This document shows positions 1-64,000 of a stretch of 64,000 nt of DNA, piece by piece (positions within the stretch are counted from its first letter, which is position 1; each line of letters begins with the position of its first letter). The position numbers and the translations under genes were made by a program. The notes under the pieces were generated by a model. The model saw only the letters and a program-made list of their open reading frames with translations, was not told the origin of the DNA and ran no database searches. The DNA comes from Nitrospirota bacterium (GTDB lineage Bacteria; Nitrospirota; Thermodesulfovibrionia; Thermodesulfovibrionales; JdFR-86): NCBI GenBank assembly GCA_963721805.1, contig CAVRJY010000002.1, positions 416,001 through 480,000 of the forward strand. Reading direction: 5' to 3'.

Positions 1-895
1 CGCGCCGGGAAGACCCCGCTCGTGCTGGGCCACGAGATCTCGGGCGAGGTAGTGGAGGTAGGCGAGGGCGTCTAGCCGCATCAAACCCGGCGACCGCATA
101 GCCGCATCGCACCACGTCCCGTGCAATACCTGCTGGTACTGCCGAAGCGGCCACGATACCGTATGCGATACCCTGCGCACGACGAAATTCCACCCCGGCG
201 GGTTCTCTGAGTACCTGCGCCTGCCCGCGATCAACGTAGAGCGGGGCGTCTATGTCCTGCCCGAGTCCATGTCTTACGACGAGGCGACGTTCATTGAGCC
301 GCTCGCCTGCGTGCTCAGGGGCCAGAGGAAGACAGGCATGAGGCTCGGCTCATCCGTGCTGGTGATCGGCAGCGGCATATCCGGGCTGCTGCATATAAGG
401 CTCGCGCTCGCGCTTGGCGCAGGGCTCGTCGTATCGACCGATATAAATGAGTACCGCATCAAGGCGGCTAGGCAGAGCGGGGCGCATGCTGTGCTGAGTG
501 CCGCATCCGATGTGCCTTCTGAGTTCAGGAAGCTCAATAACAATAGGGGCGCGGACGTAGTGATACTCACGGCCGGGGCACCGAAGGCGATAGCGCAGGC
601 GACAGAGAGCGTCGACCGCGGGGGGACCGTACTGTTCTTCGCCCCGGCATCGGGGGATGCCAGCTTCCCGCTGCCTGTAAACAAACTCTTCTGGCGCAAT
701 GAGATAACGCTTACCTCAACCTATGCCGCGAACCCGGCAGAGCACTTCGATTCGATGGAGCTGATACGCTCCGGCCGCGTGAAGGTCGCAGACCTGATAA
801 CCCACCGCCTGCCGCTTGAGCGCACGGTCGAGGGGTTCCGGCTCGTAGCGGGTGCCGGGGAATCCATAAAGGTTATAATAACGCCTCAACTTTAG
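1..895 (+). CDS. Zn-dependent alcohol/polyol dehydrogenase (MDR family), 5'-truncated by window edge, +1 frameshift near nt 73
   Basis: Frame 1 reads PLVLGHEISGEVVEVGEGV then TAG (73-75); frame 2 continues RIKPGDRIAASHHVPCNTCWYCRSGHDTVC (structural Zn Cys cluster) into ORF 269..895 with EPLAC and GSGISG motifs. Confidence 0.85.
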
Positions 896-915
896 CTGAT
901 AAAGGAGCGTGCGGG

Positions 916-1791
916 ATGGCTGACATCGAAGGATTGAGGGAGATTGACGTTAAGAAGAAGCGGTCCGTGACCGCCGGGATCAAGGGCGCGTCGAACATGG
1001 ACTGGGGCATGAAGAACCGCCTCTCGCGCATCATAAAGCCCGCTTCCGGCAAGACCGTGATGCTCGCGGTCGACCACGGGTACTTCCTCGGCCCCACGAG
1101 CGGCCTCGAGGAGCCCGGTTGCGTGATAGCCCCGCTGCTGCCCTATGCCGACGCGCTGATGCCGACGCGCGGCGTGCTGCGCTCCTGCGTCGATGCCGGG
1201 GCGGCCCAGGCAACGCCGATATGCCTTCGGGTATCGGGCACCAACAGCATACTCAAGGAGCTCTCAAACGAGGACCTTATAGTCGCGATGGAGGACGCCA
1301 TGAGGCTCAACTGCTCGGCCGTCGCTATCTCCATCTACATAGGCGCGGAGTATCAGGAGCGCACGCTTCGCAACCTCGCAAAGCTCGTCGACGAGGGCCA
1401 GCGAGTCGGCATGCCGGTGCTCGCGGTGACGGCTGTGGGCAAGGACATGGTGCGCGACGCGCGGTATCTCTCGCTTGCGTGCAGGATAGCTGCCGAGATA
1501 GGCGCTAACGTGGTCAAGACCTACTACTGCGAGGGCTTCGAGCGGCTCGTCAATACCTGCCCGGTGCCGCTCGTCATGGCCGGGGGCAAGAAGCTCCCCG
1601 AGGACGAGGCGCTTCAGCTCACCTATGACGCGATCTCGCGCGGCGCGGCCGGCGTGGACATGGGCCGCAACATATTCCAGTCCTCCGACCCGGTCGCGAT
1701 GATACAGGCAGTGCGCGCGGTCGTGCACAACGGGGAGTCGCCCAAGAAGGCCTACGAGATGTTCAAGGCGCTCAAAAGGAGGAAGAGATAA
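916..1791 (+). CDS. lsrF: LsrF-like thiolase / class I DhnA-type aldolase
   Basis: MDWGMKNRLSRI, MLAVDHGYFLGPTSGLE, VKTYY, AGGKK, GVDMGRNIFQS motifs; AAGGAG RBS. Confidence 0.85.
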   Translation: MADIEGLREIDVKKKRSVTAGIKGASNMDWGMKNRLSRIIKPASGKTVMLAVDHGYFLGPTSGLEEPGCVIAPLLPYADALMPTRGVLRSCVDAGAAQATPICLRVSGTNSILKELSNEDLIVAMEDAMRLNCSAVAISIYIGAEYQERTLRNLAKLVDEGQRVGMPVLAVTAVGKDMVRDARYLSLACRIAAEIGANVVKTYYCEGFERLVNTCPVPLVMAGGKKLPEDEALQLTYDAISRGAAGVDMGRNIFQSSDPVAMIQAVRAVVHNGESPKKAYEMFKALKRRKR

Positions 1792-2216
1792 TGGCAACGG
1801 AAGTCACCGCGCACGTTAAATACATAGACGGGCTTCAGTTCGTGGGCTCCTCCGAGAGCGGCCACGCCATCGTAATGGACGGCCCGGTGAAATCAGGCGG
1901 CCACGACAGCGGGATGTCGCCGATGGAGCTGCTGCTCGTGGCGATCGGGGGCTGCACCGGGATGGACGTGGCCTCTGTGCTAAGAAAGAAAAAGCAGCCG
2001 TTTACCTCGCTTGAGGTCATCACGCACGGCACTAAATCCGAGCATGACCCGATGTGGTTCAAAGAGGTGACGATAGAGTACGTCATCAGGGGCAAGGGCG
2101 TAAGCGAGACCGCGGTAAAGCGCGCGATAGACCTCTCGTTCGAGAAGTACTGCTCCGTGAAGGCCACGTTCGAGAACTCCTCGAAGGTCGGCTTCAGCTA
2201 CCGGATAGAGGACTAG
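1791..2216 (+). CDS. OsmC/YhfA family protein
   Basis: SPMELLLVAIGGCTGMDV and EKYCSV two-Cys motifs. Confidence 0.9.
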   Translation: MATEVTAHVKYIDGLQFVGSSESGHAIVMDGPVKSGGHDSGMSPMELLLVAIGGCTGMDVASVLRKKKQPFTSLEVITHGTKSEHDPMWFKEVTIEYVIRGKGVSETAVKRAIDLSFEKYCSVKATFENSSKVGFSYRIED

Positions 2217-2219
2217 GGC

Positions 2220-2681
2220 TTGCCCATAGGGCGGGCCATACTCAAGCACATAGCCACGCTCGGGCCGGTGGGGTATATGCCGGTCGCGCCCGGCACCTGG
2301 GGCACGCTCGCCGCGGCGCTCGCGGTCACGGCGATGTACGGGCTATCGGACCACGCGTTCGCTGCGATAGCGGTTGGGGTCACGCTGATCGGGACATGGG
2401 CCGCGGACTCGGCCGAGCGCACGATAGGCGGGAAAGACCCCGGATGCGTGGTGATCGACGAGGTCGCGGGATATTTCGTCTCGGTCTTATACCTTCCGCG
2501 GACGGCGGCCATACTGTTCGCGGCGTTTTTTCTCTTCAGGATATTCGACATAATCAAGCCGCCGCCATGCCGTCGGCTTGAGCGCATGGGCGGCGGCCTC
2601 GGCATAATGATGGACGACGTCGCGGCCGGCATATATACGAACATCGTGATCAGGGCATGGCTGATAGCGTTTCTGAGATAG
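2220..2681 (+). CDS. pgpA: Phosphatidylglycerophosphatase A
   Basis: APGTWGT, DPGCVVIDEVAG, FRIFDIIKP, GIMMDDVAAG motifs. Confidence 0.92.
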   Translation: MPIGRAILKHIATLGPVGYMPVAPGTWGTLAAALAVTAMYGLSDHAFAAIAVGVTLIGTWAADSAERTIGGKDPGCVVIDEVAGYFVSVLYLPRTAAILFAAFFLFRIFDIIKPPPCRRLERMGGGLGIMMDDVAAGIYTNIVIRAWLIAFLR

Positions 2682-3145
2682 CGGCCGACGTCCACCGGAT
2701 CTTTACCGAGCGCAAGCTCAGGCTCTCGGTCGCCGAGAGCTGCACCGGGGGGCTTATAAGCCAGGCGCTCACCGCCCTGCCGGGTGCGTCGGGATTTTTC
2801 GATACCGGAATCGTCTGCTATGCGATATCATCTAAGTTGAGGGTGCTCGGGCTGGACGCGGGCCTGCTGGGTAAGCATGGGGCTATCAGCGGCGAGGCGG
2901 CCCTCGCGATGGCCGAGGGCGTGCGCGGGATAAGCGGGACCGACTACGCCCTTGCGATAACCGGAAACCTCGGCCCCGAGCCGATGGAGGGAAAGCCGGT
3001 CGGGCACGTGCATATGGCCGTGGCCGCGGAAGGCAGGACGCGCTCGGCCGAGATGACGTTTGAGGGCGGACGCGGGGAGATAAGGCACGCGGCCGCCGAG
3101 GCCGCGCTTTGGGTGCTGTATAACTTTGTAAGGGAGGCCCGATGA
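2657..3145 (+). CDS. cinA: CinA C-terminal domain / NMN deamidase (PncC-like)
   Basis: VAESCTGG motif; conserved position upstream of thpR-recA. Confidence 0.88.
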   Translation: MADSVSEIAADVHRIFTERKLRLSVAESCTGGLISQALTALPGASGFFDTGIVCYAISSKLRVLGLDAGLLGKHGAISGEAALAMAEGVRGISGTDYALAITGNLGPEPMEGKPVGHVHMAVAAEGRTRSAEMTFEGGRGEIRHAAAEAALWVLYNFVREAR

Positions 3146-3708
3146 TGAGGTGCTTTATAGCCATAGAGCTTGCGCCTGAGCTCAGGCAGTCGGTATGGGA
3201 TAAGACCGCCGCTCTGAGGGCCACCAGCGCGGACGTCAGGTGGGTGGCCGAGCGGAACTTCCACCTCACGATGAAATTTCTGGGCGATACGCCGCAAGGT
3301 GCGATAGAGGGCATAAGCCGGGCGCTCGATAAGGCCGTGGCCGGGCTCACGGAGTTCGACCTCGCGTTTCGGGGCTGCGGGGCGTTTCCGAACCTCCGAA
3401 ACCCGCACGTCGTATGGATCGGGCTCGTCGGGTTCGGCCGCCTGATGGCGATACAGTCCGTTGTGGAGCCCGCGATGGTCTCTCTGGGGTTCCCTCCGGA
3501 GGAGCGCGCGTTCAGCCCGCACCTGACGATAGGCCGCGTGAAGAGCCCGCGCGGGGCCAATGCGCTGGCCGATGAGGTGACGAAGCTCAAGGCCGAGGAG
3601 TTCGGCTGCTCGCACGTAAGCGGCGTGGCCCTGATGCAGAGCGAACTGCGCCCCGACGGCCCGGTATACACGCGGCTTTACGCGGCCCCGCTCGAGGGAC
3701 TTGAATAA
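3142..3708 (+). CDS. thpR: RNA 2',3'-cyclic phosphodiesterase
   Basis: RCFIAI N-terminus and two HxT motifs (HLTMKFLG, PHLTIGR). Confidence 0.92.
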   Translation: MMRCFIAIELAPELRQSVWDKTAALRATSADVRWVAERNFHLTMKFLGDTPQGAIEGISRALDKAVAGLTEFDLAFRGCGAFPNLRNPHVVWIGLVGFGRLMAIQSVVEPAMVSLGFPPEERAFSPHLTIGRVKSPRGANALADEVTKLKAEEFGCSHVSGVALMQSELRPDGPVYTRLYAAPLEGLE

Positions 3709-3757
3709 TATGGCGATATAGGTAAAATATAGTACCCCCTAAGGAGGACGTGCATAC

Positions 3758-4768
3758 ATGGATAAGGACAAGGTAAAGGCGCTCGACGCCGCCATATCGC
3801 AGATAGAGAAGAGTTTCGGGAAGGGCTCGATAATGCGCCTAGGCGCTGGGGGCGTGGCCGAGGGCGTGCAGGTGATACCGACAGGGTCGCTGGCGCTCGA
3901 CATAGCGACCGGCATAGGCGGCTACCCGCGCGGCAGGATAGTGGAGATATACGGCCCAGAGTCCTCGGGCAAGACCACGCTGGCGCTGCATGCCATAGCC
4001 CAGGCCCAGAAGGCCGGCGGCACCGCGGCGTTCATCGACGCCGAGCACGCGCTGGATATCAATTACGCAGGAAGGCTCGGCGTCAACGTCGAGGAGCTGC
4101 TCGTCTCGCAGCCCGACACCGGCGAGCAGGCGCTGGAAGTATCCGAGACGCTCGTGCGAAGCGGGGCGGTCGACATCATAGTGATCGACTCGGTCGCTGC
4201 CCTCGTGCCGAAGGCCGAGATAGAGGGCGACATGGGCGACTCCCTGCCGGGCCTGCAGGCCCGCCTGATGAGCCAGGCCATGCGCAAGCTCACCGCGGCG
4301 ATATCGAAGTCCAACACCACGATCATCTTCATCAACCAGATCCGCATGAAGATCGGCGTGATGTTCGGCAACCCGGAGACGACGACCGGCGGAAACGCGC
4401 TTAAGTTCTACGCCTCGATGCGCTTCGACATACGCCGCATAGATTCTATCAAGTCCGACACCGAGGTGATCGGCGGCAGGGCGCGCGTCAAGGTAGTCAA
4501 GAACAAGATGGCCCCGCCGTTTAAGCAGGCCGAGTTCGACATCTACTATAACGAGGGCATCTCGCGCCCGGGCGAGGTCCTCGACCTGGGCGTCGCGGCC
4601 GGGATCGTCGATAAGGCCGGGGCGTGGTTCAGCTACGGCGGGCAGAAGATTGGGCAGGGCCGCGAGAGCTCCAAGGCTTACCTCAAGGAGCATCCCGAGG
4701 TCATGAAGGAGATCGAAGACAAGCTTGCCTCGCCTGCGCCGGAGAAAAAGCTCGCGGAGAAGAAATGA
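3758..4768 (+). CDS. recA: Recombinase RecA
   Basis: GPESSGKTT Walker [26 protein letters not shown]. Confidence 0.99.
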
Positions 4769-5913
4769 AAGACATCAAGGACCTCCTCAGGACCGCGGTC
4801 GAGATGAAGGCCTCTGACCTGCATCTCAAGGTCGGCTCGCCTCCTATCGTGAGGCTTTACGGCAACCTTACCCCGCTTCAGAGCGAGGAGCGCCTTACGT
4901 ACGAAGACACCCTGAAGATGAGCCTCGAGGTCATGAGCCAGGGCCAGCGAGAGGCGTTTAAAAAGAAAAACGACCTCGACTTCGCATACAGCGTGCCGGG
5001 GCTCGGCAGGTTCCGCTGCAACGTATTCGTGCAGCGCGGCGCGGTCGGGATGGTCTTCCGATCCATACCGATGAAGATCCCGACGGTCGAGGAGCTCAAC
5101 CTCCCGAAGGTGCTCTATAAGATCGCGGGCTACGAACGCGGCCTGATCCTCGTCACCGGCGCGACCGGGAGCGGAAAATCCACGACCCTCGCCGCGCTCA
5201 TCGACAACGTCAACATCAACCGCACCGCGAACATCGTCACTATCGAAGACCCGATCGAGTACCTCCACCGCGACAAGCGCGGCATCATCAACCAGCGCGA
5301 GGTCGGCACCGACACGTTAAGCTTCTCCGTAGCGCTCAGGGCCTCGCTCAGGCAGGACCCTGACGTCATACTCGTCGGCGAGATGCGGGATTTGGAGACC
5401 ATCGAGACCGCGATGATGGCGGCCGAGACCGGTCACCTCGTCATGAGCACCCTGCATACGATAGACGCGGCCGAGACCGTAAACCGCATAATCGGTTCGT
5501 TCCCGCCGCACCAGCAGTCCCAGATACGCATACAGCTGGCCTCGATAATAAAGGCGATCATATCGATGCGCCTCGTGCCGAAGGCCGACGGCTCCGGCCG
5601 GGTCCCCGCGATCGAGGTCATGATCGCTACCTCGCTGATCAGGGAGTGCATCACCGACCCCACGAAGACGAAGCTGATCAACGACATCATGGTGCAGGGC
5701 AGGCTCGGCTACGAGATGCAGACCTTCGACCAGGCGCTCTTCGACCTCTACAGCTCGGGCAATATAACCTTCGACGAGGCGCTCAAATGGGCCTCCAACC
5801 CGGAGGACTTCAAGCTCAAGGTCTCGGGCATCAGTTCAACGGCAGACGAGTCGGTCGAGCCGTTTATAAACCCCGAGCAGAACAAGCCGGAGATCGACAG
5901 GTTCGCCAAGTAG
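4765..5913 (+). CDS. pilT: Type IV pilus retraction ATPase PilT/PilU family
   Basis: [41 protein letters not shown] overlaps recA stop (ATGA). Confidence 0.92.
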
Positions 5914-5949
5914 CTGCCGCCCGGATGCGGTAAGGGAATTTTCCAGAGA

Positions 5950-6453
5950 TTGACAAAACAGAAGGCGTCCGGCGGGGGAGGCGACGCGGTAAGATATGCC
6001 CTCAGGCTCCTGAGCTACCGCCCAAGGAGCGAACGCGAACTCCGCGAGAGGCTGCTGCGCAAGGGGTTCGCCCCTGAGGCGGCCGACGCGGCGCTGGAGC
6101 GGATGAAGGCGCTTGGATACGTCGACGACACCGCGCTGGCCGATTCGCTTCGGCGCATCGCCTCGGAAGGCTCAAAGAAGCTCGGGGCCGCCGGGGCGCT
6201 CAGGTTCATGAGGCAGAGGGGCATACCAGAGGCGATAGCGCGCGGGGCGCTTGAGGGCTATGACGAGGCCGGGCCCGCCGAGCGGTTCGCCTCGAAGCGC
6301 ATGGCCTCGCTCTCGGGTCTCGACCCCGCAGTAGCAAAAAGAAGGCTCTCGGCCCGCCTTGCGCGCCGGGGGTTCGGGTACGATACTATACGCAAAACCG
6401 TCTCAAACTCGTTTCTAAAGGAGGATAAGACCGATGACGAAAAGGACGCTTAG
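5950..6453 (+). CDS. recX: Regulatory protein RecX
   Basis: ALRLLSYRPRSERELRERL, YVDD, LARRGF motifs; near recA. Confidence 0.9.
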   Translation: MTKQKASGGGGDAVRYALRLLSYRPRSERELRERLLRKGFAPEAADAALERMKALGYVDDTALADSLRRIASEGSKKLGAAGALRFMRQRGIPEAIARGALEGYDEAGPAERFASKRMASLSGLDPAVAKRRLSARLARRGFGYDTIRKTVSNSFLKEDKTDDEKDA

Positions 6454-6847
6454 CGCAGTGGCGCTCGCCGGGGCAGTGATAGTGCTCTGCGGCTGCTCAA
6501 AGGGGGTCAGGTATTCGCCGACCGAGATAGAGGGCTATCCGCCGCAGGTGCAGGAGCAGATCAAGAGCGGTGATCTTACGCTCGGGATGTCCACGACCGT
6601 CGTGCGCTATACCTGGGGCACGCCCAGCGACGTGTACGTGATGGGGCTGGACCCCGAGGGCCGCGCCCACGAGGAATGGGTATATTACTCTTTCCCGTTT
6701 TTCCACACCAGGCTCGTCTTCAAGGACAACAAGCTCGTGGGCATAGTCTCCGGCTTCGCGACCAACGACCAGATATTGCCGGATAAACGGGTCGGCAGCG
6801 CCGACGCGCCCAGGCCCGCCGACTCCCCCAAGGAGCCTGCCAAGTAA
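6434..6847 (+). CDS. Putative lipoprotein (SmpA/BamE-like fold possible)
   Basis: Lipobox-like VLCGC after hydrophobic leader; LGMS..V...WG.P and EEWVY pattern. Confidence 0.6.
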   Translation: MTKRTLSAVALAGAVIVLCGCSKGVRYSPTEIEGYPPQVQEQIKSGDLTLGMSTTVVRYTWGTPSDVYVMGLDPEGRAHEEWVYYSFPFFHTRLVFKDNKLVGIVSGFATNDQILPDKRVGSADAPRPADSPKEPAK

Positions 6848-9492
6848 TGAAGAGCGCGGATGTCAGGAAGGCTTTTCTGGATTTCTTCGCCGAGCGCGGC
6901 CATACGGTCGTGCGCAGCTCGTCATTGATCCCACGGCACGACCCCACGCTGCTTTTCACGAACGCCGGGATGGTGCAGTTCAAGTCCGTGTTCCTCGGCG
7001 AGGAGATGAGGGCCTATAACCGCGCGACCACCTCTCAGAAGTGCATGCGCGCAGGCGGCAAGCACAGCGACATAGAGAACGTCGGACATACCGCGCGCCA
7101 CCATACGTTTTTCGAGATGCTCGGCAACTTCTCCTTCGGCGACTACTTCAAGGCCGACGCGATACGCTTCGCATGGGAGCTGCTGACCGAGGTATACAAG
7201 CTTCCCAAGGACAAGCTCTGGGCCACGGTTTACCTAGACGACGACGAGGCCGAGCGGCTCTGGCTTGAAAATACGGGCATGCCCAAGGAGCGTATCGTCC
7301 GCCTCGGGGCCAAGGACAACTTCTGGCAGATGGCCGACACCGGGCCCTGCGGCCCGTGCTCCGAGATCATCATAGACCAGGGCCCTGAGATGGGCTGCGG
7401 CAAGGACGGCTGCGCCGTGGGCTGCGACTGCGACCGCTTCCTCGAGCTCTGGAACCTCGTGTTCATGCAGTACCACCGCGACGAGAGCGGCAAGCTTAAC
7501 CCCCTGCCGAAGCCGAGCATTGACACCGGCATGGGGCTTGAACGCATATGCTCCGTGTTGCAGGACAAACGTAGCAATTTCGACACCGATTTATTCGATG
7601 AGCTGCGCGCCTCGATATCCAGCCTCACTGGCGTGGCATACGGAAAGTCCGAGGCCACGGACGTATCGATCCGCGTGATAGCGGACCACCTGCGCGCCTC
7701 GACATTCCTCATAAGCGACGGCCTGATGCCCGCAAACGACGGCAGGGGCTACGTGCTTCGGCGCATCATCCGCCGCGCCTCGCGCCACGCGAGGCTCCTG
7801 GGGATGAACGAGCCGATGCTCTATAAGGCGATGGACGCCGTGGTCTCGACGATGGGCGGGGTCTACCCGGAGCTCCAGACCGAACGCGAGAGGGCCGCGA
7901 AGGTGCTGCATGCCGAGGAGGAGCGGTTCGGCCGCACGCTGGAGCACGGCCTCCGCGTGCTCGACGAGCTGCTTGAAGCAATGCGCAAGCGGGGCGAAAA
8001 GACGATCCCCGGCGCTGAGGTCTTCAAGCTCTACGATACCTTCGGCTTCCCGCTGGACCTCGCACGCGACATCGCATTGGACAGCGGCCTGGAGCTCGAC
8101 GAGCAGGGCTTCATGGACGCGATGGACGCGCAAAAGCAGCGCGCACGCGCCTCGTGGGTTGGGGTCGAAAGCGCGGTCTCGGCGATATACAAGACCATTC
8201 ACGCCGAACTAGGCGATACGCAGTTTCTGGGCTACGACTCGCTCGACGGCGAGGCAACGGTGCGCGCGATCATCAAAGATGGCGCGGTTGCAGACAGCGC
8301 CCGGGCCGGCGACGAGGTAGAGGTAGTGCTCGACAGGACGCCGTTTTACGGAGAATCCGGCGGACAGGCCGGCGACCATGGCTCGATAAGCGCAGGTGAT
8401 CTCAGGCTCGACGTCCAAGACACCAAAAAGCCTTTCGAGGGGCTGATGAGCCATCACGTTAAGGTCGCCTCCGGAGAGCTTAAAAAGGGCATGGCGGTAT
8501 ATTGTAAGGTCGACGAGGCCCGCCGCCGCTCGATCATGCGCAACCATACGTCGACCCACCTGCTGCAGGCCGCGCTGCGCCTCACGCTCGGGGAGCACGT
8601 CAAGCAGGCCGGGTCGCTCGTCGAGCCCGAGCGCGTGAGGTTCGACTTCACGCATTTTTCCTCTCTTACCAAGGATGAGCTGCAAGCGGTCGAGGACATC
8701 GTAAACGAGCGCGTGATCGAGGACACAGCCGTCAGGACCGAGGTGCTCGGCATCGCAGAGGCCCAGGCCTCGGGCGCTATGGCGCTTTTCGGCGAGAAAT
8801 ACGGCGATGCGGTGCGCGTCGTGAGCGTCGGGGACTTCAGCAAGGAACTTTGCGGCGGCACGCACGTCAAGGCCACCGGCGAGATCGGGCCGTTTCGGAT
8901 AACCTCGGAGGGCAGTGTGGCCTCCGGAATCAGGCGCATCGAGGCGGTCACAGGAACGTATGCATACGAGATGCTCAAGCATGACCGAAACGAGCTGGCC
9001 GAGATAGGCGCAGTGCTCAAGGCCGGCGGCGAGCCGCTCCAGAAGATCCGCGAGATGCTCGATGAGCTCAAGGCGCTCCAGAAGGAGCGCGAGGCTGCGG
9101 CGAGCGCGGCGTTTCAGGACATGTCGGCAGAGATCGCCCAGGGCGCGCGTGAGATAGCGGGCGTGAAGACTGTAGTCTTCCGCCGCGACGGGATCGAGCA
9201 AAAGGCGCTCCGCGAACTTGCCGACAAGGTGCGCGACCGCCTCGGCTCCGGCGTGGTCGTGCTCGCATCGGCCAACGAGGGAGCCGCCGCGATACTTGCC
9301 GTAGTGACCAAGGACCTCATCCCCGGCTGCGACGCGGGCAGGATACTTAAGGCCGTCGCCGCTGCGTGCGGGGGTTCGGGCGGGGGCAAGCCGGGCATGG
9401 CCCAGGGCGGCGCGAAGGACCTCCAAAAACTGGACAGCGCGCTTGAATCGGTATACGATATCGTTAGGGAGCAGAGAAAAAATTCCTCTTAA
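6847..9492 (+). CDS. alaS: Alanine--tRNA ligase
   Basis: DPTLLFTNAGMVQFK, HHTFFEMLGNFSFGDYFK, ELCGGTH, GGGKPGMAQGG. Confidence 0.99.
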   Translation: MKSADVRKAFLDFFAERGHTVVRSSSLIPRHDPTLLFTNAGMVQFKSVFLGEEMRAYNRATTSQKCMRAGGKHSDIENVGHTARHHTFFEMLGNFSFGDYFKADAIRFAWELLTEVYKLPKDKLWATVYLDDDEAERLWLENTGMPKERIVRLGAKDNFWQMADTGPCGPCSEIIIDQGPEMGCGKDGCAVGCDCDRFLELWNLVFMQYHRDESGKLNPLPKPSIDTGMGLERICSVLQDKRSNFDTDLFDELRASISSLTGVAYGKSEATDVSIRVIADHLRASTFLISDGLMPANDGRGYVLRRIIRRASRHARLLGMNEPMLYKAMDAVVSTMGGVYPELQTERERAAKVLHAEEERFGRTLEHGLRVLDELLEAMRKRGEKTIPGAEVFKLYDTFGFPLDLARDIALDSGLELDEQGFMDAMDAQKQRARASWVGVESAVSAIYKTIHAELGDTQFLGYDSLDGEATVRAIIKDGAVADSARAGDEVEVVLDRTPFYGESGGQAGDHGSISAGDLRLDVQDTKKPFEGLMSHHVKVASGELKKGMAVYCKVDEARRRSIMRNHTSTHLLQAALRLTLGEHVKQAGSLVEPERVRFDFTHFSSLTKDELQAVEDIVNERVIEDTAVRTEVLGIAEAQASGAMALFGEKYGDAVRVVSVGDFSKELCGGTHVKATGEIGPFRITSEGSVASGIRRIEAVTGTYAYEMLKHDRNELAEIGAVLKAGGEPLQKIREMLDELKALQKEREAAASAAFQDMSAEIAQGAREIAGVKTVVFRRDGIEQKALRELADKVRDRLGSGVVVLASANEGAAAILAVVTKDLIPGCDAGRILKAVAAACGGSGGGKPGMAQGGAKDLQKLDSALESVYDIVREQRKNSS

Positions 9493-9507
9493 AAGGGAGG
9501 CCTGACC

Positions 9508-9819
9508 ATGGCGATGTTCGAGTACCTCAGGCGTGCGATGCTGGCCGGTTATGGGATGCAGGAGAAGTTCAACGAGTTCGTCGACGAGCTCGTGAAGAAG
9601 GGCGAACTGAGCAAGGCAGAGGGCGTGAAGCTCGTCAAGGAGTGGTCGGAGAAGGCCGAAAAGAGCGGCGGCGAGCTCTCCAAGGGCTTCGAGGACCTCA
9701 TGGCCTCTGCGCTTAAGAAGCTCAACATCCCGAACAAGGACGAGATCGAGAAGCTCGAGAAGAAGGTCCAGGCCCTGAGCGCCCGCGTCAAGGCCCTCGA
9801 AGATGCCAAGGCCGGGTAA
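9508..9819 (+). CDS. Phasin-like / PHA-granule-associated coiled-coil protein
   Basis: FVDELVKKGEL and LNIPNKDEIEKLEKKV pattern; upstream of a UbiB-family kinase. Confidence 0.7.
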   Translation: MAMFEYLRRAMLAGYGMQEKFNEFVDELVKKGELSKAEGVKLVKEWSEKAEKSGGELSKGFEDLMASALKKLNIPNKDEIEKLEKKVQALSARVKALEDAKAG

Positions 9820-9834
9820 CGGAAGCGCGCGCAT

Positions 9835-11532
9835 TTGACCCTGCTAAGCCTCAGGAAGACATACCGCTCGGCCCAGCGGGCCCGGCAGATAGTCAACGTA
9901 TTTTTGAGGCACGGCTTCGGCAGCATCATAGACCAGATCCAGCTCGGCAGGTACATCCCCTTCAGGAAGCGCCTGAAGAGCTTCGGCCAGTGGAGCGCGC
10001 CCAAGGGGATCTCGGCCCCCGAGCGCCTGCGGATGTCGTTCGCCGAACTCGGGCCGAGCTTCATAAAGCTCGCCCAGATACTCTCGGCCCGGCCGGACCT
10101 GATAACCCCGCTTTACGCCAACGAGTTCAAGAAGCTCCAGGACAAGGTCCCTCCGTTTCCGGGCTACGAGTCGGTGCGCATCGTCGAGGAGGATTGCGGC
10201 AGGCCGATTGGCGAGGTCTTCGAGTGCTTTGACGAAGAGCCGGTGGCCGCGGCCTCGATAGCCCAGGTCCACTACGCCTCGCTGCACGACGGCCGCATGG
10301 TCATCGTCAAGGTCCGCCGTCCGAACATCAGCACCCAGATCGAGCAGGACATCGACATCCTGACCGTCGTCGCCCGCCTGATGGAAAACAACATCCCCGA
10401 AAGCAGGCACTTCAACCCCTCGGGGATCGTCAAGGAGTTCGGCCGCACGGTCAGGCGCGAACTGGACTTCATGGCCGAGGCGCGCAACTGCCAGCGGCTG
10501 GGCCACAACCTCAGGGACGTCCCGGGCGTCCATATCCCGGAGGTCATCCCGGAATACCTCTCGGAGCGCATGCTCGTGATGGAGCGCATCGACGGCGTGC
10601 GCATAGACGACGTCCCGGCCTTCGAGGCCATGGGCATAGAGCGCCACGACGTCTGCCAGAGGCTCGTCAACGTATACCTCAAGATGATCCTCGAGGACGG
10701 CTTCTTCCACGCCGACCCCCACCCGGGCAACATATTCGTCACGGCCGAGGGCACGGTCTGCCTGATGGACTTCGGCATCGTCGGCCGCGTCAGCGACGAG
10801 ACGCGCGAGGTAATCGCGAGCACCTTCATGGCCATGATTGCCCAGGATATCGACTCGCTGGTCGAGGCCCTCGTTACGCTCGGCTACCTGCCGGAGGACG
10901 CGGACGAGGCCCTGTTCCGGCGCGAGTTCCGCGACGACCTGGCGGACATCATCGAGCCACTGCACGGGGTCGCGCTTAAGGGCATAAACTTCTCGCGCAC
11001 GATGGAGGCGGTCGTGCAGACCGCGATCCACCACCGCCTGCGCCTGCCCTCCGAGATGATCCTCATAAGCAAGACGATGATGATGATGGAGGGCCTCGTC
11101 AGGGACATCTACCCTGAGTTCAACTTCGTGGCCGCGACCGAGCCTTACGCAAAGGGCATGGCGCAGCGCAGGCTGAGCCCCCGGTGGGCGGTGCATAAGG
11201 CGGGCAAGGAGCTGGCCGCGGCCGGAGACCTCCTGCTGAATCTCCCGCGCGATACGCACAAGCTCGTGAAGAAGGCCATCAAAAACGACATCGGCGTCAA
11301 GATGACCCTGCACGGGATGGACCAGCTCATCCGCGACATGGACCGCTCGAGCAACCGCGTTGCGTTCGCGATGGTCATCAGCGCGATCATCCTGAGTTCC
11401 GCCGTGCTGTTTATGAGCGGGAAGGGCCCGTCGTTTTACGGGATGCCTATTTTCGGGTTCCTCGGTTTCGGTTTCGCGTCCATCCTGGGCCTCTGGCTCG
11501 TGATCTCGATCATCAGGTCCGGCCGCATGTGA
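9835..11532 (+). CDS. UbiB/AarF (ABC1) family atypical kinase
   Basis: ELGPSFIKLAQ, AAASIAQVH, VKV, FFHADPHPGN, DFG; C-terminal TM helices. Confidence 0.92.
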   Translation: MTLLSLRKTYRSAQRARQIVNVFLRHGFGSIIDQIQLGRYIPFRKRLKSFGQWSAPKGISAPERLRMSFAELGPSFIKLAQILSARPDLITPLYANEFKKLQDKVPPFPGYESVRIVEEDCGRPIGEVFECFDEEPVAAASIAQVHYASLHDGRMVIVKVRRPNISTQIEQDIDILTVVARLMENNIPESRHFNPSGIVKEFGRTVRRELDFMAEARNCQRLGHNLRDVPGVHIPEVIPEYLSERMLVMERIDGVRIDDVPAFEAMGIERHDVCQRLVNVYLKMILEDGFFHADPHPGNIFVTAEGTVCLMDFGIVGRVSDETREVIASTFMAMIAQDIDSLVEALVTLGYLPEDADEALFRREFRDDLADIIEPLHGVALKGINFSRTMEAVVQTAIHHRLRLPSEMILISKTMMMMEGLVRDIYPEFNFVAATEPYAKGMAQRRLSPRWAVHKAGKELAAAGDLLLNLPRDTHKLVKKAIKNDIGVKMTLHGMDQLIRDMDRSSNRVAFAMVISAIILSSAVLFMSGKGPSFYGMPIFGFLGFGFASILGLWLVISIIRSGRM

Positions 11533-11589
11533 CCGGCATCGCAGGCGCCGGGCGTGAAAAAGGCCCGCCACCGGTTTTATAATATTTCT

Positions 11590-12228
11590 ATGTACAAGAT
11601 AGACCTGCACGTCCATACCAGCCACAGCGGAGACAACGACGCCGAGCCCGAGGAGGTCGTCCTCGAGGCCATCAGGCGCGGTCTCGACGGCCTCGTCTTC
11701 ACCGAACACTACTACTACGGGGCATCGGAATACGCCGAGCGGCTGGCCGAGCGATACCGGGGCCGGATCATCGTGATGCGCGGGGTCGAGTTCTCGGCCG
11801 CAGAGGGCCACTGCCTCGTGTTCGGGGCCGACACCGACCGGCTCGGGCTCAAACGCCCCTCGGTTACGGAGCTGACGTATGCCGTGGGCCGCGCCGGAGG
11901 GGTAGTGATCCCATCGCACCCATACCGCGGCGGAAGCGGGATAGGGGACCTCGTATACAGCGCCCCGGGGATCATCGCGCTTGAGGGCTGTAACGGGTGC
12001 AACCTCCACGCGATGAACGAGATGGCGATCTCGGCCGCGAAGATCCTGGGCGTCCCGTATACCGGCGGCTCCGACGCACATTCGCCGCAGGACGTCGGAG
12101 GCTGCTACACCGTGTTTGAGTCCCCGGTGACGCCCGAAAACTTCATCGGGCTTCTGCGCGGCGGCAGGTATACCGGCCGCGACGACCGCAAGATCAGCCG
12201 GGGGGCTGCCTCCCCATATTGCAGTTGA
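11590..12228 (+). CDS. PHP domain metal-dependent phosphoesterase
   Basis: DLHVHT, FTEH, SHPYR, GGSDAH motifs. Confidence 0.88.
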   Translation: MYKIDLHVHTSHSGDNDAEPEEVVLEAIRRGLDGLVFTEHYYYGASEYAERLAERYRGRIIVMRGVEFSAAEGHCLVFGADTDRLGLKRPSVTELTYAVGRAGGVVIPSHPYRGGSGIGDLVYSAPGIIALEGCNGCNLHAMNEMAISAAKILGVPYTGGSDAHSPQDVGGCYTVFESPVTPENFIGLLRGGRYTGRDDRKISRGAASPYCS

Positions 12229-12260
12229 ACCAGCCGCGGCTTCGCGTATAATTAAGTCCA

Positions 12261-13798
12261 ATGACCCTCCAGCGAAAGATAATCTCGAGCTTCGTCCTGA
12301 GCGCCGTGATAGTCTCGGCTTTCGTCATCACCTCTTTCGTAACCCTCTCGGACATCCGCAGGGACATACGGTATATCGAACTGACGGACTCGATCCGGAC
12401 CAAGACGCTCCAGCTGCGGCGGCACGAGGAGAACTTCCTGCTGTACCGCGAGCAGGCCGAGATCGACGCCCTGCACCAAAACCTCGCGGAGATCAACGCG
12501 CTCATAACCGAGGGCCGCGCGTTTGACGACCGGGGCAGCATCGCGAAGCTCGAGGCCCGCACCAAGCGGTATTCGGACCTCTTCGGGGAGATCGTGGCCG
12601 GCATCGCCGCGATCGAAAACGGCATAGACGGCCAGGGCGGCGGCCCGGGCCGCGCCTCCATGATGAAGGCCGCGTTCGTCGAGCGGCCTTTGCTGACCGC
12701 CGGGTTCATCGAGCGCAGCGAACCCGGACTGGCCGCGCTCGCGCCGGCCCTCCGGAGGCTCGACGGACAGATGACCGAGCGGCGACTGATCGGCGATGAG
12801 ATCATCGACATCTCGCGCGAGATCGACAGGCGCGCCCGCGCGGAGGTCGACCGCTCGATCACGGTCGCGGCTACGGCGGCGCTCACGATCTTCCCCGCGT
12901 TTCTGATTGTAGGGTTCGCCGGGCTTTTCTTCATCAGCCGAAACGTGGTCAGGCGGCTCAACATCCTCATGCGGGCGGCCGAATCCACCGGCAGGGGAGA
13001 TTTCAGGCCGATCCCGGCGCCCCGCGATAACGACGAGGTCGGGGCGCTCATGGCCGCCTTCGACAAGATGGAGGCCGACCTCAGGGAGCGCGACGAGGAG
13101 ATCATGAACAAAAACGAGGAGCTCTTCCAGAGCCGCAAGCTCGCCTCGATCGGCACGCTCGCCTCCGGCGTGGCGCACGAACTCAACAACCCGCTTAACA
13201 ACATATACCTTTCGGCCCAGGTGCTGGTAAATGAGATCCCGGAGGGCTCGCCCCCGATGGTGCAGGAGACGGTCGAGGAGATATACTCCGAGACCCTGCG
13301 CGTAAAGCGGATCGTAAGCGACCTGCTGGAGTTCTCGCGCTCGAAGCAGCCGGAACTCGCCGAGGTCGACACGGCCGGGCTCGTGCGCGGCATCGTCAGC
13401 CAGAGGCTCGACTCGGCGAAGGCCGCCGGCGTGCGAGTTCGACGACCGGATGCCTGTGCGCGCACCCGCGATGGCCGACCGCCACATGCTCGAGCAGGCG
13501 GTCATAAACCTCGTCGATAACGCGATAGACGCTATGCGGGGCCACGGCACGCTGAGCGCCACGGCGGGCGAGGCGGGGGGCTCGGTCGCTGCTCACGCTG
13601 GCCGATACCGGCGAGGGCATGAGCGAGGCGAGCCTCAAGAAGATATTCGACCCGTTCTATACGACCAAGGACAAGGGGACCGGCCTCGGACTTTCGATCG
13701 TATACAGTATAATAGAGAAACACGGCGGCTCTATAACCGTAGAGTCCGCCGAGGGCAAGGGCACGAGCTTCCATATCACGCTGCCCAAAGGGAGATAG
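12261..13798 (+). CDS. HAMP-domain sensor histidine kinase (two +1 frameshifts near 13433 and 13588)
   Basis: Two TM segments, HAMP, H-box GVAHELNNPL; N-box LEQAVINLVDNAIDA in next frame; DTGEGM, FDPFYTTK, GTGLGL in third frame ending TAG at 13796-13798. Confidence 0.85.
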
Positions 13799-13802
13799 GG
13801 CG

Positions 13803-15127
13803 TTGCGCATACTTATCGCTGAAGACGAGGAAATATCCTTAAAGCACATGCTCTACGCCCTCAAGAAGGCCGGCCATGACGTCACGGGCGTCGGTAACGG
13901 CCTCGAGGCGCTCGAAAAGTTCAAGTCCAGCGGCTTCGACCTCCTGATCGCGGACCTGAAGATGCCGGGCATGGACGGCATGGCGCTGCTGGCCGAGGTC
14001 AAGGAGAAATACCCGGACACCCCGGTGATGATCGTCACGGGGTTCGGGAGCATAGACTCCGCGGTATCCGCCATGCGCAAGGGGGCGGATGAATATCTCA
14101 CGAAGCCGATAAGCCTCAACGAGCTCGGCTCCAAGGTGAGCCGCGTACTGGCCAAGAGGAGCGCCGAGAACGAAAACGCGGCCGCGAGGCTGCCCCTCGA
14201 ACTCGGGATGCAGATCCCGTTTATCGCCAGGAGCCGCGCCATGAAGGCGATTGCCAACACGATCGAGGCGATCTCGGGCTCTGACTGCAACGTCTTCATC
14301 ACGGGCGAAAGCGGCGTGGGCAAGGGGCTGGTCGCTAAGCTCATCCACTACTCCAGCAGGCGCAAGCAGAAGCGCTTCGTCGCGATAAACTGCGCCCTTT
14401 TCACAGAGGAACTCCTCGCAAGCGAGCTGTTCGGCCACGAAAAGGGCGCGTTTACGGGCGCGGTAAAGCCCAAGCGCGGCCTGCTTGAGATCGCCCACGG
14501 CGGCACGCTTTTCCTCGACGAGATAGGCGAGATGTCCGTCGCGCTTCAGGCCAAGTTCCTGAAAGTCGTCGAGGAGCGGGAGTTCATGCGCGTCGGCGGG
14601 ACCAGTTCCATCGCCTCGGACGTACGGTTCATAGCTGCGACGAACCAGAACATCACGGTCGTGCTCTCGTCGGGTAAGTTCCGCGAGGACCTGTACTACA
14701 GGCTCAACGTGATGGACATATACATCCCACCGCTTCGTGACCGCAAGGACGACATCCTGCCGCTGTGCAAGTACTTCCTCCAGAAACACTCCCGGAAGAA
14801 CATGAAGACCTTCAAGGGTTTCACGAACGAGGCCCTGGAACTCCTTAAATCCTATAGCTTTCCCGGCAACGTGCGCGAGCTCGAAAACATCATCGAGCGC
14901 GCCGTTATCCTCGAACAGAAGTCTCTCGATCACCGATAGAGCACTTTCCACAGGCGATCAAGATGTTTCAGATTGAAACAATTGAACCCGGAAAGATCAA
15001 GTCCATCGAGGAGCTCAATACGGATTACGCGAAGATGGTTCTGGAGTACGCGAACAATAACAAGACAAAGGCCGCGGAATTGCTGGGAATTTCCAGAACC
15101 AACCTCTGGAGGATGCTTAAGAAGTAG
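13803..15127 (+). CDS. Sigma-54-dependent response regulator (NtrC family); frameshifted near 14925-14935
   Basis: Receiver, [23 protein letters not shown]; Fis [25 protein letters not shown] in another frame ending TAG 15125-15127. Confidence 0.9.
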
Positions 15128-15136
15128 CATCATACC

Positions 15137-15172
15137 GTTTCAAACTGTTCAACACTGTTTCAAATAGCAACA
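15137..15172. promoter_or_regulatory. Candidate tandem enhancer (bEBP binding) sites
   Basis: cGTTTCAAActgttCAACA / tGTTTCAAAtagCAACA imperfect tandem repeat incl. TGT-N11-ACA, about 55-90 bp upstream of the sigma-54 promoter. Confidence 0.45.
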
Positions 15173-15226
15173 TCAAGATCAACCCTCCAAAAGCAATAAT
15201 TCTTTAAAATCGAATGCTTTGCCTCC

Positions 15227-15242
15227 TGGCACATATCTTGGA
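15227..15242 (+). promoter_or_regulatory. Sigma-54 (-24/-12) promoter candidate
   Basis: TGGCAC-ATATC-TTGGA (consensus TGGCAC-N5-TTGCW, one mismatch) directly downstream of a sigma-54 activator gene. Confidence 0.55.
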
Positions 15243-15254
15243 TTATGTCCAGGC

Positions 15255-15743
15255 ATGAGAGAAAAGCTCCTATTCATTACCATGAACACCGAGCAGGTCG
15301 ACGAGGGTCTCGATTACGTCCTGCAGCTCGCCACCACGATGTTCAGCGGCATAGCGATCATCCTCGTCAGCAAAAGCCCCGTCTCCTCGATATACGAAAA
15401 CCTGATCTCCTCCATAACGTCCGCCGGGAGGGCGAGGGAGACCGCGCTCCGCATGCTCCAGGGCGATGACAGCGAACTCGACGAGGCCGAGCGCACGGCC
15501 ATAGAGGCGCTCAGGGCCCGCTGCGCCCAGCACTCGATAGCGCCCTCGATACACCTGATGAGCGGTGACCCGCTGAAGGTGATCGAGACGTTCGTGGCCG
15601 CCCACAGCGGAATCGAGATGGTATTCCTGAGCCCGAGCCTCTCGGCGCGCAAGGACATAAAGAGGGTGCTCAAGCAAAATCTGCTCAAGCGGATAGACAA
15701 GCCTGTGGTCACTATCAGGCGGCTCACCGAATCCGCGGGCTGA
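15255..15743 (+). CDS. Hypothetical protein (USP-like fold possible)
   Basis: ORF with host-like codon usage, first gene after sigma-54 promoter; ends KPVVTI like USP domains. Confidence 0.6.
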   Translation: MREKLLFITMNTEQVDEGLDYVLQLATTMFSGIAIILVSKSPVSSIYENLISSITSAGRARETALRMLQGDDSELDEAERTAIEALRARCAQHSIAPSIHLMSGDPLKVIETFVAAHSGIEMVFLSPSLSARKDIKRVLKQNLLKRIDKPVVTIRRLTESAG

Positions 15744-15864
15744 ACATGAAATGGAGGGCGCTCGTTGAAGGCATGACAGTGGCGGTTCATCCGTTCGTCC
15801 GAGGCCGCGAGGGCCATGAGCGAATAGTATGGCTAATCTTGATGCACAAAAAGGAGGAAGCACC

Positions 15865-15978
15865 ATGAAAGGGATCAAGGGATCGTCGACGGGGTTGATC
15901 CCCGTCGGAAAGCGCGCCGAGGCGGGCGCGGGCAGCACGGCGGGACAGGCCCCGGCGCATAATCGGACGGGAAGGTAA
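15865..15978 (+). CDS. Unannotated 37-aa small ORF
   Basis: AAGGAGG RBS upstream; MKGIKGSSTGLIPVGKRAEAGAGSTAGQAPAHNRTGR; TAATG overlap with the next gene. Confidence 0.45.
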   Translation: MKGIKGSSTGLIPVGKRAEAGAGSTAGQAPAHNRTGR

Positions 15979-16223
15979 TGGCCATGGCAAAGAAAAAGCC
16001 GTACGTGCAGGTAGCATTCTGGGGGGCGATCTCGATAGCCATGTTCGCCGCCATGTATGTCTACGAGACCGATATCACCACCACCTTCAGCAAGGGCGGC
16101 TGGTACGCATTCCTGCCGATAGCGACCGCGTTCGCGTTCTCGTTCGTGCACGGCAACTTCACCGGCAAGTTCTGGAGCGTCGTCGGCATCGAGGCCTCCA
16201 ACAAGATCAAGGGAGGTAAATAA
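15978..16223 (+). CDS. Small two-TM membrane protein associated with TauE/SafE transporter
   Basis: Two hydrophobic segments, LPIATAFAFSFVHGNFTGKFWSVVGI motif. Confidence 0.75.
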   Translation: MAMAKKKPYVQVAFWGAISIAMFAAMYVYETDITTTFSKGGWYAFLPIATAFAFSFVHGNFTGKFWSVVGIEASNKIKGGK

Positions 16224-16225
16224 CC

Positions 16226-17309
16226 ATGCACGACATCGCAAGCAGCGTGGCCAATTTCATCGACCTCAATTCGATGAACATCATATACCTGTTCCTGGTC
16301 GGGTTCGTGGGCGGCCTCGTCAGCGGGTTCATAGGCTCCGGCGGCGCGTTCGTCCTCACCCCCGGCATGATGAGCCTCGGCGTGCCCGGGCTCGTCGCGG
16401 TCGCAAGCAACATGTGCCACAAGTTCCCCAAGGCGCTGGTGGGGTCGATGAAGCGGGCCAAGTACGGGCAGGTCGACGTCAAGCTCGGCGTCGTGCTCGG
16501 CATATCGGCCGAGGCCGGCGTGCTCTACGGAGCGCAAATTCAGGAAAACATCAAGGCCCGGTTCGGCGATGCGGGATCGAACCTCTACGTCAGCGCGGCC
16601 TTCGTAGTGATCCTCGCGGTCGTAGGAGGCTTCGTGCTCTATGACGCCTGGAAGACCCACCAAAGCGGCGCCACGCAACGAGGAAGAGAAGGTCTGCAAG
16701 CTCGCCAAATGGGTGCAGTCCATCAACATCCCCGGCACGATGGTCTATTTCAAGGCCATCAACGCCCGCGTGTCGATCCTCTTTACGATCCCGCTGGGGT
16801 TCGCAACCGGCATGCTCGCGGCCACTATCGCAGTGGGCGGCTTCATCGGAGTGCCTGCGATGATCTACGTCCTTGGCGCGCCGAGCCTCATAGCCTCGGC
16901 CACCGAACTCGTGATAGCGTTCGTCATGGGCGTGGGCGGCTCGTTTAAGTACGCGATGCACGGCCTCGTCGACATCAGGCTCGCGATGATCATCCTCGGC
17001 GGCTCGCTCTTCGGCATCCAGCTCGGGGCGATGGGCACCACGTACGTCAAGCCCTTCATGGTCAAGGTCGTCATGGGTGTCATCATGGTAGTCGTGCTCT
17101 TCAGCCGCGGCCTGATGGTCCCGGTCTATATGGCCCAGCTCGGCATGATCGATAAGATCGAGGACCACACGGTCAAGGTGCTCAGCTCCACGAGCTTCGC
17201 TATCATGATCTTTGCGCTGATGGTCGGGGCGGGCATCATCCTCAAGGCGATGTACGTGGGCCGCAGGGCCGAGCGCCTGAGCGCCATTGCCCAGGATGAG
17301 CGCGTATAA
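16226..17309 (+). CDS. Sulfite exporter TauE/SafE family protein (+1 frameshift near 16672)
   Basis: GGLVSGFIGSGGAFVLTP in first half; IAVGGFIGVPAMIYVLG repeat in next frame; GGAGG RBS. Confidence 0.85.
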
Positions 17310-18168
17310 GAAACTCCTGGTCGCGTTCGACGGCTCCGGATCGAGCCGTAACGCGCTGGTCCAGGCCTTCTCGCTCGCGCAGCGGGAGAAGGCCTGGATC
17401 AAGGTCCTGGCCGTAGTGCCCTCGTACGACGGCGACATAGACCTAAGCGGCGTAGGCGACATCGAGGCCGTGCTCAAGGGCCCCGGCGAGAAGCTTGTAG
17501 CCGAGGCCCGCCGGATGGCGGACGAGGCGAGGGTTAACGTCCTGACCGGCGTCGGGCAGGGCGAGGTCTACGAGAAGATCGTCGAGGTGGCCGGGGACGA
17601 GCGCTGCGGCCTGATCGTGATGGGCCGGCGCGGCCACCACGATATCGGCCGGATGGTGATCGGCAGCGTAACCGCCAGAGTTATCGCCCACAGCACAATG
17701 GACGTCCTCGTCTTCCCTCTTGGCACCGGGCTCGGATGGGGCCGCATCCTGCTTGCGACCGACGGCTCGGAATGCAGCCTCGCCGCGGCACAGAGGGCCA
17801 TAGCCTTTTGCGCGGCTTACGGCTCCGCGCTCTCGGCCGTCTCTGTCGTCCACGCGCCCGTCGAGATGTACGCCGAGGCCCCGAAGCTCGTCGAGCGCAT
17901 GATCGAGAAGTCCCGCTCTATCCTCGACGGCATAGCTGCCCTGGCCGGGAGGTCCGGCGTAAAGATCGAGACGCACGTCAGGGAGGGAGAGCCGGACGAG
18001 GAGGTTATCAAGCTTGCGACGGAGCTTGAGGCCGAGATGATCGTGATGGGGAGCCATGGGAGGACGGGCATCAAAAAAGTAATCATGGGGTCGGTCACCG
18101 AAAAGGTGATCGCGGAAGCCGTACTGCCCGGTATTGGTCGCAAAAGCCTAATCTTATCCAACGCATAG
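17296..18168 (+). CDS. Tandem universal stress protein (true C-terminus probably CPVLVAKA, stop ~18151, after a +1 insertion)
   Basis: LLVAFDGS / ILLATDGS, IVMGRRG / IVMGSHGRTG, GSVT twice. Confidence 0.9.
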   Translation: MSAYKKLLVAFDGSGSSRNALVQAFSLAQREKAWIKVLAVVPSYDGDIDLSGVGDIEAVLKGPGEKLVAEARRMADEARVNVLTGVGQGEVYEKIVEVAGDERCGLIVMGRRGHHDIGRMVIGSVTARVIAHSTMDVLVFPLGTGLGWGRILLATDGSECSLAAAQRAIAFCAAYGSALSAVSVVHAPVEMYAEAPKLVERMIEKSRSILDGIAALAGRSGVKIETHVREGEPDEEVIKLATELEAEMIVMGSHGRTGIKKVIMGSVTEKVIAEAVLPGIGRKSLILSNA

Positions 18169-18188
18169 CTGCTATCCCACCTTTATTC

Positions 18189-18358
18189 AAAACGCTCCAA
18201 ATCGCTTGATACTGCGTTGGGCATCAAAGACTCGCCCTCTATGTACGCCCAAGTACACCATCGGGCGGTCTTCTCGCCCTGCCTTGTCTGAAGACGATTT
18301 GGGCGCGCTTTCGGGGGGCACGGACGAAGGACGCCCCCCGCGCCCCCAAGGTCAACGG
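18189..18358 (+). repeat. Long-hairpin repeat copy A (hairpin 18189-18311) plus GGTCAACGG boundary motif (18350-18358)
   Basis: Near-identical to 59276-59398; self-complementary ends CCAAATCG/CGATTTGG, apical TGTAC-N6-GTACA. Confidence 0.9.
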
Positions 18359-18477
18359 CTTAGTTTGATACTTATTAGACATGCATAATTCCGCATTAAT
18401 TCTATCCTTTGCATTGAGATGCGCATTTTTGTACAATACTAATGAACATCACTAATTAAACTTGTGAAAGGAAATAT

Positions 18478-18852
18478 ATGGCACAAGCAATGGGTTCGTT
18501 AGCTGCAATAGTAACAAGCATTGGTTCAGGTCTAAGCCAACTTATTAAAGAGTCTGCACAAGTATCTGATTCAAAGGACTTAAGCGTGATAGATAACGCA
18601 GTGAAACGGCAAACGTCGGAGCTTAAAATGGCTCATGCTCAAGCAAAAGTAGCTCAAGAGTTAGCAATTTCTGAAAGAATCAGCAATGCTAATGAGGTTA
18701 TCATTGAAGAATATTATGAGGGCGAGGGAAAAGGTAAAACTGGAGTATCAAGTGACGGCAGTAGTTTTGATATAGGTCTTTCAGTTGAGGGAAAACGTGT
18801 TAGTAAGAGGATTTATAGATTCAAAGGCTTACGCCCAATACCAAAAAAGTAA
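18478..18852 (+). CDS. AT-rich hypothetical protein (accessory cargo gene)
   Basis: 124-aa ORF with AAAGGA RBS in a visibly AT-rich segment beginning right after GGTCAACGG. Confidence 0.7.
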   Translation: MAQAMGSLAAIVTSIGSGLSQLIKESAQVSDSKDLSVIDNAVKRQTSELKMAHAQAKVAQELAISERISNANEVIIEEYYEGEGKGKTGVSSDGSSFDIGLSVEGKRVSKRIYRFKGLRPIPKK

Positions 18853-18880
18853 CAATCATTAATCTGTTAAGTTAAGTTTT

Positions 18881-18944
18881 CTAGTACCAGAACTCTGGAT
18901 ACCGTCGCGTCTTGGAGATGTTATTTGACGATAAGGGCTATGGT
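18881..18944 (-). pseudogene. Remnant duplicate of the 3' end of the HPP-family gene
   Basis: Reverse strand reads TIALIV[+1]NNISKTRRYPEFWY*; intact gene at 19838 ends LIALLVNNIPKTRRYPEFWY*. Confidence 0.85.
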
Positions 18945-18967
18945 AGGCATGCGTGGCAAGCTGGGGC

Positions 18968-19003
18968 AAAAAAAAGGAGCCTGCCCGTCGGGGCAGGCTC
19001 CTT
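18968..19003 (-). terminator. Rho-independent terminator of the beta-barrel gene
   Basis: AAGGAGCCTGCCC-gtcg-GGGCAGGCTCCTT stem followed by a U-tract on the minus strand. Confidence 0.85.
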
Positions 19004-19048
19004 GATATGTTCATTCAGCCGAGACCGGATACCCTCCGCTGGAGGGTC

Positions 19049-19624
19049 CTAGAACGAGAACCCTACGGTCAGGATTCCGGTGTGGAACAGAAGCGGATCG
19101 TTGGTGTGCTTGATAGTCGTAGCCTTCGCGTCGTATACCAGTTTCGTAAATAAGTTCTTCGTTATATCCCACCGGACGCCGACTCCGGCGTTATAAGAAA
19201 AATACGTATCATCAGTATCGGCTTCGTCGCTATGGACGGAGCTGAAATTGATGAAGCCGACGCCGGCGGTCAAGAGCGGGGTGATGTGGCCGTTTAAAAT
19301 ATTGTAATCGACGTTGAGGTCCATCCCAGTGAGGTTTACGTAGTCTTTATAACCCAGCACCCTGAGTTCCTTCTGGGACCAATTGACGTTTGCGTTGATG
19401 TTGAAGTTGTTCGTTATGTTGTAGCCATACCCCACCGCAACCGCTGCGGCAGGGTCGAATTTGATGTCCACATCCGAGTGTCTCGGCTCGGTCATGGCGT
19501 TGCTTGCGTACTCTGCGGAGACAAAGATCTCGTTGAGTCCCTGTCTGCTCCAGTCATCGGCGCTGCACGGCACGGATACTGCGAGAATAACCAGCGACAC
19601 CAGCAACAGCAATGCCTTCTTCAT
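19049..19624 (-). CDS. Outer-membrane beta-barrel protein (OMP_b-brl/OmpA-like TM domain)
   Basis: Signal peptide, alternating beta-strand pattern (FSYNAGVGVRW), C-terminal Phe (VGFSF); AAGGAGG RBS. Confidence 0.85.
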   Translation of the reverse strand: MKKALLLLVSLVILAVSVPCSADDWSRQGLNEIFVSAEYASNAMTEPRHSDVDIKFDPAAAVAVGYGYNITNNFNINANVNWSQKELRVLGYKDYVNLTGMDLNVDYNILNGHITPLLTAGVGFINFSSVHSDEADTDDTYFSYNAGVGVRWDITKNLFTKLVYDAKATTIKHTNDPLLFHTGILTVGFSF

Positions 19625-19725
19625 AGCCCCGTCCTCCTTAAATCTCTTTAGGCCTGCATGCAGCGCCTGTTTAACCGTGGCCCGAAAAGGGCCTTCGTTC
19701 CGATGCGTCCGCCCATATTGAATAA

Positions 19726-19754
19726 TATCTATACCAGTTTGCGATGGATGTCAA
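19726..19754 (-). promoter_or_regulatory. Sigma-70 promoter candidate for the beta-barrel gene
   Basis: Minus strand TTGACA-N17-TAGATA. Confidence 0.5.
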
Positions 19755-19837
19755 TACGAAACAGCCGGATCCGGGAAATGAATAACCTGATTGGAGGCGA
19801 TGCGAGACCGCGAACTGGCGCTTACCGGCGCTTTCCG

Positions 19838-20380
19838 TCAGTACCAGAACTCGGGATAACGTCTAGTCTTGGGGATGTTGTTTACGAGCAGTGCGATGAG
19901 CAGCAGTATCAATGCGCCGCCCCCGACCGGGAAGAGGGCGTACATGAATCCGAGGTTGTGGATCTTATCGCCGCCGATGACCGCGATCAAGGCGGTAGCG
20001 CCGCCGGGCGGGTGGAGCGTCCGTGTGGCGTGCATCAGGGCTATCGCTGTCGCTACTGCAACCGCCGCAGCGAGCCACAGCTCCGAGCCCAACGCCATCT
20101 GCGCGCCCACTCCGACGAGGGCCGAGAGCACGTGTCCGCCGACGAGGTTGCGGGGCTGCGCCAGGGGGCTCTTGATCGCGCCGTATATCAGCACCGCCGA
20201 TGCCCCGAACGAGCCAACGATCATCAACAGGTCGATCTTCTCAAACACGTTATAGTTCGCGTATGAGATGAGCCCTATGCCAAGGAACGAGCCGACCCAT
20301 GACCACGCGATCTCGGTGATACTCACGCGGGGCGGGCTGACCGTGGTGCCCCTCATCTTGCCGAGGTATGCGCCGAGCAT
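19838..20380 (-). CDS. HPP family membrane protein
   Basis: GSFGASAVL, SPLAQPRNLVGGH, LHPPGGATAL motifs. Confidence 0.93.
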   Translation of the reverse strand: MLGAYLGKMRGTTVSPPRVSITEIAWSWVGSFLGIGLISYANYNVFEKIDLLMIVGSFGASAVLIYGAIKSPLAQPRNLVGGHVLSALVGVGAQMALGSELWLAAAVAVATAIALMHATRTLHPPGGATALIAVIGGDKIHNLGFMYALFPVGGGALILLLIALLVNNIPKTRRYPEFWY

Positions 20381-20964
20381 TATTTGATCGCTGTCACGCG
20401 CGCACGGATGATGTCGTCGCGCGAGACGATTCCGGCGAGTTTCCCGGCGGCGTCCACGACCGGGACCCTGTTGATGTTCTTCGCCTCGAACAGGCCCATG
20501 ATCTCTTGGACGGTGGTCTCTGCGCTGACCGTGACCGCCGGGGAGGTCATGATGTCCCGCGCCAGCATCTTGCGAAGCGGCGCGGCGGTACAGCCCTTGC
20601 CGCTCAGGCATACCGCGATGATGTCCATTACGTGCGTCTTGTTGCCCATGTATTTGAGGAAGTCCTTCTCCGAGATCACGCCTGCCACGCTACCAGAATC
20701 ATCGAGCACCGGCAGCCCGGCGATACCCTTCCCGGCCATAAGAGCGGCGACCTCCTGTAGCGGGGTCGCGGTCTTTACCGAATAGACCGTGCGGGTCATG
20801 ATGTCAGCGGCCTTGAGCGAGCGGCGGATGCGGTCGAGGGCGTGGCGGAAGGCGTGCAGGTATATTTCCCTGAGATCGGCCGGGGTTACGTCGAGGTAGC
20901 CCCCTACTTCCTTCATCGCCTCGTATACGTCGGAGTCAGATACGCTTATGGGGTCATTGTCCAT
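20380..20964 (-). CDS. CBS domain protein
   Basis: Two CBS repeats (DIMT...LPVLD...GVISEKD; DIMT...VPVVD...GIVSRDD); coupled to the HPP gene. Confidence 0.9.
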   Translation of the reverse strand: MDNDPISVSDSDVYEAMKEVGGYLDVTPADLREIYLHAFRHALDRIRRSLKAADIMTRTVYSVKTATPLQEVAALMAGKGIAGLPVLDDSGSVAGVISEKDFLKYMGNKTHVMDIIAVCLSGKGCTAAPLRKMLARDIMTSPAVTVSAETTVQEIMGLFEAKNINRVPVVDAAGKLAGIVSRDDIIRARVTAIK

Positions 20965-21008
20965 GCCTACATCTTACACCGGGCAGGGCTAAGCCGCTAT
21001 GACGCGGG

Positions 21009-22616
21009 TCATACGGCGGGCTTGATAAACTCCCAGGGAAGGCGTTCGCTCTCAGGTTTCTCTCTGTGGATATAAAAATCAGGATCGATGCCAACGCCCT
21101 TCGCACCCTTGCGCCAGTCGTTTTTTGTGGAAGGGGTGCCCGTGGTGCCCATCGCCAGGATCGCCTCGCATACCCGGCGGTCTCCGACCGAGAAGAGCCC
21201 CTGCATGAAGGCGTACTTCGGGACGTCGTTAAACACGCTCACACCGCGCACCCGGCCCAGGGCCTTCTTGAGCGAGGCGAGCCTGCGTTTGACCACGTCG
21301 GGCCGCGCCATCGGCATGCGCTCAAACGGAGTGCCCGCCTTGGGCACGAATACGCTGAGCGTGAGCACGAACTGGCCCTGCGGCGCTGCCTCACGCATCT
21401 CGCGCACGAGCGCCGCGATCTCAAACGCCTCCCCGTCCGTCTCGGTCGGAAGCCCGATCATGAAATAGAGCCTCAGCCGCTCTATCCCCTCGACGCCGAG
21501 GATGAGCCTCGCGGCCTCGATGATCTCGGCCCGCGTGACCTTCTTGTTCACGAACTCCCGCAGCCTGTCCGATCCGGTCTCGGGCGCGATAGATACGCTC
21601 CTGACCCCGCGCAGCATCGAGGCGAGCTTCGCGCTCTTTGGGCTCGCGCGCAGCGATGTAAGCGAAAACACGACGCCCTCTTGGGCGAGCACCTCAGGTA
21701 TATCGGGATGGTCCGAGAGTGACGGCCCCACGAGCCCCACGCGCCCGGCCATGCCGCGCGCGTACTCGACCTCTGTCATTAAAGCCGCGCCTTCCTTGCG
21801 CCTTGGCGGGCGGTAGAGGTGCCCCGCGAGGCAGAACCTGCACTGCCACGGGCATCCGCGCATCGGCTCGATCAGGCACATGTCGCCGAACTCCGCGTTA
21901 GGCGTGATGATCACGCTGTGCATCGGATGGGCCGAGAGGTCGCGCATGACACGCCTCGTGATGCGCTCGGGCGCTCCGTCGTGCGCTATGCGATCCTTTA
22001 TCGTCCCGTCTGCTTTATAGCTCACATCATAAAACGCGGGCACGTACAGCCCCGCAATGCCGAGGCAGCGCTTAAGCAGGTCCTCGCGGTCTTCGGATTC
22101 CTTATAAGCCTCGACGAACTCCCCGAGCATCTCCTCGGCCTCGCCCGTAAAGCATATGTCGAAGATCGGCGCTATGGGTTCCGGGTTCGCTGACGGGCAT
22201 ACGCCACCGGCGATCACGAGCGGGTGTGAGGAGGTGCGTTCTGATGAGCGCGCCGGGATGCGCGCCATATCGAGCATCAGCGGTATAGCGGGGTAGTCGT
22301 TTTCAAACGATATCGAGAACGCGACGACCTCGAAACTCCCAAGCGGCGACAGGCTCTCAAGCGAGCAAAGCTGCTCGCCGGTGCGGCGGTATTCCTCCAT
22401 GTCCTCCGGCGAGGGCAGAAACGCGCGTTCGCATACAACGTCCGGCCGCGAGTTCAGAAGTCCGTATATCCCCTGGTATCCCAGGCTCGACATCCCGATG
22501 GAGTAGGTGTTGGGGTATATGAGGCAGACGCTGAGCTTCCCGCCACGGTCCTTGTATACCGTTCCGCGCTCGGCCTCGAGCAGGTATGCGGCGCTTTCGC
22601 GAAGCTTCCTGCTCAT
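21009..22616 (-). CDS. Radical SAM protein (YgiQ/TIGR03960-like)
   Basis: YPNTYSIGMSSLG N-terminus; RGCPWQCRFC cluster motif; YFMIGLPTET. Confidence 0.88.
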   Translation of the reverse strand: MSRKLRESAAYLLEAERGTVYKDRGGKLSVCLIYPNTYSIGMSSLGYQGIYGLLNSRPDVVCERAFLPSPEDMEEYRRTGEQLCSLESLSPLGSFEVVAFSISFENDYPAIPLMLDMARIPARSSERTSSHPLVIAGGVCPSANPEPIAPIFDICFTGEAEEMLGEFVEAYKESEDREDLLKRCLGIAGLYVPAFYDVSYKADGTIKDRIAHDGAPERITRRVMRDLSAHPMHSVIITPNAEFGDMCLIEPMRGCPWQCRFCLAGHLYRPPRRKEGAALMTEVEYARGMAGRVGLVGPSLSDHPDIPEVLAQEGVVFSLTSLRASPKSAKLASMLRGVRSVSIAPETGSDRLREFVNKKVTRAEIIEAARLILGVEGIERLRLYFMIGLPTETDGEAFEIAALVREMREAAPQGQFVLTLSVFVPKAGTPFERMPMARPDVVKRRLASLKKALGRVRGVSVFNDVPKYAFMQGLFSVGDRRVCEAILAMGTTGTPSTKNDWRKGAKGVGIDPDFYIHREKPESERLPWEFIKPAV

Positions 22617-23248
22617 GAGAGCATCGGCAGCACGGTGAGCATCGCCGCGGACCAGCTTATGTCGAGCGGGAGCTGATGGTCCACCGATGAGTCGAACAGC
22701 AGGTCCGCGCGCGCCGGGAATTCGTCGTCCTCGGCCCACAGGATCAGCGTGACCGGTATCCTCGGCGCGGGGTGAAGCTCTATGGCCGCATCGCCGAATT
22801 GCACGCGCCTGCCGCCAAGTGCGATGCCGCGCGCCACGAAGCCTTCGGGGTCGGAGCCCCATCGCCCGGCGAGCGCCGCAAGCGGTAGCTGGTGCGTGCC
22901 GCGATAGAATATCTGGCCGCCGCGCAGGGATTCAGGCTTGACGTGCCTGCCGGTAAGCGCGATGTCCTTGGCGAGCACGAGATACCATAGCGCGACGTGG
23001 TTGAAGAAATACCCGAGCCGCTTGATCAGGGCCTCGGCCTCGGGCGTGGGGTAGATGAAACGCCTCTCTGCCGGACATACGCCGACGTCCATATGCAGGC
23101 AGCGGAGCCGGTAGCAGCCCGCGTCATACGGGACGAGCGAGTTTCTGGCCACACCGGCCGGGTCCATTGAGGCCAGGGTCTCCCATGCCTTGTCTATGCC
23201 GGAGATGGGCCCCGGCTGCGGGGCGTCTTTATTGGCGGCGGCTTCCAT
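22613..23248 (-). CDS. DUF3786-like Fe-S-associated protein
   Basis: GGQIFYRG and PRIPVTLILWAEDDEFPARADLLFD pattern. Confidence 0.75.
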   Translation of the reverse strand: MEAAANKDAPQPGPISGIDKAWETLASMDPAGVARNSLVPYDAGCYRLRCLHMDVGVCPAERRFIYPTPEAEALIKRLGYFFNHVALWYLVLAKDIALTGRHVKPESLRGGQIFYRGTHQLPLAALAGRWGSDPEGFVARGIALGGRRVQFGDAAIELHPAPRIPVTLILWAEDDEFPARADLLFDSSVDHQLPLDISWSAAMLTVLPMLS

Positions 23249-23286
23249 CGTTAATTATACCCTGATAGGGTAGAATATACGCTGAC

Positions 23287-24216
23287 ATGAAGCCAGAAAA
23301 CCGCGTTATAATTTTAGTCGGCCCGACCTGCGTCGGCAAGACTTCGGTCTCGCTGCTTCTGGCCCGCGCGCTCGGCACCGAGATCATATCGTCGGACTCG
23401 ATGCAGATATACCGCCACATGGACATCGGCACCGAGAAGCCGGCGCCGGAGCAGCGCGCTATGGCCCCCCATCACATGATAGACGTGGCCGAGCCGTCGG
23501 AGGGTTTCAGCACCGGCCGATACCTCGATGCCGTGCGCCCGATCATCGAGCGCCTGCATAGCGAGGGCAGGGTGCCGATAGTCACAGGCGGGACGGGGCT
23601 ATATATCCGCGCAATGACGCGCGGGCTCTTCGAGGGGCCGGAGGCCGACTGGCCGTTGAGGGCTGAACTCGAGCGCTCCGAGACCGCCGAGCTGTACCGC
23701 CGCCTTATTGCGCTCGATCCCGAGACCGCGTCCACTCTTATGCCCGAGGACCGTAGGCGCATCATCCGGGCGCTTGAGGTATGCCTCGTAAGCGGCCGGA
23801 AGATGTCCGCGATGAAGGACGAACTGACGCAGCCCCTGCCGTACGACTTCATCAAGATCGCCCTGAGCCGCGACCGCGGGGAACTCTACCGCATGATCGA
23901 CGAGCGCGTCGATGGTATGCTAGGGCGCGGCCTGCTCGAGGAGGTCCGTGCATTGCTGGAGCTTCGGCCCTGCATCACCGCTATGCAGGCGATCGGGTAT
24001 AAGGAACTCGCCGCTCACCTGAGAGGCGAGTGCTCGATAGAGGAAGCCATCGAGAGGATAAAGCGCAACACCCGCCGGTATGCCAAGCGCCAGATGACCT
24101 GGTTTCGCTCGGAGGCTGGCCTGATCTGGGTGGATGTCACTGGGCTGAGCGATGCTGCCGGGATGTTTGCGAAGGTCGCGGATGAGCTCAGGCGCGCGGG
24201 GATGGGGTTAGGCTAG
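23287..24216 (+). CDS. miaA: tRNA dimethylallyltransferase
   Basis: GPTCVGKT, DSMQIYRHMDIGT, GGTGLY, TRRYAKRQMTWF. Confidence 0.97.
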   Translation: MKPENRVIILVGPTCVGKTSVSLLLARALGTEIISSDSMQIYRHMDIGTEKPAPEQRAMAPHHMIDVAEPSEGFSTGRYLDAVRPIIERLHSEGRVPIVTGGTGLYIRAMTRGLFEGPEADWPLRAELERSETAELYRRLIALDPETASTLMPEDRRRIIRALEVCLVSGRKMSAMKDELTQPLPYDFIKIALSRDRGELYRMIDERVDGMLGRGLLEEVRALLELRPCITAMQAIGYKELAAHLRGECSIEEAIERIKRNTRRYAKRQMTWFRSEAGLIWVDVTGLSDAAGMFAKVADELRRAGMGLG

Positions 24217-24569
24217 TTTTCGGCGCAGAGCTTGAGGGTGTTTTCTAGTTCCGCGAGCTTGAAGGGTTTCTTTAGCATGAGGATGCCCTTGTTGCTGAAC
24301 TCGGCAGCGAGGTCGGCCGTTATGAACGCGGAGCAGACGACGACCTTGATCTTCTTCTTGGGGTTTTCGGCTATCTCGTTGACGAGGATCGTGCCGCTGC
24401 CTTCCGGCATGCGCAGGTCCGTAAACAGGACGTCGAAGTCCCTAGAGCGCAACTGGGTGATCGCCTCCGAGGGGTTCGAGACCGAGATCACCTCATGGCC
24501 CCACTTGCTCAGCGCGCGCTCGAGGAACCACCGCACAAGCTGTTCGTCGTCAACTATAAGTACTTTCAC
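24213..24569 (-). CDS. Single-domain response regulator
   Basis: VLIVDDE, TDLRMP, KPF receiver motifs. Confidence 0.88.
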   Translation of the reverse strand: MKVLIVDDEQLVRWFLERALSKWGHEVISVSNPSEAITQLRSRDFDVLFTDLRMPEGSGTILVNEIAENPKKKIKVVVCSAFITADLAAEFSNKGILMLKKPFKLAELENTLKLCAEN

Positions 24570-24656
24570 TGTCTCCCCGTTGCGCGTGATATGGCGTAAT
24601 TTCCGGTTCGAGAAATTATAACATTTTCCCCAAGATGAAAAAACACAAAAGACGCG

Positions 24657-26045
24657 CTAGTCCTTCTCAGGCAGGAGGCCGAACTTCTGCATCCTGTAGC
24701 GCAGGGTGTCGCGCGTGAGGCTCAGGAGCTTCGCGGCCTTGGTCTGGTTGTCCTGCGTCATGTCGAGGGCCTGGCGTATGAGTTCCTTCTCGACGGTCTC
24801 AATGTCGATCCCGCCGGGGGGGATCGCGATCCGCATGCCGCGGGCGTTGGTCGAGGCCACCTCGCGCGAGGTCAGCTCCAGCGGAAGGTGGTCGGGCAGG
24901 ATGTAGTCCTCCCCTGACTCGAGGATCATCGCGCGCTCGATCACGTTTTTGAGCTCGCGCACGTTGCCGGGCCACGAGTATTCGCGGAAGCACTTTTCCA
25001 CATCTTTGGACAGGCCCTTGACGTATTTCTTGCACTCGCGGTTAAAGCCGTCTATGAAGTACCTTGCGATTATCAGGACGTCATCGCCGCGGTCTCTAAG
25101 CGGGGGCAGGGCGATAGGTATGACCTTCAGGCGGTAGTAGAGGTCTTCGCGGAAGTTGCCCTTGCGGACCTCCTCGTCGATGTTGCGGTTCGTCGCGGCG
25201 ATGATGCGGACGTCGACGTCTATGTCCTTGGTGCCGCCGATGCGCTTAAACGAGCGGTTCTCGATGATCTTCAGGAGCTTGGCCTGGGTCGCGGGCATCA
25301 TGTCGCCGATTTCGTCGAGGAAGACCGTGCCGCCGTCGGCGAGTTCGAACAGGCCGCGCTTGAGCGTCTTGGCGTCCGTAAACGCGCCCTTTTCGTATCC
25401 GAACAGCTCGCTCTCGACGAGGTTTTCGGGCAGCGAGGTGCAGTTGATGTCCATAAACGGCCGCTCGGCGCGCTTGCTCTGGTAGTGGATGACCTTGGCC
25501 ATCAGGTCCTTGCCGGTGCCGCTCGGGCCGCTCAGGAACACGGTCGATGCGTCGCTTGCGGCGATCTTCGCTATGATGGACATGACCTTCTTGAGCGCCT
25601 CGGACTGCCCGAGCACGCTCTCGGGGCTGTATTTCGAGGATATCTGCGTGCGGTACTGCGTGACCTCGCGCCTCAGGTTAGCGGTCTCTAAGGCCTTGGC
25701 GACCAGTATCTTGAGCTTCTCCATGTTAAAGGGCTTCTCGAGGAAGTCGTAGGCCCCGAGCTTGATCGTCTTGACCGCGGTCTGCACGTCTCCAAACGCT
25801 GTGATCATGACCACAAGCGCGTTTTTGTTGATCTCCTTGATGCCCTCCAGGATGGTGATGCCCGAGACGTCAGGCAGGTGGATGTCCAGGAGCGTGATGT
25901 CCGGAGACTCCTCCTTAAAGAGGTTCAGTCCGTCGAGGCCCTTCTCGGCCGTGAGGACCGAGTGGCCCTCCTTGGTGAGGTTCTGCTCCAGCGACCAGCG
26001 CAGGAGCTTTTCGTCGTCCACGACCAGTATCTTTGCGCCTGTCAT
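24657..26045 (-). CDS. Sigma-54-dependent response regulator (NtrC family)
   Basis: Receiver, GPSGTGK, GAFTDA, WPGNVRELKN, C-terminal Fis HTH. Confidence 0.95.
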   Translation of the reverse strand: MTGAKILVVDDEKLLRWSLEQNLTKEGHSVLTAEKGLDGLNLFKEESPDITLLDIHLPDVSGITILEGIKEINKNALVVMITAFGDVQTAVKTIKLGAYDFLEKPFNMEKLKILVAKALETANLRREVTQYRTQISSKYSPESVLGQSEALKKVMSIIAKIAASDASTVFLSGPSGTGKDLMAKVIHYQSKRAERPFMDINCTSLPENLVESELFGYEKGAFTDAKTLKRGLFELADGGTVFLDEIGDMMPATQAKLLKIIENRSFKRIGGTKDIDVDVRIIAATNRNIDEEVRKGNFREDLYYRLKVIPIALPPLRDRGDDVLIIARYFIDGFNRECKKYVKGLSKDVEKCFREYSWPGNVRELKNVIERAMILESGEDYILPDHLPLELTSREVASTNARGMRIAIPPGGIDIETVEKELIRQALDMTQDNQTKAAKLLSLTRDTLRYRMQKFGLLPEKD

Positions 26046-27490
26046 CTCTCACCCGCCGCGAGGGGAAGCGTGATAAGGAAGGTTGTTCCTTCTCCGGCGC
26101 GGCTGCTCACCACGAGCCTTCCGTTGTGCTTCTCGACGATGTTGTTGCTGATCGTCAGGCCGAGGCCGGTCCCCATGTGCTTGGTGGTATAAAATGGCCT
26201 GAATATGTTTTTGATCTCTTCCTCCGCGATCCCGGCGCCTGAGTCTGATATCCTCACGTCGGCCTCGCCGTCCTGGGCGCGTTCGGCGGCGCTCACCGTG
26301 AGGGTGCCCCCGCGGGGCATTGAGTGCAGGGCGTTCATCATTATATTTAAAAATACCTGTTGTATCTGCTCCGGGTCAACCTGTATGGTTATGGGCCGCT
26401 CCGGCAGCTCCACGCAAACCTCGACCGACTGCTTGCGGGCCTGCCCGGTCACGAGGCGCACGGTGCGCTCTATTATCACGTCCACCGGGATCGGTATGAT
26501 GCTCGGCTCCGGGGGCCGCGCGAAGGCGAGGAGGTCCTTGACGGCCTTGTCCAGTCGGGCGATCTCGGCCAGGACGTCGTCGATGATCTCGCGGCGGCGG
26601 TCCCCCTCCGGGAAGTCCTCGGCGAAGACCTGTATCGCCCCGCTTATGCCCGCAAGCGGGTTTTTGATCTCGTGCGCGATGGCCGCGGCCAGCTCCCCGA
26701 TAGTGGCCATCTTCTCCAGCCTCTGGACGGCCTCCATCTGGTATTCCTCGACCTGCCTGTGTGCGGCGTTGATCTCTGAGAGCATGTCGTCGAGCCCCGT
26801 CGCGATAGCCCCGATCTCATCGCCCTCGCCGTTTGAGAACCGGACGTGCATGTCCCCGGCCTCGACGCGCCTGATCGAGGCGAGCACCCGGCCGAGGGGG
26901 TCAGTCACCATAGCCGTGGTGATCGCTATCAGTATGAAGCTCAGCACGGTCACTATGACGCCGAACTCCGCGAGCGCGCCCAGGCGGCTGTCGTTGAGGC
27001 GGCGGTACGTCTCGTCAAGGGACATCGTGACGCCGAGCACCGCCATCAGGGGGCTGCCCCCGACGTGGCATACGGTGCAGCGTTTTTCCCTGTATATCGG
27101 GACGAAGATCGTCTGGGTGGGGTGGCCGTCAACCGAATTTACTATGGGGACCAGAAACTCAGCCGGGAGGTCTGACGTAGAGCGCAGGCCGTCTTCGGAG
27201 GGGTCCGAGGAAGAAAGGATGTAGCCGTCCGGGCGCATCAGGCGGGCCGACTCGAAGTCCTTGGCCGAGATCGGGCCTATGAGGCGGCGGATGTCGCTTG
27301 AGCGGCCCTCCATCATCAGGCTCACGAGGCCGTTTCTTATGATCTCGGCCGCGAGGTAGAGCTTGCTGCGCGCCCCGTCGATGAGGAGGCCCTTGTCGTG
27401 CCTGTATTTAAGGTAACTGAACCCGCCGAGCATGACCATCAGCACGCCCACGATGATCAGCGTGAACTTCGTCTTGAGGCTGAGCCTCAC
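26042..27490 (-). CDS. Sensor histidine kinase with periplasmic c-type heme motif
   Basis: CTVCH between two TM segments; HAMP; AHEIKNPL; GTGLGL. Confidence 0.9.
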   Translation of the reverse strand: MRLSLKTKFTLIIVGVLMVMLGGFSYLKYRHDKGLLIDGARSKLYLAAEIIRNGLVSLMMEGRSSDIRRLIGPISAKDFESARLMRPDGYILSSSDPSEDGLRSTSDLPAEFLVPIVNSVDGHPTQTIFVPIYREKRCTVCHVGGSPLMAVLGVTMSLDETYRRLNDSRLGALAEFGVIVTVLSFILIAITTAMVTDPLGRVLASIRRVEAGDMHVRFSNGEGDEIGAIATGLDDMLSEINAAHRQVEEYQMEAVQRLEKMATIGELAAAIAHEIKNPLAGISGAIQVFAEDFPEGDRRREIIDDVLAEIARLDKAVKDLLAFARPPEPSIIPIPVDVIIERTVRLVTGQARKQSVEVCVELPERPITIQVDPEQIQQVFLNIMMNALHSMPRGGTLTVSAAERAQDGEADVRISDSGAGIAEEEIKNIFRPFYTTKHMGTGLGLTISNNIVEKHNGRLVVSSRAGEGTTFLITLPLAAGER

Positions 27491-27505
27491 GAAGCCTCCT
27501 CTCCT

Positions 27506-28591
27506 TTACTGGCTGCCGTAAGCGTGCAGGCCGCTCAGGAGCAGGTTCACGCCGAGGTACGTGAAGATCACGGCCGTGAACCCGAGCACCGCCACTACCG
27601 CGGTCTTCTGTTCCTTCCAGCCGCGCAGCAGCCGCGCGTGCAGGTAAAACGCGTAGGCGAACCAAGTGATCAGCGACCATGTCTCCTTCGGGTCCCAGCT
27701 CCAGTAGACGCCCCAGGCCTGGTCGGCCCAGATCGCACCGAAGATCAGCCCGCCCAGGGTGAAGATAGGAAACCCTATGGCGATGCACTTGTAGGTGATT
27801 TCGTCGAGCACCGATGGGGCGATGTTGAAGCGGGATACGACCTTCCTGAGCGAGCCGCCGAAGCGCCAGACAACGAAGATGAAGGCCGCCAGCGCGGCGA
27901 AGCTCACCGCCTGTATGGCGGGCGAGGGGTTAAAGAGCGACGCCTTGAATATGCGGCTCTGGCCCATCACGCCCGCGGCCTTGCCGGCGGACTGCACGGT
28001 GAGGAAATCGAGCCCCATCAGCAGGAAGACTCCCACGAACAGCCCCAGCGCCATGGTCCAGAAGATATAGGCCCCTGAGGTGCGCTTCTCGGTCGTCATG
28101 ATCAGGTACATCATCGCGGTGCTGAAGGCTATCGCGAAGGTCGAGTACGAAAGGAAGCTCATCATCACGTGCACCAGCAGCCAGTTGCTCTGGAGCGCAG
28201 GGACGAGGGGCTGTATCTCGGTCGACATGCCCGAGAGGTCGATGAACGCCAGGGCGAGCCCGGCCACCGGGGTGACGAACGCGCCGAACGAACGGTTTTT
28301 GTACTTGAACTCCACGATCAGGTAGCCCAGGATCAGGCACCAGACGAAGAATACCAGCGACTCGTAGAGGTTCGTAAGCGGCACCGCGCGCAGTATGCCC
28401 ATCTTTCCAATGGCGTAGAACTCCGACCACCGCAGGCCGAGCGCTATCGTCTGGCACGCAAACCCGATCATCGTCAGGCCGGTTGCGGTGACGCCTATGC
28501 CGTTTTTCCTGAATGCGAGGTACGAGATATACGCGACCATCGCGGCTATATATGCGAGGGTGGATATGCCGAAGAATACCGAACTGTCCAT
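27506..28591 (-). CDS. ccsA: System II cytochrome c synthase ResC/CcsA
   Basis: PLTNLYES, LVPALQSNWLLVH, WADQAWGVYWSWDPKETW (WWD), GLHAYG; ATG overlaps resB stop. Confidence 0.95.
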   Translation of the reverse strand: MDSSVFFGISTLAYIAAMVAYISYLAFRKNGIGVTATGLTMIGFACQTIALGLRWSEFYAIGKMGILRAVPLTNLYESLVFFVWCLILGYLIVEFKYKNRSFGAFVTPVAGLALAFIDLSGMSTEIQPLVPALQSNWLLVHVMMSFLSYSTFAIAFSTAMMYLIMTTEKRTSGAYIFWTMALGLFVGVFLLMGLDFLTVQSAGKAAGVMGQSRIFKASLFNPSPAIQAVSFAALAAFIFVVWRFGGSLRKVVSRFNIAPSVLDEITYKCIAIGFPIFTLGGLIFGAIWADQAWGVYWSWDPKETWSLITWFAYAFYLHARLLRGWKEQKTAVVAVLGFTAVIFTYLGVNLLLSGLHAYGSQ

Positions 28592-30138
28592 CACTTGCCT
28601 CCGTCTTTTATCAGGGCCAGGGCCCTGTCGATTTTCTTTTCGAGGGATTCGCGGTACTTGTGCGCGCTCGCCGCGACCGTTATGGCCACCGAGCCCTTGT
28701 CGGCCCTTACGCGCACCCATATGCGGCGGTGGACCATGAAAAACGCGAAGAACAGCCCGATCCCCATCATCAGGCAGCCCAGGTATACGATCCAGACGCC
28801 GGGGTCCTTGCGCACCTGGAGCCCGGTGTACTGAAGCCCCCATATGTCCTTCAGCTGCACGGTCACGGACGGCGTGATCGCCCAGGTCTGCGGGTAGCGC
28901 TTGGCCAGCCAGTGCGTGCTTTTCTGCGCGCCGTCCTGGACCTCGAGCTTGACGGCCGGGTTGACCATCATCTCCTCGTTATACGTAAACGCATTGCCGC
29001 TTGGGTCGAACGAGAGCGCGGGGCTGTAGTCCGTGATCTTTGCCGTCATGCCCGTGCCCGGGATCTTGAAATCCTCGTCCATGTTGACGGTGAGCTCGGC
29101 CGCCTGGCTGCCGGATGCCCCGGCGTTCAGGATGAACTTTACGTGGTCAGACCTCTGGTTGACTCCGTAGCTGGACTGGTAGAAGGTGATGCCCTTGTAC
29201 GTGAGCGGGTCGTTGACGACGATCTTCTTTGTCACGGCCCTCTGCCCGCCGTCTATGACCGAGAGGGTGCTCTGGTATGCCTTGGGCATGTCGGAATTGC
29301 CGTAGAGTTCGAGGTTGAAGGCGTCGCACCTGAGGCCGAACCCGAAGGGGATCAGGCCGAGGCGCTTCATGCGGGCCTTGAGGTGCTCAGGGTCCACGCC
29401 CAGGGATGCGGCCGCCGTGGCCATGTCGCCCTTGCTCTTGTCGTACGCGACCCAGACGGCCTCGCGCTCCTGCTTTTCCTGTGCGTTAAGCGGCACCCTC
29501 ATGAAGGCGATGTAAGCGGTCTCGCCCTCGCCGACATTGGCTGACCCCTTAAACCCGAAGAATATCCCCGCCATCGCGCCGGCCAGGATGATCAATATGC
29601 TCATGTGGGTGATATACACGCCGAGGCGGCTGACAGGGGATGTCTGAGCGTATAGCTGGCCGTCGGCCTCGCGCACGTCCCTGAAACCGATAGAGCGGAG
29701 CCCGGCGCGGAGCAGCTCCTTCACCTCGTCGGGCTTGCCCTTGACCGTGACCTCGCGCTTGATCGGGAAGACCTTGAACTGCTCGTCCAGCAGGGGCTTA
29801 AGCGGCTCTCTCGCCACCTTCCATATCGCCGGAAAACGGTCCAGAGAGCAGACCAGGAGGTTCAGCGCAAAGGCCATCAAAAACAAGATGAACCACCACG
29901 AATGGTACATGTCCATGAACCCGAGCGAGTCCAGCACGCTGTATGCCGCGGGCGCGAGGGAGTCGCCGACGATGTCGGAGAGGATCTTGACGTTCCTGGC
30001 CGGCTCCGCGCCCTGTTCGATCACAGTTCCGACCATTGAGGTGCCCGCGATGAGCGCGAATACGACGATCGCGAACTTGATCGACGAAAGCGCGTCCCAG
30101 ACCCTGTCGATTGCGTTTTTCTTTTTCTTATCTTCCAT
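28591..30138 (-). CDS. resB: System II cytochrome c biogenesis protein ResB
   Basis: GTVIEQ, YHSWWF, GVYITHMS, VNDPLTYKGITFYQSSYG, TGLQVRKDPG. Confidence 0.95.
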   Translation of the reverse strand: MEDKKKKNAIDRVWDALSSIKFAIVVFALIAGTSMVGTVIEQGAEPARNVKILSDIVGDSLAPAAYSVLDSLGFMDMYHSWWFILFLMAFALNLLVCSLDRFPAIWKVAREPLKPLLDEQFKVFPIKREVTVKGKPDEVKELLRAGLRSIGFRDVREADGQLYAQTSPVSRLGVYITHMSILIILAGAMAGIFFGFKGSANVGEGETAYIAFMRVPLNAQEKQEREAVWVAYDKSKGDMATAAASLGVDPEHLKARMKRLGLIPFGFGLRCDAFNLELYGNSDMPKAYQSTLSVIDGGQRAVTKKIVVNDPLTYKGITFYQSSYGVNQRSDHVKFILNAGASGSQAAELTVNMDEDFKIPGTGMTAKITDYSPALSFDPSGNAFTYNEEMMVNPAVKLEVQDGAQKSTHWLAKRYPQTWAITPSVTVQLKDIWGLQYTGLQVRKDPGVWIVYLGCLMMGIGLFFAFFMVHRRIWVRVRADKGSVAITVAASAHKYRESLEKKIDRALALIKDGGK

Positions 30139-30273
30139 TCGGTCTCCTAATAAGATAATGCAAGCCTATAATTATACCATATAGACTTTGAACGAAACGT
30201 GAACCGCTGCGGCGCGGAACCGGTTGATTATCCACGGATTTGCAAAACAGGATAAAAATGGTACACTTTAGAC

Positions 30274-30795
30274 ATGGAAACCCTACGGTACGTAAACGAG
30301 TTCTTCTACTTTGTAGTGCGCTCAGAGGGGGGCACCCTGGACGTATGCTCCGGGGTCAACATGGACAGGTTCTATCCGGTCGTAAAGGGCCGCTACGGGA
30401 TTGGCGGCAATCCGGTCACGAGCGGGCTTAACCTGATAAACCGCGAGTTCTGCGCGCTCGCTCGGGACCGCGGCGCTGTCGGCACGTTAGCAAGCGGCGT
30501 GAAGCTGGTCTATCCGCTTCAGGAGGGCGACGACGGCACGCTGCAAAGCGGGGCGGATTGCCTGGGCATCGCCCCTACGAGGGGGCACTGGTATATGGAG
30601 CGCATCCGGATTGCGGGCGCCTCAGGGATCACTGCCGCCGAGCTCGTCGAGCGTGGCGCGATGGGCCTGATAAGGAAGGTCGTCTCATGCACTAACCTGC
30701 CGTATCCCCTGCCGGTGGCCCTGCCCGCGCCGGATGAGGCACAGGCATATCTCGGGGGGCTGTGCGAGGCGATCACGTCACTTGCCGGAGTCTAA
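30274..30795 (+). CDS. Hypothetical protein
   Basis: 173-aa ORF divergent from resB, host-like codon usage; no recognisable motif. Confidence 0.55.
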   Translation: METLRYVNEFFYFVVRSEGGTLDVCSGVNMDRFYPVVKGRYGIGGNPVTSGLNLINREFCALARDRGAVGTLASGVKLVYPLQEGDDGTLQSGADCLGIAPTRGHWYMERIRIAGASGITAAELVERGAMGLIRKVVSCTNLPYPLPVALPAPDEAQAYLGGLCEAITSLAGV

Positions 30796-32694
30796 CCTCT
30801 TTTTGGCTTCCAGGACGTATTCGCGCTCGCTGTCCTTGCCGTCGCATGCATCGATATATGACTTCCATGCCCCTTTCGCTCCGGATGAGTCTTTGGCCTC
30901 GTCGAGCACATCAGCCAGGTTATAGCGGGCCTCGCAGAAGCCGGGGTTCAAGCGCACCGCATCGCGGTATGCGCCGGCCGCACGCAGGTAGTCCTTCTTC
31001 ACGCGGTACAGCGAGCCCATAGAGTTGTGGACGAAGGGGTTGGAGGGCTCGAGCGCGACGGCCTTGCGGAGTTCGTCCTCGGCCTGCGGCAGAGAGTTGC
31101 TGTTCCTCCCCAGCTCCGCCTCTTTTATAAGGACTATTGCCAGGTCCAGGTGGCGCGAGGCCTCATTCGGTCCATGTGCGAGCGCCTTTTCGTACTTCTG
31201 TTTCGCCTGCTGAAACTCGCCGATCTCTTCGAGGGCCCCCCCGGTCATTCTCATTATGTCCGCCTGAGACGCTTGCGGGCCGCCGGGCTGAATGCCCTGC
31301 GCCACGGGCCCGGCCGCCGCTGCGGACGAAAGCGCCTTTGACGAGACGCGCGCGAACAGGTCCTCGGCCTCTTTGACCCGCCCGGCCTTAAGGAGTATCT
31401 GTCCCAGGTACGTAGCGGCCATGTCGTTGCCCGGGTTGATCCTGATTTCATTGGCGAAGAAAGAATAATCATCGCGCCACCGGGGCGCATCGCTGACCGT
31501 CTCGACGCCATAGCACAGGAGCAATATCGCCATCGCGGCCGCTGGTAGCGCCTTGACGCCAGCCCTGCTGCCGATCCGCTCGGCCGCCAGTGCCGCGAGG
31601 ATGCCGAAGCCGAGCACCGGGAGGTACAGATAGCGGGGCGAGAACAGTTGGGAGTTCATCGGTACGATATTCAGGACTGGCACGAGCGGTATGAACACCA
31701 GGGTGAGCGCGAAGAGCACCCGCCTGCTCCGCCTTGCCGCGAATACCGCGGCGGCCAGGCAGGCCATGACCGCGACGCCCAGGGCGCTGATGACCCCGCT
31801 GCGGAACGATTCATCATAGAAAAAATGGACGTCATACGGGAATACCAGGTTCTGCGCAGAAAGGTAAAAAAAGCTCGGGATCCGCACGATCCGCCCCAGA
31901 AACCCGGAGACGCCGTAGTTTTTGACGGTGAGCCCCAGGGCCTCGTACCTCAGGCCCGCATAAACCGCGATCACGAACAGATACGGAACTACCCTGCCCA
32001 CGACACTCTTTAGGGCGGGTCTGCCGTCCCTGTCCGGCCTCAGGTACTCGTATGCCACCAGGATCACAGGGAGGACCGCGGCGAGCTCCTTGGCCCCGAT
32101 CGCCAGCGCCATCGCCAGCAGAGAGAGCGCATATGACCAGGACGCGGGCCTGCTTGCCCGCACGTACAGGTAGAGCGAGAGGAGCATGAAAAACACGCAG
32201 ACCAGCGAGGTGCGGTCGGATATGAAAAGCACGGTGCCGCTCACGGCCGGGTGCAGGGCGAAGACCGCCGATGCCCCAAAGGCGACCGGCCACTTGTACA
32301 TCCGCCGGAGCACCAGAAACGCGAGCAGGACCGATCCGGCATGGAGCAGGATGTTCGTCAGGTGGAACATGCCCGCGTCCGCCCCCCATAACTCATAGTC
32401 AAGAGCCCATGAGACCATGCTCACAGGGCGATAGTAACCGGTTGGCTCAAGCACCTTGTCTTCGGACAATAGGAGGCGGGGAAGGGCGTTGATGTCCTTC
32501 AGCAGGCGGTTGGATTCCACGGATACGTGGTCGTCAGAGACGAACCCGTAATGGATTGCGCCCATATATGGCATTGAGCCCAACAGGGCAAGCAACAGAA
32601 ACGGCAGGATGGCGCGCGTGCGCACGAGACGGCCTTTTTCCATATTGGGCAACTTTCCTCCAGTCTGTAGCGAAGCCTTCGCGCGCTTTTTCAT
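30778..32694 (-). CDS. TMTC-like GT-C membrane glycosyltransferase with C-terminal TPR repeats
   Basis: FVSDD, YYRP, FHLTNILLH, FALHP, KE, RYLYLP, WRD motifs then TPRs. Confidence 0.85.
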   Translation of the reverse strand: MKKRAKASLQTGGKLPNMEKGRLVRTRAILPFLLLALLGSMPYMGAIHYGFVSDDHVSVESNRLLKDINALPRLLLSEDKVLEPTGYYRPVSMVSWALDYELWGADAGMFHLTNILLHAGSVLLAFLVLRRMYKWPVAFGASAVFALHPAVSGTVLFISDRTSLVCVFFMLLSLYLYVRASRPASWSYALSLLAMALAIGAKELAAVLPVILVAYEYLRPDRDGRPALKSVVGRVVPYLFVIAVYAGLRYEALGLTVKNYGVSGFLGRIVRIPSFFYLSAQNLVFPYDVHFFYDESFRSGVISALGVAVMACLAAAVFAARRSRRVLFALTLVFIPLVPVLNIVPMNSQLFSPRYLYLPVLGFGILAALAAERIGSRAGVKALPAAAMAILLLCYGVETVSDAPRWRDDYSFFANEIRINPGNDMAATYLGQILLKAGRVKEAEDLFARVSSKALSSAAAAGPVAQGIQPGGPQASQADIMRMTGGALEEIGEFQQAKQKYEKALAHGPNEASRHLDLAIVLIKEAELGRNSNSLPQAEDELRKAVALEPSNPFVHNSMGSLYRVKKDYLRAAGAYRDAVRLNPGFCEARYNLADVLDEAKDSSGAKGAWKSYIDACDGKDSEREYVLEAKKRLDSGK

Positions 32695-33413
32695 GGCCTG
32701 CGCCCCACCGCGAACACGGAACTGCCAAACGGCAGAGGCACGGCTTCGGGGATCCGGTTTTCGAGGCGCATCAGGGCAAGGAGGGCGTGGTTTATGAGCC
32801 GTGGCGGCAGGTTCACGTCCGAGCCCCGGAGGCCGAGCATCCTGCCGGCTACCCGCCAGGCCAGGATCGCCGGAAACAGCGCGCATACCCTGTAAGTCGC
32901 GTATTCGACCGAGAAGCCCGCCGCCTCAATCATTCCGGTCAGCCTCGATTTGGTATAGCGCCGGACGGCATTGACCGCGAGATCGTGCGGCCCGCGCATG
33001 AACTTGTAGGCCGGTACATTGACGATAAGCAACCCGCCAGGCCTCAGCGCGCGGTAGAACCTCCTGAGCAGGTGAACCTCATCGGCGATGCCCCGTTGGC
33101 AAAGGACGTCAATGCACGTTAGGACGTCATACCTGCCCGAGCCCAGCTCCGCGTGGTTAAGGTCGGCGCGGCTGGCCTTTACGCCCCGCCGTTGCGTGAT
33201 CTCCACGGCGGCCTCTGAGAACTCCAGCCCCTCGGCATCGAGGTGCGGCCCCAGGAGTTCGAGCAGCCTGCCGGTGCCGCATCCGGCGTCGAGCAGCCTC
33301 CCCCCGCTGCGGGCTCCTGCGAGCACGGTGCGCAGCACCTTTTCGTGCAGCGCGACGTACCACCAGTGCGCGTCTTCGGCCTTGCGCATCTTTATGTACT
33401 CGGCGCTCCGCAT
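32691..33413 (-). CDS. Class I SAM-dependent methyltransferase
   Basis: EDAHWWY, LLDAGCGTG, LRPGG, VPAY motifs. Confidence 0.9.
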   Translation of the reverse strand: MRSAEYIKMRKAEDAHWWYVALHEKVLRTVLAGARSGGRLLDAGCGTGRLLELLGPHLDAEGLEFSEAAVEITQRRGVKASRADLNHAELGSGRYDVLTCIDVLCQRGIADEVHLLRRFYRALRPGGLLIVNVPAYKFMRGPHDLAVNAVRRYTKSRLTGMIEAAGFSVEYATYRVCALFPAILAWRVAGRMLGLRGSDVNLPPRLINHALLALMRLENRIPEAVPLPFGSSVFAVGRRP

Positions 33414-33415
33414 CG

Positions 33416-34528
33416 TTATCCGAAAAATCCCCTTACGGTCTCGGCCACTTGCGCTGCCTCATCGGGCCTCAGGCCGGGCCACATCGGGAGCGAGAGTATC
33501 TCCGAGGCCGCGCGCTCAGTCACCGGGAGGCTCCCGGCGCCGAGCCCCAAAAAACCGTAGCCGCTCATCATGTGCACCGGCGTCGGGTAGTTGACCTTCG
33601 TGCCGATGCCGTTACGGGCAAGATATGTCGCCAGCGAGTCGCGCCGCGATGTGCGAATGGTATAGGCATAATACTGGTGGCTGCGCCCGGGGGGCTCCAC
33701 CGGAAGGCGCAGGTCGCCAGCGCCTTCGAGCATATCGGAATATATTGCCGCGCACGCCCTGCGCCTGCTGACGGCCTCGTCGAGGCGGGCGAGCCTCACC
33801 CTGAGCACAGCGGCCTGCAGCTCGTCGAGCCTTGAGTTGTAGCCCTCCTCGACCGAGTAGTACCCTCCGCCCTCCATGCCGTAGAACCTCAGTCTGCCGA
33901 GCCTCTTGGCTATGCCGTCATCCGAGGTTAGCACCGCACCAGCATCCCCGAGCGCGCCGAGCACCTTGGTCGGATAGAAGGAGAACGCGCCGATATCCCC
34001 GATGCCCCCAACCCGGAGTATGCCGAACCGTGCGCCCGCGGCCTGCGCGCAGTCCTCTATCACCCGCAGCCCGTGCCGGTGCGCGGCCTCCATGACGGCA
34101 TCCATATCGGCTGGCAGCCCGTAGAGGTGCACCGGCAGTATCGCGCGCGTGGCCCCGGTGACGGCGTCATCTAACAGCGACGCATCCATAAGCAGGTGCC
34201 CGTCCTCGACGTCCACGAAGACCGGCGTCGCCCCGGCCGCCCTGATGGCCGAAACAGTGGGCACGGCTGTGTTTGAAACGGTTATTACCTCGTCTCCGGG
34301 GCCGATGTCCAGGGCCTTTAAGGCCAGAAAGATCGCGTCCGTGCCGGAGTTCACCCCGACCGCATGCCGGACGCCGGCATATCCGGCCAGCTCGCGCTCG
34401 AACCCCTCGACCTCGGGGCCGAGTATCAGGCGGCCGCTCCTGAGGACCCTCTGTATCGCGCCTAGCACGATGGGCTCCTCCAGGGCGTACTCCCTCAGAT
34501 AATCCCAGTAGGGGATCAGATCAGGCAT
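33416..34528 (-). CDS. DegT/DnrJ/EryC1/StrS sugar aminotransferase (EvaB/DnrJ-like 3-aminotransferase)
   Basis: YWDYLREY N-terminus, NSGTDA, EDCAQA, SFYPTKVLGALGDAG, GYNSRLDELQAA. Confidence 0.92.
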   Translation of the reverse strand: MPDLIPYWDYLREYALEEPIVLGAIQRVLRSGRLILGPEVEGFERELAGYAGVRHAVGVNSGTDAIFLALKALDIGPGDEVITVSNTAVPTVSAIRAAGATPVFVDVEDGHLLMDASLLDDAVTGATRAILPVHLYGLPADMDAVMEAAHRHGLRVIEDCAQAAGARFGILRVGGIGDIGAFSFYPTKVLGALGDAGAVLTSDDGIAKRLGRLRFYGMEGGGYYSVEEGYNSRLDELQAAVLRVRLARLDEAVSRRRACAAIYSDMLEGAGDLRLPVEPPGRSHQYYAYTIRTSRRDSLATYLARNGIGTKVNYPTPVHMMSGYGFLGLGAGSLPVTERAASEILSLPMWPGLRPDEAAQVAETVRGFFG

Positions 34529-35232
34529 GACAGTATGCTCCTGGCGCAGGCGTTTACGTGTTCGCCGAAGTGAATGAAAAAGCGTATCTGCGAGATGTTC
34601 ATCCAGATGTAGCCGGGCGGGGCGTCCAGCCGGTCCCCTTCCCTGAGCATCATGATCCTGTGCCTCTGCTGCTCCCTGTAGAAACGGCCGCCCTCCTCTG
34701 ACTGCCATCCCTCCCACAGGGGCGCGAAGCGTCCGCCCCCGCTAAACTCGCTGAATAGAAACGGTGGGACGAGCTTTCTGTTTTCCTGGTAGTTCGAGGG
34801 CGTGAACTGAACCGTGGGCGCGATCTGGATCAGCGAACGGTTGCCGACGTCGGCCTTGCCCTGCATGAGGAAGTGTATGCGCCCGTTATGCCTGCCCAGG
34901 AGCAGGCCGATTACGCCTGTGCCTATATTGTCCATGATCGGCTGGCACCAGGAGCGTACCTCGCGCCCGGTCCCCTCGACGCACATGCCGATGATGCGGA
35001 AGAACTTCCCTGCCCGGTTGGAGTAGAAGCCCTCATTGTCGTACCCCCACTCCGAGAGCGTCGAGAGGCCCTCGTGCTTCACCCTCAAGTGGTTATCGGC
35101 CTTCATCGCGTCGATCCATGCGACGAGGTCGCGCAGGGTTACGAGGTCGGCCGCTCCGCCGCACCCAAGGGCTTCGAGCGCGATTTCCTCGCGGAGTGAG
35201 GACAGCAGCTTTTCCCCTGCGGCATCGGTCAT
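34516..35232 (-). CDS. NDP-hexose 2,3-dehydratase, single domain (second half)
   Basis: GKFFRIIG, WCQPI, IAPTVQ, QSEEGGRFY, ARSILSCL. Confidence 0.85.
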   Translation of the reverse strand: MTDAAGEKLLSSLREEIALEALGCGGAADLVTLRDLVAWIDAMKADNHLRVKHEGLSTLSEWGYDNEGFYSNRAGKFFRIIGMCVEGTGREVRSWCQPIMDNIGTGVIGLLLGRHNGRIHFLMQGKADVGNRSLIQIAPTVQFTPSNYQENRKLVPPFLFSEFSGGGRFAPLWEGWQSEEGGRFYREQQRHRIMMLREGDRLDAPPGYIWMNISQIRFFIHFGEHVNACARSILSCLI

Positions 35233-35903
35233 ACGAAGGCCGCCAGCACGCTTCGCGCGCAGTAGTTCACGACGTTGTCGCGGAGGATCAGATTTCTGAT
35301 CTGCCGGAGCGTGAGCCATATGAAGTTTTCCGGCAGAGGGGCAAGCTCGGCGGGTTCGACGCGCACCACCATGTTGCGGTTGGATTTATACAGGAACCTG
35401 CCGCCGTCCTCGCTCTGGAGCCTTGAGTATATGACGCGCTCCGGCCCTGGCGAAGTAAACAGGCCGACATAGAGAGGGAGCGAGCCGCCGTGCGACCGGC
35501 TGTAGTTGGAAAACGTGGCCTGCACGGTAGGCGAGAGCTGAATAGAGTTTATGTTGCCGGGCTCTTCCTTGGCCTGAAGGCAGAGGTGCAGTATGCCATT
35601 GATCTTCGCGGCCGCTATGCCGAGAATCCCGACCTCGGGCTGCTCCAGTATGGGCTGGTCCCACTGGGTCTCGCGCCGGCCCTCGCGGTGGCGCACGCTC
35701 ACGCCGGTCACGCTGAAAAACCTGCCGGACTCGTGCTCGATGTTGCCGCTTGCGGGGTCGGCCCGCCAGCCCCTGACCTCTCCGACCGGCACTACCGAGG
35801 CCCTCAAGCTGGGCCTCCCCATCAGGGCTTCCAGCCACTCGTCGACCTCTGTGTCCGCATGCAGCGCATCCGCGATCAGTTTGGACTCGATGACGTCGGC
35901 CAT
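35229..35903 (-). CDS. NDP-hexose 2,3-dehydratase, single domain (first half)
   Basis: HESGRFFSVTG, WDQPILEQPEVGILG, QAKEEPGN, QLSPTVQATFSNY, QSEDGGRF; start could extend to 36002. Confidence 0.88.
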   Translation of the reverse strand: MADVIESKLIADALHADTEVDEWLEALMGRPSLRASVVPVGEVRGWRADPASGNIEHESGRFFSVTGVSVRHREGRRETQWDQPILEQPEVGILGIAAAKINGILHLCLQAKEEPGNINSIQLSPTVQATFSNYSRSHGGSLPLYVGLFTSPGPERVIYSRLQSEDGGRFLYKSNRNMVVRVEPAELAPLPENFIWLTLRQIRNLILRDNVVNYCARSVLAAFV

Positions 35904-35991
35904 GGTATTGCGGTCAAGGCCCACATTATAAAATGCTCCGGCTGCGCCGCAGTCAACGTCCGTATAGCTGCGCAGAGTTTTATCGCCCGGC

Positions 35992-36972
35992 TCAGCCCGC
36001 ATGCTTAAACCTCCGCCCGGCGGCAGGCTCGACCGCGGCCAGGTTGTGCCTGACCTCCCGGACCACGAACTGCGGGCCCTTGTTTATATGCATGTAGACG
36101 CGGCCGACGTATTCGCCTATGATGCTCAACGCCAGGCAATTGATACCCAGCATGATGAGTATAAAACCGACAAGATCGTTGCTGAAGCCGTTGGACGAGT
36201 GCTGAGCAAGGTCAACAAGTAAGTTCGCCATGTTGAAGACATTGATGAGCACTCCGGCGACGATCATCAGGAAACCGACCACGCCGATCAGCCTGATCGG
36301 GAAGAGCGAGAAATTGACGACCATGTTGCCCCACAGCGATATGAGCTTCCTGATGGTATATCCGGAGCGGCCCCTGCGGCGTACGTCGTGTTCCACGATC
36401 ACGGTGCCGATATTCGACGTCGAGCGCATGATGATGCCGTCTATGTACGGGTCCGGGCCTGTGTACCGGATGATTTCATCCACGATGAAGCGCTTGACCA
36501 CCTTGAAGCTCGACAGGTAGAGGTTGCCAGGCTTTTTAAGCAGCATCTTGGCCATGACGTCATTGAGCGCGCTGCCGAAGTTCCTGATGAAACCGTGGCG
36601 CTTGACAATGAAGGCCGTATACACCACATCGTAACCCTTCTGGATCTCCTCGACGAGCTTTTCGACCTCCTCCGGGGGGTTCTGGAAATCGTCGTCCATG
36701 ATGACGCAGTACCGGCCGGTGACGTGGTGGAGCCCGGCCATGACCGCGTTATGCTCCCCGAAATTCCTCGCCAGGGTCACGTGAGTGACGATCTCGGGAA
36801 ACTCCGCCTGAAGCGCGCGGCAGATGCCCTCGGTGCCGTCGGCGCTGCCGTCGTTGACCGTTATTATCTGAAGCGCATAGCGCTGGCCGTATAGTTTTAT
36901 GATCCTCTGCACCAGAGCCCCTATGGTCTGTTCAGAGTTGTAAGCCGGGATCAATATCGAAAGCCTGATCAC
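35992..36972 (-). CDS. GT2 polyprenyl-phosphate glycosyltransferase (GtrB/ArnC-like)
   Basis: IPAYN, NDGSADGT, RNFGEHNA, MDDDFQNPP, two C-terminal TMs, GEYVGR. Confidence 0.92.
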   Translation of the reverse strand: MIRLSILIPAYNSEQTIGALVQRIIKLYGQRYALQIITVNDGSADGTEGICRALQAEFPEIVTHVTLARNFGEHNAVMAGLHHVTGRYCVIMDDDFQNPPEEVEKLVEEIQKGYDVVYTAFIVKRHGFIRNFGSALNDVMAKMLLKKPGNLYLSSFKVVKRFIVDEIIRYTGPDPYIDGIIMRSTSNIGTVIVEHDVRRRGRSGYTIRKLISLWGNMVVNFSLFPIRLIGVVGFLMIVAGVLINVFNMANLLVDLAQHSSNGFSNDLVGFILIMLGINCLALSIIGEYVGRVYMHINKGPQFVVREVRHNLAAVEPAAGRRFKHAG

Positions 36973-37068
36973 CCTTGACCTCCCCTTTTTCGGCCCTGCG
37001 GTGAATGGGAAACGCCGCGCGGCCTGTGCGGTTGATTGTTACTGCTTATCTTTCGAGGTCTTGCTTGA

Positions 37069-37497
37069 TCAGGCTGCGGGAGGGGAGAGCCCGCTTGTCA
37101 CGGGCAGGATGGGAGAGCCAAAGGCAGGCAATAACGAACGGTAACTGCTTTCCGGCGATGCGTTAACAAGAACATTCGGCGCTCTGGGTGAGACAGCCGC
37201 AAGATTATTACTGCGATATTTTATAGGGACTTTGGGCTTGCAGTCCCTCAGGACCACTTTCTTCTTCTGGACTATGATTATACGGTCGCCGCTATCGTTG
37301 TTATCGTCCACGTCCGTGGTGTCGAGGCTAAAAACCTCGGACAGCAATTTGCTGAAATAGAAAAGCTCATAACGCACCGTGAGGGCAGGACCCTCGGTAC
37401 AGCTCTTCTTTATGTCCGGTATCGACGAAAAAAGCGGGGAGGCCGCATAGATCGAAAACAAAATAATGAAGCAGTATGCGGGTTTTCTGATATTCAT
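37069..37497 (-). CDS. Hypothetical leader protein with N-terminal hydrophobic segment and C-terminal SGLSPP
   Basis: 142-aa ORF, first gene upstream of the glycosylation operon. Confidence 0.6.
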   Translation of the reverse strand: MNIRKPAYCFIILFSIYAASPLFSSIPDIKKSCTEGPALTVRYELFYFSKLLSEVFSLDTTDVDDNNDSGDRIIIVQKKKVVLRDCKPKVPIKYRSNNLAAVSPRAPNVLVNASPESSYRSLLPAFGSPILPVTSGLSPPAA

Positions 37498-37934
37498 CTT
37501 GCTTTAAGATAACACATACAAACGGCCAAAGGTCAAGCCTCCGCGGCCCATCTCAGTGCATGTTAGCGCGGCATGGAACATCTGTGCATCGTGACCCCTG
37601 ATTATTAAGAATAATCTTTTCAGGGCGTTGCTTGTTTTGTGAATGAGCCGGATGGGCTGCAATGCGCTGGAGATTCAGCCCGGCAGGTACGGTATTGGTA
37701 CAGCTTTGGGCATGAAATGTGGCGAAGTAAGCCTTCCGCTCGCGCGCACGAATACGGGAGGTTCGGATTTCCAGCTTTCTTGGCCGCACCAATTTGCGGC
37801 GTGTCACTCTCGCACTCACAGGCGGGAAATTATCCGGCTTAGTCGCCCAAAACGTGTTTAGCGTTTGACCTTCCGTAAAGAACCGTCTGACAAATCCGGG
37901 CGATTCCAGTCGGGTGTCCGCGTAAGAGGCGTTG

Positions 37935-37950
37935 CGGCACAAGCATTGCT
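37935..37950 (+). promoter_or_regulatory. Sigma-54 promoter candidate for the NHL/cytochrome operon
   Basis: CGGCAC-AAGCA-TTGCT, exact GG-N10-GC spacing. Confidence 0.6.
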
Positions 37951-38261
37951 TCTAGGATTGACAGTTGGTGCATCTGCTGCCATGATGTACAAAATACGGG
38001 TGATATAAAGGTCTGGGGGGCCTGCCCGTTATTCTCAACTAGCACGCAGATAACCCCCTTTTTTGGCAGCTTGCCAGACAAAGTTGTTAGAAGGCGCCGG
38101 GGATGGGCCGGAGCCGGAGAAACGAGAAGGGATGAAAAGGAGAATGCGGGAGATGAAGATGCGGGGGGCTCACATGGATAGCGTCAGTTGTGGCGTGCCG
38201 TCGGCGACAGGTCAAGTGCTTTTCCCTGATAACTCTACGCGGATAAACTTCGGAGGTCATA

Positions 38262-40979
38262 ATGAAATTTAAGTTTTTGCTCGTCTTCGGTCTTGTCTTG
38301 CTGATTGCGACCGCGGCGACGGCCGCGACGCTGCCCGGCATCTCCAGCCTGGGCACATTGTCATACGGTGAGAACTTCAGGCCAACTGACGTTGCGGTCG
38401 CAGCAAACGGCGACGCTTATGTCACGGACTGGTTTAACAGGGCCGTCGACGTGTTTGACTACAAGGGCAATTTCATCATGAAGGTCAGCCCTGACAGGAA
38501 CCTTTATCCGGTCTCGGTCGCGGTCGACTCCGCCGGCAGGGTGTATGTCGGGCTGTCTAACATCTCGACTGGCTCCGATTCAGGCGCTGTCAAGGTATAC
38601 GACGCCAGCCTTGCGAATCCCGTCACCCTCGGCAGCGGCCTTCATTCCGTTTCATCCATAGCCGTCGATGCAGCGAAGGTGTACGTTGCCGATACCGCCG
38701 ACAACGCGGTCAGGATTTACAACATTAACACCCGGGCCCTGATTTCGAGCATAACCTCGGTAAGCACACCCGTAGCCGTTGCGGTCGCCCCCTCCGGGGA
38801 CATTGTCGTGCTCGACAGGCCTACCGTGGCGCTGGGCGACGGTAAAAGCTTCGGTTCAAGGGGCCGGATATTCGGAAGCAACGGCGCACTGAAGGCGACG
38901 CTGTTCTCCTATCTGCCTACTGACGTCGGTGACCCGGTCGTGACGGCCCCCGGCGGAGCGGTAGTCGACGGCCAGGGCCGCATCTACGTGAGCGATGCAA
39001 CGAGCGGCGAGATCCAGGTATATGACGCTACCGGCGCCTATGTCGGCAAGCTTGAGCTTGCCGCAATCACGCAAAACGGGAAGGCCAAAGGAATGGCGAT
39101 GGGCGCCGACGGACGGCTCCTCGTTGCGGAGCCCGGCGCGGTCCAGATACTGGGCGTCGACGCCTACGTCGCACTTGATGTGACGGGCGGCCCGCTCGAC
39201 TTCAGCGGCTCGGGCTGCAGCCCGAGCATCGCATCTCAGAACCTTACCGTGGTGAATAACGGCAGTGGCACACTCGCATGGAGCTCCTCTGCCGATTCAG
39301 CCTGGATACTGCCGTCTCCATCCTCAGGTTCGATCAACGGCAGCGGCAACGATACCATCGCGGTGTCTATTGACGCCTCGACGCTCAGCGCGGGTATGCA
39401 CACAGGTTATGTCATTGTCAGCGCCCCCGGAGCCCAGGTGAAGGTAAAGGTGACAGTGACGATAGCCTCTTCTACAGGCATCTCCACTTCGCCTTCGGCG
39501 ATCAGCCTCGTCGCTGACAGCGTATCGAGCTCGACCGCAAACCTGAGCCTCTCTGTCGACAACGGGGTCTCGTGGACCGCAAATGCCGACCAGACGTGGG
39601 TCCAGATCACGCCCGCAAGCGGCACCTCAAGCTGGATCATACAGATATCGGCGGATGCGAGCGGCAAGACGACCGGCACGTACCCCGCTAGCGTCACCCT
39701 GAGCGCTGACGGCTGCAGCGCCGATACGGTAATAGTCCCGGTCACGCTCAACGTAGTCATCGGAGCGACCATCAACGTAACTACCAACATCGCGGCCGGC
39801 AACTACACTATCACAGGCCCCGGAGTCCCGATTCCCCCCGGCCACGGCAGCAACTCCTATTCGGTAAGCGCCGGAACATACACCATAACATATGGCACGG
39901 TGAAGGGTTACAAGGCCCCGGACCCGGTCACTCAGACGCTGCCTGACGGCGGCGTGCTGAACGCTTCCGGCACATACCTGAGCCTCGCCCAGACGGATCA
40001 GATAATCGTCAGCAGGGGCAGCGGCGTCTGCTCTTCGGACGAGACGGAGGCCATAAAGGCCTTCACCGCCAGCGGCGCCCTCAAGGCGTCCTATAAGGAA
40101 TACGACGGGTGCGGCGCCGCCGGAGCGCGGGTGAGCGGCCTGTTGACCGCTGCCGGCATAATGAACGCGTTTGACGCCGCGGCAGACCTGGTCGTGGGCG
40201 GCATTGAAGGCAACCAGGCCAACGCATTCAGCGGCACCGGCCCCGGCATGAACGTGCTCAGCAGCAATATCGCATTCAGCGGCAATATCGGCTCGGTGGC
40301 CACCGGCGACCTCAACGGAGATGGCGTCTCCGAGATCGTCGTTGGCGAGGCCGCTGGCGGAGCCGGACGATTCACGATCTATACCGTATCCGGCAGCTCC
40401 GTTACAAACTCTACTGACTTCGACAGCGGTTGCGCCGCCCTCGGGGTCTCGGTAGCGGCCGGCGACGTTGACGGTGACGGCATCCCCGAAGTCATAACGG
40501 CCTGCGCCACCGGAAGCAACCCGGCCCCTGAGGCGACGATCTGGTGGCTCGATCCGTCTGATTTCGTGACGGTTACCAAGAGCGCGGAAGTCGCACTTGG
40601 CGCGACCATGGACGGCGTTCAGCTGACGACAGGCGACGTGGACGGCTTCGGCACCCCTCTGATAATCGCATCCACAGTTCCAAACGCCACGGTAAGCTCG
40701 GCTACTGTACAGATGATGGATTCAACCGGCGCAGTGAAGCATACGGTCAAGGTCGGCTCCGGCGCCATTGGCAGGAACGTCTCGGTCGCCTCCGGCGACG
40801 TCAACGCCGACGGCGTGGCCGAGGTGGCGATAGGCCGGCCTGCACAGAAAATGAACGGCATGGTCAGCATAATACGGATCACGGGCAACAGCGCAGTGAC
40901 TCTCAAGGCCTTCCGGCCGTTCGGCAGCACCAGGATACATGGAACCAGGGTGTCCATTGGAAAGGTGGTAGCACAGTGA
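38262..40979 (+). CDS. Secreted NHL-propeller / BACON (Ig-like) / FG-GAP repeat protein
   Basis: Signal peptide; NHL repeats (PTDVAVAANGDAYVTD, PVSVAVDSAGRVYV, VDGQGRIYVSD); two W..S/A...W BACON-like modules; four GDxNGDG-type repeats; GGAGG RBS. Confidence 0.85.
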   Translation: MKFKFLLVFGLVLLIATAATAATLPGISSLGTLSYGENFRPTDVAVAANGDAYVTDWFNRAVDVFDYKGNFIMKVSPDRNLYPVSVAVDSAGRVYVGLSNISTGSDSGAVKVYDASLANPVTLGSGLHSVSSIAVDAAKVYVADTADNAVRIYNINTRALISSITSVSTPVAVAVAPSGDIVVLDRPTVALGDGKSFGSRGRIFGSNGALKATLFSYLPTDVGDPVVTAPGGAVVDGQGRIYVSDATSGEIQVYDATGAYVGKLELAAITQNGKAKGMAMGADGRLLVAEPGAVQILGVDAYVALDVTGGPLDFSGSGCSPSIASQNLTVVNNGSGTLAWSSSADSAWILPSPSSGSINGSGNDTIAVSIDASTLSAGMHTGYVIVSAPGAQVKVKVTVTIASSTGISTSPSAISLVADSVSSSTANLSLSVDNGVSWTANADQTWVQITPASGTSSWIIQISADASGKTTGTYPASVTLSADGCSADTVIVPVTLNVVIGATINVTTNIAAGNYTITGPGVPIPPGHGSNSYSVSAGTYTITYGTVKGYKAPDPVTQTLPDGGVLNASGTYLSLAQTDQIIVSRGSGVCSSDETEAIKAFTASGALKASYKEYDGCGAAGARVSGLLTAAGIMNAFDAAADLVVGGIEGNQANAFSGTGPGMNVLSSNIAFSGNIGSVATGDLNGDGVSEIVVGEAAGGAGRFTIYTVSGSSVTNSTDFDSGCAALGVSVAAGDVDGDGIPEVITACATGSNPAPEATIWWLDPSDFVTVTKSAEVALGATMDGVQLTTGDVDGFGTPLIIASTVPNATVSSATVQMMDSTGAVKHTVKVGSGAIGRNVSVASGDVNADGVAEVAIGRPAQKMNGMVSIIRITGNSAVTLKAFRPFGSTRIHGTRVSIGKVVAQ

Positions 40980-43900
40980 GAGGGGGATACTGGATCATGC
41001 CACGGAGCAGTTTCAACATGATAAGGCTGTTTCTGCTTTCAGCCGTTTTAACAGCCGCAGCGCTCGGCGTTGCCGGGACAGCCTTTGCGGTGCTGGACCC
41101 GCCGCACTCCAGGCTGGGCAGCTGCAGCGCATGCCACAATAATGCAGCGCAGAATGTCGCAAGCTACGGCAGCATAGACAACTCGCCGCTTAACCTGATG
41201 TGCATGTCCTGCCACGGCGTCAGTGCGCCGGAGATGATCACGCACTCGTCGAGGCAGGCCATAAACTACGAAAATAACAGGTTCGGTCCCTGGACCTGGG
41301 AGTGCGTGGATTGCCATAACCCCCACAACATGGACCAGGCCAGGCGGTATCCGGGCACTTACGCATCCGGCGGTTCGGCGCTGTATAACGGCCTGGTGGC
41401 CACGGTGCGCGACGGCGCTGCGAACCGGGTCGCTGTCAAAGGACCCGTCACGAGCCTGGCCGCGGATTCGCTGGTAGGGTATATTATCGAGTTCGGCACG
41501 GGCAAGGCGTTATCAAACAGCGGGACGTATTATATTATCGCGCACAACAACGGGGACGTCATTACTGTCGCTGATGCCGGTACTTTTATCAAGTCGCCCT
41601 ATGTCGTCGCAGGCCACTCTTACGCCATCAGCAACACGGTCCTGATCAAAACCGTCATCGACAGGGGCTATCCGGTGGTCAACTCCGAGGGCGTAGTGAT
41701 CGGGCCCGAGTACCCGGACGTGAAGTACTTTAATACCGCAGGGGCCCATTCCGGCGCCGACGCCGCCAATATGACGACGTCCCTCTGCGTCGTATGTCAC
41801 ACGAAGACCGAGCACAACAACATCGGCTATGAGATCGCGAAGTCCCAGCCCGGCGGCAGCGGCAACGACTACAACGCCGCTTACGCCAACTCCGCCTCGT
41901 ACGCGCACCCTACGTCGAACGGCGCGAGCTGCTCGGCCACCGAGTGCCACTATAATGCTGCCGGAGGCCTGGTAGTGCGCTGCACCCAGTGCCACGGCTA
42001 TTTCATGCTCGACAACGGCGGCCTCGTCAACACGGACGGAAGCGGCAACTCCAGCGCGACGGGGGTGGGGTCCGTCTTCGGCGTAAACGCCATCGGCGCC
42101 CACCCGACTCACCTTGTCAAATACGGTGAAATGGGCAAATGCGACATCTGCCACACCGGCGGCATGTATGACAGCGGCCTTGCGGACAGCTATATAGACA
42201 TCGGGTTTAACGCCACTACGGCTGGCATGTCAGCGCCGGGCAAGTTGGGCACGGGTTACTTCAGCCGGGACGCCGCCGCCTGGGGCATTACAAACGGTTA
42301 TGCAGTCATCGGCATGGCCAACATCGGTGGCGACAACGGCTGTGAGAGCCTTTACTGCCACAGCAACGGCATGCCTATCGACGCGTCTACCATTTACAGG
42401 CCGAAGAACTGGTTTACGGGCACCACTGTATGCGACTCCTGCCACGGCGACAAGGCCGATCCGTCAACGATGTCGACAGCGCATTCCATACACCTTGTCA
42501 ACGGCACAATCGACAGCGGCATCACGTGTTACAACTGTCACCACGACACTGTCAGCACCGCAAAAAACAGTTATGTCGAGGACGACCTTGCGGCAGGCAC
42601 AAAGCACGTAAACGGCACCCGTGACATAGTAAACGGGGGTTCGTTTGACAACGCTTCCGGCATCAGCTGCACGGTCAGCTTCATAAAGGTGAGCGGCGGC
42701 GACGGTGTGACCCCGACCTCCTGTTCGACCGTCAGCTGCCACAGCGGCACCGGAATCGGCGACCCAAGCATCACCGCCACCTGGAGCAATTCCTCAAGCT
42801 CCGACTTCTGCTCCCTCTGCCACTCGGATATCTACGGCCGCATGCATGGCGCGGCCGCGCACAAGCACAACATGGTCCTCAACGCAAGCGACGCCGACGC
42901 ATATCCTTCGCTTCCTGACACGTCCTGCCTGCAGTGCCATGAGAAGCACTCCGACAGGGCAGCCAGCGGCAACGGCAGGTCATTCAACCTCCGCCTGAGC
43001 AACACCGCGGCGCCAAGCGCGGTCAGCAACACCGACTACCACCCCGAAGACGCAAGCGGCGGTATCTGTCTTAGCTGCCACCAGGACCGTCAGGCAGGCA
43101 ACGGCGTAGCGCTGCCCCCCATCCCCAAGGCGGACGCGGTAGCCAATGGCGCCGTGCACATGTATGCGGTGGGGAGCACCTTCAAGGACGGCTCGCAACT
43201 CGGTGCGGTCTGCGTGAAGTGCCACAGCGAAAACGGCACGGCAACGTCTCCCGTCAGCTCGTTTGGCGCACAGACGGGCACCTTTAAGTTCGCCCCGCAT
43301 CAGGGCCCCCAGCAGTCGCTGCTCATCAATAACGCCAACACGAACCCCGACGCGGCCTGTATCATGTGCCACACCTCCGGGACCGATTACTACAACAACC
43401 TGAGCGCACCGGCCGTCTCGGCTCTGCTCAACTCCGGAGCGGTGAACAATGGCCTGGGCGCATTCACCTCGGGCCACCCGGTCGGCGGCGCGTACGCGGC
43501 CAACCGCATCGTTAACTCGATCGACCTGGCGGCTGGTTCGGTTAACCCTGCATCGGGCAGGTTCGTCTCCTGCGCCGACTGCCACAACGTTCACGCCACG
43601 CAGCGCAGCCCGCGCAGCGAGAGCGGCATCGTTATGGGCGACCAGTCAGACGCGGCGCACCAGTACCTGACTGATGCGAAACTGACCCTCGCCAATACCG
43701 CATGGGGTGCGGACAGGTGGAAGGGCTACCTGATCGTAATGACGACGGCCTCGGGCGGCGGCCTCGTGGACACGAGGTTCGTGCGCCAGGTGACCGGCAG
43801 CACCACGGACGGCACCGGAACGAAATTCACCTTCGGCCTGCCGTTTACGGACAAGGCCAGCTACGTCGGCCTGGACTGGAAGTATGAGGTCAGGAAACTC

Positions 43901-46900
43901 GACGGCTCGGCTGACCTGGGCACGAACGGCGCATGGGGCGTGCAGGTCGTCTACGCCGATGGCGCTGCCAAGGCTACCGCACCGGCCAACGATACCTTCG
44001 GGCTGAACTACACAGGCGCAGCGACCTCCAGCGCCAGCGCGGCCAACTCCAACACTGTCATTGGCGGCACGTTCAGCGCTACGCAGAACCTCAGGGGCAT
44101 GACCCTCTTTGCCAACAGCGGCCCCTGCGGCCCTGCTACAACGGTCGTCGGCGGGCAGACTATAGTCACGGCCGTCGGCTCGCAATATGCAATCCTGGAC
44201 AGCGACGCCACTTCAGTCACGGTCCCCGGTATAACCGGTTGCACGCCTGCGGCCGGTGCGGGCACCACCTACCAGATCCTGGACCTCTACAATAACGTGC
44301 TGGACTCCGGCGCCTGTGACACCGCGAGCGTCTCTGACCCGTCTGCATCGCAGAAGCTTTATCCGGCCCAGCCGGTGCAGACCATCAGCACCGGTAACGC
44401 CGGGTGCGCGGATTCGACCAAAAACTGGGTGTACGGCAAGTGGGCAGGCTACAAGTTCCACTGGACCGGCGGCGCATGCGCAAACAAGGGCCAGGACGAG
44501 ATAGTCGACTGGAGCCTTACGAATGCCGTTGCCTTCAGCCAGAAGACGACCGCGAAGTGCGCGATGAATGCCGGCGATGCCTATCTGGTCGCCGGGACCG
44601 TCGTGAGCGACAACTTCGTCAACCCTGTACCGGGCGCCGACGCGACCTACACCAAGGTCGCAAACGCCGCTAATCAGCGTGACGTATGCATGAAGTGCCA
44701 CAGCTACTACGCCTTCGGCAACACGGACTATCCCGCACTCGTAAGCGGCGGGCCAAGCAGGGGCAACTTTACCTGGGAGGGCACGGGCACTGACATTGCC
44801 CTGGAATTCAACCCGAACAACCTGGCCCACCACGCGGTTTACGCGGTCGGCAAAAACCAGCCACTGCCGACTGACGGCTCGGCGCTCGATACCGTTCCCA
44901 GCGGCCGCATGACGCTATCGAAGGTGACCGCCAAGTTCGCGCGGCAGCTCAACCCTCAGTGGTTCGGCGTCGACCCCGCCATATGGACGTGGGCCGGCAC
45001 CGCCTCGGGCGGGGTGGTTACGCTCACCACGGGCACACTCCCGAACAACGCCATGCCTGGCTGGTACGTCAGAACGTCAGGCGGCAACTGGTATCAGATC
45101 ACCCAGGTGACGGACGCCACCCACTTCAACGCGGCTGCCACCAACGGCAACCCGTGGGATGGCGGTGCGACCCCGATCCCCGACGGCTCGATCGGCATGG
45201 TCACCGCAGGCCTGGGCGACACGTTCGTCCCGCCATACGGGCCGTGGGCTCAGATCAATTGTTCCGATTGCCACGGCGGCACGCCTGAAGACCCGCAGGG
45301 CCCTCACGTCTCCGCCAACCGCTGGATCATGAAGGAGGCCGACGCCGAACTCAGGTTCGAAGGCATGGACACCATCGACACCGCTGGCGGCCACTCCTCC
45401 TATAACCCCGGCGTTAAGATAATCAAGTACGGCCAGATCTCGTATACGAGGCCCGGTGCTGCCGGCACCGTCCCCGAGAACGACGACACCGAGCTCCTGC
45501 CGCAGTACGTATGCTACAACTGCCACAGGGCCGACGTATACGGCACGGCCGAGGACGAGGGCTCAAGCAACTCCGAGAATTTCTCGGCTAGCGGACCGCT
45601 CAATGATTTCAACAACCTGTACGCCTACAAGGAGGGACCGAGGAACAACAAGCTCTCCAGGCAGCCACACGGCGCATCGGTCCTGTACGGCACGGCCCAC
45701 TGCCAGATCCCGACGCAGAAGTTCGGCACGTGGGGCATATTCTGCAAGAACTGCCACCTTGGCGAGCGCATGGGCGCGGTGCACGGCACCAACGGCCTCA
45801 ACAACACGCCGGACTCGTCGATGAGCGCGGACGGGAATCCTGACTACGACTCCAACCCGATCGGGATAGTAAGGGCCACCTCCTGCGTAAACAACGGGAC
45901 GGACTTAAATACCAGCTGCGCGGCCCCTGTTGCAGCGCTTGCCACCCCGTATGGCGGCGACCACTCGCTGATCGGATTTAGCATGCGGTTTAACGAGGAC
46001 ACCGCCAACAACTGTTACGCCACTACCCCGGCCGTCATTGACAATATCGGTAACACGATATATTTCAAGACCGTGGACAAGACCAAGCTGGGCTGCACTC
46101 CCACAACCAGCTCCACGTTCAACCTCTATGACCGCGGCCTAATCAATCCCGCGACGGGTGATTACACTGGCGTGACCCCTGCATACAACGGTACGTGCGA
46201 TCAGGCTACAACCGGCGTGTCGGTCTGCAACACGTCGTCGCTTGCCGACCAGACCGTTAACAAATACGCCGGCTACGTCCTGCAGTACACTAACGGGGCA
46301 TGTAACGGCATAAACGCGCTTGTCACGGGCAACACGAAAAGCGGAAGTAATGCGGTGCTCGCCGTAGGCGCTGTCAACGGCACGCTCTGTGTGCCGCGCA
46401 GTGGAGGTTATCCTGACGACGGTCTTGTCAGCCTGAGCAGCGTGTTCGGCAAGTGCACGAACTCAATCGACTACGGTGACGGAGTCATGGGGATCTACAA
46501 CTGTGTGGACGTCACGAAGAACTTCGGCGGAGCCTCGGGGGACAATGCCCTGGTTGGCCAATATATAGCGATTATCAGCCTCACGACCGCAACCGCCACC
46601 CCCGCATGTCTGGGCCAGCCCCTGCGGGTCATGGGCAACCTCTACAACAGCCTACTCGTCAACGGGTTGGACGGCAACGGCGGGCTTTGCAACGTTGCCG
46701 CGGCTACAAATTACAGCTTTGTCGGAGCCAACCGGACGAGCATCACCAAGGGCGGCCATATCTCGAAGAACCAGGGAAAGAGGTTCCTCAACGGCGGAGG
46801 CTGGAGCGGCTGGGACAACGTGAACAACCTTAAGGCTCTCGATAGGGCCGGTACCAACTACCAGGGCGCCTGCTATGTCACGGCGGCCACGAACAACAAC

Positions 46901-47020
46901 GTCTCCAACTGCGGCAGTGCGCACGGGGCTGATAATTCGAACGTTAGCGGCGCAGTTGGCGGCCACGGCGGCTTCTCGACGTATGCCAACCCTGCGACTT
47001 ACGACTATGACGCCAACTAG
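40976..47020 (+). CDS. Giant secreted multiheme c-type cytochrome (18 CxxCH + 3 CxxxxCH)
   Basis: Signal peptide ending AFA; motifs counted in the translation; GTGA overlap with the upstream gene. Confidence 0.92.
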   Translation: MRGGYWIMPRSSFNMIRLFLLSAVLTAAALGVAGTAFAVLDPPHSRLGSCSACHNNAAQNVASYGSIDNSPLNLMCMSCHGVSAPEMITHSSRQAINYENNRFGPWTWECVDCHNPHNMDQARRYPGTYASGGSALYNGLVATVRDGAANRVAVKGPVTSLAADSLVGYIIEFGTGKALSNSGTYYIIAHNNGDVITVADAGTFIKSPYVVAGHSYAISNTVLIKTVIDRGYPVVNSEGVVIGPEYPDVKYFNTAGAHSGADAANMTTSLCVVCHTKTEHNNIGYEIAKSQPGGSGNDYNAAYANSASYAHPTSNGASCSATECHYNAAGGLVVRCTQCHGYFMLDNGGLVNTDGSGNSSATGVGSVFGVNAIGAHPTHLVKYGEMGKCDICHTGGMYDSGLADSYIDIGFNATTAGMSAPGKLGTGYFSRDAAAWGITNGYAVIGMANIGGDNGCESLYCHSNGMPIDASTIYRPKNWFTGTTVCDSCHGDKADPSTMSTAHSIHLVNGTIDSGITCYNCHHDTVSTAKNSYVEDDLAAGTKHVNGTRDIVNGGSFDNASGISCTVSFIKVSGGDGVTPTSCSTVSCHSGTGIGDPSITATWSNSSSSDFCSLCHSDIYGRMHGAAAHKHNMVLNASDADAYPSLPDTSCLQCHEKHSDRAASGNGRSFNLRLSNTAAPSAVSNTDYHPEDASGGICLSCHQDRQAGNGVALPPIPKADAVANGAVHMYAVGSTFKDGSQLGAVCVKCHSENGTATSPVSSFGAQTGTFKFAPHQGPQQSLLINNANTNPDAACIMCHTSGTDYYNNLSAPAVSALLNSGAVNNGLGAFTSGHPVGGAYAANRIVNSIDLAAGSVNPASGRFVSCADCHNVHATQRSPRSESGIVMGDQSDAAHQYLTDAKLTLANTAWGADRWKGYLIVMTTASGGGLVDTRFVRQVTGSTTDGTGTKFTFGLPFTDKASYVGLDWKYEVRKLDGSADLGTNGAWGVQVVYADGAAKATAPANDTFGLNYTGAATSSASAANSNTVIGGTFSATQNLRGMTLFANSGPCGPATTVVGGQTIVTAVGSQYAILDSDATSVTVPGITGCTPAAGAGTTYQILDLYNNVLDSGACDTASVSDPSASQKLYPAQPVQTISTGNAGCADSTKNWVYGKWAGYKFHWTGGACANKGQDEIVDWSLTNAVAFSQKTTAKCAMNAGDAYLVAGTVVSDNFVNPVPGADATYTKVANAANQRDVCMKCHSYYAFGNTDYPALVSGGPSRGNFTWEGTGTDIALEFNPNNLAHHAVYAVGKNQPLPTDGSALDTVPSGRMTLSKVTAKFARQLNPQWFGVDPAIWTWAGTASGGVVTLTTGTLPNNAMPGWYVRTSGGNWYQITQVTDATHFNAAATNGNPWDGGATPIPDGSIGMVTAGLGDTFVPPYGPWAQINCSDCHGGTPEDPQGPHVSANRWIMKEADAELRFEGMDTIDTAGGHSSYNPGVKIIKYGQISYTRPGAAGTVPENDDTELLPQYVCYNCHRADVYGTAEDEGSSNSENFSASGPLNDFNNLYAYKEGPRNNKLSRQPHGASVLYGTAHCQIPTQKFGTWGIFCKNCHLGERMGAVHGTNGLNNTPDSSMSADGNPDYDSNPIGIVRATSCVNNGTDLNTSCAAPVAALATPYGGDHSLIGFSMRFNEDTANNCYATTPAVIDNIGNTIYFKTVDKTKLGCTPTTSSTFNLYDRGLINPATGDYTGVTPAYNGTCDQATTGVSVCNTSSLADQTVNKYAGYVLQYTNGACNGINALVTGNTKSGSNAVLAVGAVNGTLCVPRSGGYPDDGLVSLSSVFGKCTNSIDYGDGVMGIYNCVDVTKNFGGASGDNALVGQYIAIISLTTATATPACLGQPLRVMGNLYNSLLVNGLDGNGGLCNVAAATNYSFVGANRTSITKGGHISKNQGKRFLNGGGWSGWDNVNNLKALDRAGTNYQGACYVTAATNNNVSNCGSAHGADNSNVSGAVGGHGGFSTYANPATYDYDAN

Positions 47021-47039
47021 GTCGTAGCCGCGCACCAAA

Positions 47040-47084
47040 TGCGCAGGCGCTGGACGGGCTCCTGGCCCGCCTAGCGCCTGCGCA
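47040..47084. other. Strong stem-loop just after the cytochrome stop codon
   Basis: TGCGCAGGCGCT...AGCGCCTGCGCA arms, no clear U-tract. Confidence 0.55.
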
Positions 47085-47269
47085 TACATAAAGTAAAATC
47101 AGCTTCCCTGTAATTTTTTGCATGGACTCCATCTCGACTCCGTAAACAGCGAGCTTGCAAGGCTAAAAATGAAATCCACATCAGGGCCGCCCAAAGCATT
47201 TCAGACTACATATTGATATATCTATGGGGGCGGTTGGCCCCGCCCCTTGGAAAAGGTGCCCGTGGCACC

Positions 47270-47345
47270 CCGATGGCGTACTTTGACGTACATAGAGGCC
47301 GAGTCTTTGAAGCCCAGCGCAGTATCGAACGATTTGGCGCGTTTT
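47270..47345 (-). repeat. Long-hairpin repeat copy B (5' half only)
   Basis: Minus strand AAAACGCGCCAAATCGTTCGATACTGCGCTGGGCTTCAAAGACTCGGCCTCTATGTACGTCAAAGTACGCCATCGG, then similarity stops. Confidence 0.88.
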
Positions 47346-47420
47346 GAAGAAAGGCCTCGTTGCCAGCCAGGGGATTAGGCGATATACTTAGGTTAGAGAG
47401 TGAAAACTAGGAGGTTACTA

Positions 47421-47861
47421 ATGGCAAAGTTGATTGTAGTGGCAGACATGGGACACTTCAAGGCATACAAGCTGACACATGAGATTCAGGAGAGCCCGCA
47501 CCTCGAGCTCGTCAGCAGCATCGACAACATCGGCGCGCACGGCAAGATGTCCGAGAAGGTCACGGACGGCGCAGGCAGGTTCTCGGAGAGCGGCGCCAAG
47601 GCCGGAGCTGCAAGGGGATACGGGGAGCCGCACAGCGCCGAAACCGAGGGCCGTAAGCGGGGGATAGAACTGCTCGCCGGTGAGATAGGCAGATTAGTAA
47701 AAAGCGAGGGAGTCGCGATATGGCATCTCGCGGCCGCAAAGTCGATAAACAGCCAGCTCGTAGAGAGCCTCGACGAGGACGCGAAGGCGAAGCTCAGGAA
47801 AAACCTTACCTCGGACCTGACTAATACGCCGCCCTCGGAGCTCCTTGCACACTTTGCCTGA
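47421..47861 (+). CDS. Host attachment family (baeRF1-like) protein
   Basis: LIVVADMGHFKAY, VTDGAGRF, DLT C-terminal pattern; AGGAGG RBS. Confidence 0.7.
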   Translation: MAKLIVVADMGHFKAYKLTHEIQESPHLELVSSIDNIGAHGKMSEKVTDGAGRFSESGAKAGAARGYGEPHSAETEGRKRGIELLAGEIGRLVKSEGVAIWHLAAAKSINSQLVESLDEDAKAKLRKNLTSDLTNTPPSELLAHFA

Positions 47862-47868
47862 ACGCGGC

Positions 47869-48339
47869 TCAGGCCCTGAGCGCCTTAAGCAGGGCGGCCT
47901 CGACCGCACGCATCCTGCGTGCCTTCGATGGCCCGGCCTCGTGGTCGTGGCCGATGAGGTGCAGCAGGCCGTGCACGAGCAGCTCGCGCATGCGCTCGCG
48001 CGGCGGGATCCCGGCCTCCGCGGCCTGTGCCTCGGCGACCTCCGGGCAGATTACGATATCGCCCAGAAGGTATGCGCCCTCGCGCGGAAAGTCCTTGGGC
48101 GAGGCATGTACCGGGAACGAGAGCACGTCGGTGGGGCGGTCGGTATCGCGGTACGTGCGGTTAAGCGACCTGATGCCCGCGCGGCCCGCAAGGTGGATGT
48201 CGAGCTCGGCCCGGACGAGCCCGAGCGCGCGCATGAGCGTGAGGGCATCGCGCTTAAGCCCGCTATGCGAAGGCCTTTTCTTCCTTAGGCTGCTGCGGAC
48301 CCTTGCCGTCACCGTTGCCTCCCCCGCCGTCTTCGCCAT
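47869..48339 (-). CDS. ybeY: rRNA maturation endoribonuclease YbeY
   Basis: LNRTYR, PTDVLSF, LGDIVI, HGLLHLIGHDH. Confidence 0.95.
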   Translation of the reverse strand: MAKTAGEATVTARVRSSLRKKRPSHSGLKRDALTLMRALGLVRAELDIHLAGRAGIRSLNRTYRDTDRPTDVLSFPVHASPKDFPREGAYLLGDIVICPEVAEAQAAEAGIPPRERMRELLVHGLLHLIGHDHEAGPSKARRMRAVEAALLKALRA

Positions 48340-49783
48340 TGAAGTCGAAGCCCGGATAGTTGATCCGCTTGTGCAGCATTCCGGTCAGGACGTGCGTGAA
48401 GCGGGCCTTGATCTGGTATATGTCCTTGAGCGTGAGCTCGCACTCGTCGAGCTGCCCGGCGAGGAAGATGTGGTTTACGATCTTGTCCACGAGGGCCTCG
48501 ATGCGCGCCGGAGTGGGCTCGTTGAGCACGCGCGATGCGGCCTCGACCGCGTCGGCGATCATGATGAGCGCGGCGGTGCGGCTCTGGGGGCGAGGGCCGG
48601 GGTAGCGGTATTCCTCCTCGTTGGGGCCGGAGGCCGAGCCGTCGTTGATCCCCTTGGCCTTCTCAAAGAAGTACGTTATGAGCGCGGTGCCGTGGTGCTG
48701 CTCGATCACGTCCTTGATGACCTCGGGGAGCTTGTGCTCGATGGCGAGCTCGACGCCCTCCTTGACGTGCGATATCAGGATCATGCCGGACATGTGCGGG
48801 CTCAGGCGGTCGTGGCGGCTCACGCCCGTGGGCGAGTTCTCGATGAAGTACTCCGGCATGCGCATCTTGCCGATGTCGTGGTAGTAGGCCCCGACGCGCG
48901 CCAGCAGCGGATTGACGCCGATGTCCTCGGCCACGGACTCCACGAGGTTGCCCACTATGATGCTGTGGTGGTAGGTGCCCGGGGCGGAGATCATCAGGTT
49001 CTTCATCAGCGGCTGGTCGAGGTCTAGGAGCTCCAGCAGGCTGATGTCGGTCGTGACCTTGAAGGCATACTCCAGCAGCGGCAGCAGTATCGAGACCATC
49101 GCCATGGCTATGATCGCGCCTGCCGCGGCGTACGCGAACGAGGGCAGCGACTCGGCCCCGGTGATGTCGCCGGAATACAGCAGCAGCCCGGCCGTCATCG
49201 CCAGGTTGGCGACGAGCAGCCAGAAGCCGCCGCGGATTATCGCTGTGCGCTTCTTGCAGCGTATGATGCTGAACGAGGCGGTCAGGCTCCCGACGAAGAC
49301 GTAGACCGAGACTACGGGGTCGCCGAGCCATATGCCGGTCAGGAGGCTCACGATGAAGGAGAACATGATCGAGGTGTGGAAGTCGAACAGCAGCGTGACG
49401 AGCATCGCGCCGGCCGGGATCGGCATGCCGAACATCGCGGGGTGGCCGGTAGCGATGCCGAACCCGCGCGAGAGGGCCTCGAGCGTGAAGTCCCCGAGCC
49501 GCCCGAGCCAGAGCGTCCCGGCCACCATCGCCCCGAGGAGCACCATCATGCGGTAGCGCGACAGGAACTGCGGCTTGTACCGGAGGATGTCGCGGTAGAG
49601 CACGGCAAGCAGGATGGTCGAGAGCACGAAGCCCCCGGCGAGCTCTTGCGGGCTCCACGCGTGCGCGATCAGGGCCGAGCACAGCGCTCCGGCCGCGGCC
49701 GGAAGCGCATAGAGCTTCAGGTCGACGGACTTGAAGCTGAGCTTATCCCTTGTCTGTTTCCGGCTCTCTTTTGTAATGCTCAT
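48263..49783 (-). CDS. 7TM-HDIG phosphohydrolase (PgpH-like)
   Basis: Multiple TMs then APGTYHHS, YYHDIGK, EQHHGT, ADAVEAA. Confidence 0.9.
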   Translation of the reverse strand: MSITKESRKQTRDKLSFKSVDLKLYALPAAAGALCSALIAHAWSPQELAGGFVLSTILLAVLYRDILRYKPQFLSRYRMMVLLGAMVAGTLWLGRLGDFTLEALSRGFGIATGHPAMFGMPIPAGAMLVTLLFDFHTSIMFSFIVSLLTGIWLGDPVVSVYVFVGSLTASFSIIRCKKRTAIIRGGFWLLVANLAMTAGLLLYSGDITGAESLPSFAYAAAGAIIAMAMVSILLPLLEYAFKVTTDISLLELLDLDQPLMKNLMISAPGTYHHSIIVGNLVESVAEDIGVNPLLARVGAYYHDIGKMRMPEYFIENSPTGVSRHDRLSPHMSGMILISHVKEGVELAIEHKLPEVIKDVIEQHHGTALITYFFEKAKGINDGSASGPNEEEYRYPGPRPQSRTAALIMIADAVEAASRVLNEPTPARIEALVDKIVNHIFLAGQLDECELTLKDIYQIKARFTHVLTGMLHKRINYPGFDFNGEDGGGGNGDGKGPQQPKEEKAFA

Positions 49784-50726
49784 ATGCCCTCACGATGCGC
49801 TGCACGAGCTTGTGCCGCACAACGTCGTGCTCGTCAAAGTGTATGAATTTGATCCCCTCCACGCTGCCGAGGACCTTCTGCGCCTCGATGAGCCCGGAGA
49901 CCTGCCCGCGCGGCAGGTCGATCTGGGTCGTGTCGCCCGTGATCACGGTCCGGGAGTTAAACCCGAGCCGCGTGAGGTACATCTTCATCTGCTCGGAGGT
50001 GGTGTTCTGCGCCTCGTCCAGGATTATAAACGAATCGTTGAGCGTGCGGCCGCGCATGAAGGCAAGCGGGGCTATCTCGATGACGCCGCGCTCTATCAGG
50101 CTTGTTGCCTTCTCGAGCTCGATCATGTCAAATAGCGCATCATAGAGCGGCCGGAGGTACGGCATGATCTTCTCCGAGAGGTCCCCGGGCAGGTAGCCGA
50201 GCTTCTCTCCGGCCTCGACCGCCGGGCGCGCGAGCACCACGCGGCTCACCTGCTTTGAGAGCAGCGCGTTAACGGCCATCGCCATCGCGAGGTAGGTCTT
50301 GCCGGTGCCGGCCGGGCCGATCCCTATCACCATGTCGTGCGTGCGGATGGCCTCGATGTACTCGACCTGGTTTTTGGTCTTGGGTATGACCGCGGACTTG
50401 CGGGGCGAGACGGGTATGCTGTGGGCGAAGAGCTTCGAGAAGGAGGTGCCTTCAGCGCCCTCGGCGCCCTCGGCGTAAATTCTGAGCGCGTTTCTGACCT
50501 CGTCTCGCTTTATGCGGTGGCCTTCGCGGTTCAGGACTCGCAGCTCCTCGAACAGGGTTATGGCGCTGTCGACGGCGGGCTGCTCGCCCTGCAATATAAT
50601 GCGGTCCCCCCGGACGCTGATGCGGACGCCGAGGGTCTTCTCTATAAGCCCGTAGCTCGCGGGGACTTCGCCCGAGATCAGTGCGCGTTCGCTCTCGGCG
50701 TCGAGCTCTATGTTGGTGGTTACCGT
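49743..50726 (-). CDS. phoH: PhoH family ATPase; frame open upstream of TTG 50594, probable start ACG at 50726
   Basis: GPAGTGKT, RPAVEAGE, MRGRTL, DEAQN, VVRH; in the phoH-HD-ybeY cluster. Confidence 0.9.
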   Translation of the reverse strand, partial: TVTTNIELDAESERALISGEVPASYGLIEKTLGVRISVRGDRIILQGEQPAVDSAITLFEELRVLNREGHRIKRDEVRNALRIYAEGAEGAEGTSFSKLFAHSIPVSPRKSAVIPKTKNQVEYIEAIRTHDMVIGIGPAGTGKTYLAMAMAVNALLSKQVSRVVLARPAVEAGEKLGYLPGDLSEKIMPYLRPLYDALFDMIELEKATSLIERGVIEIAPLAFMRGRTLNDSFIILDEAQNTTSEQMKMYLTRLGFNSRTVITGDTTQIDLPRGQVSGLIEAQKVLGSVEGIKFIHFDEHDVVRHKLVQRIVRAYEHYKREPETDKG

Positions 50727-50737
50727 GGGCGGTCCCC

Positions 50738-51436
50738 TCAGTCGACCTTCGCCACGAAGCCCTTCAGGCCCATGTCCTTGCTGATCTTCGCGTACAGCGC
50801 GTCGGCTTCTTTCTTGTCCTTGAAATACCCGAGCCGCAGCTTGTACGGAGCGGCGTCGGCCCTGGTCTGAGACTTCGTGACCGTCGCGGTATAGCCCTTC
50901 GCGGCGAGTTTTTTCTTGAGCGCATCGGCCTCGGCCTGCGCCTTGAACGCGCCCACCTGAACGGCGTACAGGGATGCAGGCTTAAACGGAGGAGCTGCGG
51001 TTGGCTTCGCAGCGGCTGAGGCCGCCGTCTTTTGCGCAGCGGGCTTCTGGGGCTGCTGCTGCGGCAGAGGCTTTGCGGGTTTCTCAACCGGCATCGCGGA
51101 GGACTTGGGCTTCATCGGAGGCGTCGAGGCCGGATGCGCATCGGCCGGGGGCATGGCGTCGAACCCCCCGCCAGTGTCGCCGGGTTTGGCATCGTCCTGC
51201 GGGACGGCCCTTGAGGGCTGCTGCGGCTGCTGGATCGGCGCGATCGGTTCCTGGATCGGCAGGGGTTCGATCTTAGACTGCTGAGACGGCATCAGGCCCT
51301 CGCGCCCGGCCGTGCCGCCCACGAAATACCCGAGGCTGAAGCTCACGGCCGAGACAACCACGACTACGATGATAGCGAGCCACCGCTCGCCGAGCGGTCC
51401 GCCTCCCTGTGCCTTCTTCTTATTCCTGTCGATCAT
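50738..51436 (-). CDS. SPOR domain cell-division protein
   Basis: N-terminal TM, Pro/Gln/Ala-rich linker, YAVQVGAFK SPOR domain. Confidence 0.88.
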   Translation of the reverse strand: MIDRNKKKAQGGGPLGERWLAIIVVVVVSAVSFSLGYFVGGTAGREGLMPSQQSKIEPLPIQEPIAPIQQPQQPSRAVPQDDAKPGDTGGGFDAMPPADAHPASTPPMKPKSSAMPVEKPAKPLPQQQPQKPAAQKTAASAAAKPTAAPPFKPASLYAVQVGAFKAQAEADALKKKLAAKGYTATVTKSQTRADAAPYKLRLGYFKDKKEADALYAKISKDMGLKGFVAKVD

Positions 51437-51450
51437 GGCAATAACATATA

Positions 51451-52455
51451 TTATAACACTAGCATCGATTCGCCATATGAAAAGAATTTGTAGCCCTGAG
51501 CGATCGCCTCGGCGTATGCGGCCATCAGCGGCCCGCGCCCGGCGAACGCGGCCGCGAGCACAAGCGGGGTCGAGCGCGGCAGGTGGAAGTTCGTGATGAG
51601 GGCGTCGACCGCGCGGAACTCATGGCCCGGCCGGATGAAAATGTCCGTTTCGCCCCGGATCATCCCGTCGCGTGCCTGAAGCTCGCCATGCCGGCCGTTT
51701 AAGAGCGCCTCCAGCGTTCGCGTGCAGGTCGTCCCGACCGAAAACAGCCTTCCTCTGCGCCCGGCGATCTCATCCATCAGCGCCTCGGGGACCTCGAACC
51801 GCTCTGAGTCCATCCGGTGGTCCTTGAGCTCTTCGGCCCTGATAGGCGCGAAGGTGCCCCTGCCCACATGAAGCGTGATATATCGGACGCTTACTCCCTT
51901 TGCCTTGATCTCGTCGATCAGCTCGGGGGTGAAGTGCAGCCCCGCGGTCGGCGCGGCTATGGAGCCCTCGACCTCAGCATATACTGTCTGGTAGCGCAGC
52001 TTGTCGCGCTCGTCAGGCTCACGCTTGATATAGGGCGGAAGCGGCATGCGCCCGTTGCGCCAAAGCAAAGCGCCCAGGTCGCCCTCGTAGCTGAGTTCGG
52101 CCCTTCGGCCGTCTTTCATCACAGCCCTGATGCCGCCCGGGAACTCCAGCGGCCCGGTGTATCCGCCGCGCGAGAGCACCTCCCAGGTGTCGCCCTCTAT
52201 GGCGCGCACGAGCAGCACGTCGAGGGTCGAGCCGTCAGGGCGCGTGCCCAGCAAGTTGACGGGCATGACCTTCGTTCGGTTGAGGATGAGCATGTCGCCG
52301 GGGCTCATGTATTGGGGAAGGTCGCTGAACCTTTGGTGGGATATCTTGCCGGTAGCGCGTTGGAGCGTCAGCATGCGCGCCTGATCGCGCACCGCCGCGG
52401 GCTCGAGCGCTATCGCGCCATCCGGGAGTGGGAAGTCCAGCTCGCTAGCCAGCAT
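51451..52455 (-). CDS. queA: SAM:tRNA ribosyltransferase-isomerase
   Basis: PLPPYIKR, YQTVYA, AAPTAGLHFT, TNFHLPRST, FFSYG. Confidence 0.97.
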   Translation of the reverse strand: MLASELDFPLPDGAIALEPAAVRDQARMLTLQRATGKISHQRFSDLPQYMSPGDMLILNRTKVMPVNLLGTRPDGSTLDVLLVRAIEGDTWEVLSRGGYTGPLEFPGGIRAVMKDGRRAELSYEGDLGALLWRNGRMPLPPYIKREPDERDKLRYQTVYAEVEGSIAAPTAGLHFTPELIDEIKAKGVSVRYITLHVGRGTFAPIRAEELKDHRMDSERFEVPEALMDEIAGRRGRLFSVGTTCTRTLEALLNGRHGELQARDGMIRGETDIFIRPGHEFRAVDALITNFHLPRSTPLVLAAAFAGRGPLMAAYAEAIAQGYKFFSYGESMLVL

Positions 52456-53428
52456 GCCGCGTGAGCGTCGCCCCCGGATAGTAGTAGTTCAGGATGTCCT
52501 TGTAGCTCTTGCCGCCGGCCGCCATCTCCTCGGCGCACCACTGGCAGAGCCCGACGCCGTGGCCCCAGCCCTTGCCATCGAATATGCAGACGCCGCCCTC
52601 GATCTTGTAGGTGAAATCGGTGCTCGGCAGCCGCTTCCAGCCGATGATCCTGCGGAGGTCCTTGGTCTCGAAGACCTTGTTGCCGCCCGCGGAGCACATT
52701 TCGAGCTCCTTGACGCGGCCTGTGCAGGTCAGCGATACGGTCCTGATGTCCGTGATCCCCTTTACGCCGGTCAGCAGCGATATCTCGTCAAGCGGTATGC
52801 GCCTGACCCAGCTCTTGAGCGGCGATAGCGCGGAGGTAGAGACCACGGGCTTGAGGTAGGGGTAGTTCTTGCCGAATACTTCATCGGCGGACTCCGTCAT
52901 GCCCTCTGAGGTCGAGTGGTAGAGGGCCATGATAGGCAGGCCTTCGTAGGTCAGTATCTCTCCCTGCGTCTCCTGCACGGCGCGTTCGACGGTAGGGGTG
53001 CCGCTGTCGCCCCTGTATAGCTGGTGGAGCACGGAGGAGGTGATGTCATAGACCGCTCCGGGGTCCTCCTTCAGCTTCTGGTTCATGGCGTACGTGCGCG
53101 TGATGACGGCCTGCGCCTTGAGCGCGTTGATGTTCCAGTCCGGCCCGGCCTCGGAGCTTACGACCGCCTCGACGTATTTCTCGAACGGGACCTCGTCGAC
53201 GAGGTAAAGGCCGTTTTTGCCCTTGTAGATCACGATCTTGCCCATGTACTTGATGTCGTCTATCAGGAGGTCACCGTCCACCTTCTCGATGCGCGTGAGC
53301 TTCTCGCCCTTCTCGGGGGTGTTCGTAAACGCCCCGTCGAGGATCAGGACCCTGATTGAATCCTCGGCGGCCCATGCGCTGGCCGAGGTAATAAGCACGA
53401 GTGCGAGGGCGATGATGAGCCTTCTCAT
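52445..53428 (-). CDS. SpoIID/LytB domain lytic transglycosylase-like protein
   Basis: ALKAQAV..RTYA, GWGHGVGLCQW, ILNYYYPG; signal peptide. Confidence 0.9.
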   Translation of the reverse strand: MRRLIIALALVLITSASAWAAEDSIRVLILDGAFTNTPEKGEKLTRIEKVDGDLLIDDIKYMGKIVIYKGKNGLYLVDEVPFEKYVEAVVSSEAGPDWNINALKAQAVITRTYAMNQKLKEDPGAVYDITSSVLHQLYRGDSGTPTVERAVQETQGEILTYEGLPIMALYHSTSEGMTESADEVFGKNYPYLKPVVSTSALSPLKSWVRRIPLDEISLLTGVKGITDIRTVSLTCTGRVKELEMCSAGGNKVFETKDLRRIIGWKRLPSTDFTYKIEGGVCIFDGKGWGHGVGLCQWCAEEMAAGGKSYKDILNYYYPGATLTRHAG

Positions 53429-53658
53429 TTCATGAACCTCCCGATCATCCACATCACAAGCGTCAGCACCACGCTAAGGACGATGCTCGTCATCACCGGG
53501 AAGAAAAACGTGAATCCCGGCCTGTGTATAAGTATGTCTCCCGGAAGCTTCCCGGCATACTGGGTCTTCGCGCCGAGCATCATCAGGCCGCCGATCATCA
53601 TGATGGACGCCCCGATCACTACGAGCGCCCTGCCGATCTGGCCCATCTCGGCGCTCAT
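53425..53658 (-). CDS. DUF2905 family small membrane protein
   Basis: GKLPGDI...FFFPVMTSIVLSVVLT. Confidence 0.85.
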   Translation of the reverse strand: MSAEMGQIGRALVVIGASIMMIGGLMMLGAKTQYAGKLPGDILIHRPGFTFFFPVMTSIVLSVVLTLVMWMIGRFMK

Positions 53659-54200
53659 ACCGTAACGGCCCTGCTGCCGAGGCCGCGTTCCTCGTACGAG
53701 AGGATGCAGCCGCAGTGGCGCTGCCTGTAAAGCCCAAGCTCCCGAGACAGGGCCACGCCCGCGCGGTACATCGGCCTCCAGTCCTTGTAATAAAACTCGA
53801 CGCCATGCGTTTTGGCGGCCTCGCGTCCCGCGGTAACTATTAGTTCGTGCTTTTGGTATGGGCTCACGAGCAGGCTCGTCGTGAAAGCCTCGAAGCCGTC
53901 TTCGGCCGCGATCCTAGCGGTCTCGTCCAGCCGCATGCGGTAGCAGGCCTCACAGCGCAGGCCCTTGTGGGCCTCGATGGCCGAGAGAAACTCGGTCTCG
54001 CCATAATGATCAATATATCTCACATCGAGTCCCTCGCGCGTTGCGTGCTCCTTAAGCGTGCCCATCCTGCGGCTGTATTCGTCCTGCGGGTGGATGTTTG
54101 GGTTATACCAGAGGCCCACGAGTGTAATCCCCTGGGCACGCAACTCCCTGACGGGCATCAGCGAGCACGGCGCGCAGCAGATATGAAGCATTAGCCGCAT
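53655..54200 (-). CDS. queH: Epoxyqueuosine reductase QueH
   Basis: LHICCAPCS, YNPNIHP, RCEACY, YRQRHCGC; clustered with queA. Confidence 0.92.
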   Translation of the reverse strand: MRLMLHICCAPCSLMPVRELRAQGITLVGLWYNPNIHPQDEYSRRMGTLKEHATREGLDVRYIDHYGETEFLSAIEAHKGLRCEACYRMRLDETARIAAEDGFEAFTTSLLVSPYQKHELIVTAGREAAKTHGVEFYYKDWRPMYRAGVALSRELGLYRQRHCGCILSYEERGLGSRAVTV

Positions 54201-54223
54201 CTTTAATTATACCAAGACCGGGA

Positions 54224-55675
54224 CTATTTTTGCCTGTAGTCGCGCTCTATGGCCCTGAGGGCGAAAATGTACCTGGTCCCGTTGACTATCGCGCGCAGGA
54301 CCTCCTTAAACGGCGCCCGCACGCGGTTGACCCGCAGGGGGTTCGCGCTCCAGGCTATGCGGTATAGCCGCGCGAAATGGGCATAAAACCTCCCGAGCTT
54401 AAGGCGGGTCGGAAGGAGCGTGTGCATGCAGTCATAAAAAAGATACGGCTCCGGGCATATGAACCTCTCATGGGTTGAGTGCCAGAGCTCCGTGCCGGGT
54501 GAGGGCGAAAACACCGTGAATGTGATCTCGGCCGGCGTGACCTCGCGGATCGTGTGCTCCAGCGCGAGGAAGTCCTCGACCGTGAAGTCCGGGTTGACCA
54601 TGAAGCTTGCGTGAAGCGTGATCCCGAGGTCCCTCAGCGTCGCAATGGCCTTGCGGTTCGTCTCGACCGTGGTCTTTTTGTTGTATTCCTTGAGCCTGGC
54701 CTCGTCCATCGCCTCCAGGCCGACGTATACGATCCCGAGGCCGATCTCCTTCCAGAGCCTGAAGAGCTCGGGCCGCCGCACTATCGTATCCGCGCGCGCC
54801 CAGCTTACGTAGTTCTTCCTGATTCCGCGCTCCTTTATCAGCCGGGCGATCTCGGTCAGGCGGGCCTCGTTGAGAAACGTCTCGTCATCGACGAAGTAGA
54901 TGAAGTCCTCCTTGAGCGAGGCTATCTCGTCCACGACGTCCTCGGGCGTGCGCTCGACGTACTTGCGGCCCATCACGAAGTGCACGACGCAGAACGAGCA
55001 GTTGAACTTGCAGCCATACGACGTCCTGACGCTCGCCATCCGCGGGTACATCGTGGCTAAGGTCCTATCCGCTGGCGGCGCGGTCCAGACCGAGAAATAC
55101 TTCTCACGCCTGACGAGGTTCCTGCGTGCCCTGGGGATATCCGCAAGATCAGGGAAGGGCGGCGGCGGCGCGGCGGCCTTGGTCGAGAACTCCGGGTCGA
55201 GCGGCGAGAGCGCGGCCATCCCGTAATGCAGAGGCTCTCCGGCATGGGCCCGGCGGCATATCTCGCGCATCACAGTCGAGCCCTCGCCCCGGACGATCAC
55301 GTCTATGTGGCTGACTGCGTAATCCGACGGGTCAATCGTGGCGTGAATGCCGCCTACGACGACGCTCGCATCGGGCAGGACGTCCTTGGCAATAGCGGCC
55401 AGGACCTTGACCTCGGCCGAGTTGTTGCTGTAGCCGCCGATCCCGACTATGTGCGGATCAATGCTGCGGAGCGCTGAGCGGAAGGCCTCGTGCGGGGCGT
55501 CCTCGAGCGAGAGGTCGAGTATCGAGACCTCGTCCCCGTCCGGCACGCCGCCCGCGACCATCTCCAGATCCAGCGGCTCAAGGTGCAGGAAGCGGTTTAA
55601 GTGCCGCGTGATCGCTAGGTGCTGCGAGGGCTTGACTAGAAGCACGCGAAGAGGACTGTCTGTTTTATCTGGCAT
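54224..55675 (-). CDS. Cobalamin-binding radical SAM protein
   Basis: LEPL, VVGGIHAT, VRGEG B12-binding domain; GCKFNCSFC. Confidence 0.9.
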   Translation of the reverse strand: MPDKTDSPLRVLLVKPSQHLAITRHLNRFLHLEPLDLEMVAGGVPDGDEVSILDLSLEDAPHEAFRSALRSIDPHIVGIGGYSNNSAEVKVLAAIAKDVLPDASVVVGGIHATIDPSDYAVSHIDVIVRGEGSTVMREICRRAHAGEPLHYGMAALSPLDPEFSTKAAAPPPPFPDLADIPRARRNLVRREKYFSVWTAPPADRTLATMYPRMASVRTSYGCKFNCSFCVVHFVMGRKYVERTPEDVVDEIASLKEDFIYFVDDETFLNEARLTEIARLIKERGIRKNYVSWARADTIVRRPELFRLWKEIGLGIVYVGLEAMDEARLKEYNKKTTVETNRKAIATLRDLGITLHASFMVNPDFTVEDFLALEHTIREVTPAEITFTVFSPSPGTELWHSTHERFICPEPYLFYDCMHTLLPTRLKLGRFYAHFARLYRIAWSANPLRVNRVRAPFKEVLRAIVNGTRYIFALRAIERDYRQK

Positions 55676-55715
55676 CGGATATTCTAACTGATTCGCATGA
55701 GTTCAGGCGAGCGGG

Positions 55716-56264
55716 CTACTTGATCCGGTCTGCGGTAAGCAGGCTGTGCAGCGCCACGCCCTCGGACTCGACGTTCTGCCGGCCGTCCTGCTCGCAGCGG
55801 TCGAGCAGGACTATCGCCGCAAGCACCGCCAGCCCGTATCCGCGCGCGATGTTGATGGCCTTGATCGTCGAGCCTCCGGTAGTGAGCACGTCATCGACGA
55901 TCACGACCGCGTCTCCGGGCCTGACGTTGCCCTCGATCTGCAGGCCGCGGCCGTGCGGCTTCGGCTCCTTGCGTATCACGAACGCCTCTATCGGATCGCC
56001 ATTCAGGTATGAGGCATACGCCACCGAGGTCGATATCGGGTCCGCGCCCATCGTAAGGCCGCCCACGCCCCTGGGCCTGAGCCCGAGCGCCCTGATCTTG
56101 TCGTATACCAGATTGCCGATCAGGTACTGCCCGAGCGGCGAGAGTGTCGTGAGCCTGAGGTCAAAATACGTATTGCTCATCTTCCCGGACGAGAGCCGGA
56201 AGACCGGCTCCTCGCTTTTCAGAAACGAGTGCTCGCGGATGTATCCTATGAGCTTTTCGATCAT
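55716..56264 (-). CDS. pyrE: Orotate phosphoribosyltransferase
   Basis: FRLSSGK, GGLTMGADP, RKEPKPHG, VDDVLTTGGS. Confidence 0.95.
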   Translation of the reverse strand: MIEKLIGYIREHSFLKSEEPVFRLSSGKMSNTYFDLRLTTLSPLGQYLIGNLVYDKIRALGLRPRGVGGLTMGADPISTSVAYASYLNGDPIEAFVIRKEPKPHGRGLQIEGNVRPGDAVVIVDDVLTTGGSTIKAINIARGYGLAVLAAIVLLDRCEQDGRQNVESEGVALHSLLTADRIK

Positions 56265-56460
56265 ATCTTCCACGCCGGGATTGTAGCACATACCCGCCGT
56301 GTAATACTCACCCCATGTCCTGGATATCTTAATCCCGTTTGAATCCAGATCCCGATTTATGGCTGTAATTATTACAGCTGAGGCAGATGCTACTATATAG
56401 ATGTTACATACAGCCTTTCTTGTCCGATAAAAAAAGATGGAAATACAATGGTTTTTGCAT

Positions 56461-56476
56461 TGGCACAGTAGATGCA
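56461..56476 (+). promoter_or_regulatory. Sigma-54 promoter candidate
   Basis: TGGCAC-AGTAG-ATGCA with GG-N10-GC spacing; palindrome GCTGTAAT-T-ATTACAGC at 56362-56378 upstream. Confidence 0.65.
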
Positions 56477-56486
56477 TTATAAACCA

Positions 56487-56600
56487 CAGACAAGAATGTA
56501 CGAAACCCCGGGCGATGCATAAAAAGCCCGGTTCAGGGTTGTCTTAAAATGAGGAAGGAGACCCTCCCCCCATACAAGGGTCTCCTTCCTCACCCCCCAA
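56487..56600 (+). ncRNA. Candidate structured sRNA or 5' leader
   Basis: Follows the sigma-54 promoter; nested stems AGACAA/TTGTCT and CCGGGC/GCCCGG, then a perfect 16-bp stem with C-rich loop. Confidence 0.35.
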
Positions 56601-56728
56601 TCCCCCTCGGCCAGCTTACGCCGCAAGTTATCCCGCATCTCATCCCGCCGCTGGATTCTTACGCGGCCATGGACTATTATATAGATCGACAAATACGGGC
56701 GGCTCGCCGTCCATCCGAGGTGGGGCAT

Positions 56729-58075
56729 ATGGCATCGGCTTATAACGCATGGTTTCAGTGCATCAACGAGAAGTGCGGCCAGAAGTACAGCACCAGCGAT
56801 ATCATCTATAGCTGCCGCAAGTGCGGCTCGCTCCTGGAGGTCCGCCACGACATGGCCGCCCTCGCCCAAAAGAGCGGCGAGCAGTGGAAGAAGATCTTCG
56901 AAGACCGCTACAAGTCCACCCAGTGGCCTTACGGCTCCGGCGTCTGGGGCAAGAAGGAATGGATACTCCCGAACATCGACGACGACAACATCGTCTCGCT
57001 TTACGAGGGCGGGACTAATCTCTTCTGGGCCGAGCGCTACGGAAAGATGATCGGGATCGACAACCTCTGGCTCAAGCTCTGCGGAAACTCCCACAGCGGC
57101 TCGTTCAAGGATTTGGGGATGACCGTGCTCGTCTCTAACGTCAAGCAGATGATCCATGACGGCGCGCCGATCAAGGCAGTCGCCTGCGCCTCGACCGGGG
57201 ACACCTCGGCCGCGCTCGCGGTATACTGCGCAGCGGCGGGGATACAGTCGATAGTCCTCCTGCCCAAGGGAAGGATATCGGTGGCCCAGCTCGTGCAGCC
57301 TATAGCCAACGGCTCGCTCGTCATCGAGCTTGACACCGACTTCGACGGCTGCATGTCCGTGGTCAAGGAGATCTCCAAAGACCCGAACATCTACCTCGCC
57401 AACTCCATGAACTCCATCCGCATCGAGGGCCAGAAGACCGTAGGAATCGAAATCGTCCAGCAGTTCGACTGGGCCGTGCCGGACGTCATCATCATCCCCG
57501 GCGGCAACCTCGGCAACGTCTCGGCGCTCGGAAGCGGGCTGCTGATGCTTCGCGACCTCGGGATGATCACGAAGCTCCCGCGCATCGTCGTGGCGCAGGC
57601 TGAGCGCGCCAATCCGCTCTACCGCTCGTACATGAAAAACTTCGAGTCCTTCGAGCCGATAGTCGCCCAGAAGACCCTCGCAAGCGCGATCCAGATCGGC
57701 AACCCAGTAAGCATCGCAAAGGCGATCCGCACGCTTAAGCAGTTTCAGGGGATCGTCATGGACGCAACAGAGCAGGAGCTCGCTGATGCCGCTGCGCTTG
57801 GGGACCTGACCGGGATGTTCAACTGCCCGCACACGGGCGTGGCGCTCGCGGTGCTCCAAAAGCTGCTCAAGGCCGGGAAGATCGACCGCTCCGAGCACGT
57901 CGTCGTCATCTCGACCGCGCACGGGCTCAAGTTCACGGACTTCAAGGTCCGCTACCACGAGGGGACGCTGGACTTCCCCTGCAAGTATTCCAACAAACCA
58001 ATCGAGCTTCCGCCGACCGTCGACGCGGTCAAGGAAGCCCTCGACCACGCACTCAAGACAAGGAGAATCCTCTAG
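56729..58075 (+). CDS. thrC: Threonine synthase (plant-like type)
   Basis: [12 protein letters not shown]-lysine motif, [32 protein letters not shown]. Confidence 0.93.
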
Positions 58076-59272
58076 ATGAAAAACGAAAATAAATGGGGGC
58101 CGTCGACGACCGCCATCCACGGCACCGGAAAAACCGCCAAGGCCTACCATGCGGTGTCCACTCCGATTGTACAGACATCGAACTACTACTTCGACAAGGC
58201 CGACGAGGTCGAGGACTTCATGCGCGCAAAGGGGCAGGGCAAGGTCATCCGCGAGCACGAGTACGCCCGCTACGGAAACCCGACCCAGCAGATATGCGAG
58301 GCCAAGCTCGCGGCAATCGAGGGGGCCGAGCGCGCTGTCCTCTATTCCTCCGGCATGAGCGCGGTGATACTCGGCATCATGACCCTGATGCAGCCCGGCA
58401 AGCACATCATCTTCACGAACGACTGCTACCGCCAGACGCGCGACTTCGCCAACAATCTGCTCTCGAAGTTCGGGATCGAGATATCGCTCGTCGACCCGAC
58501 GGCCGAGGCCATCGCTGCCGCGATCAAGCCCAACACAAACATCATATTCACCGAGTCCCCGACCAACCCGTACCTGCGCATCCTCGACATCCCGGCCATC
58601 GTGAAGATCGCAAAGGAGCGCGGCATCATCACGATGATAGACGCCACGCTCGGCACGTCTTACAACATTAAGCCCATCGAGCTGGGCGTGGACGTGGTCA
58701 TCCACTCGGCGACCAAATACCTCGGCGGCCACAACGACCTCATGGCCGGCGTCTGCCTCGGCAGCAACGAGATGATGACCGCGTTTTACAAGATGCAGCG
58801 CATGGTCGGCTCTACGCCCGGCCCGCTTACATGCTTCCTGCTCGAGCGCGGCTTGAAAACCTTCGGCATGCGCATGGAGCACCACAACCGCGCAGGCCTC
58901 GCGGTGGCCCAGATGCTTGAGGCCCACCCGAAGATCGAGAAGGTCTGGTATCCGGGCCTCGCCTCGCACCCCGACCATGCGATCTACAAAGAGCAGATGA
59001 AGGGCGGCGGCAGCGTGATAAGCTTCCTCGTCAAGGGCGGGGATAAGGAGACGCGCCAGTTCATCGACGCGCTGGAGCTTTACCTGATCACCCCGAGCCT
59101 GGGCGGCAGCGAGAGCCTGGTCACGCAGATGTGGGCTATGTCGTTTTACGATTATCCGGCGTCGTTCCGTCAGGAGATCGGGATGGTGGACAATCTCGTG
59201 CGTCTGGCTCTCGGGCTGGAGGACATCGACGACCTTATCGCTGACCTTAAACAAGCCCTCGACAAGATTTAG
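58076..59272 (+). CDS. Cystathionine gamma-synthase family PLP enzyme (plant-like)
   Basis: YARYGNPT, ESPTNP, HSATKYLGGHND, SLGGSESL, RLALGLED. Confidence 0.88.
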   Translation: MKNENKWGPSTTAIHGTGKTAKAYHAVSTPIVQTSNYYFDKADEVEDFMRAKGQGKVIREHEYARYGNPTQQICEAKLAAIEGAERAVLYSSGMSAVILGIMTLMQPGKHIIFTNDCYRQTRDFANNLLSKFGIEISLVDPTAEAIAAAIKPNTNIIFTESPTNPYLRILDIPAIVKIAKERGIITMIDATLGTSYNIKPIELGVDVVIHSATKYLGGHNDLMAGVCLGSNEMMTAFYKMQRMVGSTPGPLTCFLLERGLKTFGMRMEHHNRAGLAVAQMLEAHPKIEKVWYPGLASHPDHAIYKEQMKGGGSVISFLVKGGDKETRQFIDALELYLITPSLGGSESLVTQMWAMSFYDYPASFRQEIGMVDNLVRLALGLEDIDDLIADLKQALDKI

Positions 59273-59275
59273 GGG

Positions 59276-59445
59276 AAAGCGCTCCAAATCGCTTGATACT
59301 GCGTTGGGCTGCGAAGACTCGGCCTCTATGTACGTCACAGTACACCATCGGCCGGTCTTCTTGCCCTGCCTTGTCTGAAGACGATTTGGGCGCGCTTTGC
59401 GAAGTGCGCGGCCCAGCCGCTGCCTCCGCGCCTCGCGGTCAACGG
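59276..59445 (+). repeat. Long-hairpin repeat copy C (hairpin 59276-59398) plus CGCGGTCAACGG (59434-59445)
   Basis: AAAGCGC/GCGCTTT, CCAAATCG/CGATTTGG, GAAGAC/GTCTTC, CGGCC/GGCCG, TGTAC/GTACA nested arms; starts 3 nt after a stop codon. Confidence 0.92.
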
Positions 59446-59495
59446 CATTGAGTAAAGTTACATTATTCATAAAATGAGTAAGGAGAGAAAATAGT

Positions 59496-60668
59496 TTGCC
59501 AGAAGGTTTTATTATAATGCAGATTGGCGACGCAGCTCTTGACCGAGTCTGCGAGCAAGCCATTGTTCCAGCCATGAAAACATGCGGCTTAGAGCCAAAG
59601 CGAGTTGACAAACATAACTCAGGCGGCTTATTGAAAAGTGAAATTATAGGGTTTATTGAACGGTCTGAGATTATTATTGCAGATCTGACTAATGAACGAC
59701 CAAATTGCTACTTAGAAGTTGGTTATGCCATGGGAATTGATAAATTTAGAAACCTTATTCTTACTGTACGAGAAGACCATAATCCAGAGAGTCCAAATCA
59801 CATTAAAGGGAAAAAGGTTCATTTTGATTTAAGTGGATATGATATTTTGTTCTGGTCGCCAGATCGGCTCGACGAATTTAAAGAAGAACTTGCAAAGCGC
59901 ATCCAGAAACGTCAGGCTATTATATCGCCGATAAGCGAGAAAGAGATCAGAACTCCATGGGATGAGGTTTGGATTGAAACCCATAGAAAAATAGCTTGGG
60001 AAGGGCTAAAATCAACTGGGAAGAAAGGCTTTTTGGAAATCAGGTTTGCCCTTGATCATCCGAAACCAAATAAGTCTCAGCATGAACTTTTGAAGGCTGC
60101 ACAAGAGGCTCCAATAAGTACCTTCGGCTGGCCTATAGGAGTCTATCTGTCAACGGATGATTTTAGGCCGAAGCCAAAAGCTGATGGTATCGTAGCCGAA
60201 ATATCTGTTGCAAATGAAAGAAGGGTGACATTTGATTACTGGTCGTTACGTAAAACCGGAGATTTATATTTGCTAAAAACAATCTTTGAGGATGATCAAG
60301 AGCCAGATAAAATCTATTTTAATACCAGAATCATACGTGTGACAGAGGCCATTCTTTATTGTGCAAGGTTATATAATCTGTTAGGCATCGATCCAACGGT
60401 GCATGTTAATATTGCAATTCGGCATGGCGGACTAAAAGGGCGAGTATTAACAGCAATAGGTGGCAGAAGGGTGTTTGATTGGGGCAAGTGTTCTGAAGAT
60501 GAGGCTGAATTTGAAGTGCATTCCTCAATATCCGGTTTAGAGTCAAATCTTGTTGATTTAGTCAAGCAAATTACTTCACCCCTATTTGTGTTATTCGATT
60601 TTACAGAATTTAATGATTCTATCTATCAAGACATAGTCGATAAATTTGTTGCCGGAAGGGTCACTTAA
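59496..60668 (+). CDS. AT-rich protein with N-terminal nucleoside 2-deoxyribosyltransferase-like domain
   Basis: IIADLTNERPNCYLEVGYAMG and HFDL motifs; AT-rich codon usage unlike neighbours. Confidence 0.8.
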   Translation: MPEGFIIMQIGDAALDRVCEQAIVPAMKTCGLEPKRVDKHNSGGLLKSEIIGFIERSEIIIADLTNERPNCYLEVGYAMGIDKFRNLILTVREDHNPESPNHIKGKKVHFDLSGYDILFWSPDRLDEFKEELAKRIQKRQAIISPISEKEIRTPWDEVWIETHRKIAWEGLKSTGKKGFLEIRFALDHPKPNKSQHELLKAAQEAPISTFGWPIGVYLSTDDFRPKPKADGIVAEISVANERRVTFDYWSLRKTGDLYLLKTIFEDDQEPDKIYFNTRIIRVTEAILYCARLYNLLGIDPTVHVNIAIRHGGLKGRVLTAIGGRRVFDWGKCSEDEAEFEVHSSISGLESNLVDLVKQITSPLFVLFDFTEFNDSIYQDIVDKFVAGRVT

Positions 60669-60697
60669 GGCGTGCAATGATTCAAAATCATAATATT

Positions 60698-60856
60698 CCG
60701 TTGACCGCGCGCACGATCCCACATAAGCAAACTTAAAGCGCGAGAAATCGTGTCAGACAAGGAACGGCGAGGAAAACGTCCGATGGTGTACTGTGATGTA
60801 CATAGAGGACGGATTTCCGCAGCCGTGACGCAGTATCACGCGATTTGGCGCGACTT
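60698..60856 (-). repeat. Long-hairpin repeat copy D (hairpin 60735-60856) plus CGCGGTCAACGG (60698-60709, minus strand)
   Basis: Diverged copy retaining GATACTGCG, CCTCTATGTAC, GTACACCATCGG, CCTTGTCTGA; starts 2 nt after the cytochrome stop codon. Confidence 0.88.
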
Positions 60857-60858
60857 AG

Positions 60859-62334
60859 CTATTGCTTCCCCTTAAGTAACCGATATATCCTGATCTCGTT
60901 GCGCATCTTTTGCAGGTTACGGGTCAGATCCCACCACCCCTGCTTGAATGCCACAAAGTCCGGCGCGCCGGTCATGGCCGAGCCGTACCGCATCGTGTTT
61001 GCGTAGAACAGCCACTGCGTAACCCAGTCGATCTCGATCTCCTCGTTAAAGGGGTTGCTGGGATCGGCGAGTTTTTCGTCCCATGCGGTTTTTAATAGCT
61101 TCTCGGCCTGTAACGTCATGTCATTTGTCTCGCGAATCGTGCTGTCGAGCTTCGCGAAGTGGCGTTCGGTCCAGTCCGTCGCGTGGCAGCCCTTGCAGAC
61201 ATACTCCATCACCTGTTTGCGCCGATCCTGCTCTTTTTCGTCGATCAGATACGAGGTCGCGGGCTCGCCGTCGAATGTGGAAGGCAGAGGCTGTCCGTCG
61301 CGGTTTCGGATGTTATTGGTATTGCCGCTTATTGGCTGGGGGACGGAGTAGGGCAGCCCGAAGAGCCGCACCCATAGCCGCGAGCCGAAGTCGTGCGAAC
61401 GGTTCACGAGCAGGCTTCCGTCGGGCTTGACGAGCAGCGCCATATGGCAGGCCGCGCACGTGGGGGCCTTGAAGTCCTCACCCACGACCCACGGCACGTT
61501 CGTCCAGTTGACCTTGTCCTCCTGCGCCATGATGATGTTGCCGTGCTTGCTCTCCTCGTAAACGTCATACGCCGGGACGTCCGGCAGCAGGTGGCACTGC
61601 GAGCATGTGAAGGGCTTCCTCGCGACCTCTATCGAGAACGCATGTCGCGTGTGGCATGCCGTACACGTCCCGCGCGAGCCGTCCGGGTTGATGCGCCCGA
61701 CGCCCTGATTCGGCCAGTTGGCTACGTCCGGGACCTCGATCTCGCCAAGCCGGGTCATAACCGTTTTCTTCCCGTTGACCACGAGCTCCGTGCCGTGGCA
61801 GCCGAAGCACGCGTCCTGCTTGCCGTACGCGGACGGAGCGACCTCACTGATCTCGATGCCGTTTACGACCTTGGACGAGAGGATCGTGTTATAGAGCATG
61901 TGGTAAACGGGGTTGTTCTCGATGTTGCCGCGCGCGTTGGACATCTTGCTTACGTCGAACTCGGCCTGTTCGGTCGGGTGGCAGGTCGCGCAGTCCTTGG
62001 GCGAGACCACCAGGTTGATCTTAAACCCGAAGTGGTCGAAGGCGTCCTTGTGGTCAGCGGTGTTCAGGCCGTGGCATTCGTAGCAGCCCACGACCACGCC
62101 CGATAGCTCCGCCGGTAATGTCTCGGCCGAGATGCGGCGCTTAAGGCCGGGCACGTTCATCGCGGTAGCTGGCGTCACGGTTGAGTGGCGGCTGTCCTGC
62201 CAGTCGCCTACTATGCCCGGGGTATAGCTCTTGTGGCAGCCCATGCAGGCCTTGGATGTGCTGCTCAGCGGGGCGTCGGCATATGCAGAAACGAACGAAA
62301 ACATCACGATGAATACCGCCGCGATCACCCTCAT
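60859..62334 (-). CDS. Octaheme c-type cytochrome, hydroxylamine oxidoreductase-like family
   Basis: Signal peptide; 8 CxxCH; GVGRINPDGSRGTCTACHTRH, ESKHG, APTCAACH motifs. Confidence 0.9.
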   Translation of the reverse strand: MRVIAAVFIVMFSFVSAYADAPLSSTSKACMGCHKSYTPGIVGDWQDSRHSTVTPATAMNVPGLKRRISAETLPAELSGVVVGCYECHGLNTADHKDAFDHFGFKINLVVSPKDCATCHPTEQAEFDVSKMSNARGNIENNPVYHMLYNTILSSKVVNGIEISEVAPSAYGKQDACFGCHGTELVVNGKKTVMTRLGEIEVPDVANWPNQGVGRINPDGSRGTCTACHTRHAFSIEVARKPFTCSQCHLLPDVPAYDVYEESKHGNIIMAQEDKVNWTNVPWVVGEDFKAPTCAACHMALLVKPDGSLLVNRSHDFGSRLWVRLFGLPYSVPQPISGNTNNIRNRDGQPLPSTFDGEPATSYLIDEKEQDRRKQVMEYVCKGCHATDWTERHFAKLDSTIRETNDMTLQAEKLLKTAWDEKLADPSNPFNEEIEIDWVTQWLFYANTMRYGSAMTGAPDFVAFKQGWWDLTRNLQKMRNEIRIYRLLKGKQ

Positions 62335-62378
62335 TATGAAGCCCCCCTTTTCAGGCGCGATACCGTATAGTTAATTGG

Positions 62379-62406
62379 AGTATATCGCATCCAGCCGCGT
62401 TGTCAA
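62379..62406 (-). promoter_or_regulatory. Sigma-70 promoter candidate for the octaheme cytochrome
   Basis: Minus strand TTGACA-N16-TATACT. Confidence 0.55.
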
Positions 62407-62494
62407 GCCCGCGCGCATTTGCCGGGCGGGGCAGGGCGGCATGACGAAACAGCATGACTAACGCGAGGGGAATGTTGTATATTCAAGCGAACCC

Positions 62495-63871
62495 ATGAAC
62501 TGCGCCCCGCAAGTGCTGATAATCGACGACGACGCCACGCTGCGCAATGCCCTGAGCAGCTACCTCAGGACTGAGGGCTACGAGCCGTCCGAGGCCGCTG
62601 ACGGCCCCGAGGCCCTCCGCATGCTCGAGGCCCACAAGCCGGACCTCGCGCTCCTGGACATCAGGATGCCCCATATGAGCGGGATCGAGGTGCTGAGGAA
62701 GATCGGCGAGAAGTACGCCGGGCTCCCGGTAGTGATGATCAGCGGCCACGGCAACGTCTCTTTAGCCATAGAGGCGATGAAGCTCGGCGCGGTGGATTTC
62801 ATACAAAAGCCCTTCAAGCTCGAGCACCTCGCCTATACCATCAAGCGCGCCTTCGACGGGATAGCACTGAGCTCCAAGGTCTCATACCTCGACGAGCGGT
62901 ACGAAAGCTCGCTGGAGCTCATCATGGGCCGCAGCACCAGGATGCGCAGCGTGATCGCCGAGGTCAGGAAGGTCGCCGACACCAACCTCTCGATAGTCAT
63001 ATCCGGCGAGACCGGCACAGGCAAGACCTATCTGGCGAGCCTCATACACAACCTCAGCAGGAGGATGAACGGCCCGTTCATCACCGTGGACTTCGGCACG
63101 ATACCGGACTCCCTGGTCGAGAGCGAGATGTTCGGCTTCGAGCGCGGCGCGTTTACCGGGGCGGAGAAGACCACCCAGGGGTATTTCGAGAAGGCCTCCG
63201 GGGGTACGATCTTCATCGACGAGCTCCAGAACATCGGAGTTGCGATCCAGCAAAAGCTCCTGAAGGTCATCGAGGACAAGGGGTTTTATACCATCGGCGG
63301 ATCAAGGCGCATCAATACTGACTTCAGGCTCATATGCGCGACGAACGCCAACGTGCAGGACTCTGTGCGTGCGGGCCGCATCCGCAGCGACCTGTTTTAC
63401 CGCCTCAACGAGTACTCCATAGAGCTCCCCCCGCTCCGGGAGCGCACCGATGACATCCCGATGTTCGTCGAGAAGTTCCTGATCGACATCGGGGGCGAGT
63501 TCGGCCGGCGCGACATCTCGATCAACGGCGACGCGCTCGCCCTGCTTTGCGGCAGCGGGTGGGACGGCAATATCCGCCAGCTCAAAAACGTCGTGCGCTC
63601 TGCGATTCTGGGCAGCGATACCAACCGCGTCGGGGCCGAGGCCGTGGCCGCGGCGCTGGCCGGGAGTTCCGCTGTCGGCCCGGGCGCGGCTTGCCACTCG
63701 CAGGCGGACGAGCACCCGATATCGCTTCAGGAATCCGAGCGGCGCGCGATAGGGATCGCGCTGCGCCACACCGGCGGCAACAAGACGCGGGCCTCCGCGA
63801 TACTCGGCGTAACCCTCAAGACCCTGCTCAAGAAGATTAAGGACTACGGCATAGCCGTTCCGAAGCCCTGA
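62495..63871 (+). CDS. Sigma-54-dependent response regulator (NtrC family)
   Basis: Receiver, GETGTGKT, GAFTGA, WDGNIRQL, GGNKTRASAILG HTH. Confidence 0.95.
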   Translation: MNCAPQVLIIDDDATLRNALSSYLRTEGYEPSEAADGPEALRMLEAHKPDLALLDIRMPHMSGIEVLRKIGEKYAGLPVVMISGHGNVSLAIEAMKLGAVDFIQKPFKLEHLAYTIKRAFDGIALSSKVSYLDERYESSLELIMGRSTRMRSVIAEVRKVADTNLSIVISGETGTGKTYLASLIHNLSRRMNGPFITVDFGTIPDSLVESEMFGFERGAFTGAEKTTQGYFEKASGGTIFIDELQNIGVAIQQKLLKVIEDKGFYTIGGSRRINTDFRLICATNANVQDSVRAGRIRSDLFYRLNEYSIELPPLRERTDDIPMFVEKFLIDIGGEFGRRDISINGDALALLCGSGWDGNIRQLKNVVRSAILGSDTNRVGAEAVAAALAGSSAVGPGAACHSQADEHPISLQESERRAIGIALRHTGGNKTRASAILGVTLKTLLKKIKDYGIAVPKP

Positions 63872-64000
63872 TCCACCCAACTCCAGGAGTTATCAGTTCC
63901 ATGGCGGCAAATTATTAATCCTACATTTTTGTAATCTCGATCACATTATGTCAAATTACAGCTTGACTATCATCTATCTAGTTGTTAATCTTATTAATAT

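Follow-up and report, generated by a model that had tools for sequence, protein, structure and literature searches.

REPINs are moved by RAYT transposases. ERIC/IRU and Correia (NEMIS) elements are imperfect palindromes of ~100–150 bp that occupy transcribed intergenic regions near gene ends, in either orientation, and act at the RNA level. E. coli genomes hold ERIC, REP/BIME and related repeats. In mobile insertion cassettes (MICs), IS-type inverted repeats enclose passenger genes but no transposase, and many reported islands carry no mobility gene. The integron attC is a folded site of 57–141 nt that borders single-gene cassettes, and its structure and extrahelical bases are read rather than its sequence. 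REPINs are described as extragenic hairpins of ~70–110 nt with two inverted arms and a predicted fold in ssDNA or mRNA, with conserved blocks at both ends and a variable spacer in the middle (PMC3116915). Compensatory changes across REPIN hairpins are reported to be common, and truncated singlets to be decay products (PMC3116915).

Here we analyzed a 64-kb stretch of the chromosome of a Nitrospirota bacterium (the window), which contains four copies (c1–c4) of a hairpin element. RecA similarity points to a Nitrospirota-like host and away from Geobacter. Like a REPIN, the element is extragenic and has two inverted arms that form one hairpin. It is most conserved apically and centrally, whereas REPINs are conserved at the ends, and no RAYT was found among the 62 window ORFs scanned. 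We know of no REPIN reported to have an additional 9-mer, or cargo islands, at a constant distance. The element resembles MITEs in that its two arms are inverted relative to each other along their entire length and its reverse strand also scores in the covariance model; it differs in that no target-site duplication was seen, a test weakened by the fuzzy 5′ boundary. From the ERIC and Correia families, compared here by description, it is set apart by the host phylum and by the lack of any similarity in 5,426 E. coli genomes. To our knowledge, these families show no coupling to a 9-mer and islands.

Two of the copies enclose a single passenger gene (c3–ORF390–c4) between inverted repeats, with no mobility gene, an arrangement similar to that of MICs. 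The repeats here are, however, modules of 160–170 nt, each composed of a 123-nt hairpin, a non-conserved spacer and a terminal repeat of 9–15 nt. Furthermore, no target-site duplication was seen, the module at the other island is one-sided, and no parent IS was found in the window, plasmids, phages or E. coli genomes. The element is also similar to attC in length, in being folded and in bordering single-gene islands. It lacks the RYYYAAC...GTTRRRY core, carrying AAAGCGC...GCGCTTT at its base instead. It forms no array, no integrase was found among the 62 window ORFs, and the hairpin lies behind a high-GC host gene rather than a cassette gene.

Copies of the hairpin and their fold

A preliminary description of this DNA had claimed three complete copies and one half copy. 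All four are present at the positions and on the strands given there, each situated between ORFs (Table 1). Scanned over the 64-kb window with filters off, a covariance model based on the full copies c1, c3 and c4 agrees with this set. The half copy c2 scores at E 0.021, no further copy was found, and the next match (E 0.07) is the reverse strand of c3. The motif CCTCTATGTAC has exactly four matches in the window, all inside copies, and GATACTGCG has exactly five, the four copies and one at 19575.

Table 1 Hairpin copies, their tails and the adjacent low-GC islands in the 64-kb window.
Feature	Position	Strand	Description
Copy c1	18189-18311	+	Complete 123-nt hairpin; covariance-model E 3e-27
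c1 spacer	18312-18349	+	38 nt, GC-rich, not homologous to c3 spacer
GGTCAACGG of c1	18350-18358	+	Left border of low-GC island 1
Low-GC island 1	18359-18930		About 37-40% GC; right border approximate
Promoter-like site	18408-18437		Island 1
ORF124	18478-18852	+	Island 1
Degenerate inverse 9-mer	18899-18909		Island 1; possible, weak
Short hairpin	47251-47269	-	GGTGCC-ACG-GGCACC, then TTTT; takes the place of the c2 3′ arm; read from sequence
Copy c2	47270-47345	-	Half copy, 5′ arm and apical stem only; similarity to c1 continues to 47354
Copy c3	59276-59398	+	Complete 123-nt hairpin; covariance-model E 6e-29
c3 spacer	59399-59436	+	38 nt
GGTCAACGG of c3	59437-59445	+	Left border of low-GC island 2
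Low-GC island 2	59446-60697		33-46% GC
Promoter-like site	59448-59475		Island 2
ORF390	59496-60668	+	Island 2; database form starts at ATG 59517
GGTCAACGG of c4	60698-60706	-	Right border of low-GC island 2
c4 spacer	60707-60734	-	28 nt
Copy c4	60735-60856	-	Complete 122-nt hairpin, most diverged; covariance-model E 4e-20

The family is not a simple duplication, as had been stated before: c3 is nearer to c1, 41 kb away (113/123 identical), than to its neighbor c4 (99/124). By BLAST, c1 and c3 are 92.4% identical over 119 nt, and c1 and c2 88.4% over 86 nt. Copies c1, c2 and c3 differ mutually by 8–12%, and c4 is 20–24% diverged. Copy c2 is antisense to both neighboring genes and is interrupted after CCATCGG, exactly at a conserved internal loop. 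The short hairpin at its break is absent from the list of the terminator scan. We read c2 as a decay remnant of the kind that mobile repeats leave.

Whichever strand is folded, each complete copy gives a single long hairpin. The sense-strand RNA folds of c1, c3 and c4 have energies of −50.6 (z −5.8), −59.8 (z −6.9) and −42.2 kcal/mol, and the corresponding antisense folds −57.8, −59.6 and −54.0 kcal/mol. The z-scores of the complete copies lie between −5.0 and −7.3 with RNA parameters and between −3.7 and −6.0 with DNA parameters, the strands being alike, and the energies of the consensus fold for the two strands are −48.0 and −45.7. Since the two strands fold alike, a DNA palindrome fits better than a strand-specific RNA. 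None of the bulges and mismatches differs among the three full copies, the diverged c4 included, and three G·U pairs on the sense strand are common to these copies. GATACTGCG and CCTTGTCTGA mostly pair with each other via G·U pairs in the RNA fold and constitute an open internal loop in the DNA centroid folds only.

Changes that preserve pairing

In the alignment of the three full sequences, which was fitted to the covariance model, 6 of 46 pairs are altered on both sides with the pairing kept. This number was equalled by only 1–2 of 500 shuffles, and sliding the partners by 1–3 columns leaves 0–2 double-changed pairs. RNAalifold, run independently, returned 6 of 40 pairs. Paired cells make up 94.9% of 137. 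Six of the 46 pairs are broken in a single copy, five of them in c4, and one more pair is gapped in c4. The stem exchanges listed in the preliminary description are all borne out. The three-way position (CGCCC/GGGCG, CGGCC/GGCCG, CGTCC/GGACG) is C-G, G-C or U-A at one pair, the AAGAC/GGAAA swap changes G-C to A-U and A-U to G-C, and the GGGC/ACGGC swap changes G-C to C-G.

The proposed contrast between covarying stems and invariant loops is weaker than stated, as paired positions show no excess variability (21/92 paired columns are variable versus 7/26 internal-loop positions; Fisher p 0.79). The longest invariant run of 13 nt is not unusual (p 0.47). Six invariant runs reach at least 8 nt, which was matched in 0.6% of 20,000 permutations. 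Conservation is highest in apical and central blocks, and the variable sites cluster in stems P2–P3, the apical loop and mid-P1. The earlier proposal, selection on a folded structure with bulges that a protein may read, is partly supported, by the double-changed pairs and by the pattern of identity among the copies. Because c2 cannot fold (z 0.12) and is still 88–90% identical to c1 and c3, the invariance among these copies may largely reflect recent ancestry. In a DNA palindrome, templated correction from arm to arm may also yield pair-preserving change without selection.

Tails, islands and flanking genes

The tail of each complete copy consists of a non-homologous spacer of 28–38 nt, followed by the invariant 9-mer GGTCAACGG. 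Neither this tail nor its position at the border of a low-GC island was part of the preliminary description. The 9-mer has four exact matches in the window versus 0.47 expected, and three of them come after the three full copies. Aligned to each other, the c1 and c3 spacers share 24 matches versus a shuffled mean of 20.9 and a maximum of 28. As the hairpins of the same two copies are identical at 113 of 123 positions and their spacers are no more similar than shuffles, the copied unit is the hairpin and not the whole tail.

Past each 9-mer, the GC content of the following 300 nt is 37–39%, within the lowest 0.2–0.8% of 300-nt windows. No other low-GC tract in the window is as large as islands 1 and 2, both of which start directly past GGTCAACGG. 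The ends of island 2 form a 15-nt inverted repeat that contains GGTCAACGG (right arm, 60695–60709), and only one side of island 1 carries a hairpin. The association thus comprises two islands, one of them shared by c3 and c4; the tail and its low-GC border position point to mobile DNA.

ORF390 has 1252 homologues. Apart from the window's own protein, the 120 listed are 54–71% identical to it, and a Hodarchaeota archaeon and a Nitrospinae bacterium are among the sources named. ORF390 has a TIR-like N-terminal domain and matches a PADLOC TIR effector (E 2.6e-11); no transposase domain was found in this protein. ORF124, which is unrelated to ORF390, has 71 homologues, the named ones being from Photobacterium, Chryseobacterium, Sporosarcina and Pseudoalteromonas. 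Judging from sequence, both islands carry foreign, widely scattered genes with, at most, predicted functions. No mobility gene (transposase, integrase or RAYT) was found among the 62 distinct window ORFs scanned (20 compared to Pfam, 47 to NCBIfam). ARAGORN detected no tRNA or tmRNA gene in the window, so none stands at an island border. No target-site duplication was found at the hairpin ends of c1, c3 and c4, at the outer c3...c4 ends or at the island ends, a test weakened by the fuzzy 5′ boundary.

The complete copies had been described as lying just past a stop codon, in the sense of the gene that ends there. This is the case for all three. Copy c1 starts 20 nt past the stop of a Usp-domain gene (17287–18168, +), c3 starts 3 nt past that of a Cys/Met PLP-enzyme gene (58076–59272, +), and c4 starts 2 nt past that of a multihaem cytochrome gene (60859–62334, -). 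The orientation nevertheless amounts to two independent cases, because c3 and c4 form a single inverted pair with convergent genes on its two sides and c2 runs antisense to the gene on either side of it.

The element could not previously be assigned to a named family, and database searches leave it so. At gathering thresholds, Rfam has no match in the whole window, and at E up to 10 it has four matches in 59200–61000, none overlapping the copies. No family member was found in plasmids, phages or the 5,426 E. coli genomes. The search for parent IS ends gave no further match in the window, plasmids, phages or E. coli genomes. Among 185,579 GTDB representative genomes, the sole exact match of the core motif is a chance occurrence inside an ORF.

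Possible origin of the element

Our best explanation, to which we give about even weight, is that the element is an undescribed, lineage-restricted foldback repeat of the MITE/REPIN kind that marks the borders of small cargo islands in a Nitrospirota bacterium. It would be an imperfect palindrome in the chromosome, copied as the hairpin itself, and its maintained trait would be the capacity to form, in ssDNA or a cruciform, a single long hairpin whose irregularities are fixed. The folded form may be recognized by a structure-specific transposase or recombinase encoded outside the window. The complete copies would be coupled to a second short site, GGTCAACGG, at 28 or 38 nt from the hairpin 3′ end. 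Small islands of low GC content would have this site as their terminal inverted repeat; they hold a single horizontally scattered gene apiece but none for mobility. The hairpins would then mark non-autonomous cargo borders, being either subterminal within the island ends or landmarks beside which islands land. Being 2–20 nt past stop codons, the complete copies must also be transcribed, as hairpins in the 3′ UTRs of the genes before them, and this may bring an additional effect at the RNA level.

Since the full copies are co-transcribed with these genes, selection could act on an RNA function. A cis-acting 3′-UTR element could block 3′–5′ decay, end transcription, or insulate convergent genes and the neighboring island from read-through, with mobility secondary or ancient. 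We consider this unlikely. The consistent co-oriented placement of the full copies, the lack of a classical terminator between stop codon and hairpin, the very stable folds (−42 to −60 kcal/mol), the three conserved sense-strand G·U pairs and the compensatory changes are in line with such a role. However, the antisense folds are equal or better, c2 is truncated and antisense to both neighbors, and the co-orientation represents two independent cases. In addition, the stem of c1 and c3 is followed by TTT only, and the invariant 9-mer and the low-GC DNA beyond it are left unexplained. A regulatory leader or small RNA that controls ORF124 (c1) and ORF390 (c3) is extremely improbable. While both copies are upstream of a co-oriented island gene, a promoter-like site precedes each gene, past both the hairpin and the 9-mer. 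Moreover, c4 faces the ORF390 3′ end, the two genes are unrelated, and Rfam gave no match.

The element might be an ordinary young MITE of unselected structure, with intrastrand template switching keeping the arms complementary and the island adjacency reflecting only a shared preference for convergent-gene gaps. The small differences among c1, c2 and c3 (8–12%), with the broken c2 hardly more diverged than intact copies, agree with this, as do the stem variability, which does not exceed that of the loops, and the unremarkable longest invariant run. Arm-to-arm correction should, however, erase bulges and mismatches, and these are identical in the three full copies, even in c4 at 20–24% divergence. 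The six invariant runs of at least 8 nt are also rare in permutations, and a loose preference is unlikely to account for an exact 9-mer at 28, 38 and 38 nt that is followed, for 3 of 3 copies, by a GC drop to the lowest 1% of windows; we regard this origin as distinctly unlikely. It is quite improbable that the hairpin is a folded recombination site with attC-like logic and unrelated sequence, where a recombinase reads the hairpin and strand exchange at or near GGTCAACGG places single-gene cassettes behind core genes. The constant hairpin size and irregularities with covarying stems, the abrupt change at the 9-mer to foreign DNA with a single gene, the break of c2 exactly at a conserved internal loop and the TIR-like protein in the cargo would suit such a site. 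Against it, the hairpin base has no AAC...GTT core, the hairpins come after host core genes instead of cassette genes, and c3 and c4 are inverted and form no array. The 9-mers flanking island 2 are likewise inverted rather than direct repeats, and the 62 ORFs scanned include no integrase.

A bolder proposal, which we hold to be improbable, sees the hairpin together with GGTCAACGG as a recognition site, read in folded form, that belongs to a gene-capture system of a kind not described so far. Its recombinase would read structure and place cargo of one gene each directly behind core genes, here a TIR-like putative defence gene and the small gene ORF124. The hairpin would act as the docking structure. 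The 9-mer, at a distance of at least one helical turn (28/38 nt), would be the terminal site or the place of crossover. This would amount to integron-like logic with unrelated parts in a little-studied phylum.

If the coupling between hairpin and island border fails, the element is one more lineage-specific foldback repeat. It would still be of use in annotation, as it explains shadow ORFs and gene ends that enter repeats, and it is a possible lineage marker. If the coupling holds genome-wide, it would provide a sequence handle for small cargo and defence insertions without a mobility gene, and it would point to the enzyme behind their movement in this uncultured lineage of Nitrospirota.

Copies of the hairpin and its wider distribution

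All four copies (c1–c4) of the ~123-nt foldback hairpin lie where the preliminary description had placed them. A covariance model trained on the three complete copies, and run unfiltered on the plus and minus strands of the whole window, recovers these (E 6e-29, 3e-27 and 4e-20) as well as the half copy c2 (E 0.021), with no further credible copies. BLAST identity is 92.4% over 119 nt for c1–c3, 88.4% over 86 nt for c1–c2 and 89.7% over 68 nt for c3–c2, while global alignment of the hairpins gives 113/123 identical positions for c1–c3, 94/124 for c1–c4 and 99/124 for c3–c4. The divergence of the broken c2 hardly exceeds that of the intact copies, indicating that part of the hairpin invariance stems from recent ancestry. 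Upstream of the hairpin, c1 and c2 have at least 9 further bases in common (CCTTTNTTC), and the shared stretch is possibly ~26 bases long. These bases are missing from c3 and c4, where the host stop codon is located 3 nt and 2 nt, respectively, ahead of the conserved part; the 5' boundary is not the same between subtypes. The TAG stop of all three host genes is not significant as a signal, since TAG ends 18 of the 51 genes in the window.

Coordinates of the hairpin copies, low-GC tracts and neighboring features within the window
Feature	Position	Strand	Description
c1	18189-18311	+	complete
c2	47270-47345	-	5' arm and apical stem only, breaks after CCATCGG
c3	59276-59398	+	complete
c4	60735-60856	-	complete
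Shared upstream stretch, c1	18160-18188		
Shared upstream stretch, c2	47355-47380	-	
G|GTC AAC GGN stretch	18351-18368		
G|GTC AAC GGN stretch	59438-59455		
G|GTC AAC GGN stretch	60705-60688	-	
Island 1	18359 to about 18930		low-GC tract, one of the two largest in the window
Island 2	59446-60697		low-GC tract, one of the two largest in the window
ORF124	18478-18852	+	island 1, small protein, hydrophobic N-terminus
ORF390	59496-60668	+	island 2, ~390 aa, conserved single-gene family
Degenerate inverse 9-mer	18899-18909		island 1, candidate
Adjacent large genes	38262-47020	+	905 aa and 2014 aa
Palindrome	47039-47085		21-nt arms
Hairpin and TTTT	47269-47251	-	3' of c2
Promoter-like site	47461-47433	-	aims at c2, weak consensus match
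Open frame	56477-59611	-	1044 aa

The preliminary description could not assign the hairpin to a named family, and a search of Rfam likewise gave no match. Blastn with the unit as query gave no hits to plasmids, phages or E. coli genomes. A 20-base core pattern, searched in representative genomes of 185,579 species, was present at one locus only, a chance match within an alphaproteobacterial MAG ORF. When the hairpin was translated and searched as a profile in 1.84 billion proteins, it gave 4 matches at E about 1e-4, of which 3 are unrelated tandem-repeat proteins. Among the full-text literature matches listed for CCTCTATGTAC there is only animal or viral work. The hairpin motifs are absent from the searched supplements of the Geobacter/Pelobacter genome papers PMC2996986 and PMC3543383 and from the searched portion of PMC2700814, although these papers have no bearing on the hairpin family, given that RecA places the host near Nitrospirota. 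The collections searched thus yielded no relatives from outside the window, a result that is a weak test, above all for diverged copies.

Fold, covariation and invariance

Every complete copy forms a single long hairpin with four helices. With RNA parameters the copies reach -50.6, -59.8 and -42.2 kcal/mol (z -5.8, -6.9 and -5.0), compared with -57.8, -59.6 and -54.0 for the reverse strands. The architecture is unchanged with DNA parameters (z -3.7 to -6.0), and the consensus energies of the two strands (-48.0 and -45.7) favour neither. The half copy c2 folds no better than shuffles (z 0.12).

Covariation of the stems with pairing kept, as proposed from the initial inspection, is borne out on three sequences. 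In the alignment of the three complete copies, fitted to the structure by the model, standard pairs occupy 94.9% of 137 cells. Both sides have changed with pairing kept in 6 of 46 pairs, one of which has three states (C-G, G-C and U-A). A single pair has a one-sided change, and for six pairs the pairing is lost in one copy, which is c4 in five cases. Shuffling the partners reached the observed values just 1–2 times in 500, and sliding the partners by 1–3 columns leaves 0–2 double-changed pairs. The independent prediction by RNAalifold contains 6 of 40 pairs kept through two-sided changes. Nearly all of the compensation falls on the branch to c4.

The accompanying claim, that stems vary while loops are invariant, holds only in part. 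Variable sites are clustered, but variable columns are equally frequent in internal loops (7/26) and stems (21/92). Similarly, the supposed invariant loops GATACTGCG and CCTTGTCTGA are open in DNA centroid folds only, and are paired with each other via G.U in the RNA folds. Six invariant runs reach at least 8 nt, a result obtained in 0.6% of 20,000 permutations, whereas the longest run taken alone is unremarkable. As the fixed irregularities outlast 20–24% divergence, we argue that the folded form of the hairpin is under constraint.

A 16-codon ORF inside the hairpin, from the ATG in CTATGTAC to the TGA in GTCTGA, was rejected because the copy differences are mostly amino-acid changing and a ribosome-binding site is absent. 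The bulge geometry of UGAUAC...CUGA is unsuitable for a K-turn or C/D-box.

The 9-mer, low-GC islands and host chromosome

The window constitutes core chromosome, with recA, recX, alaS, miaA, queA, ybeY, phoH, pyrE and large multihaem cytochromes. No match to a transposase, integrase or RAYT was detected among the 62 distinct ORFs scanned, and the window contains no tRNA or tmRNA genes. RecA is 79–84% identical to MAG proteins named Nitrospirota, Thermodesulfovibrionales or Dissulfurispiraceae, and 91% identical to that of one further contig, indicating a Nitrospirota-like uncultured lineage with few relatives sampled. Two large genes are adjacent: the 905-aa protein contains NHL, FG-GAP and BACON-like repeats, and the 2014-aa multihaem cytochrome carries a Geobacter-type CxxxxCH...CxxCH motif, which is notable in a Nitrospirota-like genome. 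This motif first suggested Geobacter as the host, but RecA instead puts the host close to Nitrospirota MAGs. A palindrome is located 3' of the cytochrome gene. Judging from weak sequence signals, the promoter-like site, c2 and the short hairpin with TTTT could yield a small antisense transcript upstream of a Host_attach-family gene. The 1044-aa open frame passing through c3, antisense to the two well-supported genes for PALP and Cys/Met PLP enzymes and without a family match, was rejected as a gene and is a shadow ORF of the type expected in high-GC DNA.

On the 3' side of the complete copies, a spacer of 38, 38 or 28 nt is followed by the 9-mer GGTCAACGG, found 4 times in exact form in the window where 0.47 would be expected; the occurrence not associated with a complete copy sits within a cytochrome gene. 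The c1 and c3 spacers share 24 matches, no better than shuffles (mean 20.9, maximum 28), and, at fold z of -0.5 to +1.1, a conserved spacer structure was rejected. Since the spacers neither align nor fold significantly, the hairpin and the 9-mer are two modules conserved separately. In the frame G|GTC AAC GGN a stop occurs at the same spot past the 9-mer in all three complete copies (VNGLV*, VNGIE*, VNGIL*). This is probably chance in AT-rich DNA, as the frame has no start codon and is open for just 14 codons in c4. Reading the 9-mer as an IHF site works for c1 alone, and c4 has lost the alternative pairing between 9-mer and 5' arm.

Over the 300 nt past the 9-mer, GC is 37–39%, within the lowest 0.2–0.8% of all 300-nt windows (overall GC 60.8%). 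Across the low-GC island 2, c3 and c4 face one another, and the ends of the tract form a 15-nt inverted repeat with the 9-mer inside. Island 1, adjoining c1, is flanked by a hairpin on one side only, the candidate inverse 9-mer being a weak lead. Both islands have a promoter-like site just within the 9-mer. The gap holding c1 and island 1 is bounded by a Usp gene and an OMP gene, that holding island 2 by the Cys/Met enzyme and cytochrome genes.

Residues 46–105 of ORF390 match the PADLOC TIR-effector model (E 2.6e-11), and its N-terminal domain is TIR-like. No Pfam family reaches threshold. Of 1252 homologues, the best 120 listed are 54–71% identical, the window's own protein excepted; the named matches among those listed belong to bacteria, including a Nitrospinae MAG, and an archaeal MAG. 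In the PDB, nothing matches the AlphaFold model (mean pLDDT 83.8) at E ≤0.001. For the C-terminal part, one distant homologue from a plasmid carries the annotation 'RNA-binding domain-containing protein', and atlas leads comprise only unnamed clusters and TIR/SEFIR scoring <0.9. ORF390 is possibly a defence gene. ORF124 (GC3 27%) has 71 homologues, the named ones in Photobacterium, Chryseobacterium, Sporosarcina and Pseudoalteromonas; the window's own protein is absent among the database matches and may be unannotated in the source.

Nature of the element

The 123-nt element fits a foldback repeat of the MITE/REPIN kind, because both strands fold symmetrically, the half copy c2 is decayed and in opposite orientation, and the hairpin was copied without its spacer. 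Compensatory change also has a precedent in REPINs, as described in PMC3116915. An RNA-level role as a 3'-UTR element is a live rival: the copies start 2–20 nt past stop codons, so they would be transcribed as 3'-UTR hairpins too. Beyond the MITE/REPIN-like character of the repeat, what connects the complete copies with the borders of small cargo insertions is the exact 9-mer together with the GC break. The hairpins would be either subterminal parts of these insertions or landmarks for them.

Follow-up and report, generated by a model that had tools for sequence, protein, structure and literature searches.

How do small islets of foreign genes come to lie between core genes? Most bacterial genomes contain such islets here and there, made up of defence and toxin-antitoxin genes, and the arrival of those without an integrase is, to our knowledge, largely unexplained. 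The locus described here raises this question in a compact form. Within the window analysed, which is a stretch of 64,000 nucleotides from a Nitrospirota genome, a single AT-rich gene lies between two facing copies of a long hairpin, in the gap between two convergent core genes. The original prediction, made from the letters alone, saw in the hairpin and a neighbouring 12-mer a recombination or cleavage site used in trans to capture or swap cargo genes. The genome as a whole offers about 64 instances of one junction, filled and empty, sharply marked by hairpin and 12-mer, while in sister genera the hairpin is found without the 12-mer mark and without islets. It is this opposition between marked junctions here and unmarked, islet-free sister genera that makes the question testable.

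Organisation of the locus

The features of the locus and the two further copies of the repeat in the window are the following:

58076..59272, + strand: MetC-type core gene, cystathionine gamma-synthase/MetC, 398 aa (open reading frame; core codon usage)
59276..59398, + strand: long hairpin of unit C, 123 nt (fold; family member; covariance model score 140.1 bits)
59399..59436, + strand: variable GC-rich spacer of unit C, of the type starting GCGAAGTGCGCGG (spacer classes)
59437..59456, + strand: tail of unit C, GGTCAACGGCAT (59437-59448), with weakly conserved AT-rich terminal bases (tail logo)
59448..59475, + strand: promoter-like TTGAGT-16-TAAAAT, its -35 overlapping the end of unit C (consensus scan)
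59496..60668, + strand: cargo gene, TIR / nucleoside-deoxyribosyltransferase-like N-terminal domain (open reading frame, PADLOC, AlphaFold, Foldseek)
60687..60706, - strand: tail of unit D, GGTCAACGGAAT (60695-60706, - strand), with AT-rich terminal bases (sequence, tail logo)
60707..60734, - strand: spacer of unit D, second class (AAGTTT...ATCGTGCGCGC) (spacer classes)
60735..60856, - strand: long hairpin of unit D, diverged subfamily (fold; family search; covariance model score 131.2 bits)
60859..62334, - strand: multihaem cytochrome c core gene, 491 aa (open reading frame)
18189..18370, + strand: unit A, same family; hairpin at 18189-18311, tail GGTCAACGGC at 18350-18359
47270..47345, - strand: unit B, a variant copy matching the first 76 hairpin positions only

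The predicted positions of the facing hairpins C (59276-59398, +) and D (60735-60856, -) were confirmed by their inverted arms and by their folds. The arms run at 59307-59378/60753-60824 (72 nt, 82%) and 59280-59304/60828-60852 (25 nt, 92%), with a mean column identity of 78% over 224 columns when C is set against the reverse complement of D. Folded as single-stranded DNA, each copy forms a single long hairpin, of -32.4 kcal/mol for C (z -4.85; 0 of 200 shuffles as good) and -23.0 kcal/mol for D (z -3.25; 1 of 200), and the stem changes of D relative to C are compensating. The stop codon of the MetC-type gene (59270-59272) lies 3 nt upstream of hairpin C and that of the cytochrome gene, on the - strand (60859-60861), 2 nt past hairpin D. 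The open reading frames likewise agree with the description of one gene, 59496..60668, between the copies and the stop codons of two convergent genes outside them. A search of Rfam gave no gathering-score match in the window and none at E<=1 in 59200-60900. The window contains the 29-nt core of the hairpin 4 times, where 0 matches would be expected.

The 12-mer CGCGGTCAACGG is indeed present at 59434-59445, with its exact reverse complement at 60698-60709, and matches with at most one mismatch number 5 in the window against 0.73 expected. GC drops on the left from 0.545 (59300-59499) to 0.365 (59600-59799) and rises on the right from 0.345 (60500-60699) to 0.51 (60700-60899). The 12-mer had been taken for a boundary motif; its position and the switch in GC stand, but it is not a separate signal, since it belongs to the fixed tail of the repeat unit. 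Unit A has an islet on one side only, the tail side, where GC is low over about 1.4 kb. The promoter-like sequence at the end of unit C comes from a weak scan (6 sites against 3.0 expected from shuffles) and is followed by a GGAG-type ribosome site at about 59480-59487, as read from the sequence.

The cargo gene has a GC of about 0.39 and encodes 390 aa from a TTG, or 383 aa from the ATG at 59517. Its N-terminal domain matches a PADLOC TIR effector model (2.6e-11), its Pfam matches fall under the cut-off and the family of its C-terminal domain was not recognised. Searching the PDB by sequence gave nothing under E 0.4; the AlphaFold model (pLDDT 87.6) has Foldseek matches to TIR, NDT/DNPH1 and SPARTA TIR-APAZ structures. 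Homologues number 1252 at E<=0.001, the best 120 of these at 54-71% identity. The cargo is a foreign, widely scattered gene with a predicted TIR-type, defence-like product. The presence of the same gene in relatives without the hairpins had been named as an argument against capture; one such homologue (56% identical) does exist, a lone low-GC gene without such repeats in another genome of the phylum, but that genome is not a close relative.

A dispersed repeat with a fixed tail

The hairpin has 233 matches genome-wide, 188 of them full length (nhmmer). The complete unit measures about 180 nt: the 123-nt hairpin is followed by a variable spacer and then by a fixed 3' tail, GGTCAACGGCWT, with a short AT-rich end. 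The hairpin starts AAAGCGC and closes at its base as AAAGCGC/GCGCTTT. The tail (at most one mismatch) accompanies 158 of the 188 full-length copies, mostly 27-52 nt 3' of the hairpin, and 122 of the 152 exact occurrences of GGTCAACGG in the genome stand at the tail position of units. The other copies, about 30, are near a rough chance estimate of about 21, and a role of the tail as an uptake signal was rejected on this count. In the logo of 157 units, 12 nearly invariant nucleotides precede about 8 weak AT-rich positions, conservation ending about 20 nt past the first G. The hairpin varies in sequence with its fold maintained: 97% of cells are paired against 31-55% in slid controls, and two-sided changes affect 12 of 21 base pairs against 4-7 in the same kind of control. 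Spacers fall into two classes that combine at random within pairs; left/right asymmetry of pairs by spacer class was not found, frequencies being those of random pairing.

At the 5' end of the unit the neighbouring core gene presents its stop codon in 125 cases out of 187 (median distance 15 nt) and a start codon in the other 62, and foreign codon usage was seen in no 5'-side gene of these 187 units. The units are part of the chromosome: their GC is host-like, they fit tightly against core genes, and they derive from an older hairpin that related genera have in common with this genome. The tail side is of another nature. Over 400 nt, the 5' side has a mean GC of 0.600 and the tail side one of 0.497 (n=187, Wilcoxon p 1.8e-27), and windows below 0.50 GC make up 2.1% and 52.4% respectively, against 7% in the genome. 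The dip on the tail side extends over 1 to more than 2 kb, the other side always remaining core-like. Conversely, 62 of 106 low-GC segments have a correctly oriented unit at their boundary and only 4 boundary units are wrongly oriented. Throughout this genome, foreign DNA meets the unit at its tail end. The expectation that low-GC DNA would lie beyond each motif genome-wide was strongly borne out, and hairpin and GGTCAACGG make up one unit, at the tail end of which, all over the genome, the composition changes to low GC.

These data bear on a first alternative, in which the repeat would be a bystander: a REP/ERIC-like gene-end element with a structural or RNA role, oriented by the core gene, with foreign DNA gathering in permissive gaps. 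The 125 units close behind a stop codon, the fold conserved through compensating changes, the relatives' hairpin without foreign neighbours and the roughly 30 of 72 unpaired units that have no low-GC DNA on their tail side are all in keeping with it. We nevertheless consider it quite improbable. Most units adjoin low-GC DNA (116 of 188 are inward-paired and about 40 of the 72 unpaired ones have an islet) as against 7% of genome windows, the 62 units facing a start codon show the same polarity, and the T-run of intrinsic terminators is absent on either side of the hairpin.

Inward-facing pairs and their contents

The arrangement seen at the locus recurs along the genome. Neighbouring units no more than 3 kb apart form 98 pairs, of which 54 are inward-facing, 6 outward-facing and 24 plus 14 tandem (binomial p 2e-10), and inward pairs around low-GC cargo are far more frequent than chance would give. 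Within 8 kb there are 64 inward pairs, 8 of them empty and 56 filled. In the empty pairs 68-253 nt separate the hairpins and 12-70 nt the tails, a gap so short that repeated untargeted landing, as the bystander explanation would demand, is unlikely. The filled pairs have interiors of 586-6135 nt (median 1664), and in 45 of the 56 the GC of the interior is below 0.52, while the 31 outward pairs at up to 8 kb all have interiors with a GC of at least 0.597. The 11 filled interiors with a GC of at least 0.52 include some with ordinary-looking genes and three that hold little beyond an insertion sequence. Altogether the filled pairs contain 143 open reading frames, including MazEF, ParE/Phd, HepT/MNT, Gp49/HTH and DUF2442/DUF4160 pairs; MmeI and Mrr-type restriction genes, a KAP NTPase, Abi_C, HEPN, HNH and PLD genes are also present, as are insertion sequences. 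No integrase was found among these 143 reading frames.

Could such pairs arise by homology only? Under this second alternative the units would be dispersed repeats within which RecA-type recombination moves islets after DNA uptake, with no dedicated enzyme, and the inverted flanks would persist since recombination between them inverts the cargo and does not delete it. Copies do share about 180 nt of 80-95% identity on each side, and the units lack a linked recombinase. Partner hairpins are no closer to each other than random partners (identity 0.796 against 0.783, n=47, p 0.26; the idea that they are closer was rejected), and this random likeness, together with the random pairing of spacer classes, fits free reassortment. 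What homology leaves unaccounted for is the first arrival of foreign DNA between two units, the presence of islets within inward and never outward pairs (54 against 6), the near-invariant 12-mer tail beside a varying hairpin, and the absence of islets in tail-less relatives. As a full explanation we regard it as unlikely.

The hairpin in related genera

Of 40 related genomes, 6 gave matches to a covariance model of the hairpin; a BLAST-type search of the same 40 gave 0 matches, so that the family was found by the covariance model only. None of the 43 units in these relatives has the tail, and 0 of 40 tail-side windows fall below 0.5 GC. Exact complementarity of at least 8 nt between the 5' and 3' ends is found in 27 of the 43 units, against 11 of 187 here. 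The hairpin of related genera is a complete, tail-less, MITE-like element without foreign neighbours. Since the relatives lack both the tail and low-GC neighbours, tail and foreign DNA occur together, and in this lineage only. A pattern scan of all species genomes returned 1 match, in a Vibrio, which is about chance level, and a scan of viral contigs returned 0. Full-text search of the literature found no description of this repeat or architecture, and among the matches listed for the tail 10-mer none was related, judging by title.

Search for mobility and for an enzyme

The module had been proposed as a candidate for mobility, and no sign of this was seen, either for this module or for any other. 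Short direct repeats were absent at the inner cargo junctions of 37 two-tailed pairs, in a test that a 2-4 bp duplication would escape. For the 56 inward pairs, the longest word common to the two outer flanks has a mean length of 4.98 nt, the value for shuffled pairings being 5.08 nt, and a 16-bp duplication was found at 1 of 79 single units. Duplicated cargo was absent from the genome, insertion sequences excepted. The second inverted arm expected at filled junctions of a tyrosine-recombinase product was not seen in the logo of 157 junctions.

A Y1/RAYT or tyrosine recombinase gene adjoining a copy, which had also been suggested, was not found in the genome. Its 7 tyrosine recombinase genes and its 1 serine recombinase gene are each more than 3 kb away from the closest unit. 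The only Y1 transposase (PF01797, in a RAYT/HUH search) is that of an IS200-type element of 602 bp, present in 6 identical copies with their own small end hairpins in direct orientation and not beside a unit. The IS30-, IS481- and IS200-type elements of the genome have ends of their own and, apart from inserted elements of these types, no transposase gene stands directly between two tails. The earlier observation was that no transposase or integrase is visible in the window; neither the cargo nor the neighbourhood of the copies holds an enzyme gene, and any enzyme would therefore act in trans.

A third alternative is a non-autonomous composite transposon or mobile insertion cassette. The units would then serve as its long terminal inverted repeats, and a transposase acting in trans would move hairpins and cargo as one block. 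Passenger genes enclosed by inverted repeats, empty pairs that resemble MITEs and the complete MITE-like form of the hairpin in relatives agree with such an element. It is nonetheless very improbable: the outer flanks of the 56 pairs lack target duplications, no cargo other than insertion sequences is duplicated, the units are of host GC and lineage and the cargo is foreign, no insertion sequence ending in this way came to light, and the cargo gene is also known from a site that has no such repeats. Moreover, the end that resembles a transposon terminus points inward and not outward.

Comparison with known systems

In integrons, attC sites carry an R'' (RYYYAAC) and R' (GTTRRRY) pair as the base of one 57-141-nt hairpin, and the integron integrase (IntI) carries an extra domain. 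Each cassette carries one site, the sites of an array all point the same way, and clusters without an integrase exist. The units described here are imperfect hairpins of similar size beside small cargo, often toxin-antitoxin or unknown genes, where any enzyme would act in trans, and the GGTCAAC / GTTGACC of the tail fits RYYYAAC / GTTRRRY at 6 of 7 positions. However, this GGTCAAC lies 27-52 nt outside the hairpin base and has no 5'-side partner. The pairs are inverted and scattered over the chromosome, with a core gene always on one side, and low-GC cargo almost never precedes the unit (2.1% of 5'-side windows below GC 0.5). An integron integrase was not identified; the genome's 7 tyrosine recombinase genes may be of the IntI or of other types, and none lies within 3 kb of a unit. 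The pdif/Xer sites are 28 bp long, with two inverted arms around a 6-bp centre (11-6-11), one at each module boundary. As in the pdif modules of Acinetobacter plasmids, genes lie here between inverted copies of a short, here putative, recombination site in a module without a recombinase, but the present tail is one 12-nt arm without a second, chromosomal and tied to a long hairpin.

Repeats of the REP/BIME and REPIN type are served by RAYT (Y1) transposases (PMC3116915, PMC3333891). They are abundant intergenic palindromes at gene ends, mosaic, targets of insertion sequences and conserved in fold, and the present family shares the high copy number (233), the extragenic position and the placement at gene ends (125/187, median 15 nt). 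REP-type repeats have a GC-rich imperfect palindrome of 20-40 nt with a 5' GTAG or CGTC tag and a cognate, usually single-copy Y1 gene flanked by repeats. Here the hairpin has 123 nt, no such gene was found, and inspection by eye revealed no GTAG/CGTC tag at the base of either the hairpin or the mini-hairpin in the spacer; a fixed 12-mer tail at 27-52 nt from the hairpin and the systematic bracketing of foreign genes further set the family apart. With mobile insertion cassettes and MITE-bounded composites (PMC5444012, PMC4133298), the pairs have in common the transposase-free passenger genes between inverted repeats (56 filled pairs). They differ from MITE composites in that neither target duplications nor a cognate insertion sequence were found and that a host-like repeat surrounds foreign cargo. 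The assertion that the module does not match the signatures of these systems was upheld in that the defining features looked for were absent for attC, pdif and REP/RAYT, as were two of three for MITEs.

A possible docking function of the tails

The reading that we favour, with about even confidence, is that the locus is one of some 56 tail-to-tail sites at which the tail of a host repeat docks foreign DNA by means of an enzyme in trans. Tail-to-tail dimers, which also exist empty, would be the docking points, as the architecture of this one genome suggests; an enzyme whose gene lies at another place would read the fixed 12-mer beside the hairpin and, at the tail, insert foreign DNA or exchange it. 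The end of the tail may be the counterpart of the terminal inverted repeat in the relatives' complete element, a homology judged by eye over short stretches. On that correspondence two abutting tails resemble joined transposon ends, and such a junction attacking a circle of foreign DNA would, by analogy, give exactly the topology seen. After capture, the flanking units could also provide portable homology for islet exchange.

In elements of the IS30/IS911 type, abutted inverted-repeat junctions are the reactive form. The empty pairs are alike in being facing element ends, the fusion of which with other DNA would put that DNA between inward ends. Unlike those junctions, they have no transposase tied to them and a spacing of 12-70 nt as compared with 2-3 nt; the short duplication to be expected where the cargo begins and ends did not show up.

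The proposal of hairpin plus motif as a site of capture or swap has therefore fared unevenly: the unit, the GC switch and the inward pairs speak for it, but mobility was not seen. A broader formulation, which we find doubtful though conceivable, is a chromosome-wide, dispersed gene-capture system in which an old hairpin transposon would have become, in one lineage, about 60 inward docking sites without a linked recombinase. Its GGTCAACGGCWT ends would capture mostly toxin-antitoxin and anti-phage genes between core genes, in an integron-like manner that relies on paired, domesticated transposon ends. Should there be no capture activity, the genome would still show a dispersed repeat that strongly organises where foreign DNA survives.

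Counterparts of the flanking genes

One sequencing run contained 0.05 of the words searched, and its contigs gave nine short pieces, with no joint and no coverage of the cargo. Orthologues of the multihaem cytochrome (57-59% identity) occur in three genomes of the same family, where a flavoprotein gene comes after them; a unit-mediated rearrangement at this break in synteny was considered and rejected, the flavoprotein orthologue lying elsewhere with no unit within 17 kb. In 68 metagenome loci, thrC is followed by a MetC-type orthologue, at 70-83% identity. These loci, the closest at 83%, are without hairpin, cargo and cytochrome gene and are too distant to serve for presence or absence. In several of the 17 metagenome loci that were read, an ordinary terminator-like hairpin is seen downstream of the MetC-type gene.

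Organization of the locus

The original prediction described, at positions 59276-60856, two facing hairpins with a 12-mer and its exact complement, a drop in GC, one enclosed gene and convergent stop codons outside, and every one of these elements is present in the sequence:

59276-59398, + strand: hairpin C, inverted partner of hairpin D
59496..60668: single ORF between hairpins C and D (ORF call)
60735-60856, - strand: hairpin D, inverted partner of hairpin C

A repeat search detected inverted arms of 72 nt (82%) and 25 nt (92%) between the two hairpins, and C and the reverse complement of D align with a mean column identity of 78% over 224 columns. Folded alone, each forms one long hairpin (C: -32.4 kcal/mol, z -4.85, 0/200 shuffles; D: -23.0 kcal/mol, z -3.25, 1/200 shuffles). 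The 12-mer on their inner sides is CGCGGTCAACGG, and GC falls to 0.35-0.45 between it and its complement. The converging genes are core genes whose stop codons lie 3 nt (C side) and 2 nt (D side) outside the hairpins. Both of them have other neighbours in relatives, which makes the site a synteny break as well. A terminator-like hairpin follows metC in several of the 17 metagenome loci examined, and in three genomes of the same family a flavoprotein gene lies 3' of the cytochrome gene.

A genome-wide repeat unit

The hairpin is not confined to this locus. Four copies occur in the window, and the genome (2.78 Mb, 9 contigs) holds 233 profile matches, 188 of them full length; the matches amount to one per 12 kb. 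The hairpin is followed by a spacer, which is either a GC-rich mini-hairpin or of the AAGTTT...ATCGTGCGAGC type (copies C and D differ in this respect), and then, mostly at a distance of 27-52 nt, by GGTCAACGG, exact in 116 of the 188 full-length copies and with at most one mismatch in 158. In a logo of 157 junctions GGTCAACGGCWT hardly varies; some eight AT-rich positions with weak conservation come after it, and conservation ends at around +20. The exact tail 9-mer lies at the tail position of a unit in 122 of its 152 genomic occurrences. The 12-mer is thus indeed found beside the hairpin, but its recurrence in units throughout the genome identifies the supposed boundary motif as the 3' tail of a unit of ~180 nt. 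The fold is maintained among 132 copies, with 97% of cells paired and two-sided changes in 12 of 21 pairs, against 31-55% and 4-7 pairs, respectively, in slid-partner controls. No match to the repeat exists in Rfam, and full-text searches of the literature found no description of the family.

The spread of the units is very uneven: contig C5 (97 kb) and the first half of C1 are densely populated, and a ~80-kb stretch of C2 (288-366 kb) with several integrase genes is devoid of them. A tandem duplication of the tail with a period of ~21 nt (GGTCAACGGCATGATT.GA..GGTCAACGGC) was observed on the tail sides at C4:310898-311018 and C1:387219-387254. The units end in the consensus TTGATT, which is similar to a -35 box, and at 59448-59475 in the window a promoter-like site has a -35 hexamer overlapping the final bases of unit C. 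Judging from this end, units may supply half of an outward promoter; a promoter scan gave a weak signal (6 sites vs 3.0 expected).

Polarity and pairing of the units

The low-GC enrichment predicted beside hairpin copies emerged across the genome as a strong tail-side polarity. Windows with GC below 0.50 make up 52.4% on the tail side vs 2.1% on the 5' side (7% genome-wide), and the mean GC of 400 nt is 0.600 5' of the hairpin vs 0.497 beyond the tail (n=187, Wilcoxon p 1.8e-27), the dip extending for more than 2 kb. Among 98 neighbouring pairs within 3 kb, 54 face inward with their tails, 6 outward, and 38 are in tandem (binomial p 2e-10). Extending the limit to 8 kb gives 64 inward pairs, 8 of them empty (68-253 nt between hairpins) and 56 filled (586-6135 nt, median 1664); filled interiors have GC below 0.52 in 45 cases, and the DNA enclosed by outward pairs within 8 kb has GC of at least 0.597 in 31/31. 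The remaining 11 filled interiors (GC at least 0.52) include some whose genes look ordinary (an ABC-3 permease plus Fur, for example) and three with little besides an insertion sequence. Viewed from the low-GC segments of at least 500 nt, 62 of 106 are bordered by a unit in the correct orientation, and wrongly oriented units at boundaries number only 4; the segments without units belong mostly to two large islands with integrase genes or to the interiors of filled pairs. No low-GC DNA is found beyond the tail in ~30 of the 72 unpaired units. Unit tails are, beyond reasonable doubt, associated with foreign DNA. A model in which the units are bystanders to that DNA does not explain the association, as it accounts neither for most units adjoining low-GC DNA, rare as this is, nor for foreign DNA landing repeatedly within the 12-70 nt between two tails.

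At 18189-19840 in the window, another unit, A, has on its tail side a low-GC islet of ~1.4 kb that runs right up to a core gene. This islet is one-sided, lacking a second unit, and the same arrangement is seen at ~40 of the 72 unpaired units.

Host origin and tail-less relatives

The units are host DNA. Their GC is host-like. At the 5' end, 125 of 187 units follow a core-gene stop codon, at a median distance of 15 nt, and the other 62 face a start codon. Foreign codon usage characterizes none of the 5'-side genes and 25% of the tail-side genes (3% genome-wide). A covariance model of the hairpin built from 87 copies found it in 6 of 40 related genomes, belonging to four to five other genera. 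The tail is present in 0 of 43 units of these relatives, and tail-side GC is below 0.5 in 0 of 40 windows. Exact complementarity of 8-20 nt between the 5' and 3' ends occurs in 27 of the 43, and of at least 8 nt in 11 of 187 units here; these 27 are therefore complete hairpins of ~165-180 nt with paired termini. In G003, one of the tail-less relatives, the hairpin has a 3' terminal repeat, ATTTTTAGAGG, that resembles, as judged by eye, the final stretch of the present unit, ATTGATTAGAG. On sequence comparison, the tail-less complete hairpins of relatives point to an old MITE-like hairpin that became one-ended in this lineage, gaining the spacer and the 12-mer, and that occurs here with foreign DNA.

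Cargo of the filled pairs

Inside the 56 filled pairs, 143 ORFs of at least 70 aa were counted. They include toxin-antitoxin pairs (MazE/MazF, ParE/Phd, HepT/MNT three times, Gp49/HTH twice, DUF2442/DUF4160 and DUF4258/DUF2283), restriction genes (one MmeI-type, one methylase-Mrr), KAP NTPase, Abi_C, HEPN, HNH and PLD nucleases, many family-less proteins and insertion sequences. None of the 143 is an integrase. Insertion sequences are the only duplicated cargo, and the closest cargo proteins are 50-75% identical.

A PADLOC TIR-effector model recognizes the cargo protein of the studied locus (2.6e-11); its hits to the Pfam TIR and deoxyribosyltransferase models stay below the respective cut-offs. 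Its predicted structure (pLDDT 87.6) resembles TIR and deoxyribosyltransferase/DNPH1 folds, and its match to SPARTA TIR-APAZ proteins is full-length but loose (TM 0.26). Homologues of the protein at E<=0.001 number 1252; the best 120 are 54-71% identical and all unnamed. The gene was found in 2 of 400 other sampled genomes of the phylum. Occurrence of the same gene in relatives without hairpins had been set in advance as an argument against the original prediction, and one case touches on it: in G068, another genome of the phylum but not a close relative, a 56%-identical homologue (locus L163:1483-2683) is a lone low-GC gene between purH and purD, ~18 nt from each neighbour and free of repeats. 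The cargo gene thus travels without hairpins.

Mobility and origin of the islets

In 56 inward pairs, the longest word common to the two outer flanks averages 4.98 nt, vs 5.08 in shuffled pairings, and a flanking duplication (16 bp) accompanies only 1 of 79 single units. Neither direct nor additional inverted repeats were found at the cargo junctions of 37 pairs, and the two hairpins of a pair resemble each other no more than randomly matched ones do. The HUH (Y1/RAYT) or tyrosine recombinase gene sought next to a copy did not appear: the sole Y1 transposase of the genome belongs to an IS200-type element with six copies and end hairpins of its own, and none of the 7 tyrosine and 1 serine recombinase genes comes within 3 kb of a unit. 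A composite transposon, with the units as its ends, conflicts with four results: duplications are missing, the units originate from the host, the cargo is unique and the termini face inward.

As the bystander and composite-transposon models both fall short, what remains is that the units are earlier than the islets and that foreign DNA would have been inserted or exchanged at the tail of resident units. The fixed 12-mer argues for a protein that reads it. The tail at a former element terminus and the tail-to-tail empty form suggest, purely by analogy with IS30/IS911 biology, that a transposase might act on foreign DNA in a joined-ends reaction; islets may later have spread by recombination within units. 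In its workings the family could be said to combine traits of REP/BIME repeats with those of an integron or pdif-type cassette system, although it lacks the tested defining features of REP/BIME, of integron cassettes and of pdif modules alike.

Insertion sequences and other modules of the genome

Several further elements were noted (coordinates of the genome under study; the IS30-family insertions lie outside the window):

C1:649225-650444, C1:759538-760757, C1:387219-388438: IS30-family insertions in the hairpin
C2:405829-407028 (locus L076), C1:963112-964311 (locus L061): IS481-like element, examples
C1:479916-480265 (locus L049): iteron module, example
C1:42301, 366622, 1252034, 1452182; C4:138543, 146508: IS200-type copies

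The IS30-family insertion sequence (~1.1 kb, 339-aa transposase) occupies the identical position inside the long hairpin in three copies, which indicates that it targets the hairpin. The IS481-like element (1200 bp, 344-aa rve transposase, 7-8-bp target duplications) is present at 10 sites, always at the edge of a GGAACYRGTTCC palindrome array, itself a further non-coding module inside islets. The IS200-type element is minimal (602 bp), and 4 of its six near-identical copies lie inside hairpin-bracketed islets. Another non-coding module, of ~350 nt with GTTCGGATG iterons and a CGCGCGC palindrome, is found at 33 sites, directly after the tail in 26 of them and on one side only in the pairs examined.
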